Shown here piece after piece: positions 1-64,000 of a stretch of DNA of 64,000 bases; positions within the stretch are counted from its first letter, which is position 1, and each line of letters opens with the position of its first letter. Position numbers and translations under genes: made by a program. The DNA comes from a virus. Lineage: Duplodnaviria; Caudoviricetes. The notes beneath the pieces are model-generated. The model did not search any database. It saw only the letters and a program-made list of their open reading frames with translations, and was not told where the DNA came from. Location: the IMG/VR virus record IMGVR_UViG_3300032327_000348, positions 32,001 through 96,000 of that record; one strand, written 5' to 3'.

Positions 1-267
1 TAATAGTTTAGTGATAATAGGTTTGGTTGTATCACTATTATTGCGATATCGTGCCCAACATATGCTTAATGCCAATAAGTCTACACCAATTTCATATACT
101 TCATATCTTTTAACATCTGGATTATAAGAAAAATCATCAAAGTTAAGAATACTATTATAACCCGTAGCTGAACCTGCACTGGTGATTGAAATTGTGTTTT
201 GACTTGAGGCCAACATTTGACTACCGCTAATTTGTACAGGTTGATTTTTATTTGAATACTTTGACAT
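1..267 (-). CDS. Hypothetical protein, partial (runs off the left edge)
   Basis: ATG at 267 just after the uvsY stop. The frame (MSKYSNKNQPVQ...) stays open to position 1. Not in the ORF track. Confidence 0.7.
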   Translation of the reverse strand, partial: MSKYSNKNQPVQISGSQMLASSQNTISITSAGSATGYNSILNFDDFSYNPDVKRYEVYEIGVDLLALSICWARYRNNSDTTKPIITKLL

Positions 268-269
268 TT

Positions 270-728
270 TTATCCAATTGTAATATCTTCCATGCCGGCT
301 GCTCTTAGACGAACAATATGACCTAACATGAAATTTTTTGATTCTAACGATTTCATTATACCGAGCCAGCGATTACGCAATAGTGCTACTTCGTTAATCA
401 ACACTTCCATGTCAATTACTTCATCTTCACCTTCTGCATACTTTTCAGCATCACGACTTGTCAATGCTCTATTATACGCTTCTAAATATTTTTGAAAATG
501 TTTTTGGCGAATTTTCCTTAATTGAATATTGAGATAGTTTAATACTGCTTCTATTTCTTGCAATTGGTTAAAACGATGTTCCGTGATACCGGGTAAAGCG
601 GCAATGTTTTTTTCAACATTGCCGTATACCTTTACTTCTTGTTTAGCCGAAATTAATTCGGCTTCATAGTGAGTTATGAAATCAGGTATCACACCAAGAT
701 TTTGGGTGATGCGTGTATACCAATTCAT
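270..728 (-). CDS. uvsY: UvsY-like recombination mediator protein
   Basis: 152-aa helical protein with T4 UvsY-like C-terminus (DAEKYAEGEDEV...LGIMKSLESKNFMLGHIVRLRAAGMED), next to uvsX and gp32. Confidence 0.85.
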   Translation of the reverse strand: MNWYTRITQNLGVIPDFITHYEAELISAKQEVKVYGNVEKNIAALPGITEHRFNQLQEIEAVLNYLNIQLRKIRQKHFQKYLEAYNRALTSRDAEKYAEGEDEVIDMEVLINEVALLRNRWLGIMKSLESKNFMLGHIVRLRAAGMEDITIG

Positions 729-980
729 TTAATCCCATTCTTCGTCAGAGTCATCTTCTTCATAATCTTCATATTCATCCTCAACATCATGTTGTGACAT
801 ATACTCTTTGAGAGCAATAAGCACTTCTTTGTCGCCAGTAAAGGCATCTTTGATATCTTCGGCTTCATAATTATTATCAATCAGTAGATTGACTAGTGAA
901 TCTGCCGCTTCACTACGATCATTAAAATCAATATGGGAACGCAATGCATCCCATATCTCAACTGTGAAATCTAAACTCAT
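729..980 (-). CDS. Hypothetical acidic protein
   Basis: 83-aa ORF with a D/E-rich tail, tightly packed between uvsX and uvsY. Confidence 0.75.
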   Translation of the reverse strand: MSLDFTVEIWDALRSHIDFNDRSEAADSLVNLLIDNNYEAEDIKDAFTGDKEVLIALKEYMSQHDVEDEYEDYEEDDSDEEWD

Positions 981-2044
981 ACTGTATCATCCTCCTCCGA
1001 TGTTACAGTACTTATCTTTGTCGTTGCCTTTTGTCCATACTCGCTCATTACTTTATCTAAGCAACCATCAGTGTTAGCTTCCCATGCTTTGCGAAACTTC
1101 TTAATGATTTCACCATCAAGTGTTGTATAGACTAATGAGTTACCTTCTTTCTTAACAAGTTCAGCCTTCTCAATCATATCTAATAGACCTGAGTAGGGGC
1201 TCATACCTGTTTCATAAGGAATCTTAACTTGTACTGATTCGAATGGTTTGGCATAACGAGTTTTCATAATCTTACATGCGGCACGAATACCTTTAACATC
1301 ACTAATCTTGTTACCGTCTTCGTCTTCTTTGAGTTTCAACTTCTTCATAGCAACTAGAATACTAGATGCGTAGACAAAACCTTGACCACCTGATACTTTG
1401 TCATCTGGATCAAACATATCTTGACTTGCATATGTGTGATTAGTTGCAACCATACCGATGCCCAAGTTACCAAACATGTTAACACAGTTACGAACAAGTG
1501 CGGCAAGTGCCTTAGGCTTACGACCCATGTCACCCTTCATATCACCTGCTTCAAATTGATTAACGTCAGTGGGAGTCAACAACATACCCAATGAGTCAAT
1601 TACAAATAGTACTTTTGGTCTATCTGTTTCAGGCAATGATTTGTAATCTTTAACAAACATAGAAATAGTTTTACCCACTTCGTCAATCATAGCCATGTTA
1701 AGTTTAAGCAACTTACTTTCGTCAGTGCTTACACCCAATGCATGTAACCATGCTTCATCAAGTGCGTTTTCTGAATCAATCAGAACAACAAATATTCCTT
1801 GTTCTTGTGCGTGTCGGATGAGGTTTCCGGAGCAGATGAAGCTTTTTCCCGCGCCTGACTCTCCGGCAAAGACAGTAACTTTACCAAGAGGTACGCCTTT
1901 ATTAAAATCACCACTAATGAGGTAGTTGAGAGCATAATTTCCTGTCGAGATCCAATCAGTTGGGTCATGAAAACCAATAGATAGACCATCAATACTTTTT
2001 GTAATATCTTTTCTAAATTTACTTACATCAAACGGTTTTGCCAT
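977..2044 (-). CDS. uvsX: RecA/UvsX recombinase
   Basis: Walker A GESGAGKS, IDSENALD, Walker B LFVIDSLG, and the RecA-family SGG..FVYASS motif. Confidence 0.95.
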   Translation of the reverse strand: MAKPFDVSKFRKDITKSIDGLSIGFHDPTDWISTGNYALNYLISGDFNKGVPLGKVTVFAGESGAGKSFICSGNLIRHAQEQGIFVVLIDSENALDEAWLHALGVSTDESKLLKLNMAMIDEVGKTISMFVKDYKSLPETDRPKVLFVIDSLGMLLTPTDVNQFEAGDMKGDMGRKPKALAALVRNCVNMFGNLGIGMVATNHTYASQDMFDPDDKVSGGQGFVYASSILVAMKKLKLKEDEDGNKISDVKGIRAACKIMKTRYAKPFESVQVKIPYETGMSPYSGLLDMIEKAELVKKEGNSLVYTTLDGEIIKKFRKAWEANTDGCLDKVMSEYGQKATTKISTVTSEEDDTV

Positions 2045-2236
2045 TTAGTTGTCCATTTCCATTGATAGTGTTTCTTTGATTACTGCAAAAAGTTCTTCGT
2101 CAGTATTACAAAGAATTTTATAAGTCTTCCAATCGTTTTCACTATCACGACCGCCAACTTCAATCATATAACCATTGTCATAACGGTTAACAGTAAATGA
2201 CTCATTTACTTTGTTTAGTTTTTTTAGGTATTTCAT
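2045..2236 (-). CDS. Hypothetical protein
   Basis: 63-aa ORF with AAGGA SD, abutting uvsX. Confidence 0.7.
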   Translation of the reverse strand: MKYLKKLNKVNESFTVNRYDNGYMIEVGGRDSENDWKTYKILCNTDEELFAVIKETLSMEMDN

Positions 2237-2245
2237 AATATTCCT

Positions 2246-2476
2246 TTATTGTTTGTGCATACTAGTATACACATTAAATGGCTGTTTGTTGAGTAAATCG
2301 GGACATTTTTCAGCCATCGATTCTAGTTCGTAATCATTAGGATAGTGCCGTAATGCACCTCTTGCACGGTCACGAACAATCCCTGGCACTCTAGGTGTAC
2401 GTCCGGGGTCGCATAGTTCTTCCAATAATTTCTTACCCTGTTTTAGGGCACGATATCGTTCATCTGGGAGTGTCAT
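2246..2476 (-). CDS. Small conserved phage protein (BPSL0761-like)
   Basis: The pattern MTLPDERYRA...PRVP..VR.RAR..LRHYP resembles the BPSL0761 family. AAGGA SD. Confidence 0.65.
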   Translation of the reverse strand: MTLPDERYRALKQGKKLLEELCDPGRTPRVPGIVRDRARGALRHYPNDYELESMAEKCPDLLNKQPFNVYTSMHKQ

Positions 2477-2523
2477 AATAATTCCTTAGGTAGGGAGAAA
2501 TAATTCTCCCCACGTGTTAAGTT

Positions 2524-3519
2524 TTACTTATTTTGTCTAGCACGAATCATCGCTAGGATGTCTTGTGCTTTGTCGCTTGATGTTCCAGTAGACTTAGGAA
2601 CTTCAATTGGTGCAGTTGCGGTTGATGCTTCATCTTCCCATGGAGCAGACTCTGCTACAGGTGCTGTTACGGGAGCGCTGGTTCCAGCAGACGCAGTAGG
2701 TTGTACCGAACTAGATCCAGATGGTGCCTCTAATCCATATGGACGATAGTAATTTCCCCATCGTTCGTTGTCATATGGTTGACCTTCAACTGATGCCTCA
2801 AACATTTCTTTGATAATACGCAATTCTGCTTCTGACGGCTTCTTAGGTAAGAAGGATTTTAAATCAAACAAACCATGTGCTTCAATAGCAGTTTGTTCTG
2901 CTTCTGTGAGTGGAGATTCTTTACGAGCCCAGTTACTTGTTGAGTAATCCGCATAACCACCCTTGCTTGTTTTCTTAATGTTGAAATCAAGACCACGCAA
3001 GAAGTCTGTTGGCAATTCTTCAATCTCTGGATCCATCAAACCTGCTTTAACGATTGGAATGATTTGTGGGCTGATGATGAATCTACGAATAGGGTTCGCA
3101 GGAGTCTTGTCATCGCCTAGTGGATTCTGACGAACAAAACCTTGGAATAGATAACTGCGCTTCTTCCAATACTTGTTAGCCATTTCTTTCAACGATTCGT
3201 CTTTATACCAAGGACGAACTTCTGCTAAGATAGGGCAGTTATCACCATACATTTCTACGCATGGTACTTGTACTTCAATTCGTTTAGAGTTAGGATCGCC
3301 CTTAACACCATTGAATGGAAGTTTGATAATTTGTTTTTCAACCCAGAAGAAATCATTCTTTGAATCGCCATCAGGCAAGAAACGAATTGAAGCAGTTGTG
3401 CCTTCATCCATGTTCCAATGTGCGTAGACTGAGTTATCTGATTGGGTGTTAGAACCCTTGTTTTGTGACTTGTTTTCTTGAGCGGCAATTCGCGCTCTGA
3501 TTTCTGCTAATGATGCCAT
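2524..3519 (-). CDS. gp32: Single-stranded DNA-binding protein, T4 gp32-like
   Basis: IRFLPD, Cys pair (PCVEMYGDNCPI), YWKKRSY, GGYADYSTS, low-complexity acidic tail. Located with uvsX and uvsY. Confidence 0.92.
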   Translation of the reverse strand: MASLAEIRARIAAQENKSQNKGSNTQSDNSVYAHWNMDEGTTASIRFLPDGDSKNDFFWVEKQIIKLPFNGVKGDPNSKRIEVQVPCVEMYGDNCPILAEVRPWYKDESLKEMANKYWKKRSYLFQGFVRQNPLGDDKTPANPIRRFIISPQIIPIVKAGLMDPEIEELPTDFLRGLDFNIKKTSKGGYADYSTSNWARKESPLTEAEQTAIEAHGLFDLKSFLPKKPSEAELRIIKEMFEASVEGQPYDNERWGNYYRPYGLEAPSGSSSVQPTASAGTSAPVTAPVAESAPWEDEASTATAPIEVPKSTGTSSDKAQDILAMIRARQNK

Positions 3520-3597
3520 GATTAATTTTCCTTAATAAAATTGAGATGGTCTCTGTTTAATATTCGCCACTCACCACGAGTGACTAACACAAGAGTA

Positions 3598-3636
3598 AGT
3601 ATAGCAGTACTTTACTCTCCTGTCAATAGTATTTAT
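3598..3636 (-). promoter_or_regulatory. Tandem late (ATAAATA) and sigma70 promoters upstream of gp32
   Basis: Minus strand: ATAAATA (3636-3630), then TTGACA (3626-3621)-17 nt-TATACT (3603-3598). Confidence 0.75.
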
Positions 3637-3647
3637 GCCAGATGTGG

Positions 3648-3673
3648 TAAACCGCACAAAAAAGTGCGGTTTA
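3648..3673 (-). terminator. Hairpin / probable intrinsic terminator
   Basis: 10-bp inverted repeat TAAACCGCAC/GTGCGGTTTA with a 6-nt loop, just downstream of the 3683 ORF stop. Confidence 0.6.
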
Positions 3674-3682
3674 TTTACCCTT

Positions 3683-4573
3683 TTATACTGTTGCTGGTTT
3701 AGATGCTGTTGTAGTTTTTCGGGTCGCTAGTGTTTTGTCCGCAGCATTTTTTACTGCTACTACGGCCGGCGTTTGCATTTTTGGTAACTGCGCCTGTATC
3801 ATTTTAATCATTCTAGCATCTTCTGGATTATTAGGATTCAATTTCTGTCCACCAATTTTAACTGGTTCAGACTGCATAGATTGTTTAGTTTGTGCCACCG
3901 GTGCCGGTTTTGTCTGTGTAGTAGGTTGAGTTTTTGCAATCGTAGATGATACGGGCGCAGTTGGGGCGCCCTTAATTGTAGTAGTTGTTTTTCCGTATCC
4001 AGTTGGGCCGGTTGCAAAATTAGCAGCTTTAGCCACTGCTGGCTTTGCATATTTTTCCATACCGGGCATCTTCATTACATTAGTAGCATTAAAACCCTGT
4101 GGTGTAACAGTATTACTAGTTGGTTGTGCTGGCTGAGGTTGTTGGGCTGTTGCTTGTTGTTTTCGCTGTACTGCAGGAATATTAACATTTTGTCCCGTAG
4201 CCCACCATGGCTTAGCCGGCGTGTTACTAACTGGTGCAGTAGTTTGGGTAGGTTCTTGTTGAACAGGTTCTTGTTGAACAGGTGCCTTTATCTTTCTACC
4301 CATTATATCTAAACCCTTACCTTGACCGGCAGGTCTTGCAAATTGTTTACTAAGAGGATTATTATACGATTTAGTTTGTACTGTGCCGGGCGTGAACATA
4401 CCACTTTGAGGGTCAGTACCAGATTTTGCACCAGATACAGTACCTCGACCAGGTATTTCCCTATTTGCCTTTCGCTGTGCTCTAACTGCTTTGGCTGCTT
4501 CATCTCTATCAAGTTGTGATTTGAAATCACCACCTAATGGATTCTGTACACGAACAACTTCATCAATACGCAT
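3683..4573 (-). CDS. P/Q/T/A-rich low-complexity protein, possibly virion-internal
   Basis: 296 aa, basic and likely disordered, with a PVQQE-PVQQE tandem duplication. Start overlaps the upstream stop (TAATG). Confidence 0.75.
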   Translation of the reverse strand: MRIDEVVRVQNPLGGDFKSQLDRDEAAKAVRAQRKANREIPGRGTVSGAKSGTDPQSGMFTPGTVQTKSYNNPLSKQFARPAGQGKGLDIMGRKIKAPVQQEPVQQEPTQTTAPVSNTPAKPWWATGQNVNIPAVQRKQQATAQQPQPAQPTSNTVTPQGFNATNVMKMPGMEKYAKPAVAKAANFATGPTGYGKTTTTIKGAPTAPVSSTIAKTQPTTQTKPAPVAQTKQSMQSEPVKIGGQKLNPNNPEDARMIKMIQAQLPKMQTPAVVAVKNAADKTLATRKTTTASKPATV

Positions 4574-6543
4574 TATTTTCTCAACAATCTTTTGATTGTA
4601 TCGAGGTCTTCTTGTCCTTCACTGAACTTGAATTTCTTAATTTGGTCAGTACTATGTCCGGTTTTTGCGCCTGGTCGTTCTTTATGTTTCTCTTCCGGAC
4701 TATCAGGATGGGTAGAATCATCATAACCACCATATGATTTTGGACCTGATTGATGTTTTGTTACTCCATCCTTATGTGTAACTTTGCCACCTTTGTGAGT
4801 AGTTGATTCACCGTCACTCTCACCAACTAAGTCACCAATCGTTGCTGGCTTGTTTGCTTTGGGACCTTTGTTACGCCATTGTCCTGCTTCACCTGTAGCA
4901 TAGTCACCTGCGAACTCATCTTCTGTTACAGGTTCTTCTTTCTTGCTATACTTGGCACGAATGTTTTGCATTGTTTTCTCGCTAGCATCGTCACGACCTG
5001 CATCACGCAATGCGTCCATACCATCTTTACCGTATTTCTTGTCACCTAAATATGCTTGTAGTGCGCTTTCGTCAATTTCTTCGCCGGCTCTAAATCTTTT
5101 AACCATTGCTTTAAGTGCTTCAAGTTTGTCATCAGGTACATCCATATAATGATCGTGTCCCATTTTCTTCGATGCTTTACTTAATGCAGTGAAGTGATCC
5201 ATCTTATCATTGTTTTGCTTTTTATCACTTCTCAATGAACTGTCGGCTTGACCCATATCAACTTCATCGGTGCGCTTCTCAACATCACTATATGCCATGC
5301 TTGGCTTACCATTTTGTGGATTACGAACACCTGCTTTGTCTTTCAAGTCTTTTAATAAATCTTCGTCACTTCCATGTCCTAATTTATCTAGTACCTTGCC
5401 GCCAACTTTCTTAACCATATCCATCATGCCTTCAGGAACACCCTGTGGGTTATTACTTGTTAGACTTTCTTCTTCTGTTAAATCTGAATCTGCGTTGTCT
5501 ATTGCATCATCTGCTTCGTTATCTGCAATATCTAAATCACCTTCGATTAACTTGTCAGCCCATTCACTTAATTCGTTAACCTCTGACATTTCACTAATTT
5601 TCTTCTGTAGTTTAGATAAGATAGGCATTACTGACTCAATGCGTGGATCAACTGTTTCTTGTACAAACAATTCGTTGATGTTGCTCATGTCACTATCATC
5701 TTCCATTAATGGAGGAGTCCAACTTTCAAAGTAACTATTGTAACCACGGTGGCCGGCCAGTTTACCTAGACTTTCACGCAATGATTGATAATGATTGATG
5801 CCTTCAGCAATCAATTTCTGTGTTGATTCGTTGAATTGACCACTGCGAGTAGCACGAACAAATCCTGCCATCTTTTGATATTCTTCGCATAAGCTACCAA
5901 TGTGATTCCAACGATCATCATGTGGCTTACCACCTTCAGCAATATGTCTAGCATATACACGTGCAATACCAGGCTTTGTTGTAGGAGCCAAGAATCTTTC
6001 ACCGTGTTCATTCTCAAGGAAGATGCGTTCAACATTACGATATCGTTGTTCGCCTTCTTCGATATGGCGACTGTGTTGTAACACAATTTTTACACTAGGT
6101 ACAGCATCACTGTAACTTGCTTTTTTGCCCATTGGGTAGTAACCTTCTGCAATTGATTCTTTTTTCTTCATATATTCCCTCTTTGCCATGTCGTGCTTTA
6201 AGTTGTTTACATTCTTCAATTCGAAACTCAATTGATATTTTTGTGAAAATTTCTTCAATTGGTTTAGTAATTTATACCAAGATACGTCATCTGATTCTGA
6301 TTCTTCTTTTTCACTATTAGCAACATCATCACTAAAGTAAACAGTTAATTTATGTAAACCGTCAATAGAAATAGTGACTGTTCCATAATCTTCTCCATCT
6401 TTAACAAAGTTAAATTGAAAAACTTCTGCTTCTTCTGGTGTAGGAATTTCCTTACCTGAAGTACTTAACATAGTAGGATCTAGGCCCTTGCTATGCAATA
6501 GTTCAAATAGTGTGCGGTTTAATGATTCTGTGTTTTTTGGCAT
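4573..6543 (-). CDS. Large acidic protein, putative prohead core/internal protein
   Basis: 656 aa, downstream of terL, late promoter core at 6566-6572. Globular N-terminal half and acidic C-terminal half with many (I/L/V)xE motifs. Function is inferred. Confidence 0.6.
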   Translation of the reverse strand: MPKNTESLNRTLFELLHSKGLDPTMLSTSGKEIPTPEEAEVFQFNFVKDGEDYGTVTISIDGLHKLTVYFSDDVANSEKEESESDDVSWYKLLNQLKKFSQKYQLSFELKNVNNLKHDMAKREYMKKKESIAEGYYPMGKKASYSDAVPSVKIVLQHSRHIEEGEQRYRNVERIFLENEHGERFLAPTTKPGIARVYARHIAEGGKPHDDRWNHIGSLCEEYQKMAGFVRATRSGQFNESTQKLIAEGINHYQSLRESLGKLAGHRGYNSYFESWTPPLMEDDSDMSNINELFVQETVDPRIESVMPILSKLQKKISEMSEVNELSEWADKLIEGDLDIADNEADDAIDNADSDLTEEESLTSNNPQGVPEGMMDMVKKVGGKVLDKLGHGSDEDLLKDLKDKAGVRNPQNGKPSMAYSDVEKRTDEVDMGQADSSLRSDKKQNNDKMDHFTALSKASKKMGHDHYMDVPDDKLEALKAMVKRFRAGEEIDESALQAYLGDKKYGKDGMDALRDAGRDDASEKTMQNIRAKYSKKEEPVTEDEFAGDYATGEAGQWRNKGPKANKPATIGDLVGESDGESTTHKGGKVTHKDGVTKHQSGPKSYGGYDDSTHPDSPEEKHKERPGAKTGHSTDQIKKFKFSEGQEDLDTIKRLLRK

Positions 6544-6582
6544 CTTGGTAGTTTATCTTATTATATATTTATCAAATTTGTG

Positions 6583-7641
6583 TTAACTCATGACCGCAAA
6601 AAACGGCAATGGAGCGACAAATTCATCGTGGTCACGAATCTGATTCTCTAAATCAAAGTGATAATCACTTAATTGCTGTAACATTCGTGTTACTAATAAA
6701 CTAGCCATGATCAAATCATCTGTATCACCAATCTTAGCCGCATAACTACCACCATGTGCCACAAATGCTTTTAATTCACTGATAAGACTACGACTATTTA
6801 TGGTCATTTTCTTACTTTCAACTAGAGTCTTAAACTTAGCGCAACTTGCTAGTTTACTCTTATTAGTTGTGTTGAATCCTCTACGACCTTTACCGGTTTC
6901 ACTGATAAAGATACCCGGAATACCTGATTCTCCGTATTCATTTAATGATACGATAGCGGCTTCACCAATACCATTACATTCAATACTGTAATAGATATTG
7001 TTAGGTTCTCCTGTACATTCTGCTATGTACTTGTTAATCTGAGACAATAATTTGATTTGGCTTGGAATGTCAGTTTTATTATGTTTCCATTCACCAATCT
7101 GTTTAGTAGTATTTGCTTCAAATATCTGAATAGCGGCTGGGTCACCACCTGTACCAAGACTTGGATCTAAACCTACACAATATAGATTACCCTTCTTAGG
7201 TGTGTCATACCAACGAACTTGTCCTATACGACTGACAGGTTCTATACCTTCCAGTGCAATTAATGTATTTGGATTGATAAGTGTTTCATCGGCAATAATA
7301 AATTCGCAATTGGAGCATAAAATTCCATTAGCATAAAATCTTTTATTATTTCCAACATTCACTAGATCATATACGGTTTCAATAGCATTTTCTTTTATTG
7401 ATATTACCTTCTGTACTCCGGCGGTTGTCCTAATTAATGCTCCGGCTGTAAGTTGTTCTACTCTTACCTTCTCGTATGACTCTGTAAATATTTCATGATC
7501 CGGAGTCAGTATTATTTGAGAATTCTCTAAAGTTAGAATAACAGTATGCATAACGCCTTTATTAACTAGGCCATCAAATGTCTGCCATCCTGAATCTGTT
7601 AAAACTTCCAAACCTAATTTATTTTTTAGTAACTCTACCAT
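6583..7641 (-). CDS. terL: Split-intein C-fragment (111 aa) fused to the terminase large subunit C-terminal nuclease domain
   Basis: Hint block B (LTPDH), block F (VYDL), block G (FYANGILCSN), then Cys+1 (CEFIIADET). Nuclease motifs VGLDPS.G.GGD, IECNG.G, DDLIMA. Confidence 0.92.
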   Translation of the reverse strand: MVELLKNKLGLEVLTDSGWQTFDGLVNKGVMHTVILTLENSQIILTPDHEIFTESYEKVRVEQLTAGALIRTTAGVQKVISIKENAIETVYDLVNVGNNKRFYANGILCSNCEFIIADETLINPNTLIALEGIEPVSRIGQVRWYDTPKKGNLYCVGLDPSLGTGGDPAAIQIFEANTTKQIGEWKHNKTDIPSQIKLLSQINKYIAECTGEPNNIYYSIECNGIGEAAIVSLNEYGESGIPGIFISETGKGRRGFNTTNKSKLASCAKFKTLVESKKMTINSRSLISELKAFVAHGGSYAAKIGDTDDLIMASLLVTRMLQQLSDYHFDLENQIRDHDEFVAPLPFFAVMS

Positions 7642-8293
7642 TTACAAACCCTTCGTGTTGCATTCCTTCTCTGAATTGTCTATTTTCTTTTCCATTATTA
7701 AACCATCTTAATCCTTTTTTGGATTGATTAGTTATTAATCGGCCTGCATTAAATCCTGCAGGTATAATGTCCCCGTAATATTCAGTTGTACCATCATTAA
7801 ACCATTTTTTACTTAAACTTGTACCTATTCTTCCTTTTTGTGCAATGCTTATATTTTTACACCTGACAGGATCTTTTAAATAATCATAATGATTTGGTTT
7901 AGACCTTGATTTGCGCTGAGATTCTCTTTCATCATCTGACCATAATGTTCCTTTATTGCGGCCGCCGTGTCCGGGTAATGTCAGACCCTTATTCCAGGGA
8001 ACACTATTTGTAGTTCCTTCGCCTCCGTCAGTTCTATTTCTCAAAATGCCGGTGCCTAAATCTTTTCTACCGTACCATTGAATCATCCGTCTTTCTAATG
8101 CAATAGCCCCTATTTCAGTAAGTTCTTGTTCTAAAATAGTAATATTATTATATGATGGGCGTTTAATATTTTCGTGTAATTGCCAAGCTCGTTTATTTTT
8201 ACCCTTACCAATATAATACGGTGTTCCGTCTGGCCTAAGATATGCATACACATAATATCCTGCAGGAATACGGTGAGGTGAATAAATAGTCAT
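7619..8293 (-). CDS. Free-standing GIY-YIG homing endonuclease
   Basis: YVYAYLRPDGTPYYIGKG...R motif, conserved E (ALERRMI), LRNRTDGGEG, NUMOD-like PWNKG, two WFN(D/N)G repeats. Probable start is ATG 8293 after AGGGAG (the track starts at 8365). Confidence 0.85.
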   Translation of the reverse strand: MTIYSPHRIPAGYYVYAYLRPDGTPYYIGKGKNKRAWQLHENIKRPSYNNITILEQELTEIGAIALERRMIQWYGRKDLGTGILRNRTDGGEGTTNSVPWNKGLTLPGHGGRNKGTLWSDDERESQRKSRSKPNHYDYLKDPVRCKNISIAQKGRIGTSLSKKWFNDGTTEYYGDIIPAGFNAGRLITNQSKKGLRWFNNGKENRQFREGMQHEGFVNGRVTKK

Positions 8294-8351
8294 GCTGATG
8301 CTCCCTAAAGCGTTAGAGTAGTTGGGAACGCCAATTCCGCGAACTACACTT

Positions 8352-9275
8352 TTATTTATCATCATTTAACATTTTCTCTAACTCTGCCATAGTAGCAGTA
8401 ATAACATTACCCGACGGATCTCTTAGAGTCATTTTAGTACTACCGTCGAAGCAACCAATCTCTCGATTGAAACGATCCTCACCAAGTTGAGCCTTCATCT
8501 CTTTAGCCCATTGGTCGTCACGGCCAGGTTGTTCATTCCAGTATGCTCTATAAGAACGGAATCCATTAACACCTAGTTCAGTTGTATTACCAAACTCATC
8601 TTCTGTCTTATTAGCACCTTTCCAGATCAATGCGAACTGATCCTCATCACTGTTTGGTGTGCTTGTGATAATAGCTTTACCACCAGTTGACAATGTAGGA
8701 GTAATAGCTGTCCAGAATTCTTTAGCGATACTTGGCCTAACGAACGCAAACTCGTCCAGATACAATAGTGTAATAGACATACCACGACCTGTGTTTTCAG
8801 TAGTTGTCGCACTAACAATACGACTACCGTTTTCAAAGTCTAGTGAACCTTTGTTATATGTCGTAACACCTGCTTTAATATAATCGGGACAGTTTTCATA
8901 TGCATATCGTATTCGTTGCATAATCTCCTGAGCACCTGTATACTTGTGTGCCGCAACTAAGATAGTACTGTCTGGTACAAACATGGCGTACCATAGCAAG
9001 TATCCGGCGGCTGACGTTGACTTACCTGATTGTCGAGGCATCAAACTAATAGAGAAACGATAATTGTGATATGTTTCAATCAATCGTTGTTGATAGGGCC
9101 AAGGATGATAAACCATACTACCCTTTGTAGGATGTTGTATCATAAAGAAGTTATCCATAAAGTATAGATAACCTGTATCCGGGTCACAGCATTTGATAAA
9201 ATCCTGTAGTTCTTTATCAGTTTTGAAAACTGTTTTAGTATAGGGATTTTTTACTAGTGATGGTGCATTACTCAT
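8352..9275 (-). CDS. terL: Terminase large subunit N-terminal ATPase domain fused to a 33-aa split-intein N-fragment
   Basis: PYQ adenine-binding motif, Walker A PRQSGKS, Walker B LLYLDEFAF, motif III ITSTPN. Ends REIG|CFDGSTKMTL..., an intein block A. Confidence 0.93.
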   Translation of the reverse strand: MSNAPSLVKNPYTKTVFKTDKELQDFIKCCDPDTGYLYFMDNFFMIQHPTKGSMVYHPWPYQQRLIETYHNYRFSISLMPRQSGKSTSAAGYLLWYAMFVPDSTILVAAHKYTGAQEIMQRIRYAYENCPDYIKAGVTTYNKGSLDFENGSRIVSATTTENTGRGMSITLLYLDEFAFVRPSIAKEFWTAITPTLSTGGKAIITSTPNSDEDQFALIWKGANKTEDEFGNTTELGVNGFRSYRAYWNEQPGRDDQWAKEMKAQLGEDRFNREIGCFDGSTKMTLRDPSGNVITATMAELEKMLNDDK

Positions 9276-9314
9276 AGTGAGTATTTAGTTTGGGTGGTGT
9301 TCCCAAACTAATAT

Positions 9315-10619
9315 TTATGCGCTATAATATACACCAAATTCAGTGGCTTTAACTGTAACATAGGAATTGCCGGCAGATGGAGCAGTAGTAACCTCAACAT
9401 AAATGCGGCTGGTTCCTGGATACCGTCCAGCAGTGTAACTACCTGGTGCAATTGAGTTGGTTGTAAGACTTTGACCAGTCACTACTAAATTTGGTTGATT
9501 GGCTATATTACTATCTTTAGTAACCAACAATTTAGTTATTTCAGTATAGGTATCATTGTTACCATCGTATTGAATAATTACTGTTAAATCAGTGGCAATA
9601 ACACTGTCATCAGTAGTCAAATAAATTATTTTCGGCGAATTTGCTTCTGCAATAATTTGTCCTGTTCCAGGAACAATATCTAATACGACACCGTCAATAC
9701 TTGTTCGTATTTGAGAGCCCGGGAAAGTTACTGCACCGGTGTTATCAAATACTAAATGTTTATAGTCAGCCGGGTCATTGGCACTAAAATTAGTTGTTAG
9801 AGTAAGTTGAGTATCTCCTATAATTTCACTTGAGGCAGCATGAATAATAACACTATTCCCACTATCACTCTTAAAGTTGAAATAATCAGTCCAGGCCGCA
9901 TAATCAGTAAGAGCACCGTTTGAAAATCTTGAAACAATGGCAGGATCATATCCTCCCTGTATAAATGTTATAGGATCACCTACCGGATAATAAGTGTGAT
10001 TGTTAGGGTCATTTGGGAACGTTAGAGTACCATCATCGCCAAAAGTCCAAACATTAGCATTGCCGGCTACACTCAGATTAATATTGCCATTTTCAGCAAG
10101 CGTTAGAGTAGTATTACCGGATATCAAGTTTGCTTGTAATCCTGTAGCACCGTTGACTTCTAAAATTCCGTCATTAACTGTAATTTCAGCAGTATTAGCA
10201 GTATTAGCACTGTCAGTAATATAGATAGTACCAGGACCTAACCACAAGTTCGCCCAACGATGCGTTTCGTCACCTAAAAAGTATGTGTTATCTGCTACAG
10301 GTATTACATTGGCAGTTGTAAATGTGTTATTAGCAAATGACAGATTTGCTGAAGCACCAAATAGATTACCACCAGCATTAAGTTGAATTGCACCAACTGC
10401 ACCAGCAGGTTCACTATTTCCAGAACCTCCTCCGGTATTGATTAGTTGTAGATTTCCGTTAGTATCACCGATATAGATATCGTTGTTATTAAGATTAACT
10501 ACTATTTCACCAGGACGAGCATTACCATCGTAGTTACTGATAGTCTCTTCCTGATTGTCTTTCATTATTGTTCTGGTAATACCAGTAATGTTTGCGTACG
10601 GTGGAGGTGGATTAGCCAT
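9315..10619 (-). CDS. Virion structural protein (tail-fibre/receptor-binding-like)
   Basis: G/N/T/S-rich and beta-rich. Motifs PGEIVVN, IP..DNTYFLGD.THRWANLWL and WTFGDDGTLTFP are typical of phage fibres. Late promoter upstream. The start is ATG 10619 or GTG 10631. Confidence 0.65.
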   Translation of the reverse strand: MANPPPPYANITGITRTIMKDNQEETISNYDGNARPGEIVVNLNNNDIYIGDTNGNLQLINTGGGSGNSEPAGAVGAIQLNAGGNLFGASANLSFANNTFTTANVIPVADNTYFLGDETHRWANLWLGPGTIYITDSANTANTAEITVNDGILEVNGATGLQANLISGNTTLTLAENGNINLSVAGNANVWTFGDDGTLTFPNDPNNHTYYPVGDPITFIQGGYDPAIVSRFSNGALTDYAAWTDYFNFKSDSGNSVIIHAASSEIIGDTQLTLTTNFSANDPADYKHLVFDNTGAVTFPGSQIRTSIDGVVLDIVPGTGQIIAEANSPKIIYLTTDDSVIATDLTVIIQYDGNNDTYTEITKLLVTKDSNIANQPNLVVTGQSLTTNSIAPGSYTAGRYPGTSRIYVEVTTAPSAGNSYVTVKATEFGVYYSA

Positions 10620-10663
10620 AAAAATACTCACTTGTTAGTGAGTATTTATCAAAGTTTTTAAAT

Positions 10664-11356
10664 TTATTTAATGTCTAACGGACGCTGTTTTGTAGCCAGT
10701 ATACAATAGTACTTTTCACTTGTTGTTACCATTTCATTATCTGTACCACTTGGGGTTTGAATATTAAACTCTAATACATTAAAGTAATTGATATCAAAGC
10801 CACATCGTGTCAACAATGCAGCCAACTGTTGTTCACCTAATATACTATAGTGATTCAAATTCCATTCATGCTTGCGGTCGCAGTTTGGAGCAGGAACTTC
10901 AATATAAATTTTGGCATTTTGTTTCAATACACGATTATATTCCATTAAACTAAAGATAGGATATGGACTATGTTCTAGTGCATGACGCAAGAAAATAAAA
11001 TCAATACTTTCGTCAAAGTAACCATCTTTTTGTGGTAGAAAACTTAAATCATACTTTGCAATTTTATGACCCTTTTCTTCACAAATCTTGATATCGCCTG
11101 GGCTTAATGTAACACCAGTAACATCTGTATACTCACGGGTTTTCATCTGGTCCAAGAAATATCCTGGACCACATCCTAAATCTAATATTTTACTATTTTT
11201 GGGTAGTTCAAGTGGGTCTATGTACTTTTCAACAACTTCTTTGGTGAGAGATTCATGCATTGGGCTGTTGCCCTCTTCATATATATGCTCAGTGTATAAC
11301 CATTCGTTGTAGAATTTTAATTTAATTAAGTCTAGGGTGTTGTTAATATCAATCAT
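10664..11356 (-). CDS. Class I SAM-dependent methyltransferase
   Basis: ILDLGCGPG motif I, D.IFLRHALEH, RVLK..KIYIEVP. Confidence 0.88.
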   Translation of the reverse strand: MIDINNTLDLIKLKFYNEWLYTEHIYEEGNSPMHESLTKEVVEKYIDPLELPKNSKILDLGCGPGYFLDQMKTREYTDVTGVTLSPGDIKICEEKGHKIAKYDLSFLPQKDGYFDESIDFIFLRHALEHSPYPIFSLMEYNRVLKQNAKIYIEVPAPNCDRKHEWNLNHYSILGEQQLAALLTRCGFDINYFNVLEFNIQTPSGTDNEMVTTSEKYYCILATKQRPLDIK

Positions 11357-11408
11357 TGAGATTCCTGTAATTTGATATAATTACTTATTCTCAAAACTGA
11401 CAGTGAAA

Positions 11409-11783
11409 TTATTTTCTCTTGTAACCTTTAAAGGGTTTTACTGTGCTTTGGGTGTTTACACCATCTACTTCTTTACTTTTTAGGTCACCGTGATTTAAGT
11501 CATGCATTTCACTACCTACAGCCTTGTATGCTTGTTTAAGCATTTTGGCTTCTATCTCGGTATAAGGATGAGCAGTATTGTAGCGACCACTATATGTTTC
11601 AGCATCTAGTTCAATTGGATTAACGCCGTCGGCACATGCAGTAGCCATCATAATACGATTAAGTTCATATGTGCGATCATAACCCCCTGGGTCACGGAAT
11701 TTGTGTAGTCCAACTGTTGCATTATTTTGACGTTGTGTTGGATTTGCTATTCTGCGCTCAGTTAAGAATTCATGTGCTCTCAT
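11409..11783 (-). CDS. Small protein, putative internal head protein (paralog of 11780..12175)
   Basis: Begins MRAHEFLTE and ends FKGYKRK. Confidence 0.7.
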   Translation of the reverse strand: MRAHEFLTERRIANPTQRQNNATVGLHKFRDPGGYDRTYELNRIMMATACADGVNPIELDAETYSGRYNTAHPYTEIEAKMLKQAYKAVGSEMHDLNHGDLKSKEVDGVNTQSTVKPFKGYKRK

Positions 11784-12175
11784 TTTCTCTTATATCCTTT
11801 AAATCCCTTTAAAGGACTAGTCTTATCTACATCAAGACTTTCTTCACTACTCGGAGTACTAATGAGTGTTTTCCCAACAACCCCTACTTCTCTCATAGCA
11901 TAGTCAATGTCTTTTTCTATATCGCCGTCCATATATGAAGATACGATCATGTTCTCTCCCCACGGAGTCTCTTTATCAAACTTATAAGCCGGTATACCAT
12001 CATTAGTACGTTCAACATGTCCACGTGCACCAGCCATAGCTACACCAAAACGATATTGTTTATAGAAATCATTATTAGGTAATCCTTGAATAGCATAGGT
12101 ACCCGGTATCGCTCGTGATACTTCTTGGCTTAATGCAATTCTTTGAGATTCATTAATAAATTCTTTCGCTCTCAT
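11780..12175 (-). CDS. Small protein, putative internal head protein (paralog of 11409..11783)
   Basis: Begins MRAKEFINE and ends FKGYKRK. Confidence 0.7.
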   Translation of the reverse strand: MRAKEFINESQRIALSQEVSRAIPGTYAIQGLPNNDFYKQYRFGVAMAGARGHVERTNDGIPAYKFDKETPWGENMIVSSYMDGDIEKDIDYAMREVGVVGKTLISTPSSEESLDVDKTSPLKGFKGYKRK

Positions 12176-12176
12176 A

Positions 12177-12890
12177 TTATGCGGCTTCAGTTGTAAGGTC
12201 TAGATTATCTTGAGTAGTCATTAGTGAATCATCATATCCATCTAGTTGTATATCCATACCACCTACAGTATCACCTAAGTATGTTATTTGCGCTGAAATA
12301 AAATGTAATAATACTTCATCAACAATTGGATTAACTAATAATCTAACATTCCCATCCAACACATTCATGTCATACCGTGTTAAAGCATTACCAAAAAAGG
12401 TAGTGCCGTATCCAGTAAACTTTACATTATTACTGTCATTTGATAGTTGTGCGGTTATTGTAATTTCTTGGCTATCAGGAGTACCGGTGTCACTGGATCT
12501 AATTTGAAAACTTGCTTGAGTGAATGTATTTGCAGGTGTTTCAAAAATAACTTGCTCAGGTGTATTACCTATTGAATATACTGTGTATGTAGTTGTACCA
12601 ACATAAAATAAATTGCTAAAGTTATTATTAATCTTTTCAAACGCAACTCGTAATGGATCACCTTGTCCATCGTTGGGTGTAGCACCTACATTGATGTATT
12701 CTTGGTTATTATAGGGACCGAGTGGCTGCTCAAAGGTTAACATTTTTGCAGTAGGGTCGGTCAATTCAACGTTTGTAGCGGGGACTATCGCAACCGAGTT
12801 TGCAAAATTGTTAGTAAACAATGATTGTTGTAACGGATCAATAGAACTGTTACTGGGTACTAAACCCGTATCAATAACTTCTTGTGTCAT
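12177..12890 (-). CDS. Baseplate/fibre protein with a T4 gp9/gp10-like motif
   Basis: INVGATPNDGQGDPLRVAFEKINNNFSNL matches the gp9/gp10 N-terminal signature. Late promoter upstream. Confidence 0.7.
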   Translation of the reverse strand: MTQEVIDTGLVPSNSSIDPLQQSLFTNNFANSVAIVPATNVELTDPTAKMLTFEQPLGPYNNQEYINVGATPNDGQGDPLRVAFEKINNNFSNLFYVGTTTYTVYSIGNTPEQVIFETPANTFTQASFQIRSSDTGTPDSQEITITAQLSNDSNNVKFTGYGTTFFGNALTRYDMNVLDGNVRLLVNPIVDEVLLHFISAQITYLGDTVGGMDIQLDGYDDSLMTTQDNLDLTTEAA

Positions 12891-12917
12891 TATAATTCCT
12901 AGACTATAATGTATTTA

Positions 12918-13178
12918 TCAGAAGCCTAGCCAATTCTTCTTTGGTGGTTCAATGATGATGGGATTTTTACTACGTTGTATCTCTTGTAATGCTCTTATTG
13001 CTTCTAATTTAATTTGATTATCTGAACTTTTTGTCATTTCAACTAATATTGAAATACGTGCGGCTTCACTTACAGTAGCATCTCTACTTATTGATTTTTG
13101 TGCGTCTAGGTACAACTCAAAATCTTTGTTGGTAGCGCAACCAACTAATAACATACTCAATAATATTAAATATTTCAT
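12918..13178 (-). CDS. Predicted lipoprotein
   Basis: Signal peptide MKYLILLSMLLVG|C with lipobox. Confidence 0.75.
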   Translation of the reverse strand: MKYLILLSMLLVGCATNKDFELYLDAQKSISRDATVSEAARISILVEMTKSSDNQIKLEAIRALQEIQRSKNPIIIEPPKKNWLGF

Positions 13179-13187
13179 AATATACTA

Positions 13188-13448
13188 TTATTTTACACTA
13201 TCAAATATCTTTTTCTGTTCATTATACCAATCTTGCCATCCATCTACCTTAGTAGAACATTCGTGGTATAGTGAATAATTATAAACAATGACCTTGAGCA
13301 TATCGGTTATAGCCACTTTATCACCTTCAATCTTTTTAAGACTTTCGCAACTTTTCATTAGTTCCGGAGTTGCATTAGGAAATTTTTGAGTTACTGGTAC
13401 TGTCGTACTGCATCCTGCTAGTAATAAAGCAATTAATACATATTTCAT
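13188..13448 (-). CDS. Outer-membrane lipoprotein, o-spanin (Rz1-like) candidate
   Basis: Lipobox LLAG|C, Pro-rich linker, two further Cys. ATGA overlap with the upstream membrane/coiled-coil gene. Confidence 0.65.
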   Translation of the reverse strand: MKYVLIALLLAGCSTTVPVTQKFPNATPELMKSCESLKKIEGDKVAITDMLKVIVYNYSLYHECSTKVDGWQDWYNEQKKIFDSVK

Positions 13449-13903
13449 TTTGTTGCCGCCTTATTTAATTCAGTAGCCTGATTGTGCAAATCTATAATTT
13501 CTTTAGGCACTGGACAGTTTTCGATATATTTGACAATTTCTTGATTCTTAATTACTTCTCTATCAACATATTGTATAATGTTTTTGCTCTTTTCACGTAT
13601 AACTTTGGTCTTTTCAACAATTTTTTCTTGTATTTCTACATTTTTATTAGCCGATTTTGCTTCAGCTTGTGCTACCTTAGCTTCCATCTCTTTGACTCTA
13701 AGTTCCCACTCTTTGTAGTCTGCCAAACCTCCCTCAAGATATACACCTAAGACTAAAACTAACAGGCTTATGACCTGAATAGATAGTTTATAAGTTTTAA
13801 CAAAAGGAATGAATCCTAGGACGAATCCTGCGATTGTGCCCAAAATACCTAATCCAAAGATTATATGTATTGCGGCGTCGGGTAGTATTGATAGAATAAA
13901 CAT
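13445..13903 (-). CDS. Inner-membrane protein, i-spanin (Rz-like) candidate
   Basis: N-terminal hydrophobic helices, then a coiled coil and a C-terminal Cys (NCPVP). Late promoter upstream. Confidence 0.6.
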   Translation of the reverse strand: MFILSILPDAAIHIIFGLGILGTIAGFVLGFIPFVKTYKLSIQVISLLVLVLGVYLEGGLADYKEWELRVKEMEAKVAQAEAKSANKNVEIQEKIVEKTKVIREKSKNIIQYVDREVIKNQEIVKYIENCPVPKEIIDLHNQATELNKAATK

Positions 13904-13922
13904 AATACCCTTATTTATGCTT

Positions 13923-14996
13923 TTAATAGAATGATTTTACTTTATCTGCTATATATTGAACTTCGTTATCCGTCAATTCTGGATATATGGGAAGACTTAT
14001 TACACCCCTAGAAAGCATTACACTAGTGCTCAACATGTCAGGCTTTGATAAATTGTTAGTTGTAGGTAGATCACCTAATACATACTCATAATGAATCTTA
14101 CTGTCAATTCCGTCTGACAATAAATGTGTGTGCAAAGAATTTCTGTCAGGTAAATACATCACAAACTTTTGATGTGCGTGAGGGTCTGTTGTATCACTTA
14201 AACAAGTTAACGGTAGTTCTCTAAATTTGTCACACCAATACTTTGCTATCTCACCTCTACGCTTTTGCCATTCATCTATATACTTTGCTCTAACAAGAAT
14301 CTGAGCACAATCCTGCTCACTCATCTTACTATTAGTTCCTACGTCATGGAATGCAGGCTTGTTGTTATCTTTGTATGTTGCGGCGTATAGATATAGTTGT
14401 TCGTCGTTTGTGACAATGGCACCGCCGTTACCTGAACTAGGTAGATTCTTTGTAGGGTCAAAACTGATTGACATTCCACTACCTACCTCACCGTCACAAA
14501 CTAACCAGTGTTGTGCTCCATCTACGATTATTGCAGTTGCACTAGCATATCCTGCAATAGGCCAGGGTTTGCGACCACCATATCCCATAACACAAGTATA
14601 TCCTTTAAGGCTATTCTCTACGTCAATAATACCGTTCTTATCTGTATCAACTAAATCTACATCCCATCCTGCAGTCAGTAATGAGTTTAATGTTGCTGGA
14701 TAAGTTAAGTTAGGAATACAAATCTTAGGATTATTTTTAAATGTCTCTAAGTGTTTCTTTTTCTTGTATCTTGCAATAATCTCAAGTGCTTGTGTACCAC
14801 TATGAACTGTTACAGCATATTGTGTTTTAGTACGATGCTTTAGCCATTCTTCAAACGAGCGGGTATAATGTCCACCCACAAGCTGACCATCTTTAAGGGC
14901 ACGGTGAGTTGCGTCTAGTAACTCTTCACCAATGTTCTTATACTGTCTTGCTAATCCAAAATGGGGAACTTGACAACCAGGCATAATATCTTTCAA
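13923..14996 (-). CDS. DegT/DnrJ/EryC1/StrS family PLP-dependent sugar aminotransferase
   Basis: SGTQAL, IVDGAQ, SFDPTKNL (PLP lysine), GNGGAIVT, SLPIYPEL. Exact start uncertain. Confidence 0.92.
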   Translation of the reverse strand: MKDIMPGCQVPHFGLARQYKNIGEELLDATHRALKDGQLVGGHYTRSFEEWLKHRTKTQYAVTVHSGTQALEIIARYKKKKHLETFKNNPKICIPNLTYPATLNSLLTAGWDVDLVDTDKNGIIDVENSLKGYTCVMGYGGRKPWPIAGYASATAIIVDGAQHWLVCDGEVGSGMSISFDPTKNLPSSGNGGAIVTNDEQLYLYAATYKDNNKPAFHDVGTNSKMSEQDCAQILVRAKYIDEWQKRRGEIAKYWCDKFRELPLTCLSDTTDPHAHQKFVMYLPDRNSLHTHLLSDGIDSKIHYEYVLGDLPTTNNLSKPDMLSTSVMLSRGVISLPIYPELTDNEVQYIADKVKSFY

Positions 14997-15906
14997 ATCC
15001 TTCTTCTACGTCTACTTTAGGATCATACCCAAAATCTCTACGTGCGGCATCAATGTTCAATGCGCCTCGACTAGGAAAGTCTATATCTTTATCTTTAACT
15101 TCAATGGAACCTTTACCTGCAATCTTAACTGCTAGATTTGCAGCGTCTAACAAACTACGACTATGGCTCTTTGTAATATTATATGTCTTGTTGATTGTAT
15201 TAGGACTTAATCCGGCAGCAACAATACCATCTGCAGTATCCTGTACGTATGTGAAGTCTAGTGTTTCACTAGCACCATTAACATTTAATGTTCCTCCGCG
15301 CATTGCTGTAAGCATAAACTTAGCAATAACTCTATCTTCTATATCAAGTGGACCATATACTGCACTAGGGCGGATAATAGTGTAACTAAAACAATTACGA
15401 CGGCTGTAGTCTTTGACAAGGTGTTCTCCTGCTAATTTCATAATTCCATATTGACCCAGTGGCTTACAATCATAATCTTCTGTTACATTATCAGTGAAGT
15501 CACCATATACCATTGAACTGCTAATATATAAAAACTTAGATACATTATGTTTCTTTGCAGACTCACATAGATTCAGTAGTCCCTCCATCATTGTTCTTGC
15601 ACCGATTGCAGGGTTAGCATTAACAACTTTTTGACGAGGGAAACTAGCCATATGAATAATAATTGCGGGCTGATGTTTTTGTATCAACCAATCAATACTA
15701 TCACTACTGCTTATGTCAATGTTGTATATTTGTTCTGTTTTAATTTTCTTAAGACGTTCGGTCATTAGATAATCAATTTCATCTTGTGGAATAATTCCAT
15801 AATTAGTGCGAGTATCAGTAATGACAACATCGTGTCCCAATGATTCTAATTTACTAACTACATGATGTCCAATAAGCCCAAGTCCACCGGTTATTAAAAT
15901 TTTCAT
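14938..15906 (-). CDS. NAD-dependent nucleotide-sugar epimerase/dehydratase (extended SDR)
   Basis: MKILITGGLGLIG, ISSSMVYG, YGIMK (YxxxK), RPSAVYGP, DFTYVQD. Confidence 0.93.
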   Translation of the reverse strand: MKILITGGLGLIGHHVVSKLESLGHDVVITDTRTNYGIIPQDEIDYLMTERLKKIKTEQIYNIDISSSDSIDWLIQKHQPAIIIHMASFPRQKVVNANPAIGARTMMEGLLNLCESAKKHNVSKFLYISSSMVYGDFTDNVTEDYDCKPLGQYGIMKLAGEHLVKDYSRRNCFSYTIIRPSAVYGPLDIEDRVIAKFMLTAMRGGTLNVNGASETLDFTYVQDTADGIVAAGLSPNTINKTYNITKSHSRSLLDAANLAVKIAGKGSIEVKDKDIDFPSRGALNIDAARRDFGYDPKVDVEEGFERYYAWLSSSPFWISKTV

Positions 15907-16235
15907 TCGTATTTTAACTTCCAAAATGTTAATTGCTTATGTGTTAGATATGCTCTAATCTGATAAGTGTATCCATAATTGTACATATCATGATTACGAT
16001 GCCAACTAGGAGCAGGTAGAGAATTTTCCATTATCCACTTACCCGCTTCTGTTTGTTGCCACTCATATATAGGGTGTGCTACAAACAAGTCAGGATCTTC
16101 ACAATCACTAATTTTAATAGTGTGAACTACATGAGTAATAGATACCATTTCTTCCCCACTATCAGACAGTCGTATCTGATACTTAGGTCTAGTGAATTCA
16201 TCGTTAGACTGCCATTGTTGCTTTAATAGGGCCAT
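15903..16235 (-). CDS. Hypothetical protein
   Basis: 110-aa ORF coupled between thyA and the epimerase. Confidence 0.7.
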   Translation of the reverse strand: MALLKQQWQSNDEFTRPKYQIRLSDSGEEMVSITHVVHTIKISDCEDPDLFVAHPIYEWQQTEAGKWIMENSLPAPSWHRNHDMYNYGYTYQIRAYLTHKQLTFWKLKYE

Positions 16236-17109
16236 GACTTTGATAGTTTTCTAAATGAATATCTTGCATTGTCATTTCAAAGATGTTATTCTTTTGTATG
16301 TTTAACATCAATGTAGGCAATGGATATGTTTCACGTGTTAGTTGTTCTTTTACCTGTTCAATATGAGTTTTATAGATGTGAGTATCTCCTGTACTGATTA
16401 CAAGTTCTCCTACTTTCAAATCACAGTGATGTGCCAATAGATGTGTAAGTAATGCGTAACTAGCAATATTGAAGGGGAGGCCTAAAAAAACATCCACTGA
16501 TCTTTGATACATATGGCAAGATAGTTCACGATTTTTGTTGACATAGAATTGACTCATAACGTGACAAGGGGGCAAGGCCATTTCGTCTAACTCGCTCACG
16601 TTCCAGGCACTTAGAATGTGTCTGCGCCCATTAGGATCTTCAATTAATCCTTTAATGAGATTTGCCAATTGGTCGACTTCCGTCCTATCCACTGCGAGGC
16701 GTGTGCCGCCTTTGTGTGCCGGGCCCATGTCTTTTTCAACTGTGTCTTTGTTCCAATGACGCCACTGTACGCCGTAGATACGGCCAAGATCACCTTCGAA
16801 TTTTGCTTTGTGCTTCCAATACGGTGCTTCCGCATTTGGTGTCCAGATAGTAGTCTTTCCTTCCGTATTACCCTCACCGTGGGTAAGTTCTGCCAGTCTA
16901 CGGTCATCACTAGAGCCTTCAATAAACCAAAGAAGCTCACCGACGCAAGATTTCCATGCAAGTTTTTTAGTAGTGACTGCGGGAAAGCCCCTACGCAAAT
17001 CAAAGCGAATATGACGTCCAAAAACACTAATGGTGCCCACACCAGTTCTGTCATCTTTAATTTCCCCGTTATCTAGTATATCTTGTAATAATTCTTTGTA
17101 TTGTTTCAT
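16204..17109 (-). CDS. thyA: Thymidylate synthase ThyA
   Basis: DRTGVGT, ELLWF, GRIYG.QW, RRHILSAWN, LPPCH, YQRSVDVFLGLPFN, GDTHIY. Confidence 0.97.
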   Translation of the reverse strand: MKQYKELLQDILDNGEIKDDRTGVGTISVFGRHIRFDLRRGFPAVTTKKLAWKSCVGELLWFIEGSSDDRRLAELTHGEGNTEGKTTIWTPNAEAPYWKHKAKFEGDLGRIYGVQWRHWNKDTVEKDMGPAHKGGTRLAVDRTEVDQLANLIKGLIEDPNGRRHILSAWNVSELDEMALPPCHVMSQFYVNKNRELSCHMYQRSVDVFLGLPFNIASYALLTHLLAHHCDLKVGELVISTGDTHIYKTHIEQVKEQLTRETYPLPTLMLNIQKNNIFEMTMQDIHLENYQSHGPIKATMAV

Positions 17110-17130
17110 AATATATTATAGCATATTAAT

Positions 17131-17157
17131 AAAAAAAGCCCTGATTAATCAGGGCTT
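17131..17157 (-). terminator. Intrinsic terminator
   Basis: Palindrome AAGCCCTGATTAATCAGGGCTT running into a T7 tract on the minus strand. Confidence 0.8.
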
Positions 17158-17167
17158 ATTGATAAGA

Positions 17168-17464
17168 TTAAAGTTTGCCCAATAGTCTATCGGTTTCAGG
17201 TTGCACTGCATCTGCAATACTTTGCACATTAAGAACAAATTCAACACTTACTATCATGTCATCCAATTCATCTAATTTACGACTGACGGCATCTTCTATT
17301 TGGTCAGGATCTAGTCCTTGTTGTAGGAATTTTTGAATGTTGATAGTCTGTTGTTTTTTACCTTGAAGTTTAATAATCAACTTCTTAATAAACTCTATAG
17401 GTATCTTATTCTTTTCAACATCTTCAAGGATGTGTTCCCATTTTGAAATAAATTCTGGTGACAT
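17168..17464 (-). CDS. Hypothetical protein
   Basis: 98 aa, TAATG-coupled to the upstream gene. Confidence 0.75.
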   Translation of the reverse strand: MSPEFISKWEHILEDVEKNKIPIEFIKKLIIKLQGKKQQTINIQKFLQQGLDPDQIEDAVSRKLDELDDMIVSVEFVLNVQSIADAVQPETDRLLGKL

Positions 17465-18126
17465 TAGACAATAACTTTTGCTCTTGTTTTTCTTGCTTTA
17501 GTTGGTTTTGTTTCAATAGCAGGTTCAGGTATCACCGATGGATCGAGACTTTTAGCCTCATCCATCAAGCGTTGTGCTTCTGCTAGTAAACCTTTTGCTT
17601 CACGTTCCATTTTCTGTGCTTGTTCTAAACGTTGTGATGCTAGTGCCGCATCACCTAACAAGTCACCTGTTGGTGTTACTGGGTTCTGATTGCCGCGCAT
17701 ACGACGGACAACATCAGCCGGATCTTGTAATCCGCGACTGTTATCTAGTTCTTGCAAACGCTTGACTGCACTTTCACCTTGTTGCATTTCATCTAGAATT
17801 GTATTCAATTCATCTAAACGAATAGTTTGATTTGGTGAAGGTGTCATCAAAATTTGAGTTGTTTGAACTTTTTTTAGTTGGCCCTCAGCGTGTAACACTT
17901 GTAAAATGATTCTACCGTCTTTGGTATGAGTACGATTTAATGCATCTGCTAAATGCTCGCTGTTTTGACCAATATCACTTTCAATACATTTGATTAGTGG
18001 GTCATGTATGTGTTGGTTAAGAAGTTCTGTATAAGTAACCAAACACATATGTGGCTCTCCCGGTACTTCTCGGAATACGACTGCAACCTTACGATCACCC
18101 TGTTTCCCTACATGTCGTGTAAACAT
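17464..18126 (-). CDS. Hypothetical protein with a C-terminal coiled coil and basic tail
   Basis: 220 aa, AGGAG SD, late-promoter-like TTAAATA at 18155-18161. Confidence 0.8.
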   Translation of the reverse strand: MFTRHVGKQGDRKVAVVFREVPGEPHMCLVTYTELLNQHIHDPLIKCIESDIGQNSEHLADALNRTHTKDGRIILQVLHAEGQLKKVQTTQILMTPSPNQTIRLDELNTILDEMQQGESAVKRLQELDNSRGLQDPADVVRRMRGNQNPVTPTGDLLGDAALASQRLEQAQKMEREAKGLLAEAQRLMDEAKSLDPSVIPEPAIETKPTKARKTRAKVIV

Positions 18127-18252
18127 ATTAATCTCCTATCGTATATGTTAAAGATATTTAACTGATGTCAGTCAATCAAATATTTTTATTTGACTGTATA
18201 AGGTTCGTACAGGGAGAATTTAGTGTTTTTTGGGCATTTACATTTTAGTAAA

Positions 18253-18501
18253 TTATGACCATTTTAATTCAAAAAGCATGGCTTCTTTGGGATCTTCAAA
18301 ACTAATAGTTCCCATTGACCCATTGGTGATTAATAAAAAATCATATGCTTCTATAATAGAAAATCTACCACGTAATTTATTCAATACCCATTGTTTTGAT
18401 TCTTCTGTTAAAGGCGTAGTAGATGTGACAAAATGAACCGGAGGATAGTCTAATTGTCGTTCGGCAAACCATACTATGGGATCAACTTTATATTCTATCA
18501 T
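18253..18501 (-). CDS. Hypothetical protein
   Basis: 82 aa, ATGA-coupled, ends FEDPKEAMLFELKWS. Confidence 0.7.
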   Translation of the reverse strand: MIEYKVDPIVWFAERQLDYPPVHFVTSTTPLTEESKQWVLNKLRGRFSIIEAYDFLLITNGSMGTISFEDPKEAMLFELKWS

Positions 18502-18908
18502 TTAGTCAACATGTCTAACATTTTATATTTTTCATATGCATCCACTACTGCCAAATTTGTATTTTGATTAGTGGGCACAACTTGCATCCACAATCCATCT
18601 AATCTTGCAGGATGACGATACGAATAGTCAGTATCTGCATATACTCTGGGTTGGTGAATTTTTCCACTATGCCACAATCTTTCAGCAAGTTTAACTACTT
18701 CTTCTAAAGGATAACTATCCAATTCATATTGTTCAGGATCACGAGAATGGGGATTGCCCTGAGCATGGTACGCCTCTACCACTTTAATATAATCTTCAAA
18801 GGTAGGACAATTTGTTCGTGTTACAATGAACATAACATTATCTTCGGACACTTCGTCTGTCATAAGGCTACGTAAACAACCACCAAGGCTTGTACCAATA
18901 TACATCAT
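18498..18908 (-). CDS. Hypothetical protein
   Basis: 136 aa in a coupled operon. Confidence 0.75.
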   Translation of the reverse strand: MMYIGTSLGGCLRSLMTDEVSEDNVMFIVTRTNCPTFEDYIKVVEAYHAQGNPHSRDPEQYELDSYPLEEVVKLAERLWHSGKIHQPRVYADTDYSYRHPARLDGLWMQVVPTNQNTNLAVVDAYEKYKMLDMLTK

Positions 18909-19279
18909 ACAATCATCTTTCTATCTTGCTTAACGTAGTCACTATAGACTTTTTTACCATTAGTTCTAATCCATTCAACAACGGGTTGAGGATTATCATT
19001 GAATGCTTCTTTTAGTTCATTATAATCCATTGTACTATTGAATTCATAAATTTCATAGGCACGTTGACTGTTGAATTTTGCACGAAGGATCAACTGTTGT
19101 AATGGAATTGCAGGAGGATTATCTGGAAGTTTTTCTTCTTTAAGAATAGCAACAACTTTTAATTTGTCCCATTCATTATACCTGTTCATATACAAGTCAA
19201 CATCATACAAACACTCAAGTCCGTTGCAATCCCACATTGCTAGATAGTGTTTAGTTTTTTTCTTTCTTGACGAGGGCAT
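18905..19279 (-). CDS. Hypothetical protein
   Basis: 124 aa in a coupled operon (AMWDCNGLECL motif). Confidence 0.75.
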   Translation of the reverse strand: MPSSRKKKTKHYLAMWDCNGLECLYDVDLYMNRYNEWDKLKVVAILKEEKLPDNPPAIPLQQLILRAKFNSQRAYEIYEFNSTMDYNELKEAFNDNPQPVVEWIRTNGKKVYSDYVKQDRKMIV

Positions 19280-19493
19280 ATATTATCTCTGCTTTGTTAA
19301 TAGCGTCTGCTAATGAAGGTTCTGTTTCTGCTAGTTTAAGAATTTCTTTCCACTCATACCACTTAGTGATATAATGTTTGCCTGGATCTTCTTTGACCAT
19401 GGATCTATCAGACGATCCACTCTTTCGTGAGTAGACCGTCTTGCCTCCATCTGAACTTTCGTAAATGATTATTTCCTCACTTGATTTAATCAT
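19251..19493 (-). CDS. Hypothetical protein
   Basis: 80 aa, IYESSDGGKTVYSR motif. Confidence 0.7.
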   Translation of the reverse strand: MIKSSEEIIIYESSDGGKTVYSRKSGSSDRSMVKEDPGKHYITKWYEWKEILKLAETEPSLADAINKAEIIYALVKKEKN

Positions 19494-19608
19494 TGTTATT
19501 ACTCAACGCCTCTAGTGCTGTTGCAAGTAATTTAATAAAAACACCCAACACTATACCCAGTACTACTACAATGAAACCATATCCCAAAATATTAAGTACT
19601 AGATCCAT
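19486..19608 (-). CDS. Small single-pass membrane protein (40 aa), not in the ORF track
   Basis: MDLVLNILGYGFIVVVLGIVLGVFIKLLATALEALSNNND*, which fills the gap between its neighbours. Confidence 0.6.
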   Translation of the reverse strand: MDLVLNILGYGFIVVVLGIVLGVFIKLLATALEALSNNND

Positions 19609-19610
19609 GA

Positions 19611-20888
19611 TTACTTACCATCATACAGTGCATATGTACCAAATGGGGGATTTGGATTAGGGTCACCATGAATGATCCAAGTTGTATCGCAGTAATCTGG
19701 ATCACCCCAACTACCACAAGGGTAACCATCAGTGAACACAATCAAACGATTAGGCACATTGCCAACTTTTTTCAAGTAATCAAAGATAGCATCAAAATCT
19801 GTGCCACCACCGCCAACTGGCTCATATGTGTCAATTGAATCAAGATTTTCACTTGTAAAGTCTTGAGGGTTATATGTATCGGTATCAAAACAGAATACAT
19901 GAACCTTGTAACCATCGAATGAGTCCATCATGCCACCGATCTCGCCCAAGAATGCTTGTGCTTGACTGTTACTGATAGAACCTGACATATCGATAGCAAC
20001 GACCACATCAATTTCTTCGCCGGGAGTCATACCAGGCATGATAGCATCCATATGCCAGCCCCTGCGTGAAGGACGCATCCAAGAATAGTCTGTGCGAATA
20101 GCACTTGTCAAATTTGTTTGAATCAGTTCACGCCAGGGCATGATTGGATCAGTAGCCTGCTTAATCAATCGTTCTACACCTAGGGGCAATTGACCTGCTT
20201 CTGCACTTTGTGCGGCGTTGATAATAGCCTGCTTGACTTCCTGACGCATACGTTCACGTTCCTCAGGAGACATTTTAGGGCGCCTGCCTTTGCCTTCTTG
20301 ATCTCCGTCGCCGTCACCTTCACCGTCTTCACCATCCATGTGATCATCAATCATTTGGTCGAGTAGACTGTTGATGTCAATTTTTTGAACATTCTTCATC
20401 AAGTCATCATATACTTCCTCAGCCGCTTTGCCATCATACTTTTGTTCATATAAGCAAGGCACAGTGGTAATGAATTGACCAATCTTATGACGTTTCAAGT
20501 CAGCATTAACGCAATAGTCATCGGCAATGTTCCAGATTTGAGGGTCACGGTCACCTCTGCGACCCATGTGATCGTAAACCACATGTAATACCTCGTGTCC
20601 CACAAGAAACTCAACCTCTTTAGGCTTGAGCATCATAATGAAGCGGCTGTTGTAATAGAATTTCAGACCGTCAGTTGCCGCAGTACTGCACCATTCATCA
20701 GCATTAACCAGTTGCAATCGTGTTGCAAGATTACCAAAAAATGATTGTCGCAACAACAAACCAATACGTGCTGTTACCAATCGTTCACGTGCTAGTGCAT
20801 CAATCTTGGGATCTATAGGTCCTACAAGATTTTCAAATTTAGTACTATGCTTTTTCTTGGCTTTTGATTTTGTGATTACTTCACTCAT
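19611..20888 (-). CDS. Metallopeptidase-like + vWA domain protein (DUF2201-like), MoxR partner
   Basis: TAATDG, HEVLH (HExxH), WNIADDY, acidic Gly linker, MIDAS IDMSGS, GGGGTDF, FTDGY. Confidence 0.88.
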   Translation of the reverse strand: MSEVITKSKAKKKHSTKFENLVGPIDPKIDALARERLVTARIGLLLRQSFFGNLATRLQLVNADEWCSTAATDGLKFYYNSRFIMMLKPKEVEFLVGHEVLHVVYDHMGRRGDRDPQIWNIADDYCVNADLKRHKIGQFITTVPCLYEQKYDGKAAEEVYDDLMKNVQKIDINSLLDQMIDDHMDGEDGEGDGDGDQEGKGRRPKMSPEERERMRQEVKQAIINAAQSAEAGQLPLGVERLIKQATDPIMPWRELIQTNLTSAIRTDYSWMRPSRRGWHMDAIMPGMTPGEEIDVVVAIDMSGSISNSQAQAFLGEIGGMMDSFDGYKVHVFCFDTDTYNPQDFTSENLDSIDTYEPVGGGGTDFDAIFDYLKKVGNVPNRLIVFTDGYPCGSWGDPDYCDTTWIIHGDPNPNPPFGTYALYDGK

Positions 20889-20913
20889 AACAAGTCCTTT
20901 CTGAATATGTTAT

Positions 20914-20942
20914 ATTATAACATATTACTAATTTATTGTCAA
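20914..20942 (-). promoter_or_regulatory. Sigma70-type early promoter
   Basis: TTGACA-17 nt-TATAAT with an extended -10 TG. Confidence 0.85.
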
Positions 20943-20943
20943 A

Positions 20944-21189
20944 TTAATGCAGATTACGAGGTGTAAACATTTCGTTTACAATTTTTTCAATCTCTAGCGG
21001 GTCAGTGTCATCAATAAGGTCACCGATATTTTCATAAAGAGGAGGCAAGGATTGATTAAAAATTTCGCCGGCATCTACCATTTCTTTAATCTGTTGAATC
21101 AATTCATCAAGTTCTTCTTGTGTACCCTCAAAGTTATCAAAGCACCCGGGAGTAAACAAAATTTCAATTTTCTTTTTATCTTCACTCAT
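20944..21189 (-). CDS. Hypothetical acidic protein
   Basis: 81 aa, FTPGCFDNFEGTQEELD motif. Confidence 0.7.
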   Translation of the reverse strand: MSEDKKKIEILFTPGCFDNFEGTQEELDELIQQIKEMVDAGEIFNQSLPPLYENIGDLIDDTDPLEIEKIVNEMFTPRNLH

Positions 21190-21338
21190 AGTGAAAGTCC
21201 TCGATAACCTGCATCAAATGCAATACGTGCATAATTCTGTGCTGAATTAATGACATACAATACCAGGCCCTGGTCCTTTGTTAAACCTTTTGCTCGGGCA
21301 CGTTGTCCCAATGCATAGAAATACTTTTTACCACTCAT
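21186..21338 (-). CDS. Hypothetical protein (50 aa)
   Basis: ATG 21338 follows an AAGGA SD. The track's longer start at 21380 lies inside a terminator. Confidence 0.6.
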   Translation of the reverse strand: MSGKKYFYALGQRARAKGLTKDQGLVLYVINSAQNYARIAFDAGYRGLSL

Positions 21339-21348
21339 AATAATCCTT

Positions 21349-21383
21349 AAAAAAAAGGGTGAGCATATTGCTACACTCACCCT
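21349..21383 (-). terminator. Intrinsic terminator after the AAA+ ATPase gene
   Basis: AGGGTGAG...CTCACCCT stem followed by a T-run on the minus strand. Confidence 0.75.
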
Positions 21384-21398
21384 AAAGGCTAGTAACTA

Positions 21399-22502
21399 TC
21401 AGTTACCAGCTTCCACAATGTACTTGCCGTACTTTTTGTGAAATTCATCAAAATTCTTCAATTGACTTGGTTCAATTGGAAGCTTGTATGTCTTCAATGC
21501 AATCTTTGCACCCATTACAACCAATTCAGTTTCAAAGTTAGCCATAATGTAGTTGAAGAAATTGTCAGCCATTTCATGGAACTTTTTACTATCCACTTTT
21601 TTGTTTTCAAGTACATCACGCAATTCATAGCACATTGAAATGGTCAATGAATACATTGCCGAAATTTCTTTAACTGCAAGGTCCTTAACTTTGCCTGACA
21701 AAATGTCTGCAGGCTCGGGCATCTTACCTGCAATCTTACGGTGTGCCGCAAACTTAACAGCAAGACCTTCACCAACTGAACCTGCAACCAAGTTGAACAA
21801 GGTATCAGTATCGATATTTTCTTCGTCTTGCAACAGATCGGAAACGAAACACCATGAGCGAGGTGTAGCAAACGCACGTGATGCAGACTTACTATCAAAG
21901 TCGTACAAGTCTTGTTTTGCAAAACTCAAATAACCAACAACGTCTTTATGAATGCCTTTGTTCACAGCCCAGTTCTGCCATGATGTAAAGTCAGGGCGCA
22001 TTTCCAAGTGCAAGAAACGATTAGCAAGGGGCATCGGCATACGATATGTAACACCTTTGTCACTGTCACGATTACCTGCCGCAACAATCACGACATTATC
22101 AGGCAGTACATACTTACCGATACGACGGTTCAGAATAAGTTGATAACCGGCGGCTTGTACTGCTGGGGGCGCACTGTTCATTTCATCAAGGAACAGCACA
22201 ACGATAGGGTATTGTGCCGCAAGTTCCTCGCTAGGCAAATCGATAGGGGGCGCAAACTCCATAACGTTTTTGTCTTTATTATAGAAAGGAATACCACGAA
22301 TGTCAGTGGGTTCCATTTGTGCCATACGCAAGTCAATCATATGACCTTTAAGTTCCTGGGCCACCTCTGCAACAACATCAGACTTGCCGATACCGGGAGG
22401 ACCCCAGATAAAGAGTGGTCGTTTTGCTTTGAATGCTTGAAGCATTGCTTTACGTGCTTGAACAGAGGTGATTGTCAGATTGTCAGAGATTTGCGATGCC
22501 AT
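21399..22502 (-). CDS. MoxR-like AAA+ ATPase
   Basis: Walker A GPPGIGKS, Walker B LFLDEMN, sensor AAGNR, Arg finger LANRF, ATPRSW. Confidence 0.9.
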   Translation of the reverse strand: MASQISDNLTITSVQARKAMLQAFKAKRPLFIWGPPGIGKSDVVAEVAQELKGHMIDLRMAQMEPTDIRGIPFYNKDKNVMEFAPPIDLPSEELAAQYPIVVLFLDEMNSAPPAVQAAGYQLILNRRIGKYVLPDNVVIVAAGNRDSDKGVTYRMPMPLANRFLHLEMRPDFTSWQNWAVNKGIHKDVVGYLSFAKQDLYDFDSKSASRAFATPRSWCFVSDLLQDEENIDTDTLFNLVAGSVGEGLAVKFAAHRKIAGKMPEPADILSGKVKDLAVKEISAMYSLTISMCYELRDVLENKKVDSKKFHEMADNFFNYIMANFETELVVMGAKIALKTYKLPIEPSQLKNFDEFHKKYGKYIVEAGN

Positions 22503-22543
22503 TTGATGCTCCTAAAAGATAGAGTTAAATTGAAAGAAATTGT

Positions 22544-22572
22544 AGTGTAACAGAGATTTGATTTATCGTCAA
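22544..22572 (-). promoter_or_regulatory. Sigma70-type early promoter
   Basis: TTGACG-17 nt-TACACT with a TG extension. Confidence 0.7.
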
Positions 22573-22579
22573 ATTATTT

Positions 22580-22879
22580 TTAAATGATTTGGGCAAGAAT
22601 GCGATTGTACACATCAGCCTTGCTCATGTAATAGTCGTAGTCACGTTCGCCGGGACGAAAGTTTTTCCACTGATTCTGACCTGCGTAGGACAGAATGTCA
22701 CGTTTCAATGTTTCGCCGGTATAACTAGCAATGAAGCCATAAAGGTTGTAGTGAGCAATGAAGCCAGAGCACAAATACAAATACTTGTAACCAGTATTAT
22801 TCAGGTTATCAATGTTCTTACATGCTTTCACAACGTTGGAAACAATCAATGTTTTTTGGCGTTCTGTCAGTGGAGTCAT
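22580..22879 (-). CDS. Hypothetical protein
   Basis: 99 aa with its own promoter and AGGA SD. YLYLCSGFIAHYN motif. Confidence 0.75.
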   Translation of the reverse strand: MTPLTERQKTLIVSNVVKACKNIDNLNNTGYKYLYLCSGFIAHYNLYGFIASYTGETLKRDILSYAGQNQWKNFRPGERDYDYYMSKADVYNRILAQII

Positions 22880-22911
22880 TTGAGTTCCTATGTTTCAGTG
22901 TCAATACAAGT

Positions 22912-22940
22912 ATTGTATCACAGAGTCCATTTATTGTCAA
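22912..22940 (-). promoter_or_regulatory. Sigma70-type early promoter
   Basis: TTGACA-17 nt-TACAAT with a TG extension. Confidence 0.75.
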
Positions 22941-22941
22941 A

Positions 22942-23196
22942 TTATTTCATCAATTGTGCCATAAGAATGAGTTTTTCTAGATGGTCAATAGCGTTGTTAA
23001 TTTGCAACACTCTTTCATCTAAAACTGAATACTTTTGTGTGCGCCTCAAAGTTACTTCTAACTTACTAAGTTCTGTTACCATTTTTTCAATATTTTGGTA
23101 CATTTTTTGAAGATCGGGATTGTAACCAATCGCCCCCAATCGTGTTCGTAAGTCAATACTAACTTTATTCCAATCTAATGCACGATGTATTTTCAT
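22942..23196 (-). CDS. Hypothetical helical protein
   Basis: Probable start MKIHRAL at 23196, 6 nt after a -10 box. Confidence 0.7.
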   Translation of the reverse strand: MKIHRALDWNKVSIDLRTRLGAIGYNPDLQKMYQNIEKMVTELSKLEVTLRRTQKYSVLDERVLQINNAIDHLEKLILMAQLMK

Positions 23197-23202
23197 TTGT
23201 TC

Positions 23203-23231
23203 AGTATAACACACATCGTGTATTTTGTCAA
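23203..23231 (-). promoter_or_regulatory. Sigma70-type early promoter (leaderless transcript)
   Basis: TTGACA-17 nt-TATACT with a TG extension. Confidence 0.8.
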
Positions 23232-23234
23232 ATT

Positions 23235-23261
23235 AAAAAAATAAGGACCGAAGTCCTTATT
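23235..23261 (-). terminator. Intrinsic terminator of the tmRNA gene
   Basis: AATAAGGAC-TTCG-GTCCTTATT (cUUCGg tetraloop) followed by a T-run. Confidence 0.88.
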
Positions 23262-23583
23262 GCTATTTTTGGTTACAAGGTATAACTACCTCGCTATTAG
23301 GCGTTTGCTGCCAATAGGAATTGTGAATCGTTTGCGATTACTTTGTTGTGCTTCTGCGACCGGGTCACCCCAATCCTAACGGCTTCTACATTGCCGGACT
23401 GTCCATTTCCGTACTCTTGACCCAATCGATCCTGTGTCAGGCCCATTAGAAAGTACACTAGCACCAGCAACCGGATCAGTGGCGGGGAATCGAACCCACG
23501 TTGATAGTGTACTTACTGGTGGACCCGGCGGGCACTGCCCCCGCGTCTTGAATCCTTTTCTATCTACTTCATACAGTCTTAAC
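23262..23583 (-). ncRNA. ssrA: Circularly permuted (two-piece) tmRNA
   Basis: Acceptor piece ends GCGGG-GGCAGTG-CCCGC-CGGGTCC-A-CCA (3' end 23517). 72-nt intervening segment. Coding piece starts GGGCCTG at 23444, giving an acceptor stem with G3:U70. Resume context TAATC|GCA; tag ANDSQFLLAANA then TAA TAG (23335-23294). Outer boundaries are approximate. Confidence 0.88.
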
Positions 23584-26500
23584 TCAATTGTATTTATTAC
23601 TAAAATACTCTTTTAGCCAAGGCCAATCATAACTTAGTCGTAGTTTGTCTAAATCACCATTGAATGATTCATAGTATTCTACAGCATCTGTGGCACCATC
23701 GATACTATATTGGGCAAAGTCACCTATACCTACAGTTGACCATGTTTTCAATCTGTCTCTACTTACCGGGCTATCATCTAACTTTAGCTTAATTGCTTCA
23801 CGGAAGCTAGTACGCCACGTACTAAATTCGTCAGTGTTGTATCTTGCAACACCGCTATTCAATTCAACAACTTCGTGTTCATTGTCCAACGTAAAGTCAA
23901 GACCTTTACCTATGTTACCCAATGTAATCTGTTTATTGTATGCAATCATAGCTTGGTGACCATACACTAATCCATTGACAGGGTTACTTGCATAAAAAAT
24001 ATAATGCTTTGGTACTTGTAATCTATCTGGTTGCCAACTGAAATCAAACCTACTGTTGACTCGTAACTTAGCAAATACAGTAAACATCCAAGGTGTGTTA
24101 CTTGCTTCTGCAGCCGCGTGATAGGCTTGTACACGACCATTTACACCATCAACTCTAACAACTCTATTAGATAACCCCTTAGTCACGCTCAGTAAGTGTT
24201 CATAGTTCTCGTCAGCGCCGGTTTCACCGTTGCTTAGGAAGACTATATCCAGTGGCCGGGATGTTGCTAGTTTGTTAGATTTAGCAATGTATGGGTAATC
24301 ATACAATTCATTGTTGACATATTCTTTGGCTTCTTTAGGTACAACAATACATGTTCCACCCGTACTAGTAATTAGTATGTTCTTAGATTCTTTTGACCAT
24401 AAACTAATTGGTTCATTGTCAACAACTTTTATTTCTTTGTTGTCTGATGTAATGAATGTAGCATAAGGCCAATCAAAATCAGTATTAGTAACAGAGACAT
24501 GTGTATCACTTTCAGTTATAAAGCTAGGAGCAGGTAAACGTTTTACTTGTTGATGTTGATTGAAGTTAATCTTATCGATATTTTCTAATGTATCTAAATC
24601 TTCAACCAATGTACGCAAACGGTTTACATTGATAAAGAATGTATCGCCGTATTTTTGTTTATCACTAGGGAATACATGCAGTTGTTCCAATGAGAACGGG
24701 TCACATATATAAGTGAAGTCAAAGTTAGTGTAGTCGCAGATAGAACTACACACCCAGATATAGTGATCTTTTTTAATACCCAACTCATACAGCATGTTCT
24801 TCAACGTAGACAAATAATCACCGTCATATTCAATGGTGTAAACATTCTTCTTTGTTTTGTTTTCAAGCAATGATATGATATTATCTATGTTATCATTGCC
24901 ATAGTCAATCAAGTACACATCATATATACAATTGCTTGCGAGTGCTCGTTTTGTTTTAACAAAATTGAGATTATTCAAATGTTCTATGATTTTTACATAC
25001 TTTGTGTCTTCGGGGAACGATTCTTTATTAACTAAGAAAGTTGTACCCCAATGACTCCATTGAGTACCAAACACATGTACCATTTTTTGTTGCCATGGAC
25101 TAGGGTAATAATCAAATGTAAAATCAGTATAATCTAGTTCACTGTTCAATATCCAACACAATTCTGTTTCAGATTTATTGATACAACGATTAATAGTATC
25201 AACCCAACTGTTTAAATACCTTGTCTTTTGAATCTTGGGATAACGTTTTTGTAATTCTTCAAAACGATATTTGCTTTCTATGTTGCTCTTATCAACAAAG
25301 AACATACTCAAGTTACTATCAACTTCAACTTTCTGATCCTCAACATAGTTAAACTCTCTATGACCCATCATGTATAGTGGTGCGTTAACATAGTAAGTTT
25401 GTGTGTTCTTACTATAGTCGTTGCCGAATACGTTAATGTGTCTAAAGTTTTCTTCGTTTGGTTTCCAATTAAAATCAAATTTATCATAATTCAAGTCAGG
25501 GTTGATAGCCCAGAATACTTCATCTTGATGTTGTAATATCAAATCTTCAAGTGTCGTTTTAATCTTGTAACGATTAACTACTGCCTTGCGGGTTTCTTCT
25601 GTTCGTTCCATGAACACAACTTCTGTTGCTCCGGGCACTGTGTATCTAGGACCGTTGTCAGCCCATTGATATATCTGAGGTGGACTGTGTGGGTTAGGTC
25701 TCCAACTAAAGTCAAATGTTTTTAAATCATCGTTGTTGTTTACTGTCCACAATGACATATCAATCTTAGGTATAGCAAGAGGATAGTCCATGTATTTTTT
25801 AATAGTGGCTCCGGGTACAATGTACTCTACTGTTGGTTCAGTCGCACTATCATTCCATTTGTTACCAAAGACATATATCATAGGTGGTTCATATAGATTA
25901 GGGTCAGGCCTCCATCTAAAATCAAAACTATTCATATCAATAGGAATAACTATATTCCATCTGTCCCATTCAGGTGCCAAGTCAACAATATCCATATACT
26001 TGTACTCAGTTGCACCCGGTACATGATATTCAATAGTGGGTTTTTGTTCTGCTGGATAAAATTTGTTACCCCATACATATATGTAGGGTGGACTTGTTGG
26101 GTCGGGTCTCCATGTAAAATCAAACTTAGTTCTATCCACTGGTTGAATTTCTCGCCATCTATCTAATTCAGGTAATACTTCAACCAATTCACTCATATAC
26201 TTGTACTCAGTTGCACCCGGTACATGATATTCAATTGTAGATTGTAATTCTCCGGCAACATGTTTGTTACCCCATACATATATGTAGGGTGGCTCGTGTA
26301 AGTTAGGATCCGGTCTCCATGTAAAATCAAACTTATTTCTATCCACTGGTTGAATCTCTTGCCATCTATCCCATTCTGGTTCTAAATCAACAATACCCAT
26401 GTATTTTTTATCAGTGGCGCCCGGTACTGTATATTCTAATGTAGGTTTAACTTCAGCAGGGTCATATTTGTTACCCCATACATATATGTAGGGTGGACTT

Positions 26501-27489
26501 GTTGGGTCGGGTCTCCATGTAAAATCAAACTTATTTTTATCTATATCGCAATAAACAGTCCAATTATCAGATGGCTTGAGAGCAACATCTTGTGACATAT
26601 GCTTGATGTTAGTCGCACCCGGAACGATATATTCTACTGTGGGTTTTAAATCACTACCATAATGTTTATTACCCCATTGATAGATATAATCAGGTTCTTT
26701 TGGATCGGGAATCCAACAATAGTCAAAATCAATAACATCTTCATGTGTAACCCAATGTTCTGTAGTGGGCAATAATGTTAATAAGTTTGACATGTACTTA
26801 CGTTCAGTAGCGCCCGGTACGTGATACTCTAATGTTGCTTGTGTCTCACCTGGAACATATTTGTTCCCCCACACATAGATATACGCAGGCTCACGTGGAT
26901 CAGGTCTCCATGACATATCAAATTTGTTTTTATCAACTTTATAAAATTCGACCCAACATTCACTATTAGGTAACAATTCTACAACATGATTCATATACTT
27001 GATTTGCGTTGCATTAGGAGTATGATACTCTAAGCAAGTTTTTAATTGTACGGGTGCAAATTTACTACCCCACTTATAGATATAAGGTGGATCAGTTGGG
27101 TCAGGATGCCAACTAAAATCAAATTTAGCACTATCAATTAAATCTAATTCTACCCAATGTTCTGTTTTAATATCTTTTCGTTTAACAATATCAACATCTG
27201 CACGATAGATAGTCAGTGGGTCATCGTTATCTGTGTTACACAACCAAGTGCCACTATCTTTTTGATGTTGACTTGGCCATACATTGTTATGTTCTTGTGC
27301 CCATACATCTTCGTCAGGCAAGAAATCAAAATCAAAATCCCAATCAAAATTTCGATAATCACATAATTCGTTAATTATCCAAAAATGTTCTGTAGTAGAT
27401 TGACTTCTAGCATCAGTTAAATCAATTGCGTGTCGTTCTCTTGGGTGGACATTCGGTTTTTTACCGTAATAAAATACATCTCTTAACAT
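23584..27489 (-). CDS. 1301-aa repeat protein with several degenerate glycosyltransferase-like domains
   Basis: Eight ~66-aa FDFxWxPDP...PYIYVWGNK...EYHVPGAT repeats. The C-terminal domain aligns by eye with the 41849..42802 protein (LDIVFLS..E, RVDGV.G...H.AA.EAS.T, NPVNGLVYG, WR..FRE..K). Confidence 0.8.
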   Translation of the reverse strand: MLRDVFYYGKKPNVHPRERHAIDLTDARSQSTTEHFWIINELCDYRNFDWDFDFDFLPDEDVWAQEHNNVWPSQHQKDSGTWLCNTDNDDPLTIYRADVDIVKRKDIKTEHWVELDLIDSAKFDFSWHPDPTDPPYIYKWGSKFAPVQLKTCLEYHTPNATQIKYMNHVVELLPNSECWVEFYKVDKNKFDMSWRPDPREPAYIYVWGNKYVPGETQATLEYHVPGATERKYMSNLLTLLPTTEHWVTHEDVIDFDYCWIPDPKEPDYIYQWGNKHYGSDLKPTVEYIVPGATNIKHMSQDVALKPSDNWTVYCDIDKNKFDFTWRPDPTSPPYIYVWGNKYDPAEVKPTLEYTVPGATDKKYMGIVDLEPEWDRWQEIQPVDRNKFDFTWRPDPNLHEPPYIYVWGNKHVAGELQSTIEYHVPGATEYKYMSELVEVLPELDRWREIQPVDRTKFDFTWRPDPTSPPYIYVWGNKFYPAEQKPTIEYHVPGATEYKYMDIVDLAPEWDRWNIVIPIDMNSFDFRWRPDPNLYEPPMIYVFGNKWNDSATEPTVEYIVPGATIKKYMDYPLAIPKIDMSLWTVNNNDDLKTFDFSWRPNPHSPPQIYQWADNGPRYTVPGATEVVFMERTEETRKAVVNRYKIKTTLEDLILQHQDEVFWAINPDLNYDKFDFNWKPNEENFRHINVFGNDYSKNTQTYYVNAPLYMMGHREFNYVEDQKVEVDSNLSMFFVDKSNIESKYRFEELQKRYPKIQKTRYLNSWVDTINRCINKSETELCWILNSELDYTDFTFDYYPSPWQQKMVHVFGTQWSHWGTTFLVNKESFPEDTKYVKIIEHLNNLNFVKTKRALASNCIYDVYLIDYGNDNIDNIISLLENKTKKNVYTIEYDGDYLSTLKNMLYELGIKKDHYIWVCSSICDYTNFDFTYICDPFSLEQLHVFPSDKQKYGDTFFINVNRLRTLVEDLDTLENIDKINFNQHQQVKRLPAPSFITESDTHVSVTNTDFDWPYATFITSDNKEIKVVDNEPISLWSKESKNILITSTGGTCIVVPKEAKEYVNNELYDYPYIAKSNKLATSRPLDIVFLSNGETGADENYEHLLSVTKGLSNRVVRVDGVNGRVQAYHAAAEASNTPWMFTVFAKLRVNSRFDFSWQPDRLQVPKHYIFYASNPVNGLVYGHQAMIAYNKQITLGNIGKGLDFTLDNEHEVVELNSGVARYNTDEFSTWRTSFREAIKLKLDDSPVSRDRLKTWSTVGIGDFAQYSIDGATDAVEYYESFNGDLDKLRLSYDWPWLKEYFSNKYN
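25600..27150 (-). repeat. Intragenic tandem repeat of ~200-nt units
   Basis: Near-identical DNA blocks, e.g. gtcgggtctccatgtaaaatcaaactta at 26101 and 26506, and catatacttgtactcagttgcacccggtacatgatattcaat at ~25993 and ~26194. Limits approximate. Confidence 0.85.
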
Positions 27490-27499
27490 AGATACTTAC

Positions 27500-29005
27500 T
27501 TATGATATAACTTTAACATTATACATTAATTCAAAGCGATCGGCATCTTTTCGGTTATTTACCATTGGCTCACCGCGGATGTTTAGGCTAGTGTTCAATA
27601 ACATTGGACATCCTGTCATGATATACCATTTTTCAAGGAGTTCTCGTATTCCACTTCCATCTGACGGCACTGTCTGGACACGACTAGTCCCGTCGTGATG
27701 AACAATAGCAGGAAATAAGTCAGGTACCCTACAACGGGCGATTGACTGCATATACCTGCTGTTACTGAAACCATGAGGCATATCAAAATACATATCAGCA
27801 TACTCCTCCAGAATGACTGGCGCAAATGGTCTAAATTTTTGTCTTCGTTTAATTTCATTTACTTTGTCCTTGATTTCTGTTCCTCTAGGGTCTGCAAGTA
27901 GGCTTCTATTTCCCAAGGCTCTTGGTCCAAACTCGGCTCGGCCATTGGCTACACCCACTATTTTATCGGATATTAATATATCAAGTAAATTGTTTACGGG
28001 ATATTTACCATCTATGTTATATCCTAGGTATGCATTACTCCATTCTACTTTATACCCATATCCTAAACAGGCTGCTCCAAGACTAGAACCAGCATCGCCG
28101 GGATTAGGCATGATCCATATATTATCAAAATAATTACCTAATAATCTATTCGCTAAACAATTTAACGCAACACCGCCACCGTATACTAAGTTCTTACTAC
28201 TACCTAACATTCGTGCTTTGCTAATAACATTTTTAATAAGTTCTTCAGCAATCAGTTGTGCGCTACAGGCAATGTCCATATTATCAGCACCCTCAATGAA
28301 ATCATCAGGTACTCCTATGTGTAAATTGTTTCTAAAAGTAATATCTTTATATGATTTTACTAATGTGTCAGACATTTCTTTTAATTCTTTTGATAGATTA
28401 GATTTGCCGTATGCTGCCATACCCATCAGTATGTATTCTTCATCCAACGGTTTTAGTCCCACTCTTTGTGTCATAGCACTATAAAATAAACCAATGCTAT
28501 GTGGATATGTTTGTCCCCACAATTTTTTATATTGTGCCAAGCCGTTCTTATCGTACCACGCATCATAAATGCTAATGGTATCAAATTCACCAATAGCATC
28601 AATAACAACCACCGTGGCATCATCATGAGGACTTGTTTGAAACCCTGCTGCCGCGTGACTTAAGTGATGGTTGTGTGTATGAACTTTGCCACCACGACCA
28701 TCTTGAAGATGATGTAATAATCTAGTACCAATTAATTCTTTAACAGACAAATTAGATAATTTAGGCTTTTCACCTGAACGCACTTGTCGTAAAAATTTCA
28801 TCCACGGGCGTTCATAGTAATGTATTTCTACGTCACGTGATGTGAGGTATGATATAGCATCTTCTATTAAACCATAGCATAGGTATTTGTTATGTTTGCT
28901 TTTACTGTACCGTTCGCTATGACCAGCAAATAATATATTACCATTGTCATCGAGTACGCTCAATGCGGCATCATGGAAGCCGCATGATATTCCAATATAG
29001 TTCAT
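27500..29005 (-). CDS. NodU/CmcH-family carbamoyltransferase
   Basis: GISCGFHDAA, HHLSHAA, DAIGE, MGMAAYG, GGVALNC, PGDAG, EFGPRALGNRS, FRPFAP, LNTSLN. Confidence 0.95.
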   Translation of the reverse strand: MNYIGISCGFHDAALSVLDDNGNILFAGHSERYSKSKHNKYLCYGLIEDAISYLTSRDVEIHYYERPWMKFLRQVRSGEKPKLSNLSVKELIGTRLLHHLQDGRGGKVHTHNHHLSHAAAGFQTSPHDDATVVVIDAIGEFDTISIYDAWYDKNGLAQYKKLWGQTYPHSIGLFYSAMTQRVGLKPLDEEYILMGMAAYGKSNLSKELKEMSDTLVKSYKDITFRNNLHIGVPDDFIEGADNMDIACSAQLIAEELIKNVISKARMLGSSKNLVYGGGVALNCLANRLLGNYFDNIWIMPNPGDAGSSLGAACLGYGYKVEWSNAYLGYNIDGKYPVNNLLDILISDKIVGVANGRAEFGPRALGNRSLLADPRGTEIKDKVNEIKRRQKFRPFAPVILEEYADMYFDMPHGFSNSRYMQSIARCRVPDLFPAIVHHDGTSRVQTVPSDGSGIRELLEKWYIMTGCPMLLNTSLNIRGEPMVNNRKDADRFELMYNVKVIS

Positions 29006-29007
29006 GC

Positions 29008-29109
29008 TTACTTGTAGATAAACGGATCTCGTTTTTTAAGTTCTTTAAGACGCTTGCGATAATAAATTTCCATTCGAATTTTATTTATTAAATTTTTAAT
29101 CCATTTCAT
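29008..29109 (-). CDS. 33-aa basic peptide upstream of the carbamoyltransferase, not in the ORF track
   Basis: AAGGAG SD, then MKWIKNLINKIRMEIYYRKRLKELKKRDPFIYK*. Fills the intergenic gap. Confidence 0.75.
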   Translation of the reverse strand: MKWIKNLINKIRMEIYYRKRLKELKKRDPFIYK

Positions 29110-29118
29110 ACTAACTCC

Positions 29119-30459
29119 TTATTGTGTTTTACATTCATCGTAGAATTTTGCTAGTTCAGGAAACGTATTAACAAAATTCAAATTTCGCTTGCTATCAAAG
29201 TCATCAAACCATGTAGCAAATCTTTGTTTAAGCATAGTATTGTCATTCTTATTGAATCTAATGCCATCACGTAGTTTAATTAAAAAATCAGTATAACCGG
29301 GCCATGTGCCAAATTTGTCACTAACATCTGGCATATCTACTGATATACTTTGCATCCAATCAATTGCAGGATCTAAGTAGTCAGCAAATTCAAAAGGAAG
29401 TATGAACGGTGATTGAACGTCGGGATGTGTCACTATATTTTGTTTAAGCATAACTGCTTTGTTATGTGTCTTAGATAAATCATAGACCCACTTGAGAAAC
29501 TTAGGGAATCTTGGTATGGCCAACGCAGTGACGCTTGGTAAGAATGCCAATTCAATATCAGCCTTACTAGCAAATAATTTATTTACATTACTTTCAAAAC
29601 GATTCCACTCTAATCCATTGCGAATATATTCAGCTTGGTCATTCAATGCTTCCATACTAATGTGAACTTCTAATATGAACTTTTCTGACAGTTTAGGAAT
29701 GTATTCTAAAAACTTGTTATAGTAATTGTTTGTGGCATTTAGATTAGTAACCACCCAGATTCTAGTTTTAGGAACTTCTTTGTCAGCGTATACTTCTAAC
29801 AACTTGTCTAGAAAATCATAGAACTCAGGTGTAATTAGTGGTTCGCCCCCAATTATACCTATTCTGTCTAATGAATGTTTTGCCTTAGTATTGACCCATT
29901 CCCAAAATAAATTAATGAATCTTTCATTGGGATTTGATTGTACTTGCTTGTATATTTCTATATTGATAGAGTTGTTCTTCAAACTTTCAGCAGCCCATTG
30001 ACTACTGTATACGTGATTGCAATACATACACTTCATGTCACAAGTGTTGCCTAGACTTACTTCAAGCATGAATGGATTGTTGCTTTCTAGTATTTTACTG
30101 TCTATCGTTACTTGATTAGCAATCTCTATAAGTGTAGGAGGGGTGAATTCCTGAAACATCTGATGTTTGTTGGCATAATCTATAAACCCATATGGATTGT
30201 TACCCCTTAAACTCTTTGCTCCTGCTTGTTCAAGGCTCCAACAGCTTTTACAATCAGAATGTTGTACGCCTTGAAGCATTTCCATTCTTCGTTTCTTCTG
30301 ATAATCAGTATTTAGAAAAATGTCTGTTCCATACTCATCCATCATTCCATCATTGATAGTTTGAAAGGGTGTCTTACAACAAGTGCGAATTTCATTTCGA
30401 GACAGGCTAAAGTTAGGGTACCCCCAACGCAGGTGACATACGGTATCTTCATTATTCAT
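29119..30459 (-). CDS. Radical SAM protein with an N-terminal twitch/SPASM-like domain
   Basis: CDMKCMYC, GGEP, N-terminal C...CC...CxxCW. Probable start 30459 (track: 30477). Confidence 0.9.
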   Translation of the reverse strand: MNNEDTVCHLRWGYPNFSLSRNEIRTCCKTPFQTINDGMMDEYGTDIFLNTDYQKKRRMEMLQGVQHSDCKSCWSLEQAGAKSLRGNNPYGFIDYANKHQMFQEFTPPTLIEIANQVTIDSKILESNNPFMLEVSLGNTCDMKCMYCNHVYSSQWAAESLKNNSINIEIYKQVQSNPNERFINLFWEWVNTKAKHSLDRIGIIGGEPLITPEFYDFLDKLLEVYADKEVPKTRIWVVTNLNATNNYYNKFLEYIPKLSEKFILEVHISMEALNDQAEYIRNGLEWNRFESNVNKLFASKADIELAFLPSVTALAIPRFPKFLKWVYDLSKTHNKAVMLKQNIVTHPDVQSPFILPFEFADYLDPAIDWMQSISVDMPDVSDKFGTWPGYTDFLIKLRDGIRFNKNDNTMLKQRFATWFDDFDSKRNLNFVNTFPELAKFYDECKTQ

Positions 30460-30542
30460 AATTGTATTTAGTAACATGTTTTTGTAAAATTTATTAATTT
30501 ATGACTGAAAACAGCCCCTGATAAATACCATATAAAGGATTT

Positions 30543-31589
30543 GTGATGGAGATAACACCTGGAAAACCCATAAGAACATATGGCGTGAACGGATCATGGA
30601 GAGATTGGTCAACTGACGAACTAGTTGGAGCAAAATTAAACTACTTAACTGATTGGAAGTGTGGGGCCGGCGTCGATAGTTTATTCATCGATATGGATGG
30701 TGGTGTTTGGACTGCCAGTTGCAGAGTGGGAGGTAAGTTGGGTAGTGTTTGGGATGATTTTAGTGTACCTGAAGATTGGATTAATTGTACTAAAAATGTC
30801 TGTAGTTGCGGTGCTGACTTGTTCATCCCAAAAACAAGTACACTAGAATACAAACCCTTATTGCGTAAGGGTCAAGATTTACCTACCCAGCACGAATTAC
30901 GAAATGATGAATTAACAGAATTTGTTGGTATGGAGCGCACTCATGCTAGTACACAAAAACAAGTGTACTGGGAAATAGGTCGTAGATGTAATTACGATTG
31001 TAGTTATTGCTGGCCCTGGATTCATAATAATACCGACCCACACAAGCCACTAGAAGATTTAATGAGGGCTACTCATTTGATTGAAACTAAATTCACCAAA
31101 GGTGAGAGTGTTAATTTCATTATTAGTGGTGGAGAACCAACCGTCAATAAAGATTTCTTAGATTGGTTACGATACTTAAATGCATGTGGACACCATGTGA
31201 GTTTACATAGCAACGGCTCACGATTACCTGACTATTACAAAGAGATTATTCATTATGGTGATTTGAACCTTAGTGTTCACTACGAGTTTTATGACCGTGC
31301 TAAATTTGTCAAGGTCGTTGAAGCAATTGCTAAAGAAAAATCTGAACACGGTGATTGTGGTCACTTAGAAGTTAAGTTCATGATGGCTCCGCATAATCGT
31401 GAGGAAACATTAAGTTTGGAAGCAGAATTAAAAGAATTGCCATTTTTCAAAGAATACTGTACATGGGCTATTGTTCCTATTCGCGGTGATTTGAATAACA
31501 AGACTAGTGCCCCTAATACAGGGTCGGGAAGTGAAGTCATGATTGGTTACACTAAAGAAGATTATATTTTGTTTGGGGATAGAAAATAA
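30543..31589 (+). CDS. Radical SAM protein with an N-terminal auxiliary Fe-S domain
   Basis: CNYDCSYC, SGGEPT, HSNGSR. N-terminal WKCGAG...C...C...CSC. Confidence 0.9.
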   Translation: MMEITPGKPIRTYGVNGSWRDWSTDELVGAKLNYLTDWKCGAGVDSLFIDMDGGVWTASCRVGGKLGSVWDDFSVPEDWINCTKNVCSCGADLFIPKTSTLEYKPLLRKGQDLPTQHELRNDELTEFVGMERTHASTQKQVYWEIGRRCNYDCSYCWPWIHNNTDPHKPLEDLMRATHLIETKFTKGESVNFIISGGEPTVNKDFLDWLRYLNACGHHVSLHSNGSRLPDYYKEIIHYGDLNLSVHYEFYDRAKFVKVVEAIAKEKSEHGDCGHLEVKFMMAPHNREETLSLEAELKELPFFKEYCTWAIVPIRGDLNNKTSAPNTGSGSEVMIGYTKEDYILFGDRK

Positions 31590-34193
31590 ATGGCAATGGA
31601 TAAAGACACCTGGATTGCAGAAAATCTAATTCCAAAAAATACTGAAGCAAACACGACCAGACGACCTAGAAATAATGTAAAATCTGTTGGAGTTAAAATT
31701 GGTCATCGAAAAACAAAGATGACATTATGTGTATTAGGTAGTTGGGCTATTTATATGCCTCCTTATAATTTAGCTAGACTAACTGGATTAATGCGTGAAG
31801 CCGGATACACTACTACAGTATATGATTTTAATGTGGAATCACACTATGCACTTAAAGAGGCTAATCCAGATTTAGATGATGCTTGGAACGGAGCAAACTA
31901 TTGGTGGTGGCAGGGTGACGAATATTATAAGCGAATTCATCCTACATATGAACCTATTCTTAAAGAATACTTAGAAATCTTATTAGATGACAATCCAGAT
32001 ATTATAGGGTTCAGTACTTACTATACCAACTTGTTACCTACTAAGTGGATGATTAAAGAGATTCGCAATAGAAGGCCCGATATCACAATTGTCATGGGCG
32101 GACCTGAATGTCACGAAAATTACTATGAAAGGCCGACGGAAATAGATTATTATTTCATCGGAGAGAGCGAGCAAAACATTTTAGATTTCCTAGAGAATTG
32201 GGAAAACGGCATTAAACCAGAAAAACCGGCTATAGGTAGTTTATACAGTGATACACGTATTGACATTGATAGCTTACCTTATCCCGACTATAGTGACTTT
32301 GATCTAACTAAGTACTGGGGCAAGAATAGTATCTGTGCTGAAATCAGTAGAGGGTGCATTGCCAAATGTAGTTATTGCACTGAAGTATATTATTGGAAGT
32401 TCCGTGACCGTGGTGCTAATAATGTAGTAGATGAACTAGAATATCAAGTTAAAAAATACGGGATTAATTTTGTGTCATTTGTTGATAGTTTAATGAACGG
32501 TAACTTGAAAGAGTTTAGAAGTTTTTGCCAAGAATTAGTTGATAGAAAATTAGGAGTTAATTGGTGGGGATATGCTAGAGCTGATGGTAGAATGGATTTA
32601 GAATTCTATAAATTAATGAAGGCGGCGGGTGCCCAAGGATTCAATTATGGAATTGAGACCGGTAGCGATAAAGTTTTAAAGGCTATCAATAAGAAAAATA
32701 CAGTAGCAGAAATTAATCAAAATATCATTGACTCTGATAAAGTGGGTATGAAAGTATCTGCATGTTGGGTCATTGGCGCGCCGGGTGAGGATATTGAGGC
32801 TTTTACGCATAGTTTTAACATGTTATGGAATCATAGAGCAAGAATTATAGCATGTAGTCCGGGCCCTGGTTTGGGTGATAATATGGGTTCTGCGTATGAT
32901 GATAGAGAAAAGTTTAATTTAAACCCAAGAAATAAGCCATGGCTAGGTGGATGGTATACATTAGATTTAATGAACACAAAGTTACATAGACACATTAGAA
33001 TTAAACTAATGCATATTTGGTTACATCTATGTAAGGAGTATGGTGGTACTATTACTAATGTACATAGTTCAGAGGGAGATATTACCGATCATTTTGAATT
33101 GAAATTTGATTCAGAATACATAAATGAACATGTTGAATATGAAAATTTTGATTTTAATATTATTAAATCAGGACATGGAATGTTTGCTGATAGTGTAATG
33201 AATGAAGTATTTGGATTTTTTAGAATGTTGTGGAGAGTGCGTGGAGGATTTGAAATGACATTGAATTTTAATTCAGAATTAGACCACAGAGATTTTATAT
33301 TCACTATTGCTCCCGATTCACATACATATACTGCTAAGTTGTATTTTAAAATAGATGACGCAGGTAATTATATTACTAAATGTGATTTTAACTTTGTTAA
33401 TAACTTTAAAGATATAGTTAGTATGGATGGTTTTAATTATACACATGAAGATGTTGGTCAATGGACAGAGGCAACCAAAACTAAAATAAATAAAATATTT
33501 TTTATTAAATCAGACACAGTAGTTCCCAATGTATTACCTATTGAGAGTTGCTTCTCATCTATATCGGTAGAAGAACGTTTTATGCTGTTACGTATTTCAA
33601 AGTATCTTAAGCCAAATAGTGTAGTATTAGAAACTAATTCAGGATTGGGCGGACGTGCATCTATTCTAGCAAGAGCTAATAGAAATATAAGTATTCATTC
33701 TATTGAATCATTCAATGTGGATTCGTTAAAGAATGAGTTTGATTCTATGCAATCATGGATTAGAGAACAACTATTCGATATATGCAAAGACAATAATATA
33801 GATAAGAAAATAGGGTATGATCTATTACAATCTATACAAGAAGATTTTCAGTATGATACTACCGGTAAGTCAGTGTGGCAGCGTATTACAAAAAAATATT
33901 CTAATATACAATTACATCATACATCAGATTTTGTAGATTGGAATACTCCATTGGATATTTGTTTAATTAATATACACCAGAATCCTATTTTTAAAACTAA
34001 TTTAGAATTTTGGTCTAAACATGTTAAACCTGAAGGATATATTATAGCACATTTATACCATGAAACATACGGAGTTGATGTTTATAATGGTATAAATGAA
34101 TTATTAAACCATGGATGGAAAATAGTTGAAAAGGTAGACACTTTGATATGTATCCAACGTAATACATCTAATCTAAACACTTATCTTCTTTAA
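31590..34193 (+). CDS. Cobalamin-binding radical SAM protein fused to a degenerate class I methyltransferase-like domain
   Basis: B12-binding region (PDIIGFS, VMGGP, GESE), SRGCIAKCSYC, GIETGSD.VL...NK, IGAPGE. C-terminal VVLETNSGLG...VKPEGYIIAH. Confidence 0.88.
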   Translation: MAMDKDTWIAENLIPKNTEANTTRRPRNNVKSVGVKIGHRKTKMTLCVLGSWAIYMPPYNLARLTGLMREAGYTTTVYDFNVESHYALKEANPDLDDAWNGANYWWWQGDEYYKRIHPTYEPILKEYLEILLDDNPDIIGFSTYYTNLLPTKWMIKEIRNRRPDITIVMGGPECHENYYERPTEIDYYFIGESEQNILDFLENWENGIKPEKPAIGSLYSDTRIDIDSLPYPDYSDFDLTKYWGKNSICAEISRGCIAKCSYCTEVYYWKFRDRGANNVVDELEYQVKKYGINFVSFVDSLMNGNLKEFRSFCQELVDRKLGVNWWGYARADGRMDLEFYKLMKAAGAQGFNYGIETGSDKVLKAINKKNTVAEINQNIIDSDKVGMKVSACWVIGAPGEDIEAFTHSFNMLWNHRARIIACSPGPGLGDNMGSAYDDREKFNLNPRNKPWLGGWYTLDLMNTKLHRHIRIKLMHIWLHLCKEYGGTITNVHSSEGDITDHFELKFDSEYINEHVEYENFDFNIIKSGHGMFADSVMNEVFGFFRMLWRVRGGFEMTLNFNSELDHRDFIFTIAPDSHTYTAKLYFKIDDAGNYITKCDFNFVNNFKDIVSMDGFNYTHEDVGQWTEATKTKINKIFFIKSDTVVPNVLPIESCFSSISVEERFMLLRISKYLKPNSVVLETNSGLGGRASILARANRNISIHSIESFNVDSLKNEFDSMQSWIREQLFDICKDNNIDKKIGYDLLQSIQEDFQYDTTGKSVWQRITKKYSNIQLHHTSDFVDWNTPLDICLINIHQNPIFKTNLEFWSKHVKPEGYIIAHLYHETYGVDVYNGINELLNHGWKIVEKVDTLICIQRNTSNLNTYLL

Positions 34194-35040
34194 TTTTATG
34201 TGCAATAATTGTAGCAAAACTTTTTACTGAATCTAAATTTGGATGTGCATTTTTAGGAGAAACCCAAAATTTTGGGTTTTGCCCAGTAACCTCTAAGAGT
34301 GCACTAGTCCACGATTCTCCTACAGATGGGTGTATATCCTCAGTTGGAGTAAAATTAACCCAACATTTAGCATCTAATGATTCGACTAGGCGAAGTGTAT
34401 CTACGAAAATTCCAGAATTAAATGATAGAGATTGTTTTGTAAAATCGTTAGAAGAGCCTAATGCTCGATAAAAAGTATAAGATATACCATTTAATCGTAG
34501 AAAATTTTCTAAAAGCAATATATTTTTAATATAGTTAATATACAAATCTACCTCATCCGCGTTTATTAAAACAACTTTTATATAATCTTCATAATCTAAT
34601 ACAAAATCATTTTTTCCTAACTGATTAGGATTTAAATTTATAAAACCTTTTGATTTTTTAATAAATTTCATAGCTCTAGCAATACTAGACCATCCTATTA
34701 CTACGTGATAGTTATGTCTATCTTCTATTGGAATAGACAATATATAATTTACAGTAGATAGTGAAATCATATCGTTGCTTTTTCCTTCATTCGACAGATC
34801 AATTTTATTATCAGTATCGATACCTACTAACTCAGATACAACGTGTGGCAAGTTATATTTTCTCTTATAAACGTTGTGGTACTCATTCCAAGTATCTCTG
34901 TTTTCATTAGTATGTTGTTTTGACGAAACCGTCGTAAACCATTCCCATGATAACTTATTACCTACTTCTTTTGAATAATTATCCCATACAAGTTCGTCAC
35001 CTGCCATAAAACTACAACCATTAAACACTATTTTTTTCAT
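34168..35040 (-). CDS. SGNH/GDSL-like hydrolase or acyltransferase-like protein
   Basis: N-terminal FNGCSF (GDS-like), DLS..GKSN, IGWS...R, C-terminal HPN. Confidence 0.65.
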   Translation of the reverse strand: MKKIVFNGCSFMAGDELVWDNYSKEVGNKLSWEWFTTVSSKQHTNENRDTWNEYHNVYKRKYNLPHVVSELVGIDTDNKIDLSNEGKSNDMISLSTVNYILSIPIEDRHNYHVVIGWSSIARAMKFIKKSKGFINLNPNQLGKNDFVLDYEDYIKVVLINADEVDLYINYIKNILLLENFLRLNGISYTFYRALGSSNDFTKQSLSFNSGIFVDTLRLVESLDAKCWVNFTPTEDIHPSVGESWTSALLEVTGQNPKFWVSPKNAHPNLDSVKSFATIIAHKIKEDKCLD

Positions 35041-35042
35041 AA

Positions 35043-36191
35043 TTAAATTTCCCTAATAGGTATTATTTTTTTATTTATCACTTGCTCTCTTGCTGACTGT
35101 TTGTTATACCAATTAGATATTTGTTTATTAACAAAATGATTTAACTTCTCCCAATTGCCATGAGCTACATAGTTTGAAAAATCTGTTGGTTTTAGTTCTT
35201 CAACATGTGGTTCTAATGTTTGTAGAATAACTCCTAAATTTTGACTAGGCAATTTCCAAATACTCAAATGCTCAGGATGATGAATAGTATTATACCACAA
35301 ATTAACTTCATGTTTAGTAGTAAACCGAACAAATTCAGGCATTTCCCACCAGTTGTTATTCATAGGATTAACCATGACACTTAATCCACGATTATTATCT
35401 TTACAGTATTGCTTGAATGTTTGAAAGTTTTCCATCAAATCATCAAAGTTTCCGTTGATTCTAATCGACTCATAGTTTTCTTTATCTAAACTGTCAATAC
35501 TAATATTCAAGTGAATATTACACTTGTCTAATATTTCACGCACTTGCTTGTTATACACGGTACCGTTAGTGGCAATGTTGATTCGTAATGATGGATTAAT
35601 CTGTGCTACAAGCATACAAATATCATATACAATTTTTTGTGCGAACGGTTCACCGCCGTTGAATCTAAGTTCTTCTAAATGGGGGATAAATTCTTTCAAT
35701 TGTTCCACAAAACTATCATCATATACCATTGGCATAGGTGGTAGTTTATCTCTGTTTTTTCTAATACCAGAACTTAATCTACCGTCACACATTACGCATT
35801 CTAAATTGCACTGGTTACTTAACTCTAATTCTAATACAGTTGGATAGTCTTTCACACTAAAACCATCATATGCTAATGCTAATGGCCAAGTGTCTGCTTC
35901 TATTTTCTGTTTACATACTCTACATTCACTATTAAATATACCTTCTTTTAATTGATTTCTATATTGAGTAAATTTTTCACCAAACCATATATCTTTAATT
36001 GACCTAGTAGTTGACCATTTATCAACATGTCCAACTAATAACCAGCATGGAGCTACATTACCTTCAACAGTAAAATACATATTGTTCAACGGGGCGATAC
36101 ACGGACTTATTGTGTTGATTTCTCTACTTTGGTCAAACTCTTTCCGTTTGATATTGTATGTGTCAATCTGTTCTTGCGTTAGTTTATTCAT
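35043..36191 (-). CDS. Radical SAM protein with an N-terminal SPASM/twitch-like domain
   Basis: CNLECVMC, GGEPF, TNGT, ISIDS. N-terminal C..P...PCW...CRVC. Confidence 0.92.
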   Translation of the reverse strand: MNKLTQEQIDTYNIKRKEFDQSREINTISPCIAPLNNMYFTVEGNVAPCWLLVGHVDKWSTTRSIKDIWFGEKFTQYRNQLKEGIFNSECRVCKQKIEADTWPLALAYDGFSVKDYPTVLELELSNQCNLECVMCDGRLSSGIRKNRDKLPPMPMVYDDSFVEQLKEFIPHLEELRFNGGEPFAQKIVYDICMLVAQINPSLRINIATNGTVYNKQVREILDKCNIHLNISIDSLDKENYESIRINGNFDDLMENFQTFKQYCKDNNRGLSVMVNPMNNNWWEMPEFVRFTTKHEVNLWYNTIHHPEHLSIWKLPSQNLGVILQTLEPHVEELKPTDFSNYVAHGNWEKLNHFVNKQISNWYNKQSAREQVINKKIIPIREI

Positions 36192-37365
36192 CTTTGTATT
36201 CCATAACTAAATTACCCCATTCACCAAACGTGGTCTTAAAATCTTGTTGTCTAAATTTATCTAGTTCTTCATTCTTGCTAATGAATTCATTGATAAGTGA
36301 ATCACTGTCTCTGGATAAATGCAAGAAGTTTTTAACAATATCAAAGTCTTTGTGAGTTAAACGAGCAGACACTATTTCTTTTAATTTATCTGGTAAATTT
36401 TTTATACTATGACTAGGAGGGTAATGTAATATGTTATAGTAGGTGAATAAGTCCATTGATTTAGCCCACTCTAAGTATTCTGGCATGTAATAGATATTAA
36501 ACGAACTAACAGTTGGACACAATGTTAGGAACAAATTCTTATTGTTCTTTTTCAACTCTACAAATTTTGTAATATTTTCTTGTACTACATTCCATTCAGT
36601 AGGGTAGCGTTCATACTCTAATCTAGCACCTAAATCATCAATTGATAGGCACAATGTTATTTCTTTGAACTGAAGTATGTTATCTAAAAATTTCTTATTA
36701 TATAAGGTGCCATTGGTGTTCAATAATACTGATATGTTTTTTGCTTTACCTGACTTGATTAATAAGTCTAGAATTTTTATATTTTCTGGACTTGCCAATG
36801 GTTCACCACCAGTAACCTCTAAGTGAATCAAGTCTTCTGCCCACTTGTTAATAACTTCTTCGTTAGATGTTCCTAATATCTTATTACTAATCCAATAATC
36901 ACTACCCTCAATTGTTACGTTCAACCGTTCTTGATATTCTTTTAAAAATGTAGAGCTTGCTTGCGGTCCACATATTCTACATTTAAGATTACATACATTG
37001 TTTAATTTCAAATCCATAGCACGTGGTCCACCGGTGGCTATAGTCTCAAACACCATACCAGTCGTATCTACTTTTTTATCAATAGACCATTGTAGTCTAA
37101 AACTCTTGATTCCGGCGGCTTCTTCGTCCCAGCAGCTTTGGCATTCTTTGGGACGTTTGCCATCTAAGAACGCTTGTCTTAAATTTTGAAATCTAATATC
37201 ATTCCATAATACATTTAGTTTGCCTTCTTTCATGTTAGGCAATTGATACTCATTTGAAATATCAGGTTGTGCGAATTTACAACATGGACGCAATGATCCA
37301 TTAACGTCAGTTGATATGTTAGTCCATGGCAGTGAACAAAATGAGTCAGGCAATTGATTACTCAT
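36184..37365 (-). CDS. Radical SAM protein with an N-terminal twitch domain
   Basis: CNLKCRIC, GGEPL, TNGT. N-terminal FCSLPW...PCC...CQSCW. Confidence 0.92.
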   Translation of the reverse strand: MSNQLPDSFCSLPWTNISTDVNGSLRPCCKFAQPDISNEYQLPNMKEGKLNVLWNDIRFQNLRQAFLDGKRPKECQSCWDEEAAGIKSFRLQWSIDKKVDTTGMVFETIATGGPRAMDLKLNNVCNLKCRICGPQASSTFLKEYQERLNVTIEGSDYWISNKILGTSNEEVINKWAEDLIHLEVTGGEPLASPENIKILDLLIKSGKAKNISVLLNTNGTLYNKKFLDNILQFKEITLCLSIDDLGARLEYERYPTEWNVVQENITKFVELKKNNKNLFLTLCPTVSSFNIYYMPEYLEWAKSMDLFTYYNILHYPPSHSIKNLPDKLKEIVSARLTHKDFDIVKNFLHLSRDSDSLINEFISKNEELDKFRQQDFKTTFGEWGNLVMEYKDE

Positions 37366-38755
37366 ACTTCTTTAACATCTCATATAGTTTAGGAAAAGTA
37401 TCGTTGAATGAATCTTTACGATAATCATCATGTAAACGTGTTTTATCAAAAAATGTTTTTAACAGTTCTTCATCATATTTAGATCCATACATAAAATTAA
37501 TAATATTGTCAATGGAGGGCGACCAATTGGTCAATAGATTGTGTACATCTATAGATAGCAATTGTTCTTTAATTATATCTTTAACTTCATTGGGAAGATT
37601 TACAATAGAATAATGATGCGGGTAATGGACTAAATTCAATACTACTTGCATGCCATAGTCTTTAACAAACTCAAAGAATTCTTTTAGATATAACACATTT
37701 AGTATACCAACTGTTGTATAGAATTTTAATATTATGTTAACGTTGTACTTTGCAGCCAATTCTTTATATTGTGCAATATTTTGCAATACTTCATCCCACT
37801 TAGCATTCTTACGTTGAAATTCAAAACGAGAACCAATATCGTCTATACTAAAGTTTATTCCAACTTCCTTAAAGGGAGCCCATAGTTTAAAGAATTCTTC
37901 ATCACAAATAGTACCGTTGGTATTGTAGTACAGACTAGTATTTGCCGGTGTGCCGAACTCATTTATAATACGTAATATTTTATCATGCTCTTGTTGCATT
38001 AATGGTTCGCCGCCATAGAATTCTAAATATTCAATAGTAGGAGCCCATTGTTTTAATATTTCTTCATTGTTAAGATTCTCAGAAAACTTTTCTCTTGCAT
38101 TGCTAGTAAAAGTTTTAACATCACCCATATCAATAACTTTTAAATCAATTATTTCTTTCATCCACTGAGTACTTAAAAAAGGTGTGCATATTCTACACTT
38201 GAGATTGCACAAATTACTTAGTTTTAAATCTAAAGTTTTTGGATACAGTCTAGGTATATGATGGAAAAATGTAGCATAGGGATGTTCTTTACCGCCCTTT
38301 TCTTTAGTTAGCCTCATACTGGGTATGCCAGCGGCTTCTTCATCCCAGCATGCCTTGCAACCAGTGGGACGTTCATTTCTAAGAAACTGATCTCGTAAAT
38401 TTTGAAATTCAGGCTGCTCCCATAATTCACCTATATCTACCTCAGGTAATTTAGGAACATTTTGTTGCCATGTAGGATCACCTACTTTATACTTACAACA
38501 AGGACGTGCTCTACCATCTGGATCTAATTGAAAATGTGTAAAGGGATATAAACAAAAATTATCCGGGACCTGTTTTCTCAAAGTTTCGGTATATTCAGGT
38601 TCATACCCCGGTTCTTTACCGTAATGTGGAGAATTTTTAATAATACTCAATAAATCTAAATTATAGGTTTCATCAAGTAATTTACTAGTAAACCATACAA
38701 AAGATCCTTTACCGTCATCTTCTTTATAGATAGGTATGAATTGTTTCTTATCCAT
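37358..38755 (-). CDS. Radical SAM protein with an N-terminal twitch domain
   Basis: CNLKCRIC, GGEPL, TNGT. FCLYPF...PCC...CKACW. Paralog of 36184..37365. Confidence 0.92.
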   Translation of the reverse strand: MDKKQFIPIYKEDDGKGSFVWFTSKLLDETYNLDLLSIIKNSPHYGKEPGYEPEYTETLRKQVPDNFCLYPFTHFQLDPDGRARPCCKYKVGDPTWQQNVPKLPEVDIGELWEQPEFQNLRDQFLRNERPTGCKACWDEEAAGIPSMRLTKEKGGKEHPYATFFHHIPRLYPKTLDLKLSNLCNLKCRICTPFLSTQWMKEIIDLKVIDMGDVKTFTSNAREKFSENLNNEEILKQWAPTIEYLEFYGGEPLMQQEHDKILRIINEFGTPANTSLYYNTNGTICDEEFFKLWAPFKEVGINFSIDDIGSRFEFQRKNAKWDEVLQNIAQYKELAAKYNVNIILKFYTTVGILNVLYLKEFFEFVKDYGMQVVLNLVHYPHHYSIVNLPNEVKDIIKEQLLSIDVHNLLTNWSPSIDNIINFMYGSKYDEELLKTFFDKTRLHDDYRKDSFNDTFPKLYEMLKKYE

Positions 38756-40140
38756 TATAAACCTTTACACATGTTATAAAAGTCAGTGTATTCTGGGAAT
38801 GTGCCAGTTAACTGTAATCCTCTGCGTGAATCATAAGTGTCAAACCACTCAGCGAATTTCTTTCTGTCATTTAATCTATCAATTGATTGATTGTTAATAC
38901 CATCAATAATAGTTTGTAGGAATTTAGCATACGCTGACCATGTACCAAGTGAATCTTTTACAGGTGGCATTGATTCAGCATTATCATTTAGATACTGTAT
39001 TGTATCTTCTATGTATGGAATAAAGTCTTGTGACAATATCATCGGACTTTGCCAACTAGGGAAGCTAACTAAGTTTTGCTTCAATGTGACTGGTCTACCA
39101 TGTTTTTCGTATAGTTCTTTTGTGTAGGCAATAAAGTTTTTACTACTGGTTATATTCAATGCGTTAACACTCATGATGAACCCAAAATCAAACTCTAGTT
39201 CTTTGTTGGATAATATCGTATCGATGTTCTTAGTGAATCGTTCCCAACTAACGCCATTGCGAATGTACTCTGCTTTGTCTCCCACACTCTCCATGCTACC
39301 TAATATTTCTAAGTTAAATACTTTGGATATCTTGGGTAGATACTGCATTACCTTCTGAAGATAATTTGATGGTGTATTAAAGTTACTTACTATCCATAGT
39401 GTAATCTTTTCTTTGCGTGTATGATTAATTTCTTCAACGCTAGCAATAACTTTATCCATGAAAGTATAGAACTCAGGCATGATTAGTGGTTCGCCACCAA
39501 TCAATCCAAGTCGTGTTATACTATGGCGTCCAACCTTATTAAACCATTCCCAGAACTTACCGTCAAAACTAGTGGGTGCTTTGGGAAATTCTCTATCGTA
39601 TTGTTCTTGTGTTATCTCGTTATATTTGATGCGCTCAGTTGCCCACTGTGTAGAATAATGATGACTACAATACATACACTTCAAGTCGCATGTATTTCCC
39701 ATACTGATTTCCAACATGTATGGTTTGTAACTATACAACGCTGGATGATTTATATCATTGATTTTACTTAATTCTAGTGAAAGTTTTTCATCAGAATATT
39801 CACTAGGTGCTACTTGTTTAGACTTGATTAATTGCCACCACATTTGTTTAGGATGATGGCGTGGACTCTGTATGCCTGATTCTTCTAGTCGCCAGCAACT
39901 GACACATGCTTCAGTTTTACGACCTTGTATCAAGTCCAATCGTTCTTGCCGTTGCTTTGGAGAATTCAAGAAAGCATCAACGCCAAATTCTTGTAACTCG
40001 TTCTCTGTTACTAGACTAGTAGGCGTTCTACAGCAACTTCTAAACTCACCCCTATCCATACCAAATATAGGATAGTTCCATTTTAAATCGCATATAGTGT
40101 CTAATGGGCCAACATTAGTTGCATTAGTTATTATTTTCAT
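38755..40140 (-). CDS. Radical SAM protein with an N-terminal twitch domain
   Basis: CDLKCMYC, GGEPL. CDLKW...SCC...CVSCW. Paralog of the 29119 gene. Confidence 0.92.
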   Translation of the reverse strand: MKIITNATNVGPLDTICDLKWNYPIFGMDRGEFRSCCRTPTSLVTENELQEFGVDAFLNSPKQRQERLDLIQGRKTEACVSCWRLEESGIQSPRHHPKQMWWQLIKSKQVAPSEYSDEKLSLELSKINDINHPALYSYKPYMLEISMGNTCDLKCMYCSHHYSTQWATERIKYNEITQEQYDREFPKAPTSFDGKFWEWFNKVGRHSITRLGLIGGEPLIMPEFYTFMDKVIASVEEINHTRKEKITLWIVSNFNTPSNYLQKVMQYLPKISKVFNLEILGSMESVGDKAEYIRNGVSWERFTKNIDTILSNKELEFDFGFIMSVNALNITSSKNFIAYTKELYEKHGRPVTLKQNLVSFPSWQSPMILSQDFIPYIEDTIQYLNDNAESMPPVKDSLGTWSAYAKFLQTIIDGINNQSIDRLNDRKKFAEWFDTYDSRRGLQLTGTFPEYTDFYNMCKGL

Positions 40141-40152
40141 GAGTTATAGTAG

Positions 40153-40905
40153 TTAGGTTATTGAATTATCTATTTTACTTTTTATTGTCAATAATTGGTC
40201 ATAATTAGTAATCATTGAACTATACGGAAGGTCATATAATTTTAGTAAACCCGGTGTTGAGTTAAACGGTATCATATTGGATGTGCAGTCTGATTTCAAT
40301 GTTTGATAATTAACAGTCACACAATCGATCTCCTCTGCCATCTTTTGTTTAGTATCATATGCTAGTAAAAATTCAGTATACAATACTTCAAACTTATATG
40401 TATCCAATGTGATATTAGGAGCAATAATATTTTTTTGTTTCCCATTAATGGTACTATACCAATATTCATTATTTGTATTCCAGTGGTGAGCCACTCCGGT
40501 GTCTATAGCTACCAACAAACTTATGGTACTATCAAACGGGTCTCTATTAATATTGACAATCTTAAATCCATATTCTTTAATTTTTTTAAGATGTTCTATG
40601 TCATCTGTAACTTGATTTGGCCAGTACATGTATTTTATAATGACTGATTGATTTTTTGATCCACGTGATAAAATATCTAATCTAGAATTTATAAAGTCAT
40701 TTTTAGAAATTTCTATAATAGTTTTTTCTTCTTTAAATGCACAGATTAAACCAGTAGCGTTTACTTCATAATGTTTATCATCTACAAATGGCGTGAAAAA
40801 TTCATCTAAATTAATAAAATTTTTAACGTTATATAAGTTAAAAGCAATTCCATTGAGCAGCCAAGAACTTCCTGTTCTAGGAATACTAAGTACGCAATAT
40901 CTCAT
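40153..40905 (-). CDS. Sulfotransferase-like protein (Stf0/PAPS-binding type)
   Basis: N-terminal VLSIPRTGSSWL (5'-PSB-like loop) and RDPFDSTIS (3'-PB-like R...S). Confidence 0.6.
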   Translation of the reverse strand: MRYCVLSIPRTGSSWLLNGIAFNLYNVKNFINLDEFFTPFVDDKHYEVNATGLICAFKEEKTIIEISKNDFINSRLDILSRGSKNQSVIIKYMYWPNQVTDDIEHLKKIKEYGFKIVNINRDPFDSTISLLVAIDTGVAHHWNTNNEYWYSTINGKQKNIIAPNITLDTYKFEVLYTEFLLAYDTKQKMAEEIDCVTVNYQTLKSDCTSNMIPFNSTPGLLKLYDLPYSSMITNYDQLLTIKSKIDNSIT

Positions 40906-41849
40906 AATTGTTCCTTTGTACTCATGATGTCAAAATTACAGTGACACATTGTTTTATTACAAATGACAGGTGTTTTAGTTACTTCAAAATTTTCAAAGAT
41001 GTTGCCAATCTTGCCGCCAACTTTACACCATCCTCTAAACACATCTCCAGACAAGTCAACAACAATTTGTTCTTCTCCACTGTAGCATTTCCATCCACTC
41101 CAATCATTTGTCTTTTGACTAATGAATCTATGTGCGCTAGATACAATTTCTGTGCCATCTTCTTTAACCATCTTCATAGCACCTCGATAGTAATCAAATG
41201 ATTTGGTATATTTGATGTGTTTAACAATTAATTCATGTTGCTTATCAAAAATCTTTTTCTGAAAATCATCATAGTCAAACAATGTATCACCAAAATCATG
41301 AATCAATGGTTGTAGTGCCATACTGATGTTACCCAATGTTTTAACTTTGTTTGCGATAGCATAACAGAAGTCAAACTTCTCTGGACTCATCATAATGTTT
41401 ACGTGTGTTCTTACATCATTATTTAATAACTTAACTACTTGAACAAAGTGGTCAGCATCAGCAAACTCAGGATGAAAACTTAGACACACGTGGTCAAAGT
41501 ATTGTTTGTTATCTTCCCACCAACGTAGTGTTCTACTACCATTGCTAATTAATCCCACCTTAGCACCAAGCGCAGTAGCATGTTGGCAAATTTCAGTGAA
41601 GTGTTTATATAGTGTTACTTCTCCACCTGTCAACTCATAATATACTTTTCTAGGAGCAACTTGTTCAGATACCCTAGTCATAAATTGTTTAATCTGTTCT
41701 ATCTCAGGCCACTTTATGCTACCTGAGTGAAGGTCATCTGGACAATAACTACATTCAAAATTACAAGTGTTGCCTAAGCACCAGTTAACTACGAACCAAT
41801 CTTCATGTGTGGGATTACTGTGTGCTAATTTAATATAGTCGTGTTGCAT
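40902..41849 (-). CDS. Radical SAM protein with a C-terminal auxiliary Fe-S domain
   Basis: CNFECSYC, TGGEVT, ISNGSR. C-terminal WKCYSG...WC...C...CHC. Start 41849 from TAATG coupling. Confidence 0.92.
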   Translation of the reverse strand: MQHDYIKLAHSNPTHEDWFVVNWCLGNTCNFECSYCPDDLHSGSIKWPEIEQIKQFMTRVSEQVAPRKVYYELTGGEVTLYKHFTEICQHATALGAKVGLISNGSRTLRWWEDNKQYFDHVCLSFHPEFADADHFVQVVKLLNNDVRTHVNIMMSPEKFDFCYAIANKVKTLGNISMALQPLIHDFGDTLFDYDDFQKKIFDKQHELIVKHIKYTKSFDYYRGAMKMVKEDGTEIVSSAHRFISQKTNDWSGWKCYSGEEQIVVDLSGDVFRGWCKVGGKIGNIFENFEVTKTPVICNKTMCHCNFDIMSTKEQL

Positions 41850-42802
41850 TACCATCCTTCTATTTTTCTAATAACGTCCATTTCTTTTACTAATGGTCCG
41901 AGATTATATTTATCGGCACTATAATGGCGTTTGAAGAACTTGCTTTGAGATCCGTCAAAGTGATGCATTGGTAAACCAAGTTTATCAGTCAATGCTAAAC
42001 CTATTAATCCTGATTGACGATCAGGGTCTCGGTTTTCGTGTTCTTCCCATAGTACAGTATAGTTATCAAACCATTGCACATTAGCAGGATCCCATTCTGT
42101 AAGCATAGTCATGTATGTACCAAGTCTTGCACCATAAATAGCCCATTCTCCGTTCTCCACATCACGACCAATATTGTGCCAAATAGTTAAGTTATTTAAG
42201 TTGCGGCTTGCTACTGATTCTTTTAATGTATCTACTGTAGGTTTTGCCCCTCTATCAAGAACCATTTTCACACCTTCACGGAAACCTGCACGCCATGCTT
42301 GAAACGGTGTATGGTTTGGATAGGTAGTAGAATAGCAGTCATGCATTGCCCAGTATAAGTTATCTTTGCTATCTAAACAAAAATCAGCAATACGAGACAC
42401 ATCTCCATCTTTTTGATGTTCATGTGTTTGCATCTCACGCACATAAGTCTTTGTCCAACTACTCATGCCACCGTTACCATAACGTAGCCCGTTGATTGAG
42501 TTAGTTGCTTTCCAACGAAATTGTGCTAACTTAAAGTTAGGATCTTTCTCAGTGAAATCTAATTGTAGGTTAAAGAAACTTTCTTCTGGCATGTTGTCCC
42601 CATCAATCAGAATAAAACGTTCAGTATCGCTTGCTTCACCTGCTGCTTTGTGTGCGGCATCACTACCTTTAACGCCATCAACACGCTTTGCCCATGGTAC
42701 CATGTTTTTAATTTTTAACCAAAATTCTTCTTTTTGTGGTTCGTCATAACTGAGATATATGCAATCTAAATCAGCTATGTCTACAATATTATCCAAGTTC
42801 AT
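41849..42802 (-). CDS. Phage glycosyltransferase-like protein (GT-A fold, DxD)
   Basis: LSYDEP, AHKAA, FILIDGDN (DxD), NGLRYGNGG, AWRAGFREGVK. Confidence 0.7.
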   Translation of the reverse strand: MNLDNIVDIADLDCIYLSYDEPQKEEFWLKIKNMVPWAKRVDGVKGSDAAHKAAGEASDTERFILIDGDNMPEESFFNLQLDFTEKDPNFKLAQFRWKATNSINGLRYGNGGMSSWTKTYVREMQTHEHQKDGDVSRIADFCLDSKDNLYWAMHDCYSTTYPNHTPFQAWRAGFREGVKMVLDRGAKPTVDTLKESVASRNLNNLTIWHNIGRDVENGEWAIYGARLGTYMTMLTEWDPANVQWFDNYTVLWEEHENRDPDRQSGLIGLALTDKLGLPMHHFDGSQSKFFKRHYSADKYNLGPLVKEMDVIRKIEGW

Positions 42803-43139
42803 ATATGTTTAATTTCCATTTAATAGTTTCGCCGGTGTAATCGTTAGGGACTATGATACTGATATCTTCTTTAGCGCATTTTACACCTTCTGTGGTGTTG
42901 GGCGTTAATCTTGTTACGACCAAACTAGAATTTATTGTTGAGAGTTTACCATTGACTATTCTTATGTCAGGTCGAGCCTGAGCAAAAGTAATACTGTCAA
43001 TGACTACATAATTTCCTTCTATCTTCTCACACGTATATGTTATTACTTTACCTTGATCATCGTAATATAATCTAAATTCGGGCGGGATAATTTTAGGTGC
43101 TTCCCAAATTATAAAACTATCTTCTATGCTTTCATTCAT
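42789..43139 (-). CDS. Hypothetical protein
   Basis: 116 aa, coupled within the glycosyltransferase block. Confidence 0.7.
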   Translation of the reverse strand: MNESIEDSFIIWEAPKIIPPEFRLYYDDQGKVITYTCEKIEGNYVVIDSITFAQARPDIRIVNGKLSTINSSLVVTRLTPNTTEGVKCAKEDISIIVPNDYTGETIKWKLNIYELG

Positions 43140-43885
43140 AATATACCCTCATTAATTATAGTTGCAAAATCCTTAATATGATAATGTAAGGGGTAATGTT
43201 GTGGATATGTGTTGATTCTTATTTGATCCGATAAACATTCAGTGACCAATACATCTGTCCAATTTTCAGATGGCATGCCATTTATATATTGTTTCATGTG
43301 TGTCATACTCAACAACCCGGGTATTTGAGTTTTTTCTTTACCCAAAATATGACAAGCAATTGAGTATGCCCAGTCAGTTGTTGCTTCTTCTTGTGGATTA
43401 CATTTCAATATTGCCTTATAGTCTTTCCAATTCTCAAATACATCTCTGACAATTTCAAAGAACTTTTTGGCAGTATCTGATTTTTTAAAATATGTAATAG
43501 CGTTATAACACTCCGGTAAATTGTTATCATCAATGAATTTGCGATAGGCACGTACATTAGATATTTCACCTTTAAAGTTTCTGATAGTGTCACATACAAC
43601 TACATCACGCTGACCTAATGTATCCCATAGATAATCTAAACTATTTGGTATGTACATGTCTGCTTCCAACTTAATTGTCTCGTCATATGGACTACATTCA
43701 TAAACTTGCCAATCATTCTGCAACTTCCAATTTGTATGAGGTGCTTGGTCTCCGTAGGGCAACATTTCGGTAGTGACAATCGTTATATTGGCGTCAGGCA
43801 TTACTCGTTTAATACTTGCCTTTAGTGTTGTAGCACACTTGACATAATTTTCACCTTGTGCCATAATTACAAAGCCTTTGGTCAT
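43136..43885 (-). CDS. Glycosyltransferase-like protein (GT-A fold)
   Basis: KGF.I.A, SIK, SPYDETIKLEADM (ExD in place of DxD), PLHYH. Paralog of the next gene. Confidence 0.65.
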   Translation of the reverse strand: MTKGFVIMAQGENYVKCATTLKASIKRVMPDANITIVTTEMLPYGDQAPHTNWKLQNDWQVYECSPYDETIKLEADMYIPNSLDYLWDTLGQRDVVVCDTIRNFKGEISNVRAYRKFIDDNNLPECYNAITYFKKSDTAKKFFEIVRDVFENWKDYKAILKCNPQEEATTDWAYSIACHILGKEKTQIPGLLSMTHMKQYINGMPSENWTDVLVTECLSDQIRINTYPQHYPLHYHIKDFATIINEGIL

Positions 43886-44685
43886 TTAATGAGCTCCATA
43901 AAAATATCTTTGTTCATAGTATGAAAGTCTGTGTTTTTAATTGTAATATATTCTTTGCGAATTTTACCACGTTGCCAATTATCATACATGATTGTGTAGT
44001 CTGTATTAAATTCATCATTGTTGTTATTATAAACTAAGGTGTTTTTGCCAACGTGTACTAAATTCCACGGAATGATGTCTTCTTTAGGACTTGTGTGCCC
44101 GTTAACAATTCTTGTTGCTAGTGTTAGTGCATAGTCATTACGATACACGCCGGCAATAAAACTATGAATGTTTGCGTAATGGTCATAATTATTTTGAATC
44201 ATCTCCAAACATTCAAAAATTTGTTTTGCTCGGTTTGTTTTTCTAAACATCACTACAGTAGCCCATAATGTTTTAAAACTATATGCACTTAATACTTCTT
44301 GTGCTACTCCGGGATGCATTAAGAAACTAGTAGTGTCATGGCAACAAAAATCTGTAGGTATATCAAATAATCTTAATAGAGTAGTTGAATTAACTACATA
44401 ATCGGTGTCAAGCAAAATAGTGTCATCATATGGACTTAATTCATATGCCTGATATCTACCTTTATTAATCCAAACTGAGTGCTCTCTGATATTATTCTTA
44501 TCTGGTTCAACAACAATAGTATTGTCAAACTGATAGTCAGGGTTTGCCGGGATAGATGTTATATCTGTCACAACTGTTACAGGTAGATCCAAAAAGTGAT
44601 TAATGCGTTTAGCAGTTGCTACTGCCATTTCATAGTATTTGTACTTTGGTGAGTTAAACGCAAATAATAATGCGCCTTTGCTCAT
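43882..44685 (-). CDS. Glycosyltransferase-like protein (GT-A fold)
   Basis: KGALLFAFN, SPYDDTILLDTDY (DxD), WATV..FRK, YRNDYA, H.MNK. Confidence 0.7.
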   Translation of the reverse strand: MSKGALLFAFNSPKYKYYEMAVATAKRINHFLDLPVTVVTDITSIPANPDYQFDNTIVVEPDKNNIREHSVWINKGRYQAYELSPYDDTILLDTDYVVNSTTLLRLFDIPTDFCCHDTTSFLMHPGVAQEVLSAYSFKTLWATVVMFRKTNRAKQIFECLEMIQNNYDHYANIHSFIAGVYRNDYALTLATRIVNGHTSPKEDIIPWNLVHVGKNTLVYNNNNDEFNTDYTIMYDNWQRGKIRKEYITIKNTDFHTMNKDIFMELIK

Positions 44686-44987
44686 CGGTTACCTTCTAGT
44701 TCTTTCCATTCTTTATACCATTCTAGCATAACGGTATTATATGTAGTTTGTAGTAACTCTAATAAGTGTTCACGATTAACCTGTACCGGATTAGAAAATG
44801 TATCAATCATGACAATATAATTGTCTGTGAATGAATTTAAAAAAGAAATGGTTTGTTGGTCGGCCTTCCAGAGTCCACCTTGATCAGCAACCGTTAGTTT
44901 ACTATCATACTTATCTTTAAGTTGGGCTTTTGCCGAGTTGTGATTGAAGCGGGCTTTGGCTTCTAAAATTAAGGTCTTTGTATCCAT
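44682..44987 (-). CDS. Hypothetical protein
   Basis: 101 aa, AGGAG SD, late promoter core at 45003-45009. Confidence 0.75.
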   Translation of the reverse strand: MDTKTLILEAKARFNHNSAKAQLKDKYDSKLTVADQGGLWKADQQTISFLNSFTDNYIVMIDTFSNPVQVNREHLLELLQTTYNTVMLEWYKEWKELEGNR

Positions 44988-45032
44988 ATGTACTCCTAAG
45001 AGTATTTAGAGATACAACGACTGATTGAAAAA

Positions 45033-45983
45033 TTATGATCCTGAGACAGTTCCAGTCACAGAAACTATGCCCCAACTGTTTGCTAGATATGTAGTTTCGG
45101 GTGATTGGACAGTAACTGTAGTAGCCGAGCCAGCAGATACGGTTAAGCCATTTGGCACTTCATCCCAAACTGTGTACAATGTAATGACTGAGCCGGTATC
45201 GTTATTAGAACCCTGTGTACCATTTGATTTGGCAATTACACGAATAAATGTGCTTAAATAAGCAGAAGGTCCAGTAGACGCCAATTGAGTAAACACATTA
45301 GCGTTACTTGTTGTCATAGCATAATAGCCACTGTTTGTGGAAATAGTAGGGCTATTTCCGCCGCCGCCAATTTTAGTAATACCGTTGTAACTTATACCGG
45401 AAATAGTTACTGAACCACTACTAGGGGCTGACATTGTAACTGTACCTATATTAGAACACAAATTATTAAATAGCAAATTAATGCCGGTACCAGATGGGTG
45501 AGAACATGTAACTTTCAATTGTCCACCGGAGTTAAAGAAATAACGGGCTGCATCACCGTTAGCAAATGTAACAGTATGAGTGAATGTTATTGCTGCACTC
45601 CAAGTAGAACCATATGTTGCAGTGTTGGAAACTGTACTTCCCTGTGATGCTGCATTTAATCTAGAACCGTAAATAGTCGTTAAGTTAGTTGGGATAGCAG
45701 ACAAATATGTAATAGTGCCACCAACTGTTGGTGCCGTTACTGAAGTAATACTTGTACCTTGATGTGAAGCTGAGTTTGCTGTTTTGTTAACAAGATTGGC
45801 CCAATTAGAAGCAGTGACTGTATTACCTGCTGATACGTTTGCTTCAGCAGTCTGTCCGTACCCTGCTGTTGAGCCGCCAGTTGCCCATACAGTGTTTAAT
45901 GTACCACTAGAAGTAACCGGATTCCCGCCCACTAGCGTGTTAAAATCTGATGCTTGTATTGTTCCAAATTGTGCGTAGGTCAT
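45033..45983 (-). CDS. S/T/G-rich virion structural protein (tail/baseplate-associated)
   Basis: Very S/T/G-rich. GYGQT and ARYFFNSGG motifs. Lies in the late structural block. Confidence 0.7.
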   Translation of the reverse strand: MTYAQFGTIQASDFNTLVGGNPVTSSGTLNTVWATGGSTAGYGQTAEANVSAGNTVTASNWANLVNKTANSASHQGTSITSVTAPTVGGTITYLSAIPTNLTTIYGSRLNAASQGSTVSNTATYGSTWSAAITFTHTVTFANGDAARYFFNSGGQLKVTCSHPSGTGINLLFNNLCSNIGTVTMSAPSSGSVTISGISYNGITKIGGGGNSPTISTNSGYYAMTTSNANVFTQLASTGPSAYLSTFIRVIAKSNGTQGSNNDTGSVITLYTVWDEVPNGLTVSAGSATTVTVQSPETTYLANSWGIVSVTGTVSGS

Positions 45984-45991
45984 TTTTATCC

Positions 45992-47215
45992 TTAATTTAT
46001 TTTAACAAATGCTTCTACTACACCCAACTCGTCTGTTGTTTTGTGTTCTAATGCACGACCAATAATGTTAAATGCTGTTGCTTCGCCGGGCTTGGCTGCA
46101 CGTGCAATGCCATTACCAGCAGAAACAAGGCGTTGACCTTTGCGAACTTTACCTGTAACCTTAACATGCACACGGCCACCGACTGCAATTGCCGGGTGAG
46201 TTTCATCATCACCTGCCATGGCGTTCATTAAATACCCTGCTGTTGTTGATACAACACCAAATACATCTTCTGATAATTCATATTGTACTGCAGTAACTTC
46301 TTTTTCCCCACCCATTTCAACGACAGTTCCAGCATCGTATAATGCGTCTGCTTCAAATCGTTCTGCCAAGTCAGCATATGTGGACAATAATCGTGAACCG
46401 GGTGTCAATGTCCAGTTACCAGTGATATTACCTGTTGTGGTATTTGCGCCTGCAGTAATAACTTGAGTTGTAACTCGTCCCGGAGCAATATTGCCACTGA
46501 ATTGAGTTATTGCATTTGATCCTGTTAGATAATCAAAAACATTACCGTTATTATATGTACCTGCAAAACTGATAGGATCACCGTTAGCATACATGTACTT
46601 GTCTGTTTTAATACCCCAAACGTTACCTACATTAGAAACGTAGACATTACCTGAATTAATTACAAAAGAATTTGCTGAGCCGTTCGCTGTCCATGTACCG
46701 GTAATAGTACCGGCTGTACTGTTGCTACCAGCCGATATAATTTGTGTATTTAGTGTGCCAATATTAGCAGTGGTAATTGAAGCATTTGCAATAGTTGCAT
46801 TTGCAGTAACTGTAGCCAAACGAACAGTGATTGTATCCCCGGTGATGCCATTTACCGCAGTAATATTATTTGCCTGCAAATTACCCGTTACCGAGACTGA
46901 TCCAAAAGTGGTTGTTGCAGTGCCTGAACTAACTGCTAATGAAACCCACGCATTTGCATTTGATAGTCCATCAGTAGGACAAACTTTCAACAGACTACTA
47001 TTAATATCGTACCATAATTGACCACGTAGTGGATTAGCAGGTGGAGTGTTTGCGGCAAAATTTTCAATTTGATGCACAAAGTTTGTGTCTATTGTCTGTC
47101 CATAACCTGCAAAGTTTCTACCAGGCAAGCCGACGCTCGTGCTAGTCGTATTAATAGTTCCGTCAGCAATGGTTGTTAGTACAGTACCATCACTTTTAAC
47201 AATTGTATATGCCAT
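45992..47215 (-). CDS. Tail fibre/baseplate-like protein with a C-terminal chaperone/autoproteolytic-like domain
   Basis: ENFA...PP.NPL.GQLWYD head, T/N/G-rich shaft, C-terminal YADLAERF...GVVST...IAVGGRV.VKV.G.V.KG..LVS...G.A. Confidence 0.7.
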   Translation of the reverse strand: MAYTIVKSDGTVLTTIADGTINTTSTSVGLPGRNFAGYGQTIDTNFVHQIENFAANTPPANPLRGQLWYDINSSLLKVCPTDGLSNANAWVSLAVSSGTATTTFGSVSVTGNLQANNITAVNGITGDTITVRLATVTANATIANASITTANIGTLNTQIISAGSNSTAGTITGTWTANGSANSFVINSGNVYVSNVGNVWGIKTDKYMYANGDPISFAGTYNNGNVFDYLTGSNAITQFSGNIAPGRVTTQVITAGANTTTGNITGNWTLTPGSRLLSTYADLAERFEADALYDAGTVVEMGGEKEVTAVQYELSEDVFGVVSTTAGYLMNAMAGDDETHPAIAVGGRVHVKVTGKVRKGQRLVSAGNGIARAAKPGEATAFNIIGRALEHKTTDELGVVEAFVKIN

Positions 47216-47246
47216 TTCAAATCACTCCGGGTATTTTTTATTTATC

Positions 47247-47867
47247 TTAAATTGTGACTAAGTTTGTCAGGGCTTGAATTCTGACTGTATAATCTATCTG
47301 TATTTGCCTATTTAAAGACTTTTGGACTGGGTGAAAAATTACATGAGTCAACAATCTAGTAATGACATCTCCATTTTCATCTGTTCCATAATTTGCTAAT
47401 AATCCCAATTCATCAAAAATGTAACTAGAATCAGTTTGTGTGCTGTTATCAAACGCATCTTGGCCTGAAGGCTCACCGTAGTCTAATAAACATTGAACTA
47501 AGATATCAGTATAGACACGACCAGTAGTGTGTGAAACTGTCATCTTGTTGCGTGTAGGGTCTAAGTTAAAAACACTAGTATCATCTACAATTTTAGCGTA
47601 AGTTTGATTATATAGTGCCGCGTTTTGACCAATTGTATTAGGAGGTAAATAGGTTATAACACCGGTTTCATTAACTGATGCTCCACCGTTTCCAAATGCC
47701 ATTTGATAAATTTCACCATAACCTCGACTACTTAATGTGTCGGCAATTGCTTCTGACATATTTTCGTAATTGATAGCATTGTGTTTATCTACAAAAACTT
47801 CCCCATTGTTGGGATCGTAGACTTTCAAAAAGCCTTCAATTTTGTATGTTAATTGTATTCCTGACAT
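47247..47867 (-). CDS. Conserved virion structural protein (baseplate region)
   Basis: 206 aa, LDYGEP, FDELGL, THVIFHPVQKSLNR. Located in the structural block. Confidence 0.65.
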   Translation of the reverse strand: MSGIQLTYKIEGFLKVYDPNNGEVFVDKHNAINYENMSEAIADTLSSRGYGEIYQMAFGNGGASVNETGVITYLPPNTIGQNAALYNQTYAKIVDDTSVFNLDPTRNKMTVSHTTGRVYTDILVQCLLDYGEPSGQDAFDNSTQTDSSYIFDELGLLANYGTDENGDVITRLLTHVIFHPVQKSLNRQIQIDYTVRIQALTNLVTI

Positions 47868-48019
47868 TAGATATCGCCTCTTGTTTCAATCAAAACTTCT
47901 TTGGTATTTGGATCAGTTATTTTCAAAAAAGACGAAAAATAGAAACCACCAGATTCATCTGGCTTAGGGCCATATTCTTCTGTTAATTGTGATTCTTTGT
48001 TATTTTCCTGATTATTCAT
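47867..48019 (-). CDS. 50-aa small protein, not in the ORF track
   Basis: MNNQENNKESQLTEEYGPKPDESGGFYFSSFLKITDPNTKEVLIETRGDI*. TAATG overlap with the next gene; ATAAATA 5 nt upstream of the ATG. Confidence 0.7.
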   Translation of the reverse strand: MNNQENNKESQLTEEYGPKPDESGGFYFSSFLKITDPNTKEVLIETRGDI

Positions 48020-48037
48020 AGTATTATTTATCATTTG

Positions 48038-51000
48038 TTAGAACTCTGCATTTAAGAAATTTGCTGCAGTTGTATTACTGATTTGCAACGGATCGCCCAA
48101 CGTTGGATTATAATTATATGAATTCCATGTTAAATTGTAGTTAACTTGCGGAAGTCGGTTTGTAGACAATATTCCATATACCTTTTCATATGCTGGAATA
48201 TAATATCTTTCCCCGGTGCCATTCGACCCTCGTTGCAATCCTGACAATGAATTTTCATTAAAATTGACTGTTGTGAACTTAATTTGTTCTCCGTCTACAT
48301 AAATTAGATTACCTAAAATTACAGTAATTGTAACACTATCTCCTGTACTTACATCTGATGTGATTTCTACTACAGGAGCAGTATTTACAATCTGAACACT
48401 ATAAGCAGAATTAGGTAGTGTAGTAGATGTTGTATTATTTACAACAATAACCTGACTGATAATTCTCTTGTCTGCATCTAAACCGATAGTATAAACACCA
48501 TTTGCTATTGCTGGTACAGTTTCATTTTGTACTACATTGGTTGTGATTTTTGTCACATCTTCAACATAAATTACATCATCAGTGTATGATAATGGTTCTG
48601 TTAACCAAGTAGTATTTAATGTTGTTGCACGATATACGTTAGGTACATTAGACTGATTAACATTGTTAATGTATGTTAATTCGTCAGGTGTAGATGTTGG
48701 TATCATGTTAGTAATAACAACCAGATCACCCGGCACAATTGTAGTTAGAATACTTAAATTATTGTTTGGATTCAAATACAATGCACTTGATGGTACTCTA
48801 TATCCGTTAACAGTTACCCAAATTCTATCAACATTGATTTGTTCCCACATTGCGACTCCCATAGTGTCATCACCGGTATAGGTAGTTATTGATAGGGTAG
48901 ATCCTTGATAAGTTGTAGATAATGTTATTTTATTGTAAACATAGTCTATTGATTTAATAAAATATTTAGTACCTTCAACTATTCCACCAAAGACCGTACC
49001 TGAAAAATATACCGGAGTGTCAATAACAATATTCTCTAAACTTCTAACTGTAATAGTATTATCCACTGCTGAGGATGAAATTGCAGTTGCTGAAATTAAT
49101 GTAAATTGTTTATCAAGCCAAACATAGCCTTCACTGCTCCAGTTAGAAACTCCTGTTACAGGATTATTATTTTGATAATTTTCAGGTAGATAAGGTGATA
49201 GATATAAACCAATTTCTGTATCAGTTATTATATGAGCATAATAAGTATTGTTGTTTAATTGTTCAGCACCAGTAAGCCCATCAATACGAACCACCTCATT
49301 TTGTTGTAAGTTATGTGGTACTCCAGTTGTAATAGTAGTTGTTGGATTTCCACCTGCATATGCAATCATTATATCAGATGAACCATCAACTACAAATGCG
49401 GCACCGCCTGGTGTTTCTGATATAGTAAAATCAGTATCATTGATTACCGTATCTACCCAATATACTGTGCCGTCGGTTAATACTCCACCTGCACCCGGCT
49501 CACCGGTTGAATTTTTAAATATAATAGGTTGATATGTTCCAGAACTTGCTGAGATAAATCCAGATGTGCTAATTGCAGTTAATGTGTATGGTACAGTTGA
49601 TCCAGTCACATTAGTAACTCCGCTAGGAGATGTAATATCATTATTAATTGCAACAATATTAGAGACTCTATATGTTCCGCCTAATGTAGTGTTTAGATAT
49701 TGTCTCTCAGTACTGTTATATGTAGTAACTGCTAAAATATCGCCGTCTGTTAAACTATTTGTCAAATACAATGTTTGTGTAAATAAATCGATCGTATATT
49801 GTGATTGATTTGTTAAACGCAATCCGTTAACTTCAACTATTGCATTTTCAGGATTAGTTCCACCTATATAATTAGTTAATAATAACTGTGTTTCTCCCCC
49901 GAGTGACACGTAAAGTTGTGTTGTGGGTATTGAATATCCATACTGTATGGGTGATGTTTCTCCTAATACAGCAAACGTAACAAAGTCATCAGATTGTGTG
50001 TAATTATTTGCAAACATTAATTTTGCAGTAGGACCGATATCTGCTTGAGAAATTGCAAAATCATTAGTAATAAAACTTGCAAAACCTGTAGCATCAGTCA
50101 ATGATTCAATACTTCCTCCTAATGTAGAAGATACTGTAAATTCATTAGAATCAACTATTGAATTAACATAATAAGTTGTATGAGGTAACAGTCCACCAAA
50201 TATATAATCACTGAATACTATAGGGTCATTTATATCGATAGTGATTGCGGTATTAACTACAATTGAATTTGTAAAACTCTTGGTTTGAGTTACGACCCCA
50301 CTTTCTCCTAATGTTAATTTATTTCCATTGTGTGTTACTAATGGATCTGTCCATACAATTCCTGTACCCAATTGTTTAATTAATTGCATAGAACCAGTAG
50401 CATTAGTTAATGGATACGTAGGGCCAGCAATTCCACTAATTAATGGGGGTAATGATATTGTAATTTTATTATTTACATAACTGATAGTTTTAATATAGTA
50501 AGTTTGATCTAATTCAATGCCACCAAATACCAAGCCTTGGAATTGTATTGGTTGATTGAGTGTAAGATTAGATACATCAACGCATGTTATAGTATCTATA
50601 GTTTCTTCAGTTCTAGTACATTCTATTTGAATAGGCTCAGTTCCCGGTCTTATAAGACCATTTCCATTAAACTTATTAGCAGAATAATTGCAACTTAGTA
50701 CTATTTCAACAAAACCGGTATCAGTGTTATCAATAAACGGAACCGTTTGTGAATTTGATCTTTGTAGTTGATCGCCATTTCCCACTTCATATAAATCAAT
50801 TCCCAAAATATGATTTGGGGCTAAAGTATCATTTAGAGTGATTGTTTTCAATACCCAATTTACGGTGTAATCATATGTTTCATAAATTCTACGACTTAGG
50901 CTAGTGGAAGGATCAATATCATATACTGCAATAAATGCAGGATTTTGTACAACATTTAAGAATGAATATTCTGTTTGCGGATAACTTGGTGTAATTTCAG

Positions 51001-54000
51001 CGGAAACCACCAAAAATCCAGTGTGACCATATTGTCCTACATCCCAGTTTGTTCCAGGACGTGTTGTAACAATCATTGTCAAGTTGTCAGTAACTACACC
51101 CGGTACCAATTCTTCTGGGCCATATCCTTCAGTGAATGAATCACCCTGCACAGTGTATACAGGTTCTTCTTGTATAAACAATGCCTTTGGTGTCCACGTA
51201 GTAACATCACTGCCACTAGATATTAGAATGGTATTATTATCACCTACAATGATAAATTCATCGACAGTTTCGTTATATGAAACACTGTTTAAATTATTAG
51301 TTGTAGTTGAAGTTTCTGTAGTCCATGAAGAACCATTGGAACTTGTTAAAATTGTACCATTATTACCAACCGCAATGAATTTACCGTTGCCGTATACTAT
51401 ATCTACTAAATTTTCACTTGTACCTGATATTTGTTCGATATTAGTTTGTGATCCGTCAGTACTAGTAAATATTTGTCCATTATTGCCAACAATGGCTACT
51501 AAACTATCACTGGTAGTTATTGCATTTACATATGCAGAAGTGATTACAGTAGTAATATTTTCATTGATAATGTTCCATGTAATACCATTATCAGTGCTTC
51601 GTAATATTATTGTTTGTTCTACCCCATTGACAGTTTGATTACCAATAATCAACCATCCTGTAAATCCAGCAGTAGTATATACTACATCTGCAAAATAACC
51701 GGTATTAGATAATTTATATGTTTCTAACCATGTTATAGTATCAGTACTTGTTATAACATTTTCTCCAACTGCTACCCAAACACCACCATTGCTACTAACA
51801 GTATTTAAACTATTAGAAGGAACTATTAGTGATGGGCCAGTCGTATACACTAATCCATTTGTGCTTGTATATATTGGTGTTGCTGAATTATTTGTAGTGA
51901 TTACATATCTAGTACCATTATAATAAATGTCAGTTAAACTGACAGGATTATTGCTTAGTTTAGTCAATAACCAATTATCACCTGTAGCACTTGTTATTAA
52001 TGCAGAGTAAGTAGGAGAAGTTGATATTGATATATATTTGGTGCCGTCCCATAAAACTGACATATTGTTTATTGTTGCAGGATAAAACGGTTGGTCTTGT
52101 AATTCTGTATCAAGTAAAAATTCTTCAGTAGGCGGGAACGCATTATCCATATAAACTGAGCCAGGATAAGTTATTCCGGTAACTAACTGGGTTAAATCTC
52201 TACCCGGCATATTAACAGTTGGATTGTAATATCCAATTATACGATCTAACTCATTGAGTCTTCTGTCACCACTATCCAATAATTCCCACTTACCTATTAC
52301 AAATTCAGTGTCATTGTTACTAACAATACATTGATATAGTCTATTGTTGTAACGAACAATACTTTGATTGAAGTAAAATGGTTCTGGTAAGAATACATAA
52401 TCACCTGATTTAGCCATAGTAAATGATAGACCGGTTGTTGTTCCAGTAAAGTTTAAAGTACTACCTCCAATTGTAGTTGAGATAGTAACTGTAGTTGCTG
52501 TTGGTTTTGATTTAATATAATAAGTTTGACCCAATGTCAATTCTTCATATACATTACCTGTAAACACCACTGGATCATTCAATTCAAATTCATCAGAACT
52601 TGTCACCGTCAATCTATCATTAGAGGCTGTTACTGCGGTAACTGTTGTTGATTTAACACCAGTATATATTGCTCCTAATGTATTACCATTAACCGGAACT
52701 GTCAACAATGGATTAAAATATACTTCTAGTTCTGTTGGACTTATAACCTTCAAATAATATTTTTCATTTAACCCCGGTGGCGTACCAGAAATAATTGTAG
52801 ATGTTATTGCTCCGTAAGACAATGATGGATTATAATTCAATCCAGGTTCATTTATACCACTAACATTAATTACAATATCATTTATACCAGTGGTACCACC
52901 GACGTTTGAGCCTGCAATAGTAATATTATTGTTATATGCAAATCCAGAACCCGCAGTATTAATTGTAACACTATATCCACCTGCTTTATAGTTAATAAAG
53001 AATGTTGGAGTTGATGTTGGGTACTGTGTTAGTGTTGACGTTGCCGAGAAATTATCAGTCAATGATACTACACTGCCGCCGATTGTTGCACTAACAGTGA
53101 CGAACGGGTTATCAGCAGTCAATGTCATCGACCCATTATCGCCGGTTAAATTAAAGGTTGCGCCGCCGGGTGTTTCACTGATAGTAAATTTCGTTGAACT
53201 AACAACTGATTTAATATAATAGGTCACAAATTCTACTACACCACCAAATACACCGCCAGTGAATGATACTGGCATGCCTTCATAGAATCCTGTTGTATTT
53301 GCACAAGTATATTCTTCTGTTCCTGTATTTGAGCTTGTAACTTCAGTAGTAATAACTCCCAAAGATTTTATATAATATGTAGTACCGGCAGTAAGACCAC
53401 CAGTTGATGCGGACAACCTAAAGGGCATGTTTATATAAATGTTTGTTGTGCCACCTGATAATGAGCCTAAGTATAAGTAATTAGATCCAGAAACAGTTGC
53501 AACAGTGCTCCTATCAATTAAGTTGCTATTTGTACCTGAGTAGCCTGCACCACTATTTGTATATTTGCCGGACGTACCATAAAATGTAAACTGTTGTCCA
53601 TTAATTTGTCCCGGACTTATTGGTAAGCCAACGTTGCAATACATAATACCTGTATCAGTTGTCAATTGTACTACATCTTGCTGGCTTGTTAGTGTTGCAG
53701 TTCCTGTAGCACTCGTAAGCGTTATTACGCCTCCATTAATTGAAGTAGATAATGTAATCTTACTTGCGCTGTAATTAATGCTTGCAACATAATACAATTG
53801 TCCGGATACAATTCCACCAAACACTGCACCTGTAATGATTACAGGAGTATTGATATCTAAATCCCCAATTTCACTCAATACAACATAATCTCCTGAATCT
53901 TCGGTTGCCTCAACTGTTAGCACAGTTGGCGTATTAGTAGATGACATTGTAAATGTCTGGTTGTCAATAACTGTTGTTACATAATAATTTTCATTTTCAA

Positions 54001-57000
54001 TAACTCCACCAAATACATCACCTGTAAAAAATATTGGCACACCTGTATAGAATCCAGTCGTTCCGCATATACCACTTGAGTTTAATGGAATTTTTACAAA
54101 ATTAGTTGTTTTTTCAGTATTAGTAGTAGCAAGTATTCCAGGATACTGAATTGTAACTACTGCATTGTTAGATACTTCGCCAACAATCATTGTTAATCCA
54201 GCTGGTAAAACTGTAGTGCCTGACATTGACAAATTAATTTTAAATTCAGTTTCACTTAATAATTCTGTTATATAATAAGTAGTACCTATTACAATATTTC
54301 CAGTCACTGATCCTGAGAATTTAACTGGCATTCCTATATAGAAACCAATAGTTGAACCTGAGGCATTAGTCTCAGTTGATGACGGAGGAGTTAATGTTAT
54401 GACATTAGTTGCAGTATTAATTGAAGTTATATCTCTTGTTCTAGAAGACCAATTGATTACTTCATCATTTCTAATGTTTTGAATTTCAAAGGTAGCACCC
54501 TGAGCACTGGCCAAAACAGTATCAATATTAGGCTGAGAAGATTCCAAAGACAAGGAAGAACTTGCAACTTGCTCAGTATTTTCAAATTGTCCTGCATAGA
54601 AGCTGCCATAAAAATTACCACTGGTCCAGTCAGTAATCTGCGAAGTGTAAGTAGTCCTATCATATCGTAAAGTTGTAATATTTTCACGAATTGGTAAAGA
54701 ATTAGTAACACAACTTGCTCGGGCACTGATTGCCAAATTATTATTTACTCCACTACCAGCATTTAAGAATACTACTCTGTTATGATCTTTTAATGCATCC
54801 GCATAAGAAGTATACAATGCAACAACATATGTAGGCACAGATTCTAACACATTTACATAATAATATTGTTTATTTGTTACCCCGCCAATGGCAGTCGTAT
54901 CATTTCCTACATAATATTTTATCAAATCACCTGTTTGAATAAGTTGATTTTGAATGGCAATTGTATTATTTGTTACATCCACATCTATGCTTGGGAATGT
55001 AATTACTGAACTAGGTTCAATTATTATTTCTGGTAAAACTACATAACCATCGCCCGGATCAATTACATCAATCCGTAAAAGTTGATCTAGATTCATAACA
55101 GGCTGAAGTATAGCTTCAGTTCTAGGTGCAGGATAAATTGATGTATCAATATATGCAGTAACTTTTGGCGGGTTAGCATAACCTCTACCACCATTCAATA
55201 CAAGTACTGCAGGTAAGTCAATATAAATTTGTTGTCCAGGTAAATGATTTGATATAGGTGTTTCGTTTACACCTCTAGTTAAACCATTTAATGTTCCATA
55301 TGCTCTATCAACACTTGAATATGCAATTAGTTCATATGCTTTTTTACCTAAATCTGTTTCAGGGTCCATCGGATCATAAATTTTAATTACGCCGTTGATT
55401 GGGAAACCATAAATGTTATCCACTGCCATTGAATTGCTATTCAATGTTAGATATGATGCTAATGTTGTTATTGGATAACCGTTAACACCTGTTATGCTTA
55501 CACCATAGTTATTAAACCAATTATTATATGCAGGATCTTGCCAAATATTATCAGTTGGAAGATACTGATTATCACTACTTGGATTAGCATTTACTAATTG
55601 AGGTGTTATATATTGTTGTAAACTTGTATTGTATTGTGCCGGCAAATCAAAGTCAGTGATATCTCCGGCCCAAAGAGCAGTTCCAGTATACTTGAATAAA
55701 AAGTCTTTAACAACCACATGATATGGTTTAACTTCATTAATATATCCTGCTAAAAATTCTTGATTGTCACTTTGAAATACTTCTAAAGGAAGCAATTCAC
55801 GTATAGTGTGTGCAACATCAATAAATGACGTTTTGTTTAACCACGGCAAATAGTTCTGTGACTCAATTGTTTCGCTCATGATGTAGTTAAACAATAAAAT
55901 CAATCCTTGATTTCTAAAGTAGAATATTTCACCAGGAAGTTCTTCATTTAGGAATCGTGTAATAGAGCGAGTTTCTTCACTTGGGTATGTGTCGAACGGG
56001 GTAGTATCGAAAAAGTTATCTCCAAATCCCAATCTTGCAGTGCCATAATCCCACAATGAACTCTTAAATTGAATTGTGCCATTTTGTAAGCCAATACGAA
56101 CCCATGTAGATAACGTGCTATCATATCTGTATGTTTCTTGGAAGCCGGCTCCATTTTTATTAACTGTAACTATCAATCCATTTTGTGCATTAATTGTTGC
56201 CAACTGATAATATGATTCTACTAACATGGCAGACTTTGTATTATCATTATAACCAGTAGCCCACCAATTTACATATTCCCAGTAATCTGTTGTTTCATAG
56301 AATGGTAATCCTGTACTTGGATTGATAGGTCCAGTTGTGTACAAGAACTTACTAGATTGTGTTTCTGTGAACGGAATCTTTGCTAACTCTTGATTTGCAA
56401 GTGTTAAATAATTTTTCAATGCACCAAATCTTGAATAGAAGAAGCCCTGACGCGGACGTACTAGTATACCAGATTGTACTGGTTTTGGTAAGTATGGATC
56501 AGGGACAATAGCGCCGGACTCATCTACGCCACTTAAACTATCTAACATTCTATCATATAATGATAATGGTGGTAGATTAGTTGCAGCTGGCAATCCCGGT
56601 AAGAAATCATCAGGATAATTTGATCGTATCAAACTGTAAATGCTATGTGAAACATCATCATTGGTTCCTGTTGCAAAACCAATGTGCATTACTGTATCGG
56701 TGCTATTAACATATTCATCAGTGTTATATAATCCCATTACATCAGATTGTATTGGAGAAAAATACGCAATTCCCGATGCTTGAGGAGAAGTAATATACGC
56801 CTCACAAATTGTGTCACTTAATGTTTTGCCTATTTGGTTAAAAACAATATTTGTATTTCGTACCCAATAGAAATATACCGGAGTAATTGCACCTGTAGAG
56901 TTCAACACATACTCAATAGAATAGTCAGTTATGCTTAAAGGAGTACCAGTGCCAGCATATTCTGCAGGAACTACATTGCTAGTAATCCAACTATAAATGG

Positions 57001-60000
57001 TAACTTGACTTCCGGGGAACACACGACCCCACCATTTGCTATTATATACCACATCATCATTTTGATGATAGTTAACAAATTTAGTAGTACTTGTGTTGAA
57101 CCACAATTTACCAACTTGTTTGGACCCCCAAACACTAGCACTAGACTCTGTTACATTGGGACTATTATATGACGCCGGATCTGCGTTAGAAATAATATCT
57201 AAATTTTCGGCAACTACGCCTAAAATTTTACCCTGTAGTGGGTCAAAATAATCTAAATTAATTAATGTATTATTAGTTGATGCACTATACAATTGTGCAT
57301 TTTGAATACCATTGATATCAACTGTTGTTTCCGATTGTCGATATACTGACCAGTTTGTTTGACCAGTTGCATTTGTGTAGATGATAGCTTGGCCGTTATT
57401 ATAACCGGGTCTAAAATTTGGCGTACCGACTATAACTGTATTGTCATTAAAATCTAATGCAGTACCATAGTATGGTTGACTTCCATAATTACTATTCAAT
57501 GCGTTTACACTCTGTGCATATATGAACTGGCCAACATTTGTTAAACTTTCGTTGTAGTTTTCTACATAGTCAAACATGTAAACTGCGCCGGCGTTTCTAG
57601 CAATGTCTATAAATTGTGTAGTGTTGTTATCAAATAACAAATCATTATTATAGTTATCGTCATCAGTTAAATCAAATGTCGTTGCTTCATATCTTGCTGA
57701 TGCAGGTGCACTTGTTATGAAAGAACCATTATCATTAAATTTAATAACAGTACCAAATTGTGTTCTGCCGGCTGGATGCGGATCAGTGATTGTTTGAGTT
57801 AATGTATATTTTGAAATACCCAATTCATACATTGTATTTCCACTCAATGTTGCAATATCTAATTTGTCATTGATAGTTGCCAAGTCAATATTAATTAATG
57901 AGATTATCAATTTATTATCTATTGCAGTCGCAGTGATATTGGTAATATTTGCTGCTGCTATTGCGGCTGCAACAGTTGACGCATTACCTACAGGAACTGT
58001 TACTGCGTATCCATTTAACAAAATGGTACTAGCACTAGTCACTTGACAATCAATTACACCACGAATAACACCATAACTTCCACCACCGTCTGTATAACGA
58101 TATATTGCACCTTCTTTATTTTCTGTATTGATTTGGAAAGGTGAGCCAATTAATAATTCATTTCCGTATGTGTCTAAGTCTGCACTATAACCATATTGTT
58201 GACCTATCGTGAGTGCACCGGGTGCAATAAATTGTTGTATTAAAACAAATGTAGATCCACTAACAGTTAATATATCTCCTGCATTTAATGATTGATATAC
58301 GGACAATGTTGAACCATTTGTTGCATAGTTATTATCATCTATTAAGGTGCCGTTTACACTAACATATATAGGTTCTGTCTGTGCAACCATTGACATTGTT
58401 CCAGAACTGTTGGTTAGTGATAGTGTTGGACCATTTCTTGTTAATGACAATGTAATTGTTGAACCAACTATAGATTTTACATAATATACTTGATCTAATG
58501 CTATACTACCAAATACATTACCAGTAAAGATAACAGGGGTGCCATTTACACCATCAGATAAGCCCTGTACAGATGATAAAGTTATAGCATTACTACTTAT
58601 AGAAGTTCCTGTGCTTATTCTAGTCCCGGGCGTAAAGGCCAAATCAAATGGTTGCGGTACAAAGGGTTGGCTAGTAAATCTTACTTCAAAATTTTGCATC
58701 AATCGTTCAAACACATATGATGCACCAGTGTTGTTTATTATACCAGAATCAACACTCGGTGCACCAACTACTATGGTGTTACCATAATAATTTGTTGCTA
58801 TTGAGAACGAAAAATTATCGTCTGTTGTTAAGTCAGATAGCGTAATAACCGTACTGTATTCATACAATCCGGTAATTTGAGATTTGCGATATACATAACA
58901 CTGATTTTGTTCATATGCACCAATGAACAACCAATTCTCATCGCCGGACAATTCTGTTTTAGTTCCCCAGTTTGTTATGCCTGTAGGCGCTTGAATTGTT
59001 TGTAATAATTGTAACTCATTTACCTCGTTGGTAGTAATTAAACTATAAATTTTAACTTTTCTGTCGGCAAGCAATATGCCAGTTGGTTGACTAATTGCAA
59101 ATGTTACTCCTGCATACCCGATTGATGAACCAAAACTAGTAGAACCCGTAAGTGTCTGTACTAAATCATATCTATCAAACACTGGGTTATAGGTGTATCT
59201 GTATGCTACACCCAAATCAGAATCACATACTAAATATCCCAAATCACTGGTAGTTGCTACTGCACTACCAAATGTTTCAGACCCGGTTTTTAATAATTCT
59301 AAATCAAATTGATAATTAATATCCTTGCGATATACTGCCCAATCGCCATCAGTGTTTGTATCTACCCATACTTTATTTTTAACAAACTCAGTATTCAATA
59401 AAGGCAAGTTAATAATATCACTAGGTTGAGACACACGCTGTGATTCAAATCTCATTACAATACCATTGCCTGTCAATTTTGGCAATGTTGAAACTAGTGA
59501 TAGTGCAACTGTGACTCTATAATTATCCACAACTGATTGTACAATTCTATAACCATTAACCGCATCATTAAAATTAATAATTGCAATTGTTTGATATTTT
59601 GTTAAATTATGTGGTTCAGCAAACTGTAATGTCACACTACCGTTTAAGTTATTAATAACTTGAATCAAATTACCATTTGAGATAGGCGTATATACTTGCC
59701 ATGTGCCATTATAGTCAGCAACCCATACGTATTCACCTACGTATAATTGTGACAAAGGTGTTTGTGCAAGATTCAAATCGTTGTAGTAGTAACCATATGT
59801 TGTAATGTCATTAAAGTTGACATAACCAGAATCTGGAAATAGTGTGTTAGGTACATTTGTTGTAAAAGTAGGTAAGACATTAGGATTGGTTATAGGTCTA
59901 CCATAATTAAATATAGAATATAATGGTACTTCTTGTTGTACACCATCTGTAAATGTTCCATTAGATAATCCAACGATTGCAGGATTACCTGTTAATTCAT

Positions 60001-63000
60001 TTTGATTTAGTCTAAAGTCAACAAAGTTATTATCTAATACACCACCAAACTCGCCGGTTTTAATAGCCCAATTGTCATAGATATCATAGTCAATGCCACC
60101 TTGTGATAAATTAATACCTTTAAAGTTTTTAGCAGCAATTCTAGTACCTTTTTCTTCAATTAAGTTTTTATAAACATTAACTTGAGTAATGTCAGTTAAA
60201 TCTGCTAGAGCCATATAATCACGAGGACGATATCCAATTAATGACCAGCTTAACAAATCTGCATCTTTACTTAAGTTAGGAGTATTTGTATTGTAATACA
60301 ATATACTTTCGTAACTGCGTGTACTTGAGTTTGGTAATAGTCCTTTTTGAATTTCATTATAATCAGTTTCTTTCCAATATCTACCATCAAACGTCATGCT
60401 TGGCTCTAATACTTTCAATGAAACCCAATATTTATTCTTATATTTTACTATGACACCTTTGGTGTACTTTGTAATATTATTCCACTCTTGTATATTATCT
60501 TGATTAAGAATAAATCCTTGTGCATCAATCGTACCGTTCCAATCGGCAGTTTTAGTACCACGTGCAATGATTCGAGTTTGACGTAAACCGGTAACTAAAT
60601 TATAAATGATATCATTGAACAATGTTACATTATTAAATACTATTCCATGTTCAAAATTACTAATATTAAATTGACCATAGGCAACTGTATCTCCTTCATT
60701 TAGAGGTTTTGCTGAAAATAATGTATCATCTCTAACAACAGACAAATCTACTGATTGTATAGGATACAAGTTTTGATTTAGAATAAAATTCTGTCGTTGC
60801 AGTGTTAATGGTTGTACGACACAACTATCTTTTTGAATAGTAATCAAGTTGGCAGCAGGGTTTAAGTTAATTAAACTACCTTGGCCCCAACCAGACAGTG
60901 TCCAGTATAGATATTCTGCAACCATCTGATTCCAGTTAATATCTAAACCAGATTCAATTTGGTCAAACAATACACCCTGAGTTGTTAGGTAGTTGCCATA
61001 ACTTCCGATAAATTGAGCTAAATCTTGTTTCGATACAAATTCAGTACCATATGGTACTAATATTTCACTGTTTTCAAAATAATCTTTTGCCACTTGAACA
61101 GATTCATTTTCAACTCTTACTAAATTATAGTTACCATTGATCTTTGGTTTACTTACAGTAAAGTACGCTTTATTTTGTGAGTTGCCAAATACTTTCCATC
61201 CACTACCTGAATTTTGTACAATAATACTACTGTATATGATTTTGTTGAATGGAGTGTTGTCATATAGTAATATGTCTAAACTTTCAGCAGGTATCAATAA
61301 TGATGCATTGTTACTGTTGGGGGTTCCCTTTTCAACATAAAAGTTAACAAGTGTTTTGTCGGTAAAACCAGCAACACGGTATATTAAGCGAACATCCAAG
61401 TTGTCTAACAAGTCAGTAGTTGTCTGTGTTGAATCTATGCCAACTTGTTTTTCATAATCTATTATCCAATTAATGTAACTGGTTTTAGCAATACCATTTC
61501 CGTATAATTCAACATCACTGATTATTAAATGAGTTCTATCATTAACTAAAAATTGATTAAATTCTTCATTGTATTTGTAGTTATCAACATCAACTCCCAA
61601 ATTGTAGAATTTAGCAGGTTTAGTCAATTCCATAATCTTCATTAGATCGAACGGCCATGTGCTGCTTCTACGATATGCGAATTCAGTTGGTGAAACATCT
61701 CCTACTTTCCAATCATTACGGAAACTTCTATCATTATAGTTCCCCACAATAGAATCAAACGGTGATACTAAATTGCCTTGGCTGTCAACTGGTAACACTT
61801 CTAATAATTGTGGTCTAACACATTGTGCCACTACAACAGGGTCGCCATTGTTCCAATTAATGCCGGCTGCTAAATCACCCCATAACACTAAGTTATCGCT
61901 TGTATATGGTGCAGGACCATATCGTGTCTCCCACCATGTGGGTTGATCAGTAAATCCAATCATCTCCCATGGAGCTATATCAGGTTGTGATGTATCATAG
62001 AAGTATTGATATATACCTCTCCAATAGCCTTGAGGAATTTGAGCATTATTTATTTTGTTCCCAGATTGGTTATAATTGTATGAAAATTGATTAGTAGAGG
62101 TATAACCTGTATGTAATTTATATTCAACACGATTCTGACCAACCCAATTTAAGAAAAATTGACTATAAATTGATAAAAATTCATCATATGAATAATCAGT
62201 TGTTCTGAAGAACCCAGGAACAACATCATAGTCTCTTATAGGAATAATATTACTTAATTTTAAATTATTATAAATTCTAGTTTCAAATTCAAATAACACT
62301 TTATCCCTAAAGTCTATTAAGTTGCCGTCAATGTATTCACCATATAATTTTGTATATGAACCGTCGTGACCACGTATAAAATAAGTAGGATTGGTATAAT
62401 TATCATCTAGTATTACTTCAGGAATAAAAGAAGGATATAATCCCAACTTAGTTGGTGTGTTTGGAACATATGAACCATATGTTTGATAATATTCTTTGAC
62501 AGTAATAATGTCATTTGGTAATAGGTCAGTCTCTACAGTAAGTGACGGGCTGGTTGTGCTAATAGTGTAATCTACTCCACTCACTAATTGTGTGATACTG
62601 GTGTAATTATTCAATGTTCTTGTTAGGTACACTAACACGCCATAATAATTTGATGTACTAAAATTGTATATTCTACTTAATGGATATCTACTAACATCTA
62701 ATGAATTTGCAAATGTATATGAATTCGTTACATATGGTGATTTGTTAGGTAACATATCAGACCAGAAAAACGGAGCAGTGTCTGTTTTAGATATAGTAAT
62801 TTGATCTAATGCATCATCTAGCATTGTTGCCGGTGATTGGTATACATTATATTCTGTTTTATTAACTGTATCTACTAATAAAGTTTTAAACAAAATATAT
62901 TGATTACTGTTATATTGCAAGGCATCTGTTAAATTAACCCCGGGCTTTCTTAAGAAAGTGGCAGGTAATACCAACGATGCACTATTTTGAATAATTTTGT

Positions 63001-64000
63001 TGCCCCATGGCACAAGATTACCCAAATCACGATAATTGTTTGAACCAAATACCACTCCAGTAGTATTTGGATTATTATAAAAAATACTTTGATATTGGTT
63101 GCGAATATCACCCACGTTAGCAGTAGTGATATCTGTATTAAATGGATTGTTTTGTAAGTTGTCAGGTATCTGATAATACGCAGTTTTACTTACTTGATCG
63201 CTAAGTATTGCAATTTCTATTACAGTGTCAACGTTAACTTCCGGAACAACAAAATTAATTACAGTAGAATTAGAATCAATTATATATGTATAATTAGTTG
63301 TATCTTGTAAAACATTGTTTAGATAAACTTGAATATTAGGCCATACTGTATCTGTTGCTGCCGCTACATCACATGTATAAATAAATGTTCCACTACCAGC
63401 TACATAATTAAATGAGAATATTTGATATTGACGGCTCTCCGCAACCGCTGTTTGCCAACCCAATTCTCTAGTGCGAGTATTTAAATCACTATAATTGTGA
63501 ACATATCCTGTGTTGACTTTTTGAGTAATTGGTGTTGAGCCGCGCACATAGTTAAATTCTGCTGAATTTAATGGCACATCAAAACTTATATCACCTACAT
63601 TATTTACAGAACTATATCGTAGTGGAAATCCTAATACAATATCATTAATTCCCGATCCAATACCAAAACTGAATAACTTATTACCTTTAAAAGATGAGCC
63701 GGTGTATAATTCTTTGTCTCCAAAACTTATTCCATCTTTATCAAATACATCAAACAATGGTGCTTGATTTACTGTTATTTTTTGTTGACCTTCCTGCCAT
63801 TGATTTGCTAATACTTCAGGATCATTATTGAAATAGTAATAAAAATCTTTACCTTGATTGTAATAGCCTTTATAAGTAACAGTACCTTCATTTTCTAATA
63901 CTAGTCCGTCATCGGCTTCGGTTAATGTTATGATAGGAGTTGATCCAGAAATACTTGAAAGGCGCACTACATAAATTTTGTTTTTTACATTAACATTTGT
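48038..64000 (-). CDS. Giant virion structural protein (baseplate/tail-associated), >5320 aa, 5' end outside the window
   Basis: The frame is open upstream of the track's GTG (63967) to 64000. Contains FG-GAP-like and BNR-like (TSxNGxxW) repeats and about 12 copies of a PxxFxGxxFGGxxxxxxYYxxxxxxxxxFTIS module. Confidence 0.85.
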   Translation of the reverse strand, partial: TNVNVKNKIYVVRLSSISGSTPIITLTEADDGLVLENEGTVTYKGYYNQGKDFYYYFNNDPEVLANQWQEGQQKITVNQAPLFDVFDKDGISFGDKELYTGSSFKGNKLFSFGIGSGINDIVLGFPLRYSSVNNVGDISFDVPLNSAEFNYVRGSTPITQKVNTGYVHNYSDLNTRTRELGWQTAVAESRQYQIFSFNYVAGSGTFIYTCDVAAATDTVWPNIQVYLNNVLQDTTNYTYIIDSNSTVINFVVPEVNVDTVIEIAILSDQVSKTAYYQIPDNLQNNPFNTDITTANVGDIRNQYQSIFYNNPNTTGVVFGSNNYRDLGNLVPWGNKIIQNSASLVLPATFLRKPGVNLTDALQYNSNQYILFKTLLVDTVNKTEYNVYQSPATMLDDALDQITISKTDTAPFFWSDMLPNKSPYVTNSYTFANSLDVSRYPLSRIYNFSTSNYYGVLVYLTRTLNNYTSITQLVSGVDYTISTTSPSLTVETDLLPNDIITVKEYYQTYGSYVPNTPTKLGLYPSFIPEVILDDNYTNPTYFIRGHDGSYTKLYGEYIDGNLIDFRDKVLFEFETRIYNNLKLSNIIPIRDYDVVPGFFRTTDYSYDEFLSIYSQFFLNWVGQNRVEYKLHTGYTSTNQFSYNYNQSGNKINNAQIPQGYWRGIYQYFYDTSQPDIAPWEMIGFTDQPTWWETRYGPAPYTSDNLVLWGDLAAGINWNNGDPVVVAQCVRPQLLEVLPVDSQGNLVSPFDSIVGNYNDRSFRNDWKVGDVSPTEFAYRRSSTWPFDLMKIMELTKPAKFYNLGVDVDNYKYNEEFNQFLVNDRTHLIISDVELYGNGIAKTSYINWIIDYEKQVGIDSTQTTTDLLDNLDVRLIYRVAGFTDKTLVNFYVEKGTPNSNNASLLIPAESLDILLYDNTPFNKIIYSSIIVQNSGSGWKVFGNSQNKAYFTVSKPKINGNYNLVRVENESVQVAKDYFENSEILVPYGTEFVSKQDLAQFIGSYGNYLTTQGVLFDQIESGLDINWNQMVAEYLYWTLSGWGQGSLINLNPAANLITIQKDSCVVQPLTLQRQNFILNQNLYPIQSVDLSVVRDDTLFSAKPLNEGDTVAYGQFNISNFEHGIVFNNVTLFNDIIYNLVTGLRQTRIIARGTKTADWNGTIDAQGFILNQDNIQEWNNITKYTKGVIVKYKNKYWVSLKVLEPSMTFDGRYWKETDYNEIQKGLLPNSSTRSYESILYYNTNTPNLSKDADLLSWSLIGYRPRDYMALADLTDITQVNVYKNLIEEKGTRIAAKNFKGINLSQGGIDYDIYDNWAIKTGEFGGVLDNNFVDFRLNQNELTGNPAIVGLSNGTFTDGVQQEVPLYSIFNYGRPITNPNVLPTFTTNVPNTLFPDSGYVNFNDITTYGYYYNDLNLAQTPLSQLYVGEYVWVADYNGTWQVYTPISNGNLIQVINNLNGSVTLQFAEPHNLTKYQTIAIINFNDAVNGYRIVQSVVDNYRVTVALSLVSTLPKLTGNGIVMRFESQRVSQPSDIINLPLLNTEFVKNKVWVDTNTDGDWAVYRKDINYQFDLELLKTGSETFGSAVATTSDLGYLVCDSDLGVAYRYTYNPVFDRYDLVQTLTGSTSFGSSIGYAGVTFAISQPTGILLADRKVKIYSLITTNEVNELQLLQTIQAPTGITNWGTKTELSGDENWLFIGAYEQNQCYVYRKSQITGLYEYSTVITLSDLTTDDNFSFSIATNYYGNTIVVGAPSVDSGIINNTGASYVFERLMQNFEVRFTSQPFVPQPFDLAFTPGTRISTGTSISSNAITLSSVQGLSDGVNGTPVIFTGNVFGSIALDQVYYVKSIVGSTITLSLTRNGPTLSLTNSSGTMSMVAQTEPIYVSVNGTLIDDNNYATNGSTLSVYQSLNAGDILTVSGSTFVLIQQFIAPGALTIGQQYGYSADLDTYGNELLIGSPFQINTENKEGAIYRYTDGGGSYGVIRGVIDCQVTSASTILLNGYAVTVPVGNASTVAAAIAAANITNITATAIDNKLIISLINIDLATINDKLDIATLSGNTMYELGISKYTLTQTITDPHPAGRTQFGTVIKFNDNGSFITSAPASARYEATTFDLTDDDNYNNDLLFDNNTTQFIDIARNAGAVYMFDYVENYNESLTNVGQFIYAQSVNALNSNYGSQPYYGTALDFNDNTVIVGTPNFRPGYNNGQAIIYTNATGQTNWSVYRQSETTVDINGIQNAQLYSASTNNTLINLDYFDPLQGKILGVVAENLDIISNADPASYNSPNVTESSASVWGSKQVGKLWFNTSTTKFVNYHQNDDVVYNSKWWGRVFPGSQVTIYSWITSNVVPAEYAGTGTPLSITDYSIEYVLNSTGAITPVYFYWVRNTNIVFNQIGKTLSDTICEAYITSPQASGIAYFSPIQSDVMGLYNTDEYVNSTDTVMHIGFATGTNDDVSHSIYSLIRSNYPDDFLPGLPAATNLPPLSLYDRMLDSLSGVDESGAIVPDPYLPKPVQSGILVRPRQGFFYSRFGALKNYLTLANQELAKIPFTETQSSKFLYTTGPINPSTGLPFYETTDYWEYVNWWATGYNDNTKSAMLVESYYQLATINAQNGLIVTVNKNGAGFQETYRYDSTLSTWVRIGLQNGTIQFKSSLWDYGTARLGFGDNFFDTTPFDTYPSEETRSITRFLNEELPGEIFYFRNQGLILLFNYIMSETIESQNYLPWLNKTSFIDVAHTIRELLPLEVFQSDNQEFLAGYINEVKPYHVVVKDFLFKYTGTALWAGDITDFDLPAQYNTSLQQYITPQLVNANPSSDNQYLPTDNIWQDPAYNNWFNNYGVSITGVNGYPITTLASYLTLNSNSMAVDNIYGFPINGVIKIYDPMDPETDLGKKAYELIAYSSVDRAYGTLNGLTRGVNETPISNHLPGQQIYIDLPAVLVLNGGRGYANPPKVTAYIDTSIYPAPRTEAILQPVMNLDQLLRIDVIDPGDGYVVLPEIIIEPSSVITFPSIDVDVTNNTIAIQNQLIQTGDLIKYYVGNDTTAIGGVTNKQYYYVNVLESVPTYVVALYTSYADALKDHNRVVFLNAGSGVNNNLAISARASCVTNSLPIRENITTLRYDRTTYTSQITDWTSGNFYGSFYAGQFENTEQVASSSLSLESSQPNIDTVLASAQGATFEIQNIRNDEVINWSSRTRDITSINTATNVITLTPPSSTETNASGSTIGFYIGMPVKFSGSVTGNIVIGTTYYITELLSETEFKINLSMSGTTVLPAGLTMIVGEVSNNAVVTIQYPGILATTNTEKTTNFVKIPLNSSGICGTTGFYTGVPIFFTGDVFGGVIENENYYVTTVIDNQTFTMSSTNTPTVLTVEATEDSGDYVVLSEIGDLDINTPVIITGAVFGGIVSGQLYYVASINYSASKITLSTSINGGVITLTSATGTATLTSQQDVVQLTTDTGIMYCNVGLPISPGQINGQQFTFYGTSGKYTNSGAGYSGTNSNLIDRSTVATVSGSNYLYLGSLSGGTTNIYINMPFRLSASTGGLTAGTTYYIKSLGVITTEVTSSNTGTEEYTCANTTGFYEGMPVSFTGGVFGGVVEFVTYYIKSVVSSTKFTISETPGGATFNLTGDNGSMTLTADNPFVTVSATIGGSVVSLTDNFSATSTLTQYPTSTPTFFINYKAGGYSVTINTAGSGFAYNNNITIAGSNVGGTTGINDIVINVSGINEPGLNYNPSLSYGAITSTIISGTPPGLNEKYYLKVISPTELEVYFNPLLTVPVNGNTLGAIYTGVKSTTVTAVTASNDRLTVTSSDEFELNDPVVFTGNVYEELTLGQTYYIKSKPTATTVTISTTIGGSTLNFTGTTTGLSFTMAKSGDYVFLPEPFYFNQSIVRYNNRLYQCIVSNNDTEFVIGKWELLDSGDRRLNELDRIIGYYNPTVNMPGRDLTQLVTGITYPGSVYMDNAFPPTEEFLLDTELQDQPFYPATINNMSVLWDGTKYISISTSPTYSALITSATGDNWLLTKLSNNPVSLTDIYYNGTRYVITTNNSATPIYTSTNGLVYTTGPSLIVPSNSLNTVSSNGGVWVAVGENVITSTDTITWLETYKLSNTGYFADVVYTTAGFTGWLIIGNQTVNGVEQTIILRSTDNGITWNIINENITTVITSAYVNAITTSDSLVAIVGNNGQIFTSTDGSQTNIEQISGTSENLVDIVYGNGKFIAVGNNGTILTSSNGSSWTTETSTTTNNLNSVSYNETVDEFIIVGDNNTILISSGSDVTTWTPKALFIQEEPVYTVQGDSFTEGYGPEELVPGVVTDNLTMIVTTRPGTNWDVGQYGHTGFLVVSAEITPSYPQTEYSFLNVVQNPAFIAVYDIDPSTSLSRRIYETYDYTVNWVLKTITLNDTLAPNHILGIDLYEVGNGDQLQRSNSQTVPFIDNTDTGFVEIVLSCNYSANKFNGNGLIRPGTEPIQIECTRTEETIDTITCVDVSNLTLNQPIQFQGLVFGGIELDQTYYIKTISYVNNKITISLPPLISGIAGPTYPLTNATGSMQLIKQLGTGIVWTDPLVTHNGNKLTLGESGVVTQTKSFTNSIVVNTAITIDINDPIVFSDYIFGGLLPHTTYYVNSIVDSNEFTVSSTLGGSIESLTDATGFASFITNDFAISQADIGPTAKLMFANNYTQSDDFVTFAVLGETSPIQYGYSIPTTQLYVSLGGETQLLLTNYIGGTNPENAIVEVNGLRLTNQSQYTIDLFTQTLYLTNSLTDGDILAVTTYNSTERQYLNTTLGGTYRVSNIVAINNDITSPSGVTNVTGSTVPYTLTAISTSGFISASSGTYQPIIFKNSTGEPGAGGVLTDGTVYWVDTVINDTDFTISETPGGAAFVVDGSSDIMIAYAGGNPTTTITTGVPHNLQQNEVVRIDGLTGAEQLNNNTYYAHIITDTEIGLYLSPYLPENYQNNNPVTGVSNWSSEGYVWLDKQFTLISATAISSSAVDNTITVRSLENIVIDTPVYFSGTVFGGIVEGTKYFIKSIDYVYNKITLSTTYQGSTLSITTYTGDDTMGVAMWEQINVDRIWVTVNGYRVPSSALYLNPNNNLSILTTIVPGDLVVITNMIPTSTPDELTYINNVNQSNVPNVYRATTLNTTWLTEPLSYTDDVIYVEDVTKITTNVVQNETVPAIANGVYTIGLDADKRIISQVIVVNNTTSTTLPNSAYSVQIVNTAPVVEITSDVSTGDSVTITVILGNLIYVDGEQIKFTTVNFNENSLSGLQRGSNGTGERYYIPAYEKVYGILSTNRLPQVNYNLTWNSYNYNPTLGDPLQISNTTAANFLNAEF

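Follow-up and report, generated by a model that had tools for sequence, protein, structure and literature searches.

The 64,000-nucleotide stretch of virus DNA analysed here (the window; part of IMG/VR record IMGVR_UViG_3300032327_000348) raises the question of whether a phage encodes its own circularly permuted, two-piece tmRNA, as an earlier note had claimed, and, if so, which known lineage this RNA resembles and what its tag would mean for the proteins that receive it.

The locus matches the permuted tmRNA model

Covariance-model searches identified a complete circularly permuted tmRNA gene on the minus strand, from about 23584 to 23235. The Rfam model tmRNA_permuted (RF04321) aligned over its full length (1-213) at 85.8 bits (E 5e-15; cut-off 47 bits), which is far beyond chance; with the phage genes of the window, this score bears out the claim of a phage-encoded two-piece tmRNA. 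The search with lineage-specific models that the earlier note had proposed gave a divided answer, since alpha_tmRNA (RF01849) passed its cut-off marginally (52.1 versus 50 bits), mainly through the tRNA-like domain, whereas beta_tmRNA (RF01850) stayed below its own (56.2 versus 84 bits). ARAGORN, the other program proposed there, detected neither a tRNA nor a tmRNA at default settings, whether run on the window or on the entire 112-kb record, but at 90% of the default threshold (-ps90) it recovered a permuted tmRNA whose tag is followed by two stop codons. As the default run misses the gene, surveys that rely on ARAGORN undercount phage tmRNAs. Low-threshold tRNA calls in the tmRNA region were judged not to be credible.

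The permuted order was confirmed. The T arm, the acceptor 3′ strand and the CCA all precede the acceptor 5′ strand GGGCCTG on the same strand, with ACCA ending at 23517 and G1 at 23444, just as had been described. The gene has its full set of parts, whose pairings are kept across a large family, and judging from these features of the sequence the locus is very probably a functional two-piece tmRNA gene of a jumbo phage. The coordinates of its parts are collected in Table 1.

Table 1. Features of the permuted tmRNA locus (window coordinates).
Feature	Position	Strand	Context or basis
ATAAATA promoter-like motif	23591..23597	-	Enrichment upstream of genes
Acceptor piece	23517..23584	-	Rfam alignment, coordinates, family covariation; predicted 5′ end
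P2b 5′ strand GACUGU	23578-73	-	Acceptor piece
P2a 5′ strand GAUUCAA	23554-48	-	Acceptor piece
T stem GCGGG/CCCGC	23544-40 / 23532-28	-	Acceptor piece
T loop GGCAGUG (non-canonical)	23539-33	-	Acceptor piece; whole T arm 23544-28
Acceptor 3′ strand CGGGUCC	23527-21	-	Followed by discriminator A and encoded CCA ending at 23517
Intervening segment, 72 nt	23445..23516	-	Predicted removal by processing; no ORF
Closing stem AGUACACUA/UAGUGUACU	23513-05 / 23460-52	-	Intervening segment
T-arm-like element ACGUGGGUUCGAUUCCC, imperfect stem	23485..23501	-	Within intervening segment
Coding piece	23235..23444	-	Rfam alignment, coordinates
Acceptor 5′ strand GGGCCUG	23444-38	-	Coding piece
D-loop analogue ACACAGGAUCGA	23437-26	-	Coding piece
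P2a 3′ strand	23425-19	-	Coding piece
P2b 3′ strand	23402-23397	-	Coding piece
Hairpin Ha	23396-80	-	Coding piece, 5′ of tag
Hairpin Hb	23375-58	-	Coding piece, 5′ of tag; compensatory changes in relatives
Tag frame: resume codon GCA, tag ANDSQFLLAANA, UAA UAG	23294..23335	-	ARAGORN -ps90
H-type pseudoknot	23262..23292	-	Family covariation
S1 GAGGU/ACCUU	23292-88 / 23281-77	-	Pseudoknot
S2 GUUAU/AUAGC	23286-82 / 23266-62	-	Pseudoknot; L3 = GUAACCAAAA
Intrinsic terminator: 9-bp stem, UUCG loop, U run	23235..23261	-	Compensatory changes in relatives

Two predicted pieces joined by conserved helices

The acceptor stem comprises seven base pairs (G1-C, G2-C, G3:U, C4-G, C5-G, U6:G and G7-C), of which the U6:G wobble is unique to the present gene within the family. 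Both alanine identity elements, the G3:U70 pair and the discriminator A, are found where GGGCCUG meets CGGGUCC. G3:U70 had been called intact in the earlier note, and it recurs in 32 of 32 tRNA-like-domain variants of the family. The two stretches of complementarity between the pieces to which attention had been drawn correspond to helix P2 of the Rfam model, with 7 bp formed by GAUUCAA/UUGGGUC and 6 bp by GACUGU/ACAGUC. The T loop and the D-loop analogue both follow the alphaproteobacterial type, in agreement with what had been said of the former.

The T stem, acceptor stem and P2 covary across the family, and compensatory changes among relatives are seen in P2a, P2b and hairpin Hb. The tRNA-like-domain counts come from a pairing-based parse with shuffled controls; counts of helices at fixed offsets suffered from too much noise, caused by indels among the relatives. 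Under a strict parse, 103 of 121 family loci yielded a tRNA-like domain, compared with at most 3 of 121 in the shuffled controls. In the region of PK1, no tertiary pairing could be assigned, and two hairpins (Ha and Hb) precede the tag.

The intervening segment folds so as to prolong the acceptor stem (z = -3.2), and the same pairing of its ends occurs in 65 of the 71 unique intervening segments of the family. Within it, ACGUGGGUUCGAUUCCC agrees at 16 of 17 bases with the T arm of another of the family's tRNA-like-domain types, a level equalled by 0 of 2000 shuffles. Intact mimics of a T arm are present in 4 of 71 relatives' segments, where 0.6 would be expected. ORFs nested in the relatives' intervening segments had no Pfam or PHROG family match.

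These data also bear on whether the locus encodes a small protein instead of an RNA. A mechanical ORF list contains two candidates, a 57-aa ORF (23297-23470, minus strand) and a 60-aa ORF (23434-23616, plus strand). The covariance-model match and the RNA pairings nevertheless account for the conservation, and the relatives' indels of arbitrary length, which fall in the intervening segment and in Hb, would break both frames, so that we find this reading scarcely credible.

A tag with an unusual ending

The tag frame has the alanine resume codon, hydrophobic Ala-rich C-terminus and stop expected of a tmRNA, but ends in ANA rather than the usual LAA, and its end falls in helix 5 (23317-23294). 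The ending ...AANA is shared by eight loci with four different tags, and is encoded variably (GCA AAC GCC or GCU AAC GCU). The retention of A-N-A with different codons suggests selection on the peptide. The tag sequences gave no match in a literature search.

ClpX recognises ssrA tags by their terminal LAA-COOH. A tag ending in ANA instead of LAA may therefore not act as a degradation signal, and this specificity, together with the recurrence of AANA in eight loci, in four tags and with varied codons, favours a role in which the RNA enters stalled ribosomes mainly for something other than tagging for degradation. AANA could spare proteins from ClpXP or assign them another fate, or the RNA could compete with the host tmRNA. 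The last option has a precedent in the tmRNA of mycobacteriophage DS6A, which lacks a tag frame and inhibits the host tmRNA (cited in PMC11915505). Most family members, however, have ordinary tag endings (...ALAA, ...LMAA or ...RLAA), and the basic role of the family is therefore probably standard rescue. We consider a mainly non-degradative role unlikely, if not negligibly so.

Pseudoknot, terminator and promoter

The earlier note had placed a compact pseudoknot 3′ of the tag, with the loop GUUA pairing with the adjacent UAAC. A compact pseudoknot does follow the tag, and GUUA and UAAC are complementary, but the relatives favour a different partner. By covariation the hairpin loop pairs with AUAGC, 10 nt downstream. 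Of the 23 distinct strand combinations, 8 pair fully, whereas shuffling the partners gives 1.0 on average, and S2 changes on both sides in 5 of 5 pairs. In contrast, GUUA and UAAC change on both sides in just one of four pairs, and their complementarity is lost whenever the loop changes. The helix supported by covariation is also annotated in Rfam beta_tmRNA. Downstream, the predicted UUCG terminator is present at 23261-23235.

ATAAATA (23597-91) falls within the closing codons of a 1301-aa ORF upstream, which stops with TGA at 23586-84, and the conserved sequence of the family starts ~8 nt downstream of the motif. In the 112-kb record, 19 of 44 copies of ATAAATA (43%) are followed by a gene start within 60 nt, compared with 1-18% of copies for the remaining 20 heptamers that share its composition. 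The local motif AATAAATA differs from the T4 late consensus TATAAATA at a single base out of eight, and exact TATAAATA is depleted. The proposed late promoter is thus plausible in view of this concentration upstream of genes, with the attribute 'late' borrowed from T4 by analogy.

The carrier phage and the tmRNA family

The window belongs to a 112-kb record that covers ~32% of a jumbo-phage genome of ~350 kb; the phage is of the CBB/GAP32 kind and of lytic type. The window has genes for a UvsX-like recombinase, a gp32-like SSB and a large terminase in split form. Its UvsX shares 71% identity with the counterpart in jumbo phage CBB and 78-80% with those of related jumbo-phage contigs carrying the same tmRNA family. 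The family is abundant in this jumbo-phage clade (at least 119 IMG/VR contigs with an exact shared 22-mer) and carries many covarying tRNA-like domains.

A search for SmpB found none in the 112-kb record, which upholds the earlier statement that the window has no smpB, and none in three relatives that are 95-100% complete. Absence from both the record and near-complete relatives implies dependence on host SmpB.

Exact searches of 185,579 bacterial species genomes gave no match to a 31-mer from the acceptor region and one match to a 30-mer from the PK1 region. The latter is on a contig binned in a 'Haliscomenobacter' MAG that also holds two jumbo-phage UvsX genes, and the matching contig itself looks like phage. 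Leaving this contig aside, the gene has no near-identical bacterial counterpart; these being exact searches, distant bacterial relatives could remain. BLAST of the whole region against deposited phages gave no match, and with the coding piece as query against 50,697 deposited phage genomes only noise was returned, with no sequence relative.

tmRNA genes are common integration sites, and the locus might be a decaying or non-functional copy, either a recombined fragment of a host ssrA or an attP-type remnant. Such fragments are frequent in phages (PMC9004378). The ARAGORN score below the default threshold, the U6:G wobble unique in the family and the degenerate T arm within the intervening segment could all be seen as decay. 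Against this, the gene is complete and correctly paired in every part, the family displays covariation rather than decay, the phage is of the lytic jumbo type, and no near-identical bacterial gene emerged from the exact genome searches. We therefore hold a decaying copy to be very improbable and continue with a functional gene.

Proposed maturation and use

We propose that a single precursor would start a few bases past ATAAATA and end at the UUCG terminator. Host tRNA-processing enzymes would then act on it, with RNase P cutting 5′ of G23444 and 3′ trimming to the CCA at 23517, so that the 72-nt intervening hairpin would be lost. The predicted products are an acceptor piece of ~68 nt and a coding piece of ~205 nt, which would be joined through the acceptor stem, P2a and P2b. 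Host alanyl-tRNA synthetase would charge the RNA via G3:U70, and host SmpB and EF-Tu would bring it to ribosomes that have stalled on broken mRNAs, where translation would resume at GCA, append ANDSQFLLAANA and terminate. The phage would likely benefit from ribosomes being kept free during the destruction of host mRNA, and the ...AANA ending may alter the fate of the tagged proteins. A part in countering translation-arrest defences, as the earlier note had supposed, would be conjecture.

Relation to known two-piece tmRNAs

The two-piece tmRNA of Alphaproteobacteria (RF01849, Caulobacter) was reportedly described by Keiler et al. in 2000. It shares with the present gene the gene order, the GGCNGUN T loop, the D-loop analogue AGGAUCGA and a single pseudoknot after the tag, and the T arm and acceptor region found here resemble those of Erythrobacter, Caulobacter and Mesorhizobium phages. 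However, true alpha members on viral contigs reach 72.8-118 bits with the alpha model, as opposed to 52.1 here, and in several relatives this model matches the tRNA-like domain only (model positions 84-170). The betaproteobacterial form (RF01850), said to have been described by Sharkady and Williams in 2004, has in common with our gene the 3′ pseudoknot loop CCUUGUNACCAAA and a terminator hairpin at the gene end, and the family's tags of the ...FALAA type add to the likeness. Two relatives (L094 and L020) with the same body and a canonical T loop reach 115-120 bits with the beta model, but the tRNA-like domain of the present gene is not of the beta type. From its sequence, then, the tRNA-like domain is alpha-like, and the remainder fits the beta model slightly better.

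Such a combination might arise if a two-piece tmRNA lineage were confined to uncultured jumbo phages and swapped its whole tRNA-like domain as one cassette. The permuted order would allow exchange of this kind, since it brings the two halves of the domain next to each other, with the conserved P2 strands on either side. The joining of an alpha-like domain to a beta-like body would then reflect one swap, the degenerate T arm a remnant of the displaced cassette, and AANA a change selected for its effect on what becomes of tagged proteins. We offer this scheme tentatively, as a possibility that is rather less than even. The family can be regarded as a natural mutagenesis series, with many tRNA-like domains on one body and varied tag endings including AANA, and could serve in work on how SmpB, AlaRS and RNase P recognise such RNAs and on degron specificity.

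Two-piece tmRNAs have been described in phages before, with 53 structures in deposited phage genomes, mostly from marine or aquatic samples (PMC9004378). Their carriers include Methylophilales phage Melnitz, pelagimyophages and cyanophages (Buchholz et al. 2022, PMC9004378), and the novelty of our finding is modest because of this work. The systems of Buchholz et al. 2022 (PMC9004378) resemble ours in having a permuted ssrA with no phage smpB reported, in belonging to T4-related phages that infect aquatic bacteria, and in that the lineage of the phage tmRNA may mismatch that of the host. They differ in that the present carrier is a jumbo phage of ~350 kb and the tag ends in AANA; furthermore, no glutamine riboswitch was detected here. 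The present gene thus adds to an already published class of phage tmRNAs, with some unusual details, and does not overturn current understanding.

Among cultured relatives, CBB, GAP32, Vibrio 2.275.O and Atu_ph07 have no permuted tmRNA. A fifth, the jumbo Sinorhizobium phage Phosso (67% UvsX identity), carries one that scores 113 bits and, like the present gene, combines a T loop and D-loop analogue of alpha type with UGAU before G1 and a stem-closed intervening segment. In contrast to our gene, that of Phosso is plainly alpha-type throughout, encodes the tag ANDNVSTKVALAA and has an intervening segment of ~390 nt.

Detection and anatomy of the gene

The Rfam permuted tmRNA model (tmRNA_permuted, RF04321) matched positions 23578-23297 (-) over its full length with 85.8 bits (cut-off 47), which bears out the permuted tmRNA that the earlier note had read from the sequence. 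The gene scored 52.1 bits with the Rfam alpha_tmRNA model (cut-off 50) and 56.2 bits with the beta_tmRNA model, below the cut-off of 84. ARAGORN gave a divided answer: at default settings it called no tRNA or tmRNA in the window or in the whole 112-kb record, but at 90% of the default threshold it reported a permuted tmRNA whose tag, ANDSQFLLAANA, precedes UAA UAG. Because default ARAGORN misses this gene (23235-23597) while RF04321 finds it easily, phage surveys using ARAGORN only will undercount genes of this kind. Both piece ends proposed earlier, 23517 and 23444, were correct, and the acceptor stem retains G3:U70, with a U:G wobble at position 6.

Features of the tmRNA gene (window positions) and of nested ORFs in related loci (positions in the locus named)
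Feature	Position	Strand
ATAAATA motif	23597-91	-
Stop codon TGA of upstream 1301-aa ORF	23586-84	-
P2b 5' strand GACUGU	23578-73	-
P2a 5' strand GAUUCAA	23554-48	-
T stem	23544-40 / 23532-28	-
T loop GGCAGUG	23539-33	-
Acceptor 3' strand CGGGUCC	23527-21	-
ACCA, last base	23517	-
Intervening segment, 72 nt	23516-23445	-
Acceptor 5' strand GGGCCUG	23444-38	-
D-loop analogue ACACAGGAUCGA	23437-26	-
P2a 3' strand	23425-19	-
P2b 3' strand	23402-23397	-
Hairpin Ha	23396-80	-
Hairpin Hb	23375-58	-
Tag frame	23335-23294	-
Pseudoknot	23292-23262	-
Terminator	23261-23235	-
Nested ORF	L132:2889-3245	+
Nested ORF	L180:1857-2222	-
Nested ORF	L182:967-1170	-
Nested ORF	L158:1013-1204	+
Nested ORF	L141:10082-10237	+
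Nested ORF	L176:3004-3081	+

A family of viral permuted tmRNAs

A loose pattern search for the acceptor end revealed many permuted tmRNAs on viral contigs, and at least 119 viral contigs share an exact 22-mer located upstream of the tag. When 121 loci were parsed strictly (5-bp T stem, 7-nt loop, 7-bp acceptor stem with G3:U70, correct spacing), 103 conformed, compared with at most 3 in shuffled controls. These 103 loci comprise 32 distinct tRNA-like domains, in which 11 different T stems and six or more acceptor stems are represented; the window domain is one base off the commonest type (42 loci). The D-loop analogue varies in concert with the T-loop type, GGCAGUG occurring with ACACAGGAUCGA, UUCGACU with CCAUGGUUUCGA or ACCAGGCUAUCG, and UGCAACU with AAUUAGAAUCGA. 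Compensatory changes were found among relatives in P2a and P2b, the helices joining the two pieces, and in hairpin Hb upstream of the tag. At the sequence level, the parse results and compensatory changes are strong evidence for selection for a functional alanine-accepting domain and for pairing of the two pieces. Several family loci carry ACCU, ACCG or GGAA instead of ACCA 3' of the acceptor stem and would depend on a CCA-adding enzyme for 3'-end repair.

Tags with an AANA ending occur in eight loci (ANDSQFLLAANA, ANDDTFLLAANA, ANDETYLLAANA, ANDSQYLVAANA). Because the A-N-A codons differ among them, selection appears to maintain the peptide ending.

Phage two-piece tmRNAs are a kind already known, as demonstrated by phage Melnitz (Buchholz et al. 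2022, PMC9004378), by a count of 53 two-piece structures among deposited phage genomes, with marine or aquatic samples the source of 50 (PMC9004378), and by the alpha-type permuted tmRNA of Phosso. The last is a relative of Sinorhizobium jumbo phage AP-J-162, in which a tmRNA is annotated (PMC11242549). More generally, tmRNAs have been described from phages, huge phages included (PMC7162821), and the 2025 tmRNA database holds 79 bacteriophage sequences (PMC11915505). BLAST found no relative of the present family among deposited phages. Exact-pattern scans found no near-identical bacterial copy, the sole match being L119, a phage-like 183-kb contig (NZ_JBBAKG010000001.1) in a MAG labelled Haliscomenobacter, whose family tmRNA has the tag ANDSQYLVAANA and lacks an encoded CCA. 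In the same MAG, two distinct UvsX genes of jumbo-phage type share 81% and 79% identity with that of the window; this may reflect binning of phage contigs with a Bacteroidota genome, or else point weakly to the host.

The 3' pseudoknot

The compact pseudoknot placed after the tag by the earlier note covaries as an H-type knot, but with a different partner. In the note's version, the loop GUUA paired with UAAC beside it, yet across relatives that neighbouring sequence is constant while the loop varies. Loop variants (ACUAU, GCUAU, AUUAU, UGACU, GUAAC) are instead tracked by a segment 10 nt further downstream (AUAGU, AUAGC, AGUUA/AGUUG, GUUAC). Eight of 23 distinct strand combinations were fully paired for the loop with AUAGC (shuffled partners: mean 1.0, maximum 4), against 2 of 17 for GUUA with UAAC. 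Among 57 distinct sequences, both-sided changes occurred in all five pairs of the AUAGC helix and in one of the four GUUA/UAAC pairs. An H-type pseudoknot is thus supported, with predicted S1 GAGGU/ACCUU, a single A as loop 1, S2 GUUAU/AUAGC and loop 3 GUAACCAAAA; S2 is also annotated in the Rfam beta_tmRNA model. Two family loop types, AAGACA and AGGAAA, lack the downstream pairing, and the pseudoknot is therefore not universal in the family.

Alpha and beta affinities

The window T arm and acceptor end are similar to those of phages Erythrobacter XM05, Caulobacter CcrPW and Mesorhizobium Cp1R7A-A1 (Alphaproteobacteria), and in several relatives matches to the alpha_tmRNA model are restricted to the tRNA-like domain. 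The beta_tmRNA model gave 115-120 bits for L094 and L020, loci with the same body as the window gene and a canonical T loop, and the window 3' pseudoknot and terminator align to it. Because the two whole-gene scores are close, we infer, rather than conclude, that an alpha-like tRNA-like domain sits on a body nearer the beta type.

Judged from their sequences, the family's modules are mosaic: one locus (L191) has a tag and 3' module almost exactly as in the window with a quite different tRNA-like domain, and unrelated tags occur in loci whose tRNA-like domains are identical. Since the permuted order puts both domain halves side by side, one exchange event could swap the entire domain.

The intervening segment

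The 72-nt intervening segment is predicted to form a hairpin extending the acceptor stem, and the segment ends pair likewise in 65 of the 71 unique segments of the family. Within it, ACGUGGGUUCGAUUCCC matches the T arm of another family domain type at 16 of 17 bases, a match equalled in none of 2000 shuffles; its stem is imperfect and it has no CCA end. It may be the leftover of a displaced cassette (a whole tRNA-like domain) or of a tRNA, or it may be a weakened version of the intact T-arm mimics in relatives' segments. Perfect mimics (5-bp stem, UUCRANU loop, covarying stems) occur in L123, L143, L171 and L174, that is, in 4 of 71 unique segments (0.6 expected by chance), and nearly the entire segment of L123 and L174 folds as a tRNA-like cloverleaf (ARAGORN, relaxed threshold). 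Such mimics may serve as processing signals.

In 6 of the 71 unique segments, against 0.5 in shuffles, an SD-preceded ORF of 26-123 aa fills the segment, with a single nucleotide between its end and G1 of the coding piece. None of the six matched a Pfam or PHROG family. A protein gene nested within a tmRNA precursor appears to be undescribed.

Promoter and terminator

The earlier note had assigned the gene a late promoter. ATAAATA does behave as a real signal: 19 of its 44 copies in the record (43%) lie within 60 nt upstream of a same-strand gene start, compared with 1-18% for the other 20 heptamers of that composition, and among the genes downstream are structural genes and the N-terminal half of the terminase. 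Given this enrichment and its position about 8 nt ahead of where family conservation starts, ATAAATA is a plausible promoter of the tmRNA; 'late' timing would follow by analogy with T4 alone. Relatives have sigma-70-type promoters at the equivalent position. The exact sequence TATAAATA is rarer than expected in the window (2 copies versus 12.4).

The UUCG terminator was confirmed. Directly 3' of it, a near-consensus sigma-70-type promoter (23231-03 (-); TTGACA, 17 nt, TATACT, upstream TG) serves the next small gene. Together with the ATAAATA enrichment, this suggests that the phage seems to use both signal types.

The carrier phage and SmpB

The window covers bases 32001-96000 of a linear virus record in IMG/VR (111,934 bp), rated 32% complete by CheckV, a rating that corresponds to a genome of about 350 kb. 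Its phage genes include those for a UvsX-like recombinase, an SSB of the gp32 type, a split large terminase, thymidylate synthase and a structural protein. Both Pectobacterium phage CBB and Cronobacter phage GAP32 have a UvsX 71% identical to that of the window; for Agrobacterium, Sinorhizobium and Vibrio jumbo phages the figure is 65-67%.

The absence of smpB noted for the window extends to the 112-kb record, in which ARAGORN also found no tRNA genes. Nor was SmpB found in three relatives with the same tmRNA family that are 95-100% complete (352, 340 and 332 kb), two of which (352 and 340 kb) have a UvsX 78-80% identical to that of the window. It is thus a reasonable inference that the phage tmRNA depends on host SmpB.

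The large terminase is encoded in two ORFs with another ORF between them (6583-9275 (-)), and an ORF of more than 5,300 aa (48038-64000 (-)) runs past the window end. At least five radical SAM genes cluster at 29119-40140, adjoining a carbamoyltransferase gene (27500-29005).

Follow-up and report, generated by a model that had tools for sequence, protein, structure and literature searches.

What would an uncultured jumbo phage do with eight radical SAM (rSAM) enzymes encoded beside its tail-fibre genes? The question is raised by an island in a 64,000-nucleotide stretch (the window) of the 111,934-bp phage record IMGVR_UViG_3300032327_000348, a fragment covering only ∼32% of the genome in a lineage of ∼350-kb jumbo phages. 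A six-frame search of the whole record gave exactly eight Radical_SAM matches, every one inside the island and within 13 kb, so their clustering is not a matter of chance. An earlier note, made from the letters alone, had described eight CxxxCxxC rSAM genes, seven with auxiliary clusters and one binding B12, together with a NodU/CmcH carbamoyltransferase, a PAPS-loop protein, an SGNH-like protein, three GT-A-like proteins and a repeat/pseudo-GT protein, in a largely coupled block adjoining Ser/Thr-rich tail genes. We confirmed this inventory. All the open reading frames are present, each rSAM gene has one canonical CxxxCxxC motif, domain matches give the same count of seven and one, and minus-strand neighbours mostly overlap by 1–14 nt or sit 2–12 nt apart (Table 1). 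The division of related loci into a constant block and a variable array, a conserved 33-residue peptide and the occurrence of the main rSAM family in non-glycan settings had been overlooked.

Table 1. Genes of the island and the adjoining fibre module, listed from the fibre end (positions in the window).
Feature	Position	Strand	Evidence
p206, first constant-block gene	47247..47867	-	phrog_11259 at 1.3e-66
FIB2, fibre-like structural protein, C-terminal intramolecular-chaperone domain	45992..47215	-	Peptidase_G2/IMC 25.1 bits vs 25
FIB1, Ser/Thr/Gly-rich fibre-like protein, candidate glycan acceptor	45033..45983	-	31% Ser+Thr
p101, conserved small protein	44682..44987	-	position kept in 80 loci
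GT8a, predicted retaining GT-A (GT8-like) glycosyltransferase fold, DTD motif	43882..44685	-	AlphaFold2 model pLDDT 71
GT8b, GT8a paralogue	43136..43885	-	BLASTP to GT8a 3e-6; shared alignment; phrog_1903
p116, conserved small protein	42789..43139	-	position kept between GT8b and GTA
GTA, predicted GT-A fold (GT2-like), conserved DGD motif	41849..42802	-	model pLDDT 77
sR1, small rSAM, C-terminal twitch-like Cys domain	40902..41855	-	Radical_SAM 39.7 bits
Sulfotransferase-fold protein, accessory cassette gene	40153..40905	-	PRTGSS, RDPFDSTIS motifs
N_Twi rSAM enzyme	38755..40140	-	NF033640 247.3 bits vs 170; CDLKCMYC motif
N_Twi rSAM enzyme	37358..38755	-	NF033640 333.3 bits
N_Twi rSAM enzyme	36184..37365	-	NF033640 308.6 bits
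N_Twi-like rSAM, under family cut-off	35043..36191	-	NF033640 158 bits vs 170; SPASM 31-94, Radical_SAM 123-290
SGNH-type esterase or acyltransferase (DUF6071)	34168..35040	-	DUF6071 26.6 bits vs 27; invariant S10, G, N89, H266
B12-binding rSAM, 867 aa	31590..34193	+	PF02310 44.5 bits, PF04055 53 bits
sR2, small rSAM, N-terminal twitch	30543..31589	+	residues 141-299 ~ sR1 23-174; 23-97 ~ sR1 240-314
N_Twi rSAM enzyme	29119..30477	-	NF033640 246.5 bits; 40% identity to 38755-40140 product
33-residue peptide ending ...KRDPFIYK, previously without annotation, carbamoyltransferase partner	29008..29109	-	recurrent copies
O-carbamoyltransferase, NodU/CmcH/TobZ type	27500..29005	-	PF16861 161.5 bits, PF02543 119 bits
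REP, 1301 aa, ∼12 repeats of 66 residues and C-terminal GT-A-like domain without DxD	23584..27489	-	repeats and alignment

Pfam Radical_SAM was matched above its cut-off in seven of the eight rSAM genes. The product of the eighth, 38755–40140, passed the NCBIfam N_Twi_rSAM model at 247 bits despite a Pfam score of 23.1 bits. Four island enzymes, in which a four-Cys twitch domain at the N-terminus precedes the CxxxCxxC core, reached the curated cut-off of this model (NF033640; 246–333 bits against 170), and a fifth, 35043–36191, which also has the N-terminal SPASM/twitch domain, fell just below it. The family is a named one whose reaction is not known; sR1, sR2 and the B12 enzyme are not members. 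The two small enzymes are circular permutations of each other, the four-Cys twitch domain being C-terminal in sR1 and its homologous stretch N-terminal in sR2, and sR1 scored far under the cut-offs of the STM4011 and viperin models. The B12 enzyme matched AprD4 at 9e-7 and found its best NCBIfam match in PhpK (110 bits against a cut-off of 600); the C-terminal half of its 867 residues has no assignment. The earlier note had named placement in the cofactor families MoaA, PqqE or QueE as an outcome that would undo its reading; with 16–64 bits against cut-offs of 206–381, the island enzymes are not members. At the domain level, their N-terminal twitch domain resembles the auxiliary domain of BtrN (6e-8), where it is C-terminal, and their core matches viperin (1.7e-8), MoaA and BlsE, while SkfB, SuiB and CteB are among the weaker PDB matches.

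DxD-type motifs and predicted glycosyltransferase folds were found in three island proteins. Foldseek searches with the GT8a model returned glycogenin, LgtC, GlyE, UGGT and GT6 (241 matches at E ≤ 1e-3, best 2.7e-6). For GTA the fold match is modest: the top matches are GT2 enzymes (best E 6.5e-4, TM 0.25–0.36), and the VIA Z of 9.6 over residues 5–165 lies slightly above the stated background of 7–8. The DGD motif of GTA is nearly invariant, and its relatives form more than 8000 clusters at 90% identity, every one named 'hypothetical'. The C-terminus of REP aligns to GTA with VFAK in place of DGD, its repeats are conserved and rich in Trp, Tyr and Lys, and REP-type proteins of 800–2260 aa make up at least 2064 clusters. 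No family match was found for p101 or p116. FIB2 is 20% Ser+Thr and its N-terminus matches phrog_14394 'virion structural protein'; FIB1 has weak homology to ORF355 of phage RsoM2USA, which adjoins tail genes. Fibre proteins are normally Ser/Thr-rich, and a high Ser/Thr content is no marker of glycosylation sites.

The remaining genes would encode finishing enzymes. The carbamoyltransferase matched NovN (1e-50), TobZ (9e-35) and GdmN but failed the NodU equivalog model (135 bits against 1000). In 15 of 17 cases, full-length copies of the 33-residue peptide sit immediately 5′ of a carbamoyltransferase gene; ten residues are invariant and synonymous differences are numerous. Its occurrence goes with the carbamoyltransferase rather than with the rSAM array, and it is conserved while the array changes. 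In addition to its motifs, the putative sulfotransferase showed ESM Atlas features at 0.95–0.96 to Stf0 and Sulfotransfer_3 clusters and a structural TM of 0.58–0.69 to NodH and Stf0 clusters; the gene is absent from the related contigs L001–L003. The SGNH gene is a highly variable allele, with 30–84% identity among otherwise close relatives.

The earlier note had suspected that related clusters exist without annotation, and hundreds are present in IMG/VR. All 80 related contigs keep the order FIB2-FIB1-p101-GT8a-GT8b-p116-GTA, apart from an extra copy or the lack of a detectable p116 in one or two, with FIB1 always immediately upstream of p101 and the glycosyltransferase genes and p206 at the left end in nearly all. 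Wherever downstream sequence is present, rSAM genes directly follow this block, and their array varies in number and type, from one to seven genes per locus in the 10 kb examined, before the carbamoyltransferase and REP genes end it; REP is the right-hand boundary of the island. At 40% identity the 235 N_Twi reading frames of these loci form 37 clusters, and GTA is 59–90% identical. A hypervariable array beside a steady GTA is the pattern that would be expected of an exposed, selected structure. In the window the GTA and sR1 genes overlap by 7 nt, and the two domains are fused in one protein in L006 and P0242–P0252; GT-A-like::rSAM fusions thus recur in L006 and 11 further protein clusters and suggest a sugar context for the rSAM enzymes.

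From these data we tentatively propose, with confidence a little short of even, that the island encodes soluble, cytoplasmic enzymes which together build a glycan-type decoration and then alter its chemistry. This pathway is linked genetically to the tail-fibre module, and its decoration would probably sit on a virion component. The constant block (FIB2, FIB1, p101, two GT8-like proteins, p116 and the GT2-like protein) would provide the acceptor and scaffold sugars. In the variable array, the five N_Twi enzymes, sR1, sR2 and the B12 enzyme would then each remove a hydrogen atom from a sugar, whether or not bound to a nucleotide or protein, and so bring about its epimerisation, oxidation, deoxygenation or C-methylation. 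For finishing, the carbamoyltransferase and its 33-residue partner would carry out O-carbamoylation, the sulfotransferase-fold protein would add O-sulfate, and the SGNH protein would handle acyl groups. The glycan part, already put forward in the earlier note, is reasonably supported by the predicted GT-A/GT8 folds and the recurrent fusion, by the matches to the BtrN twitch domain and to the NovN/TobZ carbamoyltransferases, by DegT aminotransferase and NDP-sugar epimerase/dehydratase genes (with a methyltransferase gene, 8–13 kb from the island), and by the conserved fibre-glycosyltransferase-rSAM order. Judged by sequence matches, the closest solved relatives of the island enzymes act on sugars or nucleotides, and GT2, carbamoyltransferase, GDSL and PhyH genes are among the neighbours of N_Twi genes in 15 bacterial contigs. 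A cytoplasmic acceptor, at the site of virion assembly, agrees with the lack of membrane segments in all island proteins (highest 19-residue hydropathy 1.52) and of any flippase, polymerase or initiating transferase among the Pfam and NCBIfam matches. The reading is weakened in that N_Twi enzymes are not tied to sugars, as one in a Paenibacillus ACP/ketosynthase/ketoreductase cluster shows, in that the 112-kb fragment (∼32% of the genome) yielded no nucleotidyltransferase, and in that a distant rSAM cassette appears free of glycosyltransferases: phage contigs L011–L029 have N_Twi, B12-rSAM, sR1-like and DUF6071 genes in common with the window and carry a cytidylyltransferase-like gene, and no glycosyltransferase was recognised among ten proteins tested. 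The sugar substrate, the reaction types and the virion target we infer; Ser/Thr-rich fibre proteins or REP are the most likely acceptors.

Expression may be late, judging by position, packing and a promoter-like heptamer. Of the four late-promoter cores named earlier, ATAAATA at 30521 is an exact match, 22 nt ahead of where gene 30543 begins; that at 45003 is a variant (CTAAATA), and those at 30465 and 27497 are weak. The heptamer is depleted overall, and no enrichment of TATAAATA was found.

The sugars might instead belong to the host. Alteration of cytoplasmic O-antigen or capsule precursors (nucleotide sugars or undecaprenyl-linked units), such that infected cells or debris no longer bind competing phages or trap progeny, was proposed by the pelagimyophage authors for the glycosyltransferases of a tail-fibre 'host recognition cluster' (PMC7029224). 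Diverse host glycans would explain the hypervariability, and in bacterial chromosomes N_Twi genes sit beside GT2, GDSL and carbamoyltransferase genes. We consider such envelope remodelling unlikely: the constant partners are fibre proteins rather than envelope genes, the module is embedded in the structural gene block of a lytic jumbo phage, and the island lacks membrane proteins and, by the Pfam and NCBIfam searches, the flippase, polymerase and initiating transferase mentioned above.

Alternatively, the rSAM enzymes might modify proteins directly. Many SPASM/twitch enzymes are peptide maturases, as are the weaker PDB matches named above, and the ∼12 aromatic-rich repeats of REP, the fibre proteins or the conserved micropeptide could be epimerised, cross-linked or methylated in the manner of RiPP maturation, with the glycosyltransferases acting separately. 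This is distinctly improbable, given that family searches turned up neither a RiPP recognition domain nor a protease or transporter, that the micropeptide goes with the carbamoyltransferase and remains conserved while the array turns over, and that the GT-A::rSAM fusion points to sugars.

A diffusible aminoglycoside-, nucleoside- or Nod-factor-like molecule acting on host or competitors would account for the nearest characterised relatives of several enzymes (BtrN, AprD4, TobZ/NovN, NodH and DegT), which come from antibiotic and signal pathways, and for the cytidylyltransferase-like gene of the distant cassette. A Paenibacillus N_Twi enzyme lies in a polyketide-like cluster (ACP, ketosynthase, ketoreductase). 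We give this little credence: a metabolite leaves the fixed fibre linkage (80/80 loci) unexplained, such extreme cassette turnover would be unusual for a single-product pathway, and searches turned up neither an exporter nor a self-resistance gene. BtrN, AprD4, TobZ/NovN, NodU and NodH, sugar-tailoring enzymes of aminoglycoside and Nod-factor pathways, share domain-level homology with the island twitch domain, B12-rSAM core, carbamoyltransferase and sulfotransferase fold; scores fall far under equivalog cut-offs, and the island genes lie among phage structural genes. Least probable is hypermodification of phage DNA, with sugars attached to bases and edited for restriction evasion: DNA is often the target of phage glycosyltransferases (PMC12619734), the rSAM cores resemble the nucleotide-acting viperin and MoaA, and a thymidylate-synthase-family gene lies at 16204–17109, but the island is embedded in the structural module, and a base hydroxymethylase, a kinase, a DNA-glycosylase-like transferase and replication genes are all missing from it.

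A decorated virion has precedents. Virus-encoded glycosylation of mycobacteriophage capsid and tail-tube proteins is known from the account of Freeman 2023 given in PMC12619734, and GTA has the PBCV-1 capsid glycosyltransferase A64R as one of its fold matches. Both systems, like the island, encode soluble GT-A enzymes beside structural genes; they are without rSAM enzymes, carbamoyl- or sulfotransferases and a variable cassette array, and glycosylation by the island is predicted from its genes. Uncultured, marine T4-like phages carry several rSAM genes as exchangeable cassettes where their tail fibres are encoded; the papers on the pelagimyophage cluster (PMC7029224) and on a T4-like environmental genome in which 12 rSAM genes were counted (PMC5332604) touch on them in passing and assign no function. 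The present ∼350-kb lineage differs in its fixed glycosyltransferase block, carbamoyltransferase, micropeptide and REP. The closest counterpart is ORF348–355 of RsoM2USA (MG752970; PMC8504454), a culturable, lytic Ralstonia jumbo phage, where the order checked in the 80 contigs recurs: fibre-like, small ORF, two GT8-like, small ORF, GT-A-like (40% identical to GTA) and N_Twi rSAM, then a GT-A-like domain akin to the C-terminus of REP, all beside tail sheath and structural genes. Unlike the island, this stretch has one rSAM gene and lacks a carbamoyltransferase, a sulfotransferase, an SGNH protein and a long repeat protein, and all its genes are annotated 'hypothetical'.

The constant block with its variable rSAM array, the recurrent GT-A-like::rSAM fusion, the 33-residue peptide and a one-rSAM version in a culturable phage are new. 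If the island does build and edit a virion glycan, exchange of cassettes in the array would give related phages chemically different coats.

All eight radical SAM (rSAM) open reading frames that the earlier note had read from the sequence were recovered at the same positions, each product carries exactly one CxxxCxxC motif, and the picture of an rSAM-rich island was confirmed as a whole. Seven of the eight proteins scored above the cut-off of Pfam PF04055 (Radical_SAM); the eighth (38755; rSAM genes are named by their start coordinates) reached 23.1 bits, yet passed the NCBIfam model NF033640 (N_Twi_rSAM, hereafter N_Twi). On these tests, all eight proteins belong to the radical SAM superfamily. 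A six-frame search of the whole record gave eight Radical_SAM matches, all within window positions 29,100-41,900. With N_Twi membership defined by a whole-protein score of at least 170 bits and a twitch domain N-terminal to the core, four enzymes are members: 29119 (246.5 bits), 36184 (308.6 bits), 37358 (333.3 bits) and 38755 (247.3 bits). A fifth, 35043, scored 158 bits, under the cut-off, and is not a member. A four-cysteine SPASM/twitch domain precedes the rSAM core in all five proteins, and the four N-terminal cysteines are invariant in N_Twi enzymes. The Cys-rich twitch-like domain of sR1 lies C-terminal and the homologous stretch of sR2 lies N-terminal, so that the two proteins are circular permutations of each other. 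The remaining enzyme, 31590, is a B12-binding rSAM protein, matching both PF02310 (44.5 bits; cut-off 32.1) and PF04055 (53 bits); about 400 C-terminal residues carry no domain assignment, and no NCBIfam equivalog model was reached (PhpK, 110 bits versus 600).

Membership of these enzymes in the characterised cofactor families MoaA, PqqE and QueE, with their usual partners, would have refuted the earlier note, and this check did not refute it. None reached a family cut-off (MoaA, best 63.9 bits versus 284; PqqE, 18.3 versus 381; QueE, best 31.2 versus 206-260), and the usual partner genes were not found in the island by Pfam or NCBIfam. Viperin and prokaryotic viperin (NF038283, cut-off 180 bits) were also rejected, the best score being 59.7 bits for sR1. 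Among solved structures, the twitch portion of the N_Twi profile matched the C-terminal auxiliary domain of BtrN (6e-8), its core matched viperin (1.7e-8), SkfB, MoaA and BlsE, and the B12 enzyme matched AprD4 weakly (9e-7). These likenesses suggest small sugar or nucleotide substrates. A literature search turned up no twitch rSAM enzyme with a nucleotide sugar as its substrate. Radical SAM enzymes catalyse some of biology's hardest reactions; for the N_Twi family we know of no reaction.

The enzymes encoded around the array were largely as predicted. The carbamoyltransferase scored above cut-off with both Carbam_trans_N (119 bits) and Carbam_trans_C (161.5 bits) and matched NovN (1e-50), GdmN and TobZ, which places it, as proposed, in the NodU/CmcH/TobZ group; on the NodU equivalog model it scored 135 versus 1000 bits. 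The proposed PAPS-loop protein contains PRTGSS and RDPFDSTIS, candidates for the 5'-PSB loop and the 3'-PB motif. It had no Pfam, NCBIfam or PDB sequence match; ESM Atlas language-model features of 0.95-0.96 and Atlas structure TM scores of 0.58-0.69 linked it to Stf0-, NodH- and Sulfotransfer_3-type clusters. The SGNH-type protein scored 26.6 bits with DUF6071, just below the cut-off of 27 (31.9 for the homologue on the related contig L027), and S10, G, N89 and H266 are invariant in eight homologues. Likewise, the GT-A-like proteins are predicted by modelling to adopt that fold and have DxD motifs, in a GT8-like and a GT2-like form, and had no sequence-family match. GT8a, folded together with ten homologues (pLDDT 71), has a DTD motif, and its model gave 241 Foldseek matches at E<=1e-3 to retaining GT-A enzymes (glycogenin, LgtC, GlyE, UGGT, GT6); GT8b is its paralogue. 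The GTA model (pLDDT 77) gave modest GT2-type matches, with a best Foldseek E of 6.5e-4 and VIA Z 9.6 over residues 5-165, and its DGD motif is conserved. In REP, a 66-residue unit (FDFxWRPDP..PYIYVWGNK..EYxVPGA) is repeated about 12 times; a C-terminal domain homologous to GTA follows, in which VFAK stands in place of DGD, leaving no DxD. The REP family comprises at least 2064 clusters of 800-2260 residues, a size range from which we conclude that repeat number varies among its members. PDB sequence searches with GTA, the GT8 pair, the SGNH-type protein, the sulfotransferase-like protein and REP returned nothing usable, and the REP repeats had no match in cultured phages by tblastn. No membrane segment was predicted in any island protein (no 19-residue hydropathy >=1.6). 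A Wzx/Wzy-type O-antigen or capsule locus was rejected, with no flippase, polymerase or initiating phosphoglycosyl transferase by Pfam or NCBIfam and no membrane segment.

Features of the island and its surroundings (window positions)
Feature	Position	Strand	Remarks
Class I methyltransferase, DegT-type aminotransferase, NDP-sugar epimerase/dehydratase	10664-15924	-	8-13 kb from the island
Strong hairpin	23240-23261		follows the tmRNA
Permuted (two-piece) tmRNA	23297-23578	-	Rfam RF04321, 85.8 bits; directly after the REP gene
REP	23584-27489		1301-aa repeat protein
Carbamoyltransferase	27500-29005
33-codon ORF, unannotated	29008-29109	-	between 29119 and the carbamoyltransferase gene; product ends KRDPFIYK
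sR2	30543-31589	+	rSAM
SGNH-type protein	34168-35040
Sulfotransferase-like protein	40153-40905		PAPS-loop protein
sR1	40902-41855	-	rSAM
GTA	41849-42802		GT2-like
p116	42789-43139
GT8b	43136-43885		GT8-like
GT8a	43882-44685		GT8-like
p101	44682-44987
FIB1	45033-45983		fibre gene
FIB2	45992-47215		fibre gene
p206	47247-47867
Giant ORF	48038-64000	-	>5,300 codons; upstream of the fibre genes; continues past the window end

Comparison with related loci divided the island into two parts. An IMG/VR scan with one N_Twi protein as the query returned near relatives that share the island's gene order (L001-L006), intermediates (L007, L009) and a more distant group (L011-L029) whose cassette consists of N_Twi genes, a B12-rSAM gene, an sR1-like gene, DUF6071 and a cytidylyltransferase-like gene. 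A second scan with a GTA alignment matched at least 586 stretches, from which 80 loci were kept. The order p206-FIB2-FIB1-p101-GT8a-GT8b-p116-GTA was identical in all 80, rSAM genes came directly after the GTA block wherever the sequence went on, and the array was closed by the carbamoyltransferase and REP genes in those loci that reached far enough. The array itself varied. In 48 loci the downstream sequence extended for 10 kb, and these had one to seven rSAM genes each; the window, with eight, lies at the rich end. The 235 N_Twi ORFs fell into 37 clusters at 40% identity, with a median of only 26% identity to any of the window's five, while GTA remained 59-90% identical. The sulfotransferase-like gene and the SGNH allele are also present or absent depending on the relative. 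Given its constant order and varying array content, the island is a constant block joined to a hypervariable array. G+C content is 0.30-0.33 in the rSAM array (32000-38000) versus 0.36-0.41 in the genes for fibres and those flanking the island; the low G+C is consistent with import of cassettes from elsewhere.

Gene fusions connect the two parts. In L006, a single ORF of 938 residues combines repeat-like units, a GTA-like domain with DGD intact and an sR1-like rSAM domain, and the GTA-like::sR1 architecture recurs in 11 clusters (560-940 residues) of the 18 retrieved for longer sR1 relatives. In the window the GTA and sR1 genes overlap by 7 nt. Of the internal evidence, the fusion speaks most strongly for a substrate shared by an rSAM enzyme and a protein of the sugar-transferase fold.

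N_Twi homologues also occur in many bacterial assemblies, notably of Bdellovibrionales, with up to seven in tandem on complete chromosomes (e.g. L083). A profile of the five paralogues retrieved 6,325 clusters (50% identity) at E<=1e-30, and among the database members there are many two-module fusions, 800-870 residues long. Among 124 neighbouring ORFs on 15 contigs, three of which are the MAG contigs L058, L060 and L075, the commonest were Radical_SAM (38), SPASM (22) and PhyH (10), with GT2 (5 + 3), carbamoyltransferase (3) and GDSL (3) also found. Those three contigs, labelled Haliscomenobacter or Legionellales (183, 148 and 43 kb), were set aside as bacterial context, because the phage block itself is present on them (GT8a, GT8b, GTA and the carbamoyltransferase at 34-63% identity; 34-76% with the micropeptide described below included); judged by this gene content, they are probably DNA of jumbo phages that was binned into bacterial MAGs.

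The 33-codon ORF encodes a conserved micropeptide. Of 17 full-length copies, 15 immediately precede a carbamoyltransferase gene. Conservation is 55-79% identity in phage contigs and in three MAG contigs; ten residues are invariant, and codon changes are often synonymous (e.g. 12 synonymous versus 7 non-synonymous at 71% nucleotide identity). The peptide may be a partner or regulator of the carbamoyltransferase. DUF5989 (PF19451), a family of small proteins beside O-carbamoyltransferases, had no match at E<=1 in a six-frame search of the record, the likeness being positional only, and a literature search for the motif DPFIY returned nothing.

Genes of the island are tightly packed, as had been noted, with neighbours overlapping by 1-14 nt or lying 2-12 nt apart. 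Sigma-70-like promoters and intrinsic terminators were not enriched within the island; the sole strong hairpin stands behind the tmRNA. The late promoters proposed earlier fared unevenly: TATAAATA was rejected, with 2 sites versus 12 expected, and ATAAATA occurs in the whole window about half as often as expected (22 sites versus 42), although many of its copies precede a start codon by 9-40 nt, placed like a promoter core, including the one at 30521 before sR2. Because ATAAATA is depleted and neither TATAAATA nor sigma-70-like promoters are enriched, late expression is not a result of this search; we infer it from position.

The source record in IMG/VR, of which the window covers bases 32001-96000, is linear, 111,934 bp long, with an estimated completeness of ~32%. 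Related contigs reach 335-367 kb, which makes the phage a jumbo phage. Its MoxR/CobS-like ATPase shares 52% identity with the one in Pseudomonas phage PA5oct. Moraphages, a lineage considered as the same group, were set aside: their published description makes them relatives of Lak phages that encode PolB and have hosts among the Bacteroidota, and it mentions no rSAM genes (PMC12619734). A megablast search for near-identical DNA found no match to the island in 50,697 GenBank phage records. In the same records, homologues of GTA (40% identity) and GT8a were found only in the Ralstonia jumbo phage RsoM2USA. ORF355-348 of this phage, annotated as hypothetical throughout, resemble the island in encoding, in the same order, a fibre-like protein, a small ORF, two GT8-like proteins, a small ORF, a GTA-like protein, an N_Twi protein and a domain like the REP C terminus, but unlike the window they include only one N_Twi rSAM gene. 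They adjoin the tail sheath gene ORF359 and the structural protein genes ORF356 and ORF361; virion proteomics was limited to the ten strongest gel bands (PMC8504454). The giant ORF of the window occupies the same relative position as ORF361 (2,541 residues), upstream of the fibre and GT block. A betaproteobacterial tmRNA model also matches the tmRNA, below cut-off, and hints at a betaproteobacterial host, as for RsoM2USA. In the cultured Vibrio phage K566 (255 kb), at least three N_Twi-like rSAM genes cluster at 161.5-168.3 kb, away from recognisable tail genes. Passing mention, with no function assigned, has been made of 12 rSAM genes in a T4-like environmental genome (PMC5332604) and of rSAM cassettes in the host-recognition cluster of pelagimyophages (PMC7029224).

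A pathway of soluble enzymes, building a glycan and then editing it, fits the evidence best, and this part of the earlier interpretation is supported; the virion acceptor that it also named we infer, as with late expression. In such a pathway the constant GT block would build the glycan, the variable rSAM array would edit it, and carbamoylation, sulfation and acyl handling would follow the rSAM steps, on an acceptor that would be a virion component. Possible sources of an amino-deoxy sugar are the DegT, NDP-sugar epimerase/dehydratase and methyltransferase genes nearby. Virus-encoded virion glycosylation is defined by a glycan covalently bound to virion proteins; for the island, the connection observed is genetic linkage to the fibre genes. 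A virion component is favoured because no membrane machinery is present, because the linkage to fibre genes is invariant and because the rate of cassette turnover is typical of exposed structures. Remodelling of the host envelope is the likeliest of four rivals. Direct modification of protein comes second; no RRE/PqqD, protease or exporter match of a RiPP system was found by Pfam or NCBIfam, and the one conserved 33-residue peptide tracks the carbamoyltransferase. Third is a diffusible metabolite as the product; a Paenibacillus N_Twi gene lies inside an ACP/ketosynthase/ketoreductase/GT2 cluster, a context that rules out a sugar-specific N_Twi family and takes it beyond glycans. Modification of DNA is the least likely of the four.

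The virion glycan can be extended to a bolder proposal, which we regard as possible rather than probable: that the island is a combinatorial radical-chemistry glycan editor, in which fixed glycosyltransferases would equip a tail-fibre or repeat protein with a sugar scaffold and a swapping N_Twi array of dozens of subfamilies would rewrite it through C-H chemistry new for sugars, giving a virion-displayed counterpart of O-antigen diversity driven by arms races over host recognition or defence. Among virus-encoded glycan systems, the island would stand out by its hypervariable rSAM array and by a large enzyme family without known chemistry. The module, whose variable element is N_Twi, recurs in hundreds of contigs from an abundant lineage of jumbo phages and always adjoins the tail-fibre genes. 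The question is open to direct test in RsoM2USA, a culturable phage with a one-enzyme version. Should virions carry the product, phages would have a chemical layer of variation in host range or immune evasion that had gone unrecognised, and the arrays would be a rich source of new sugar-editing enzymes.
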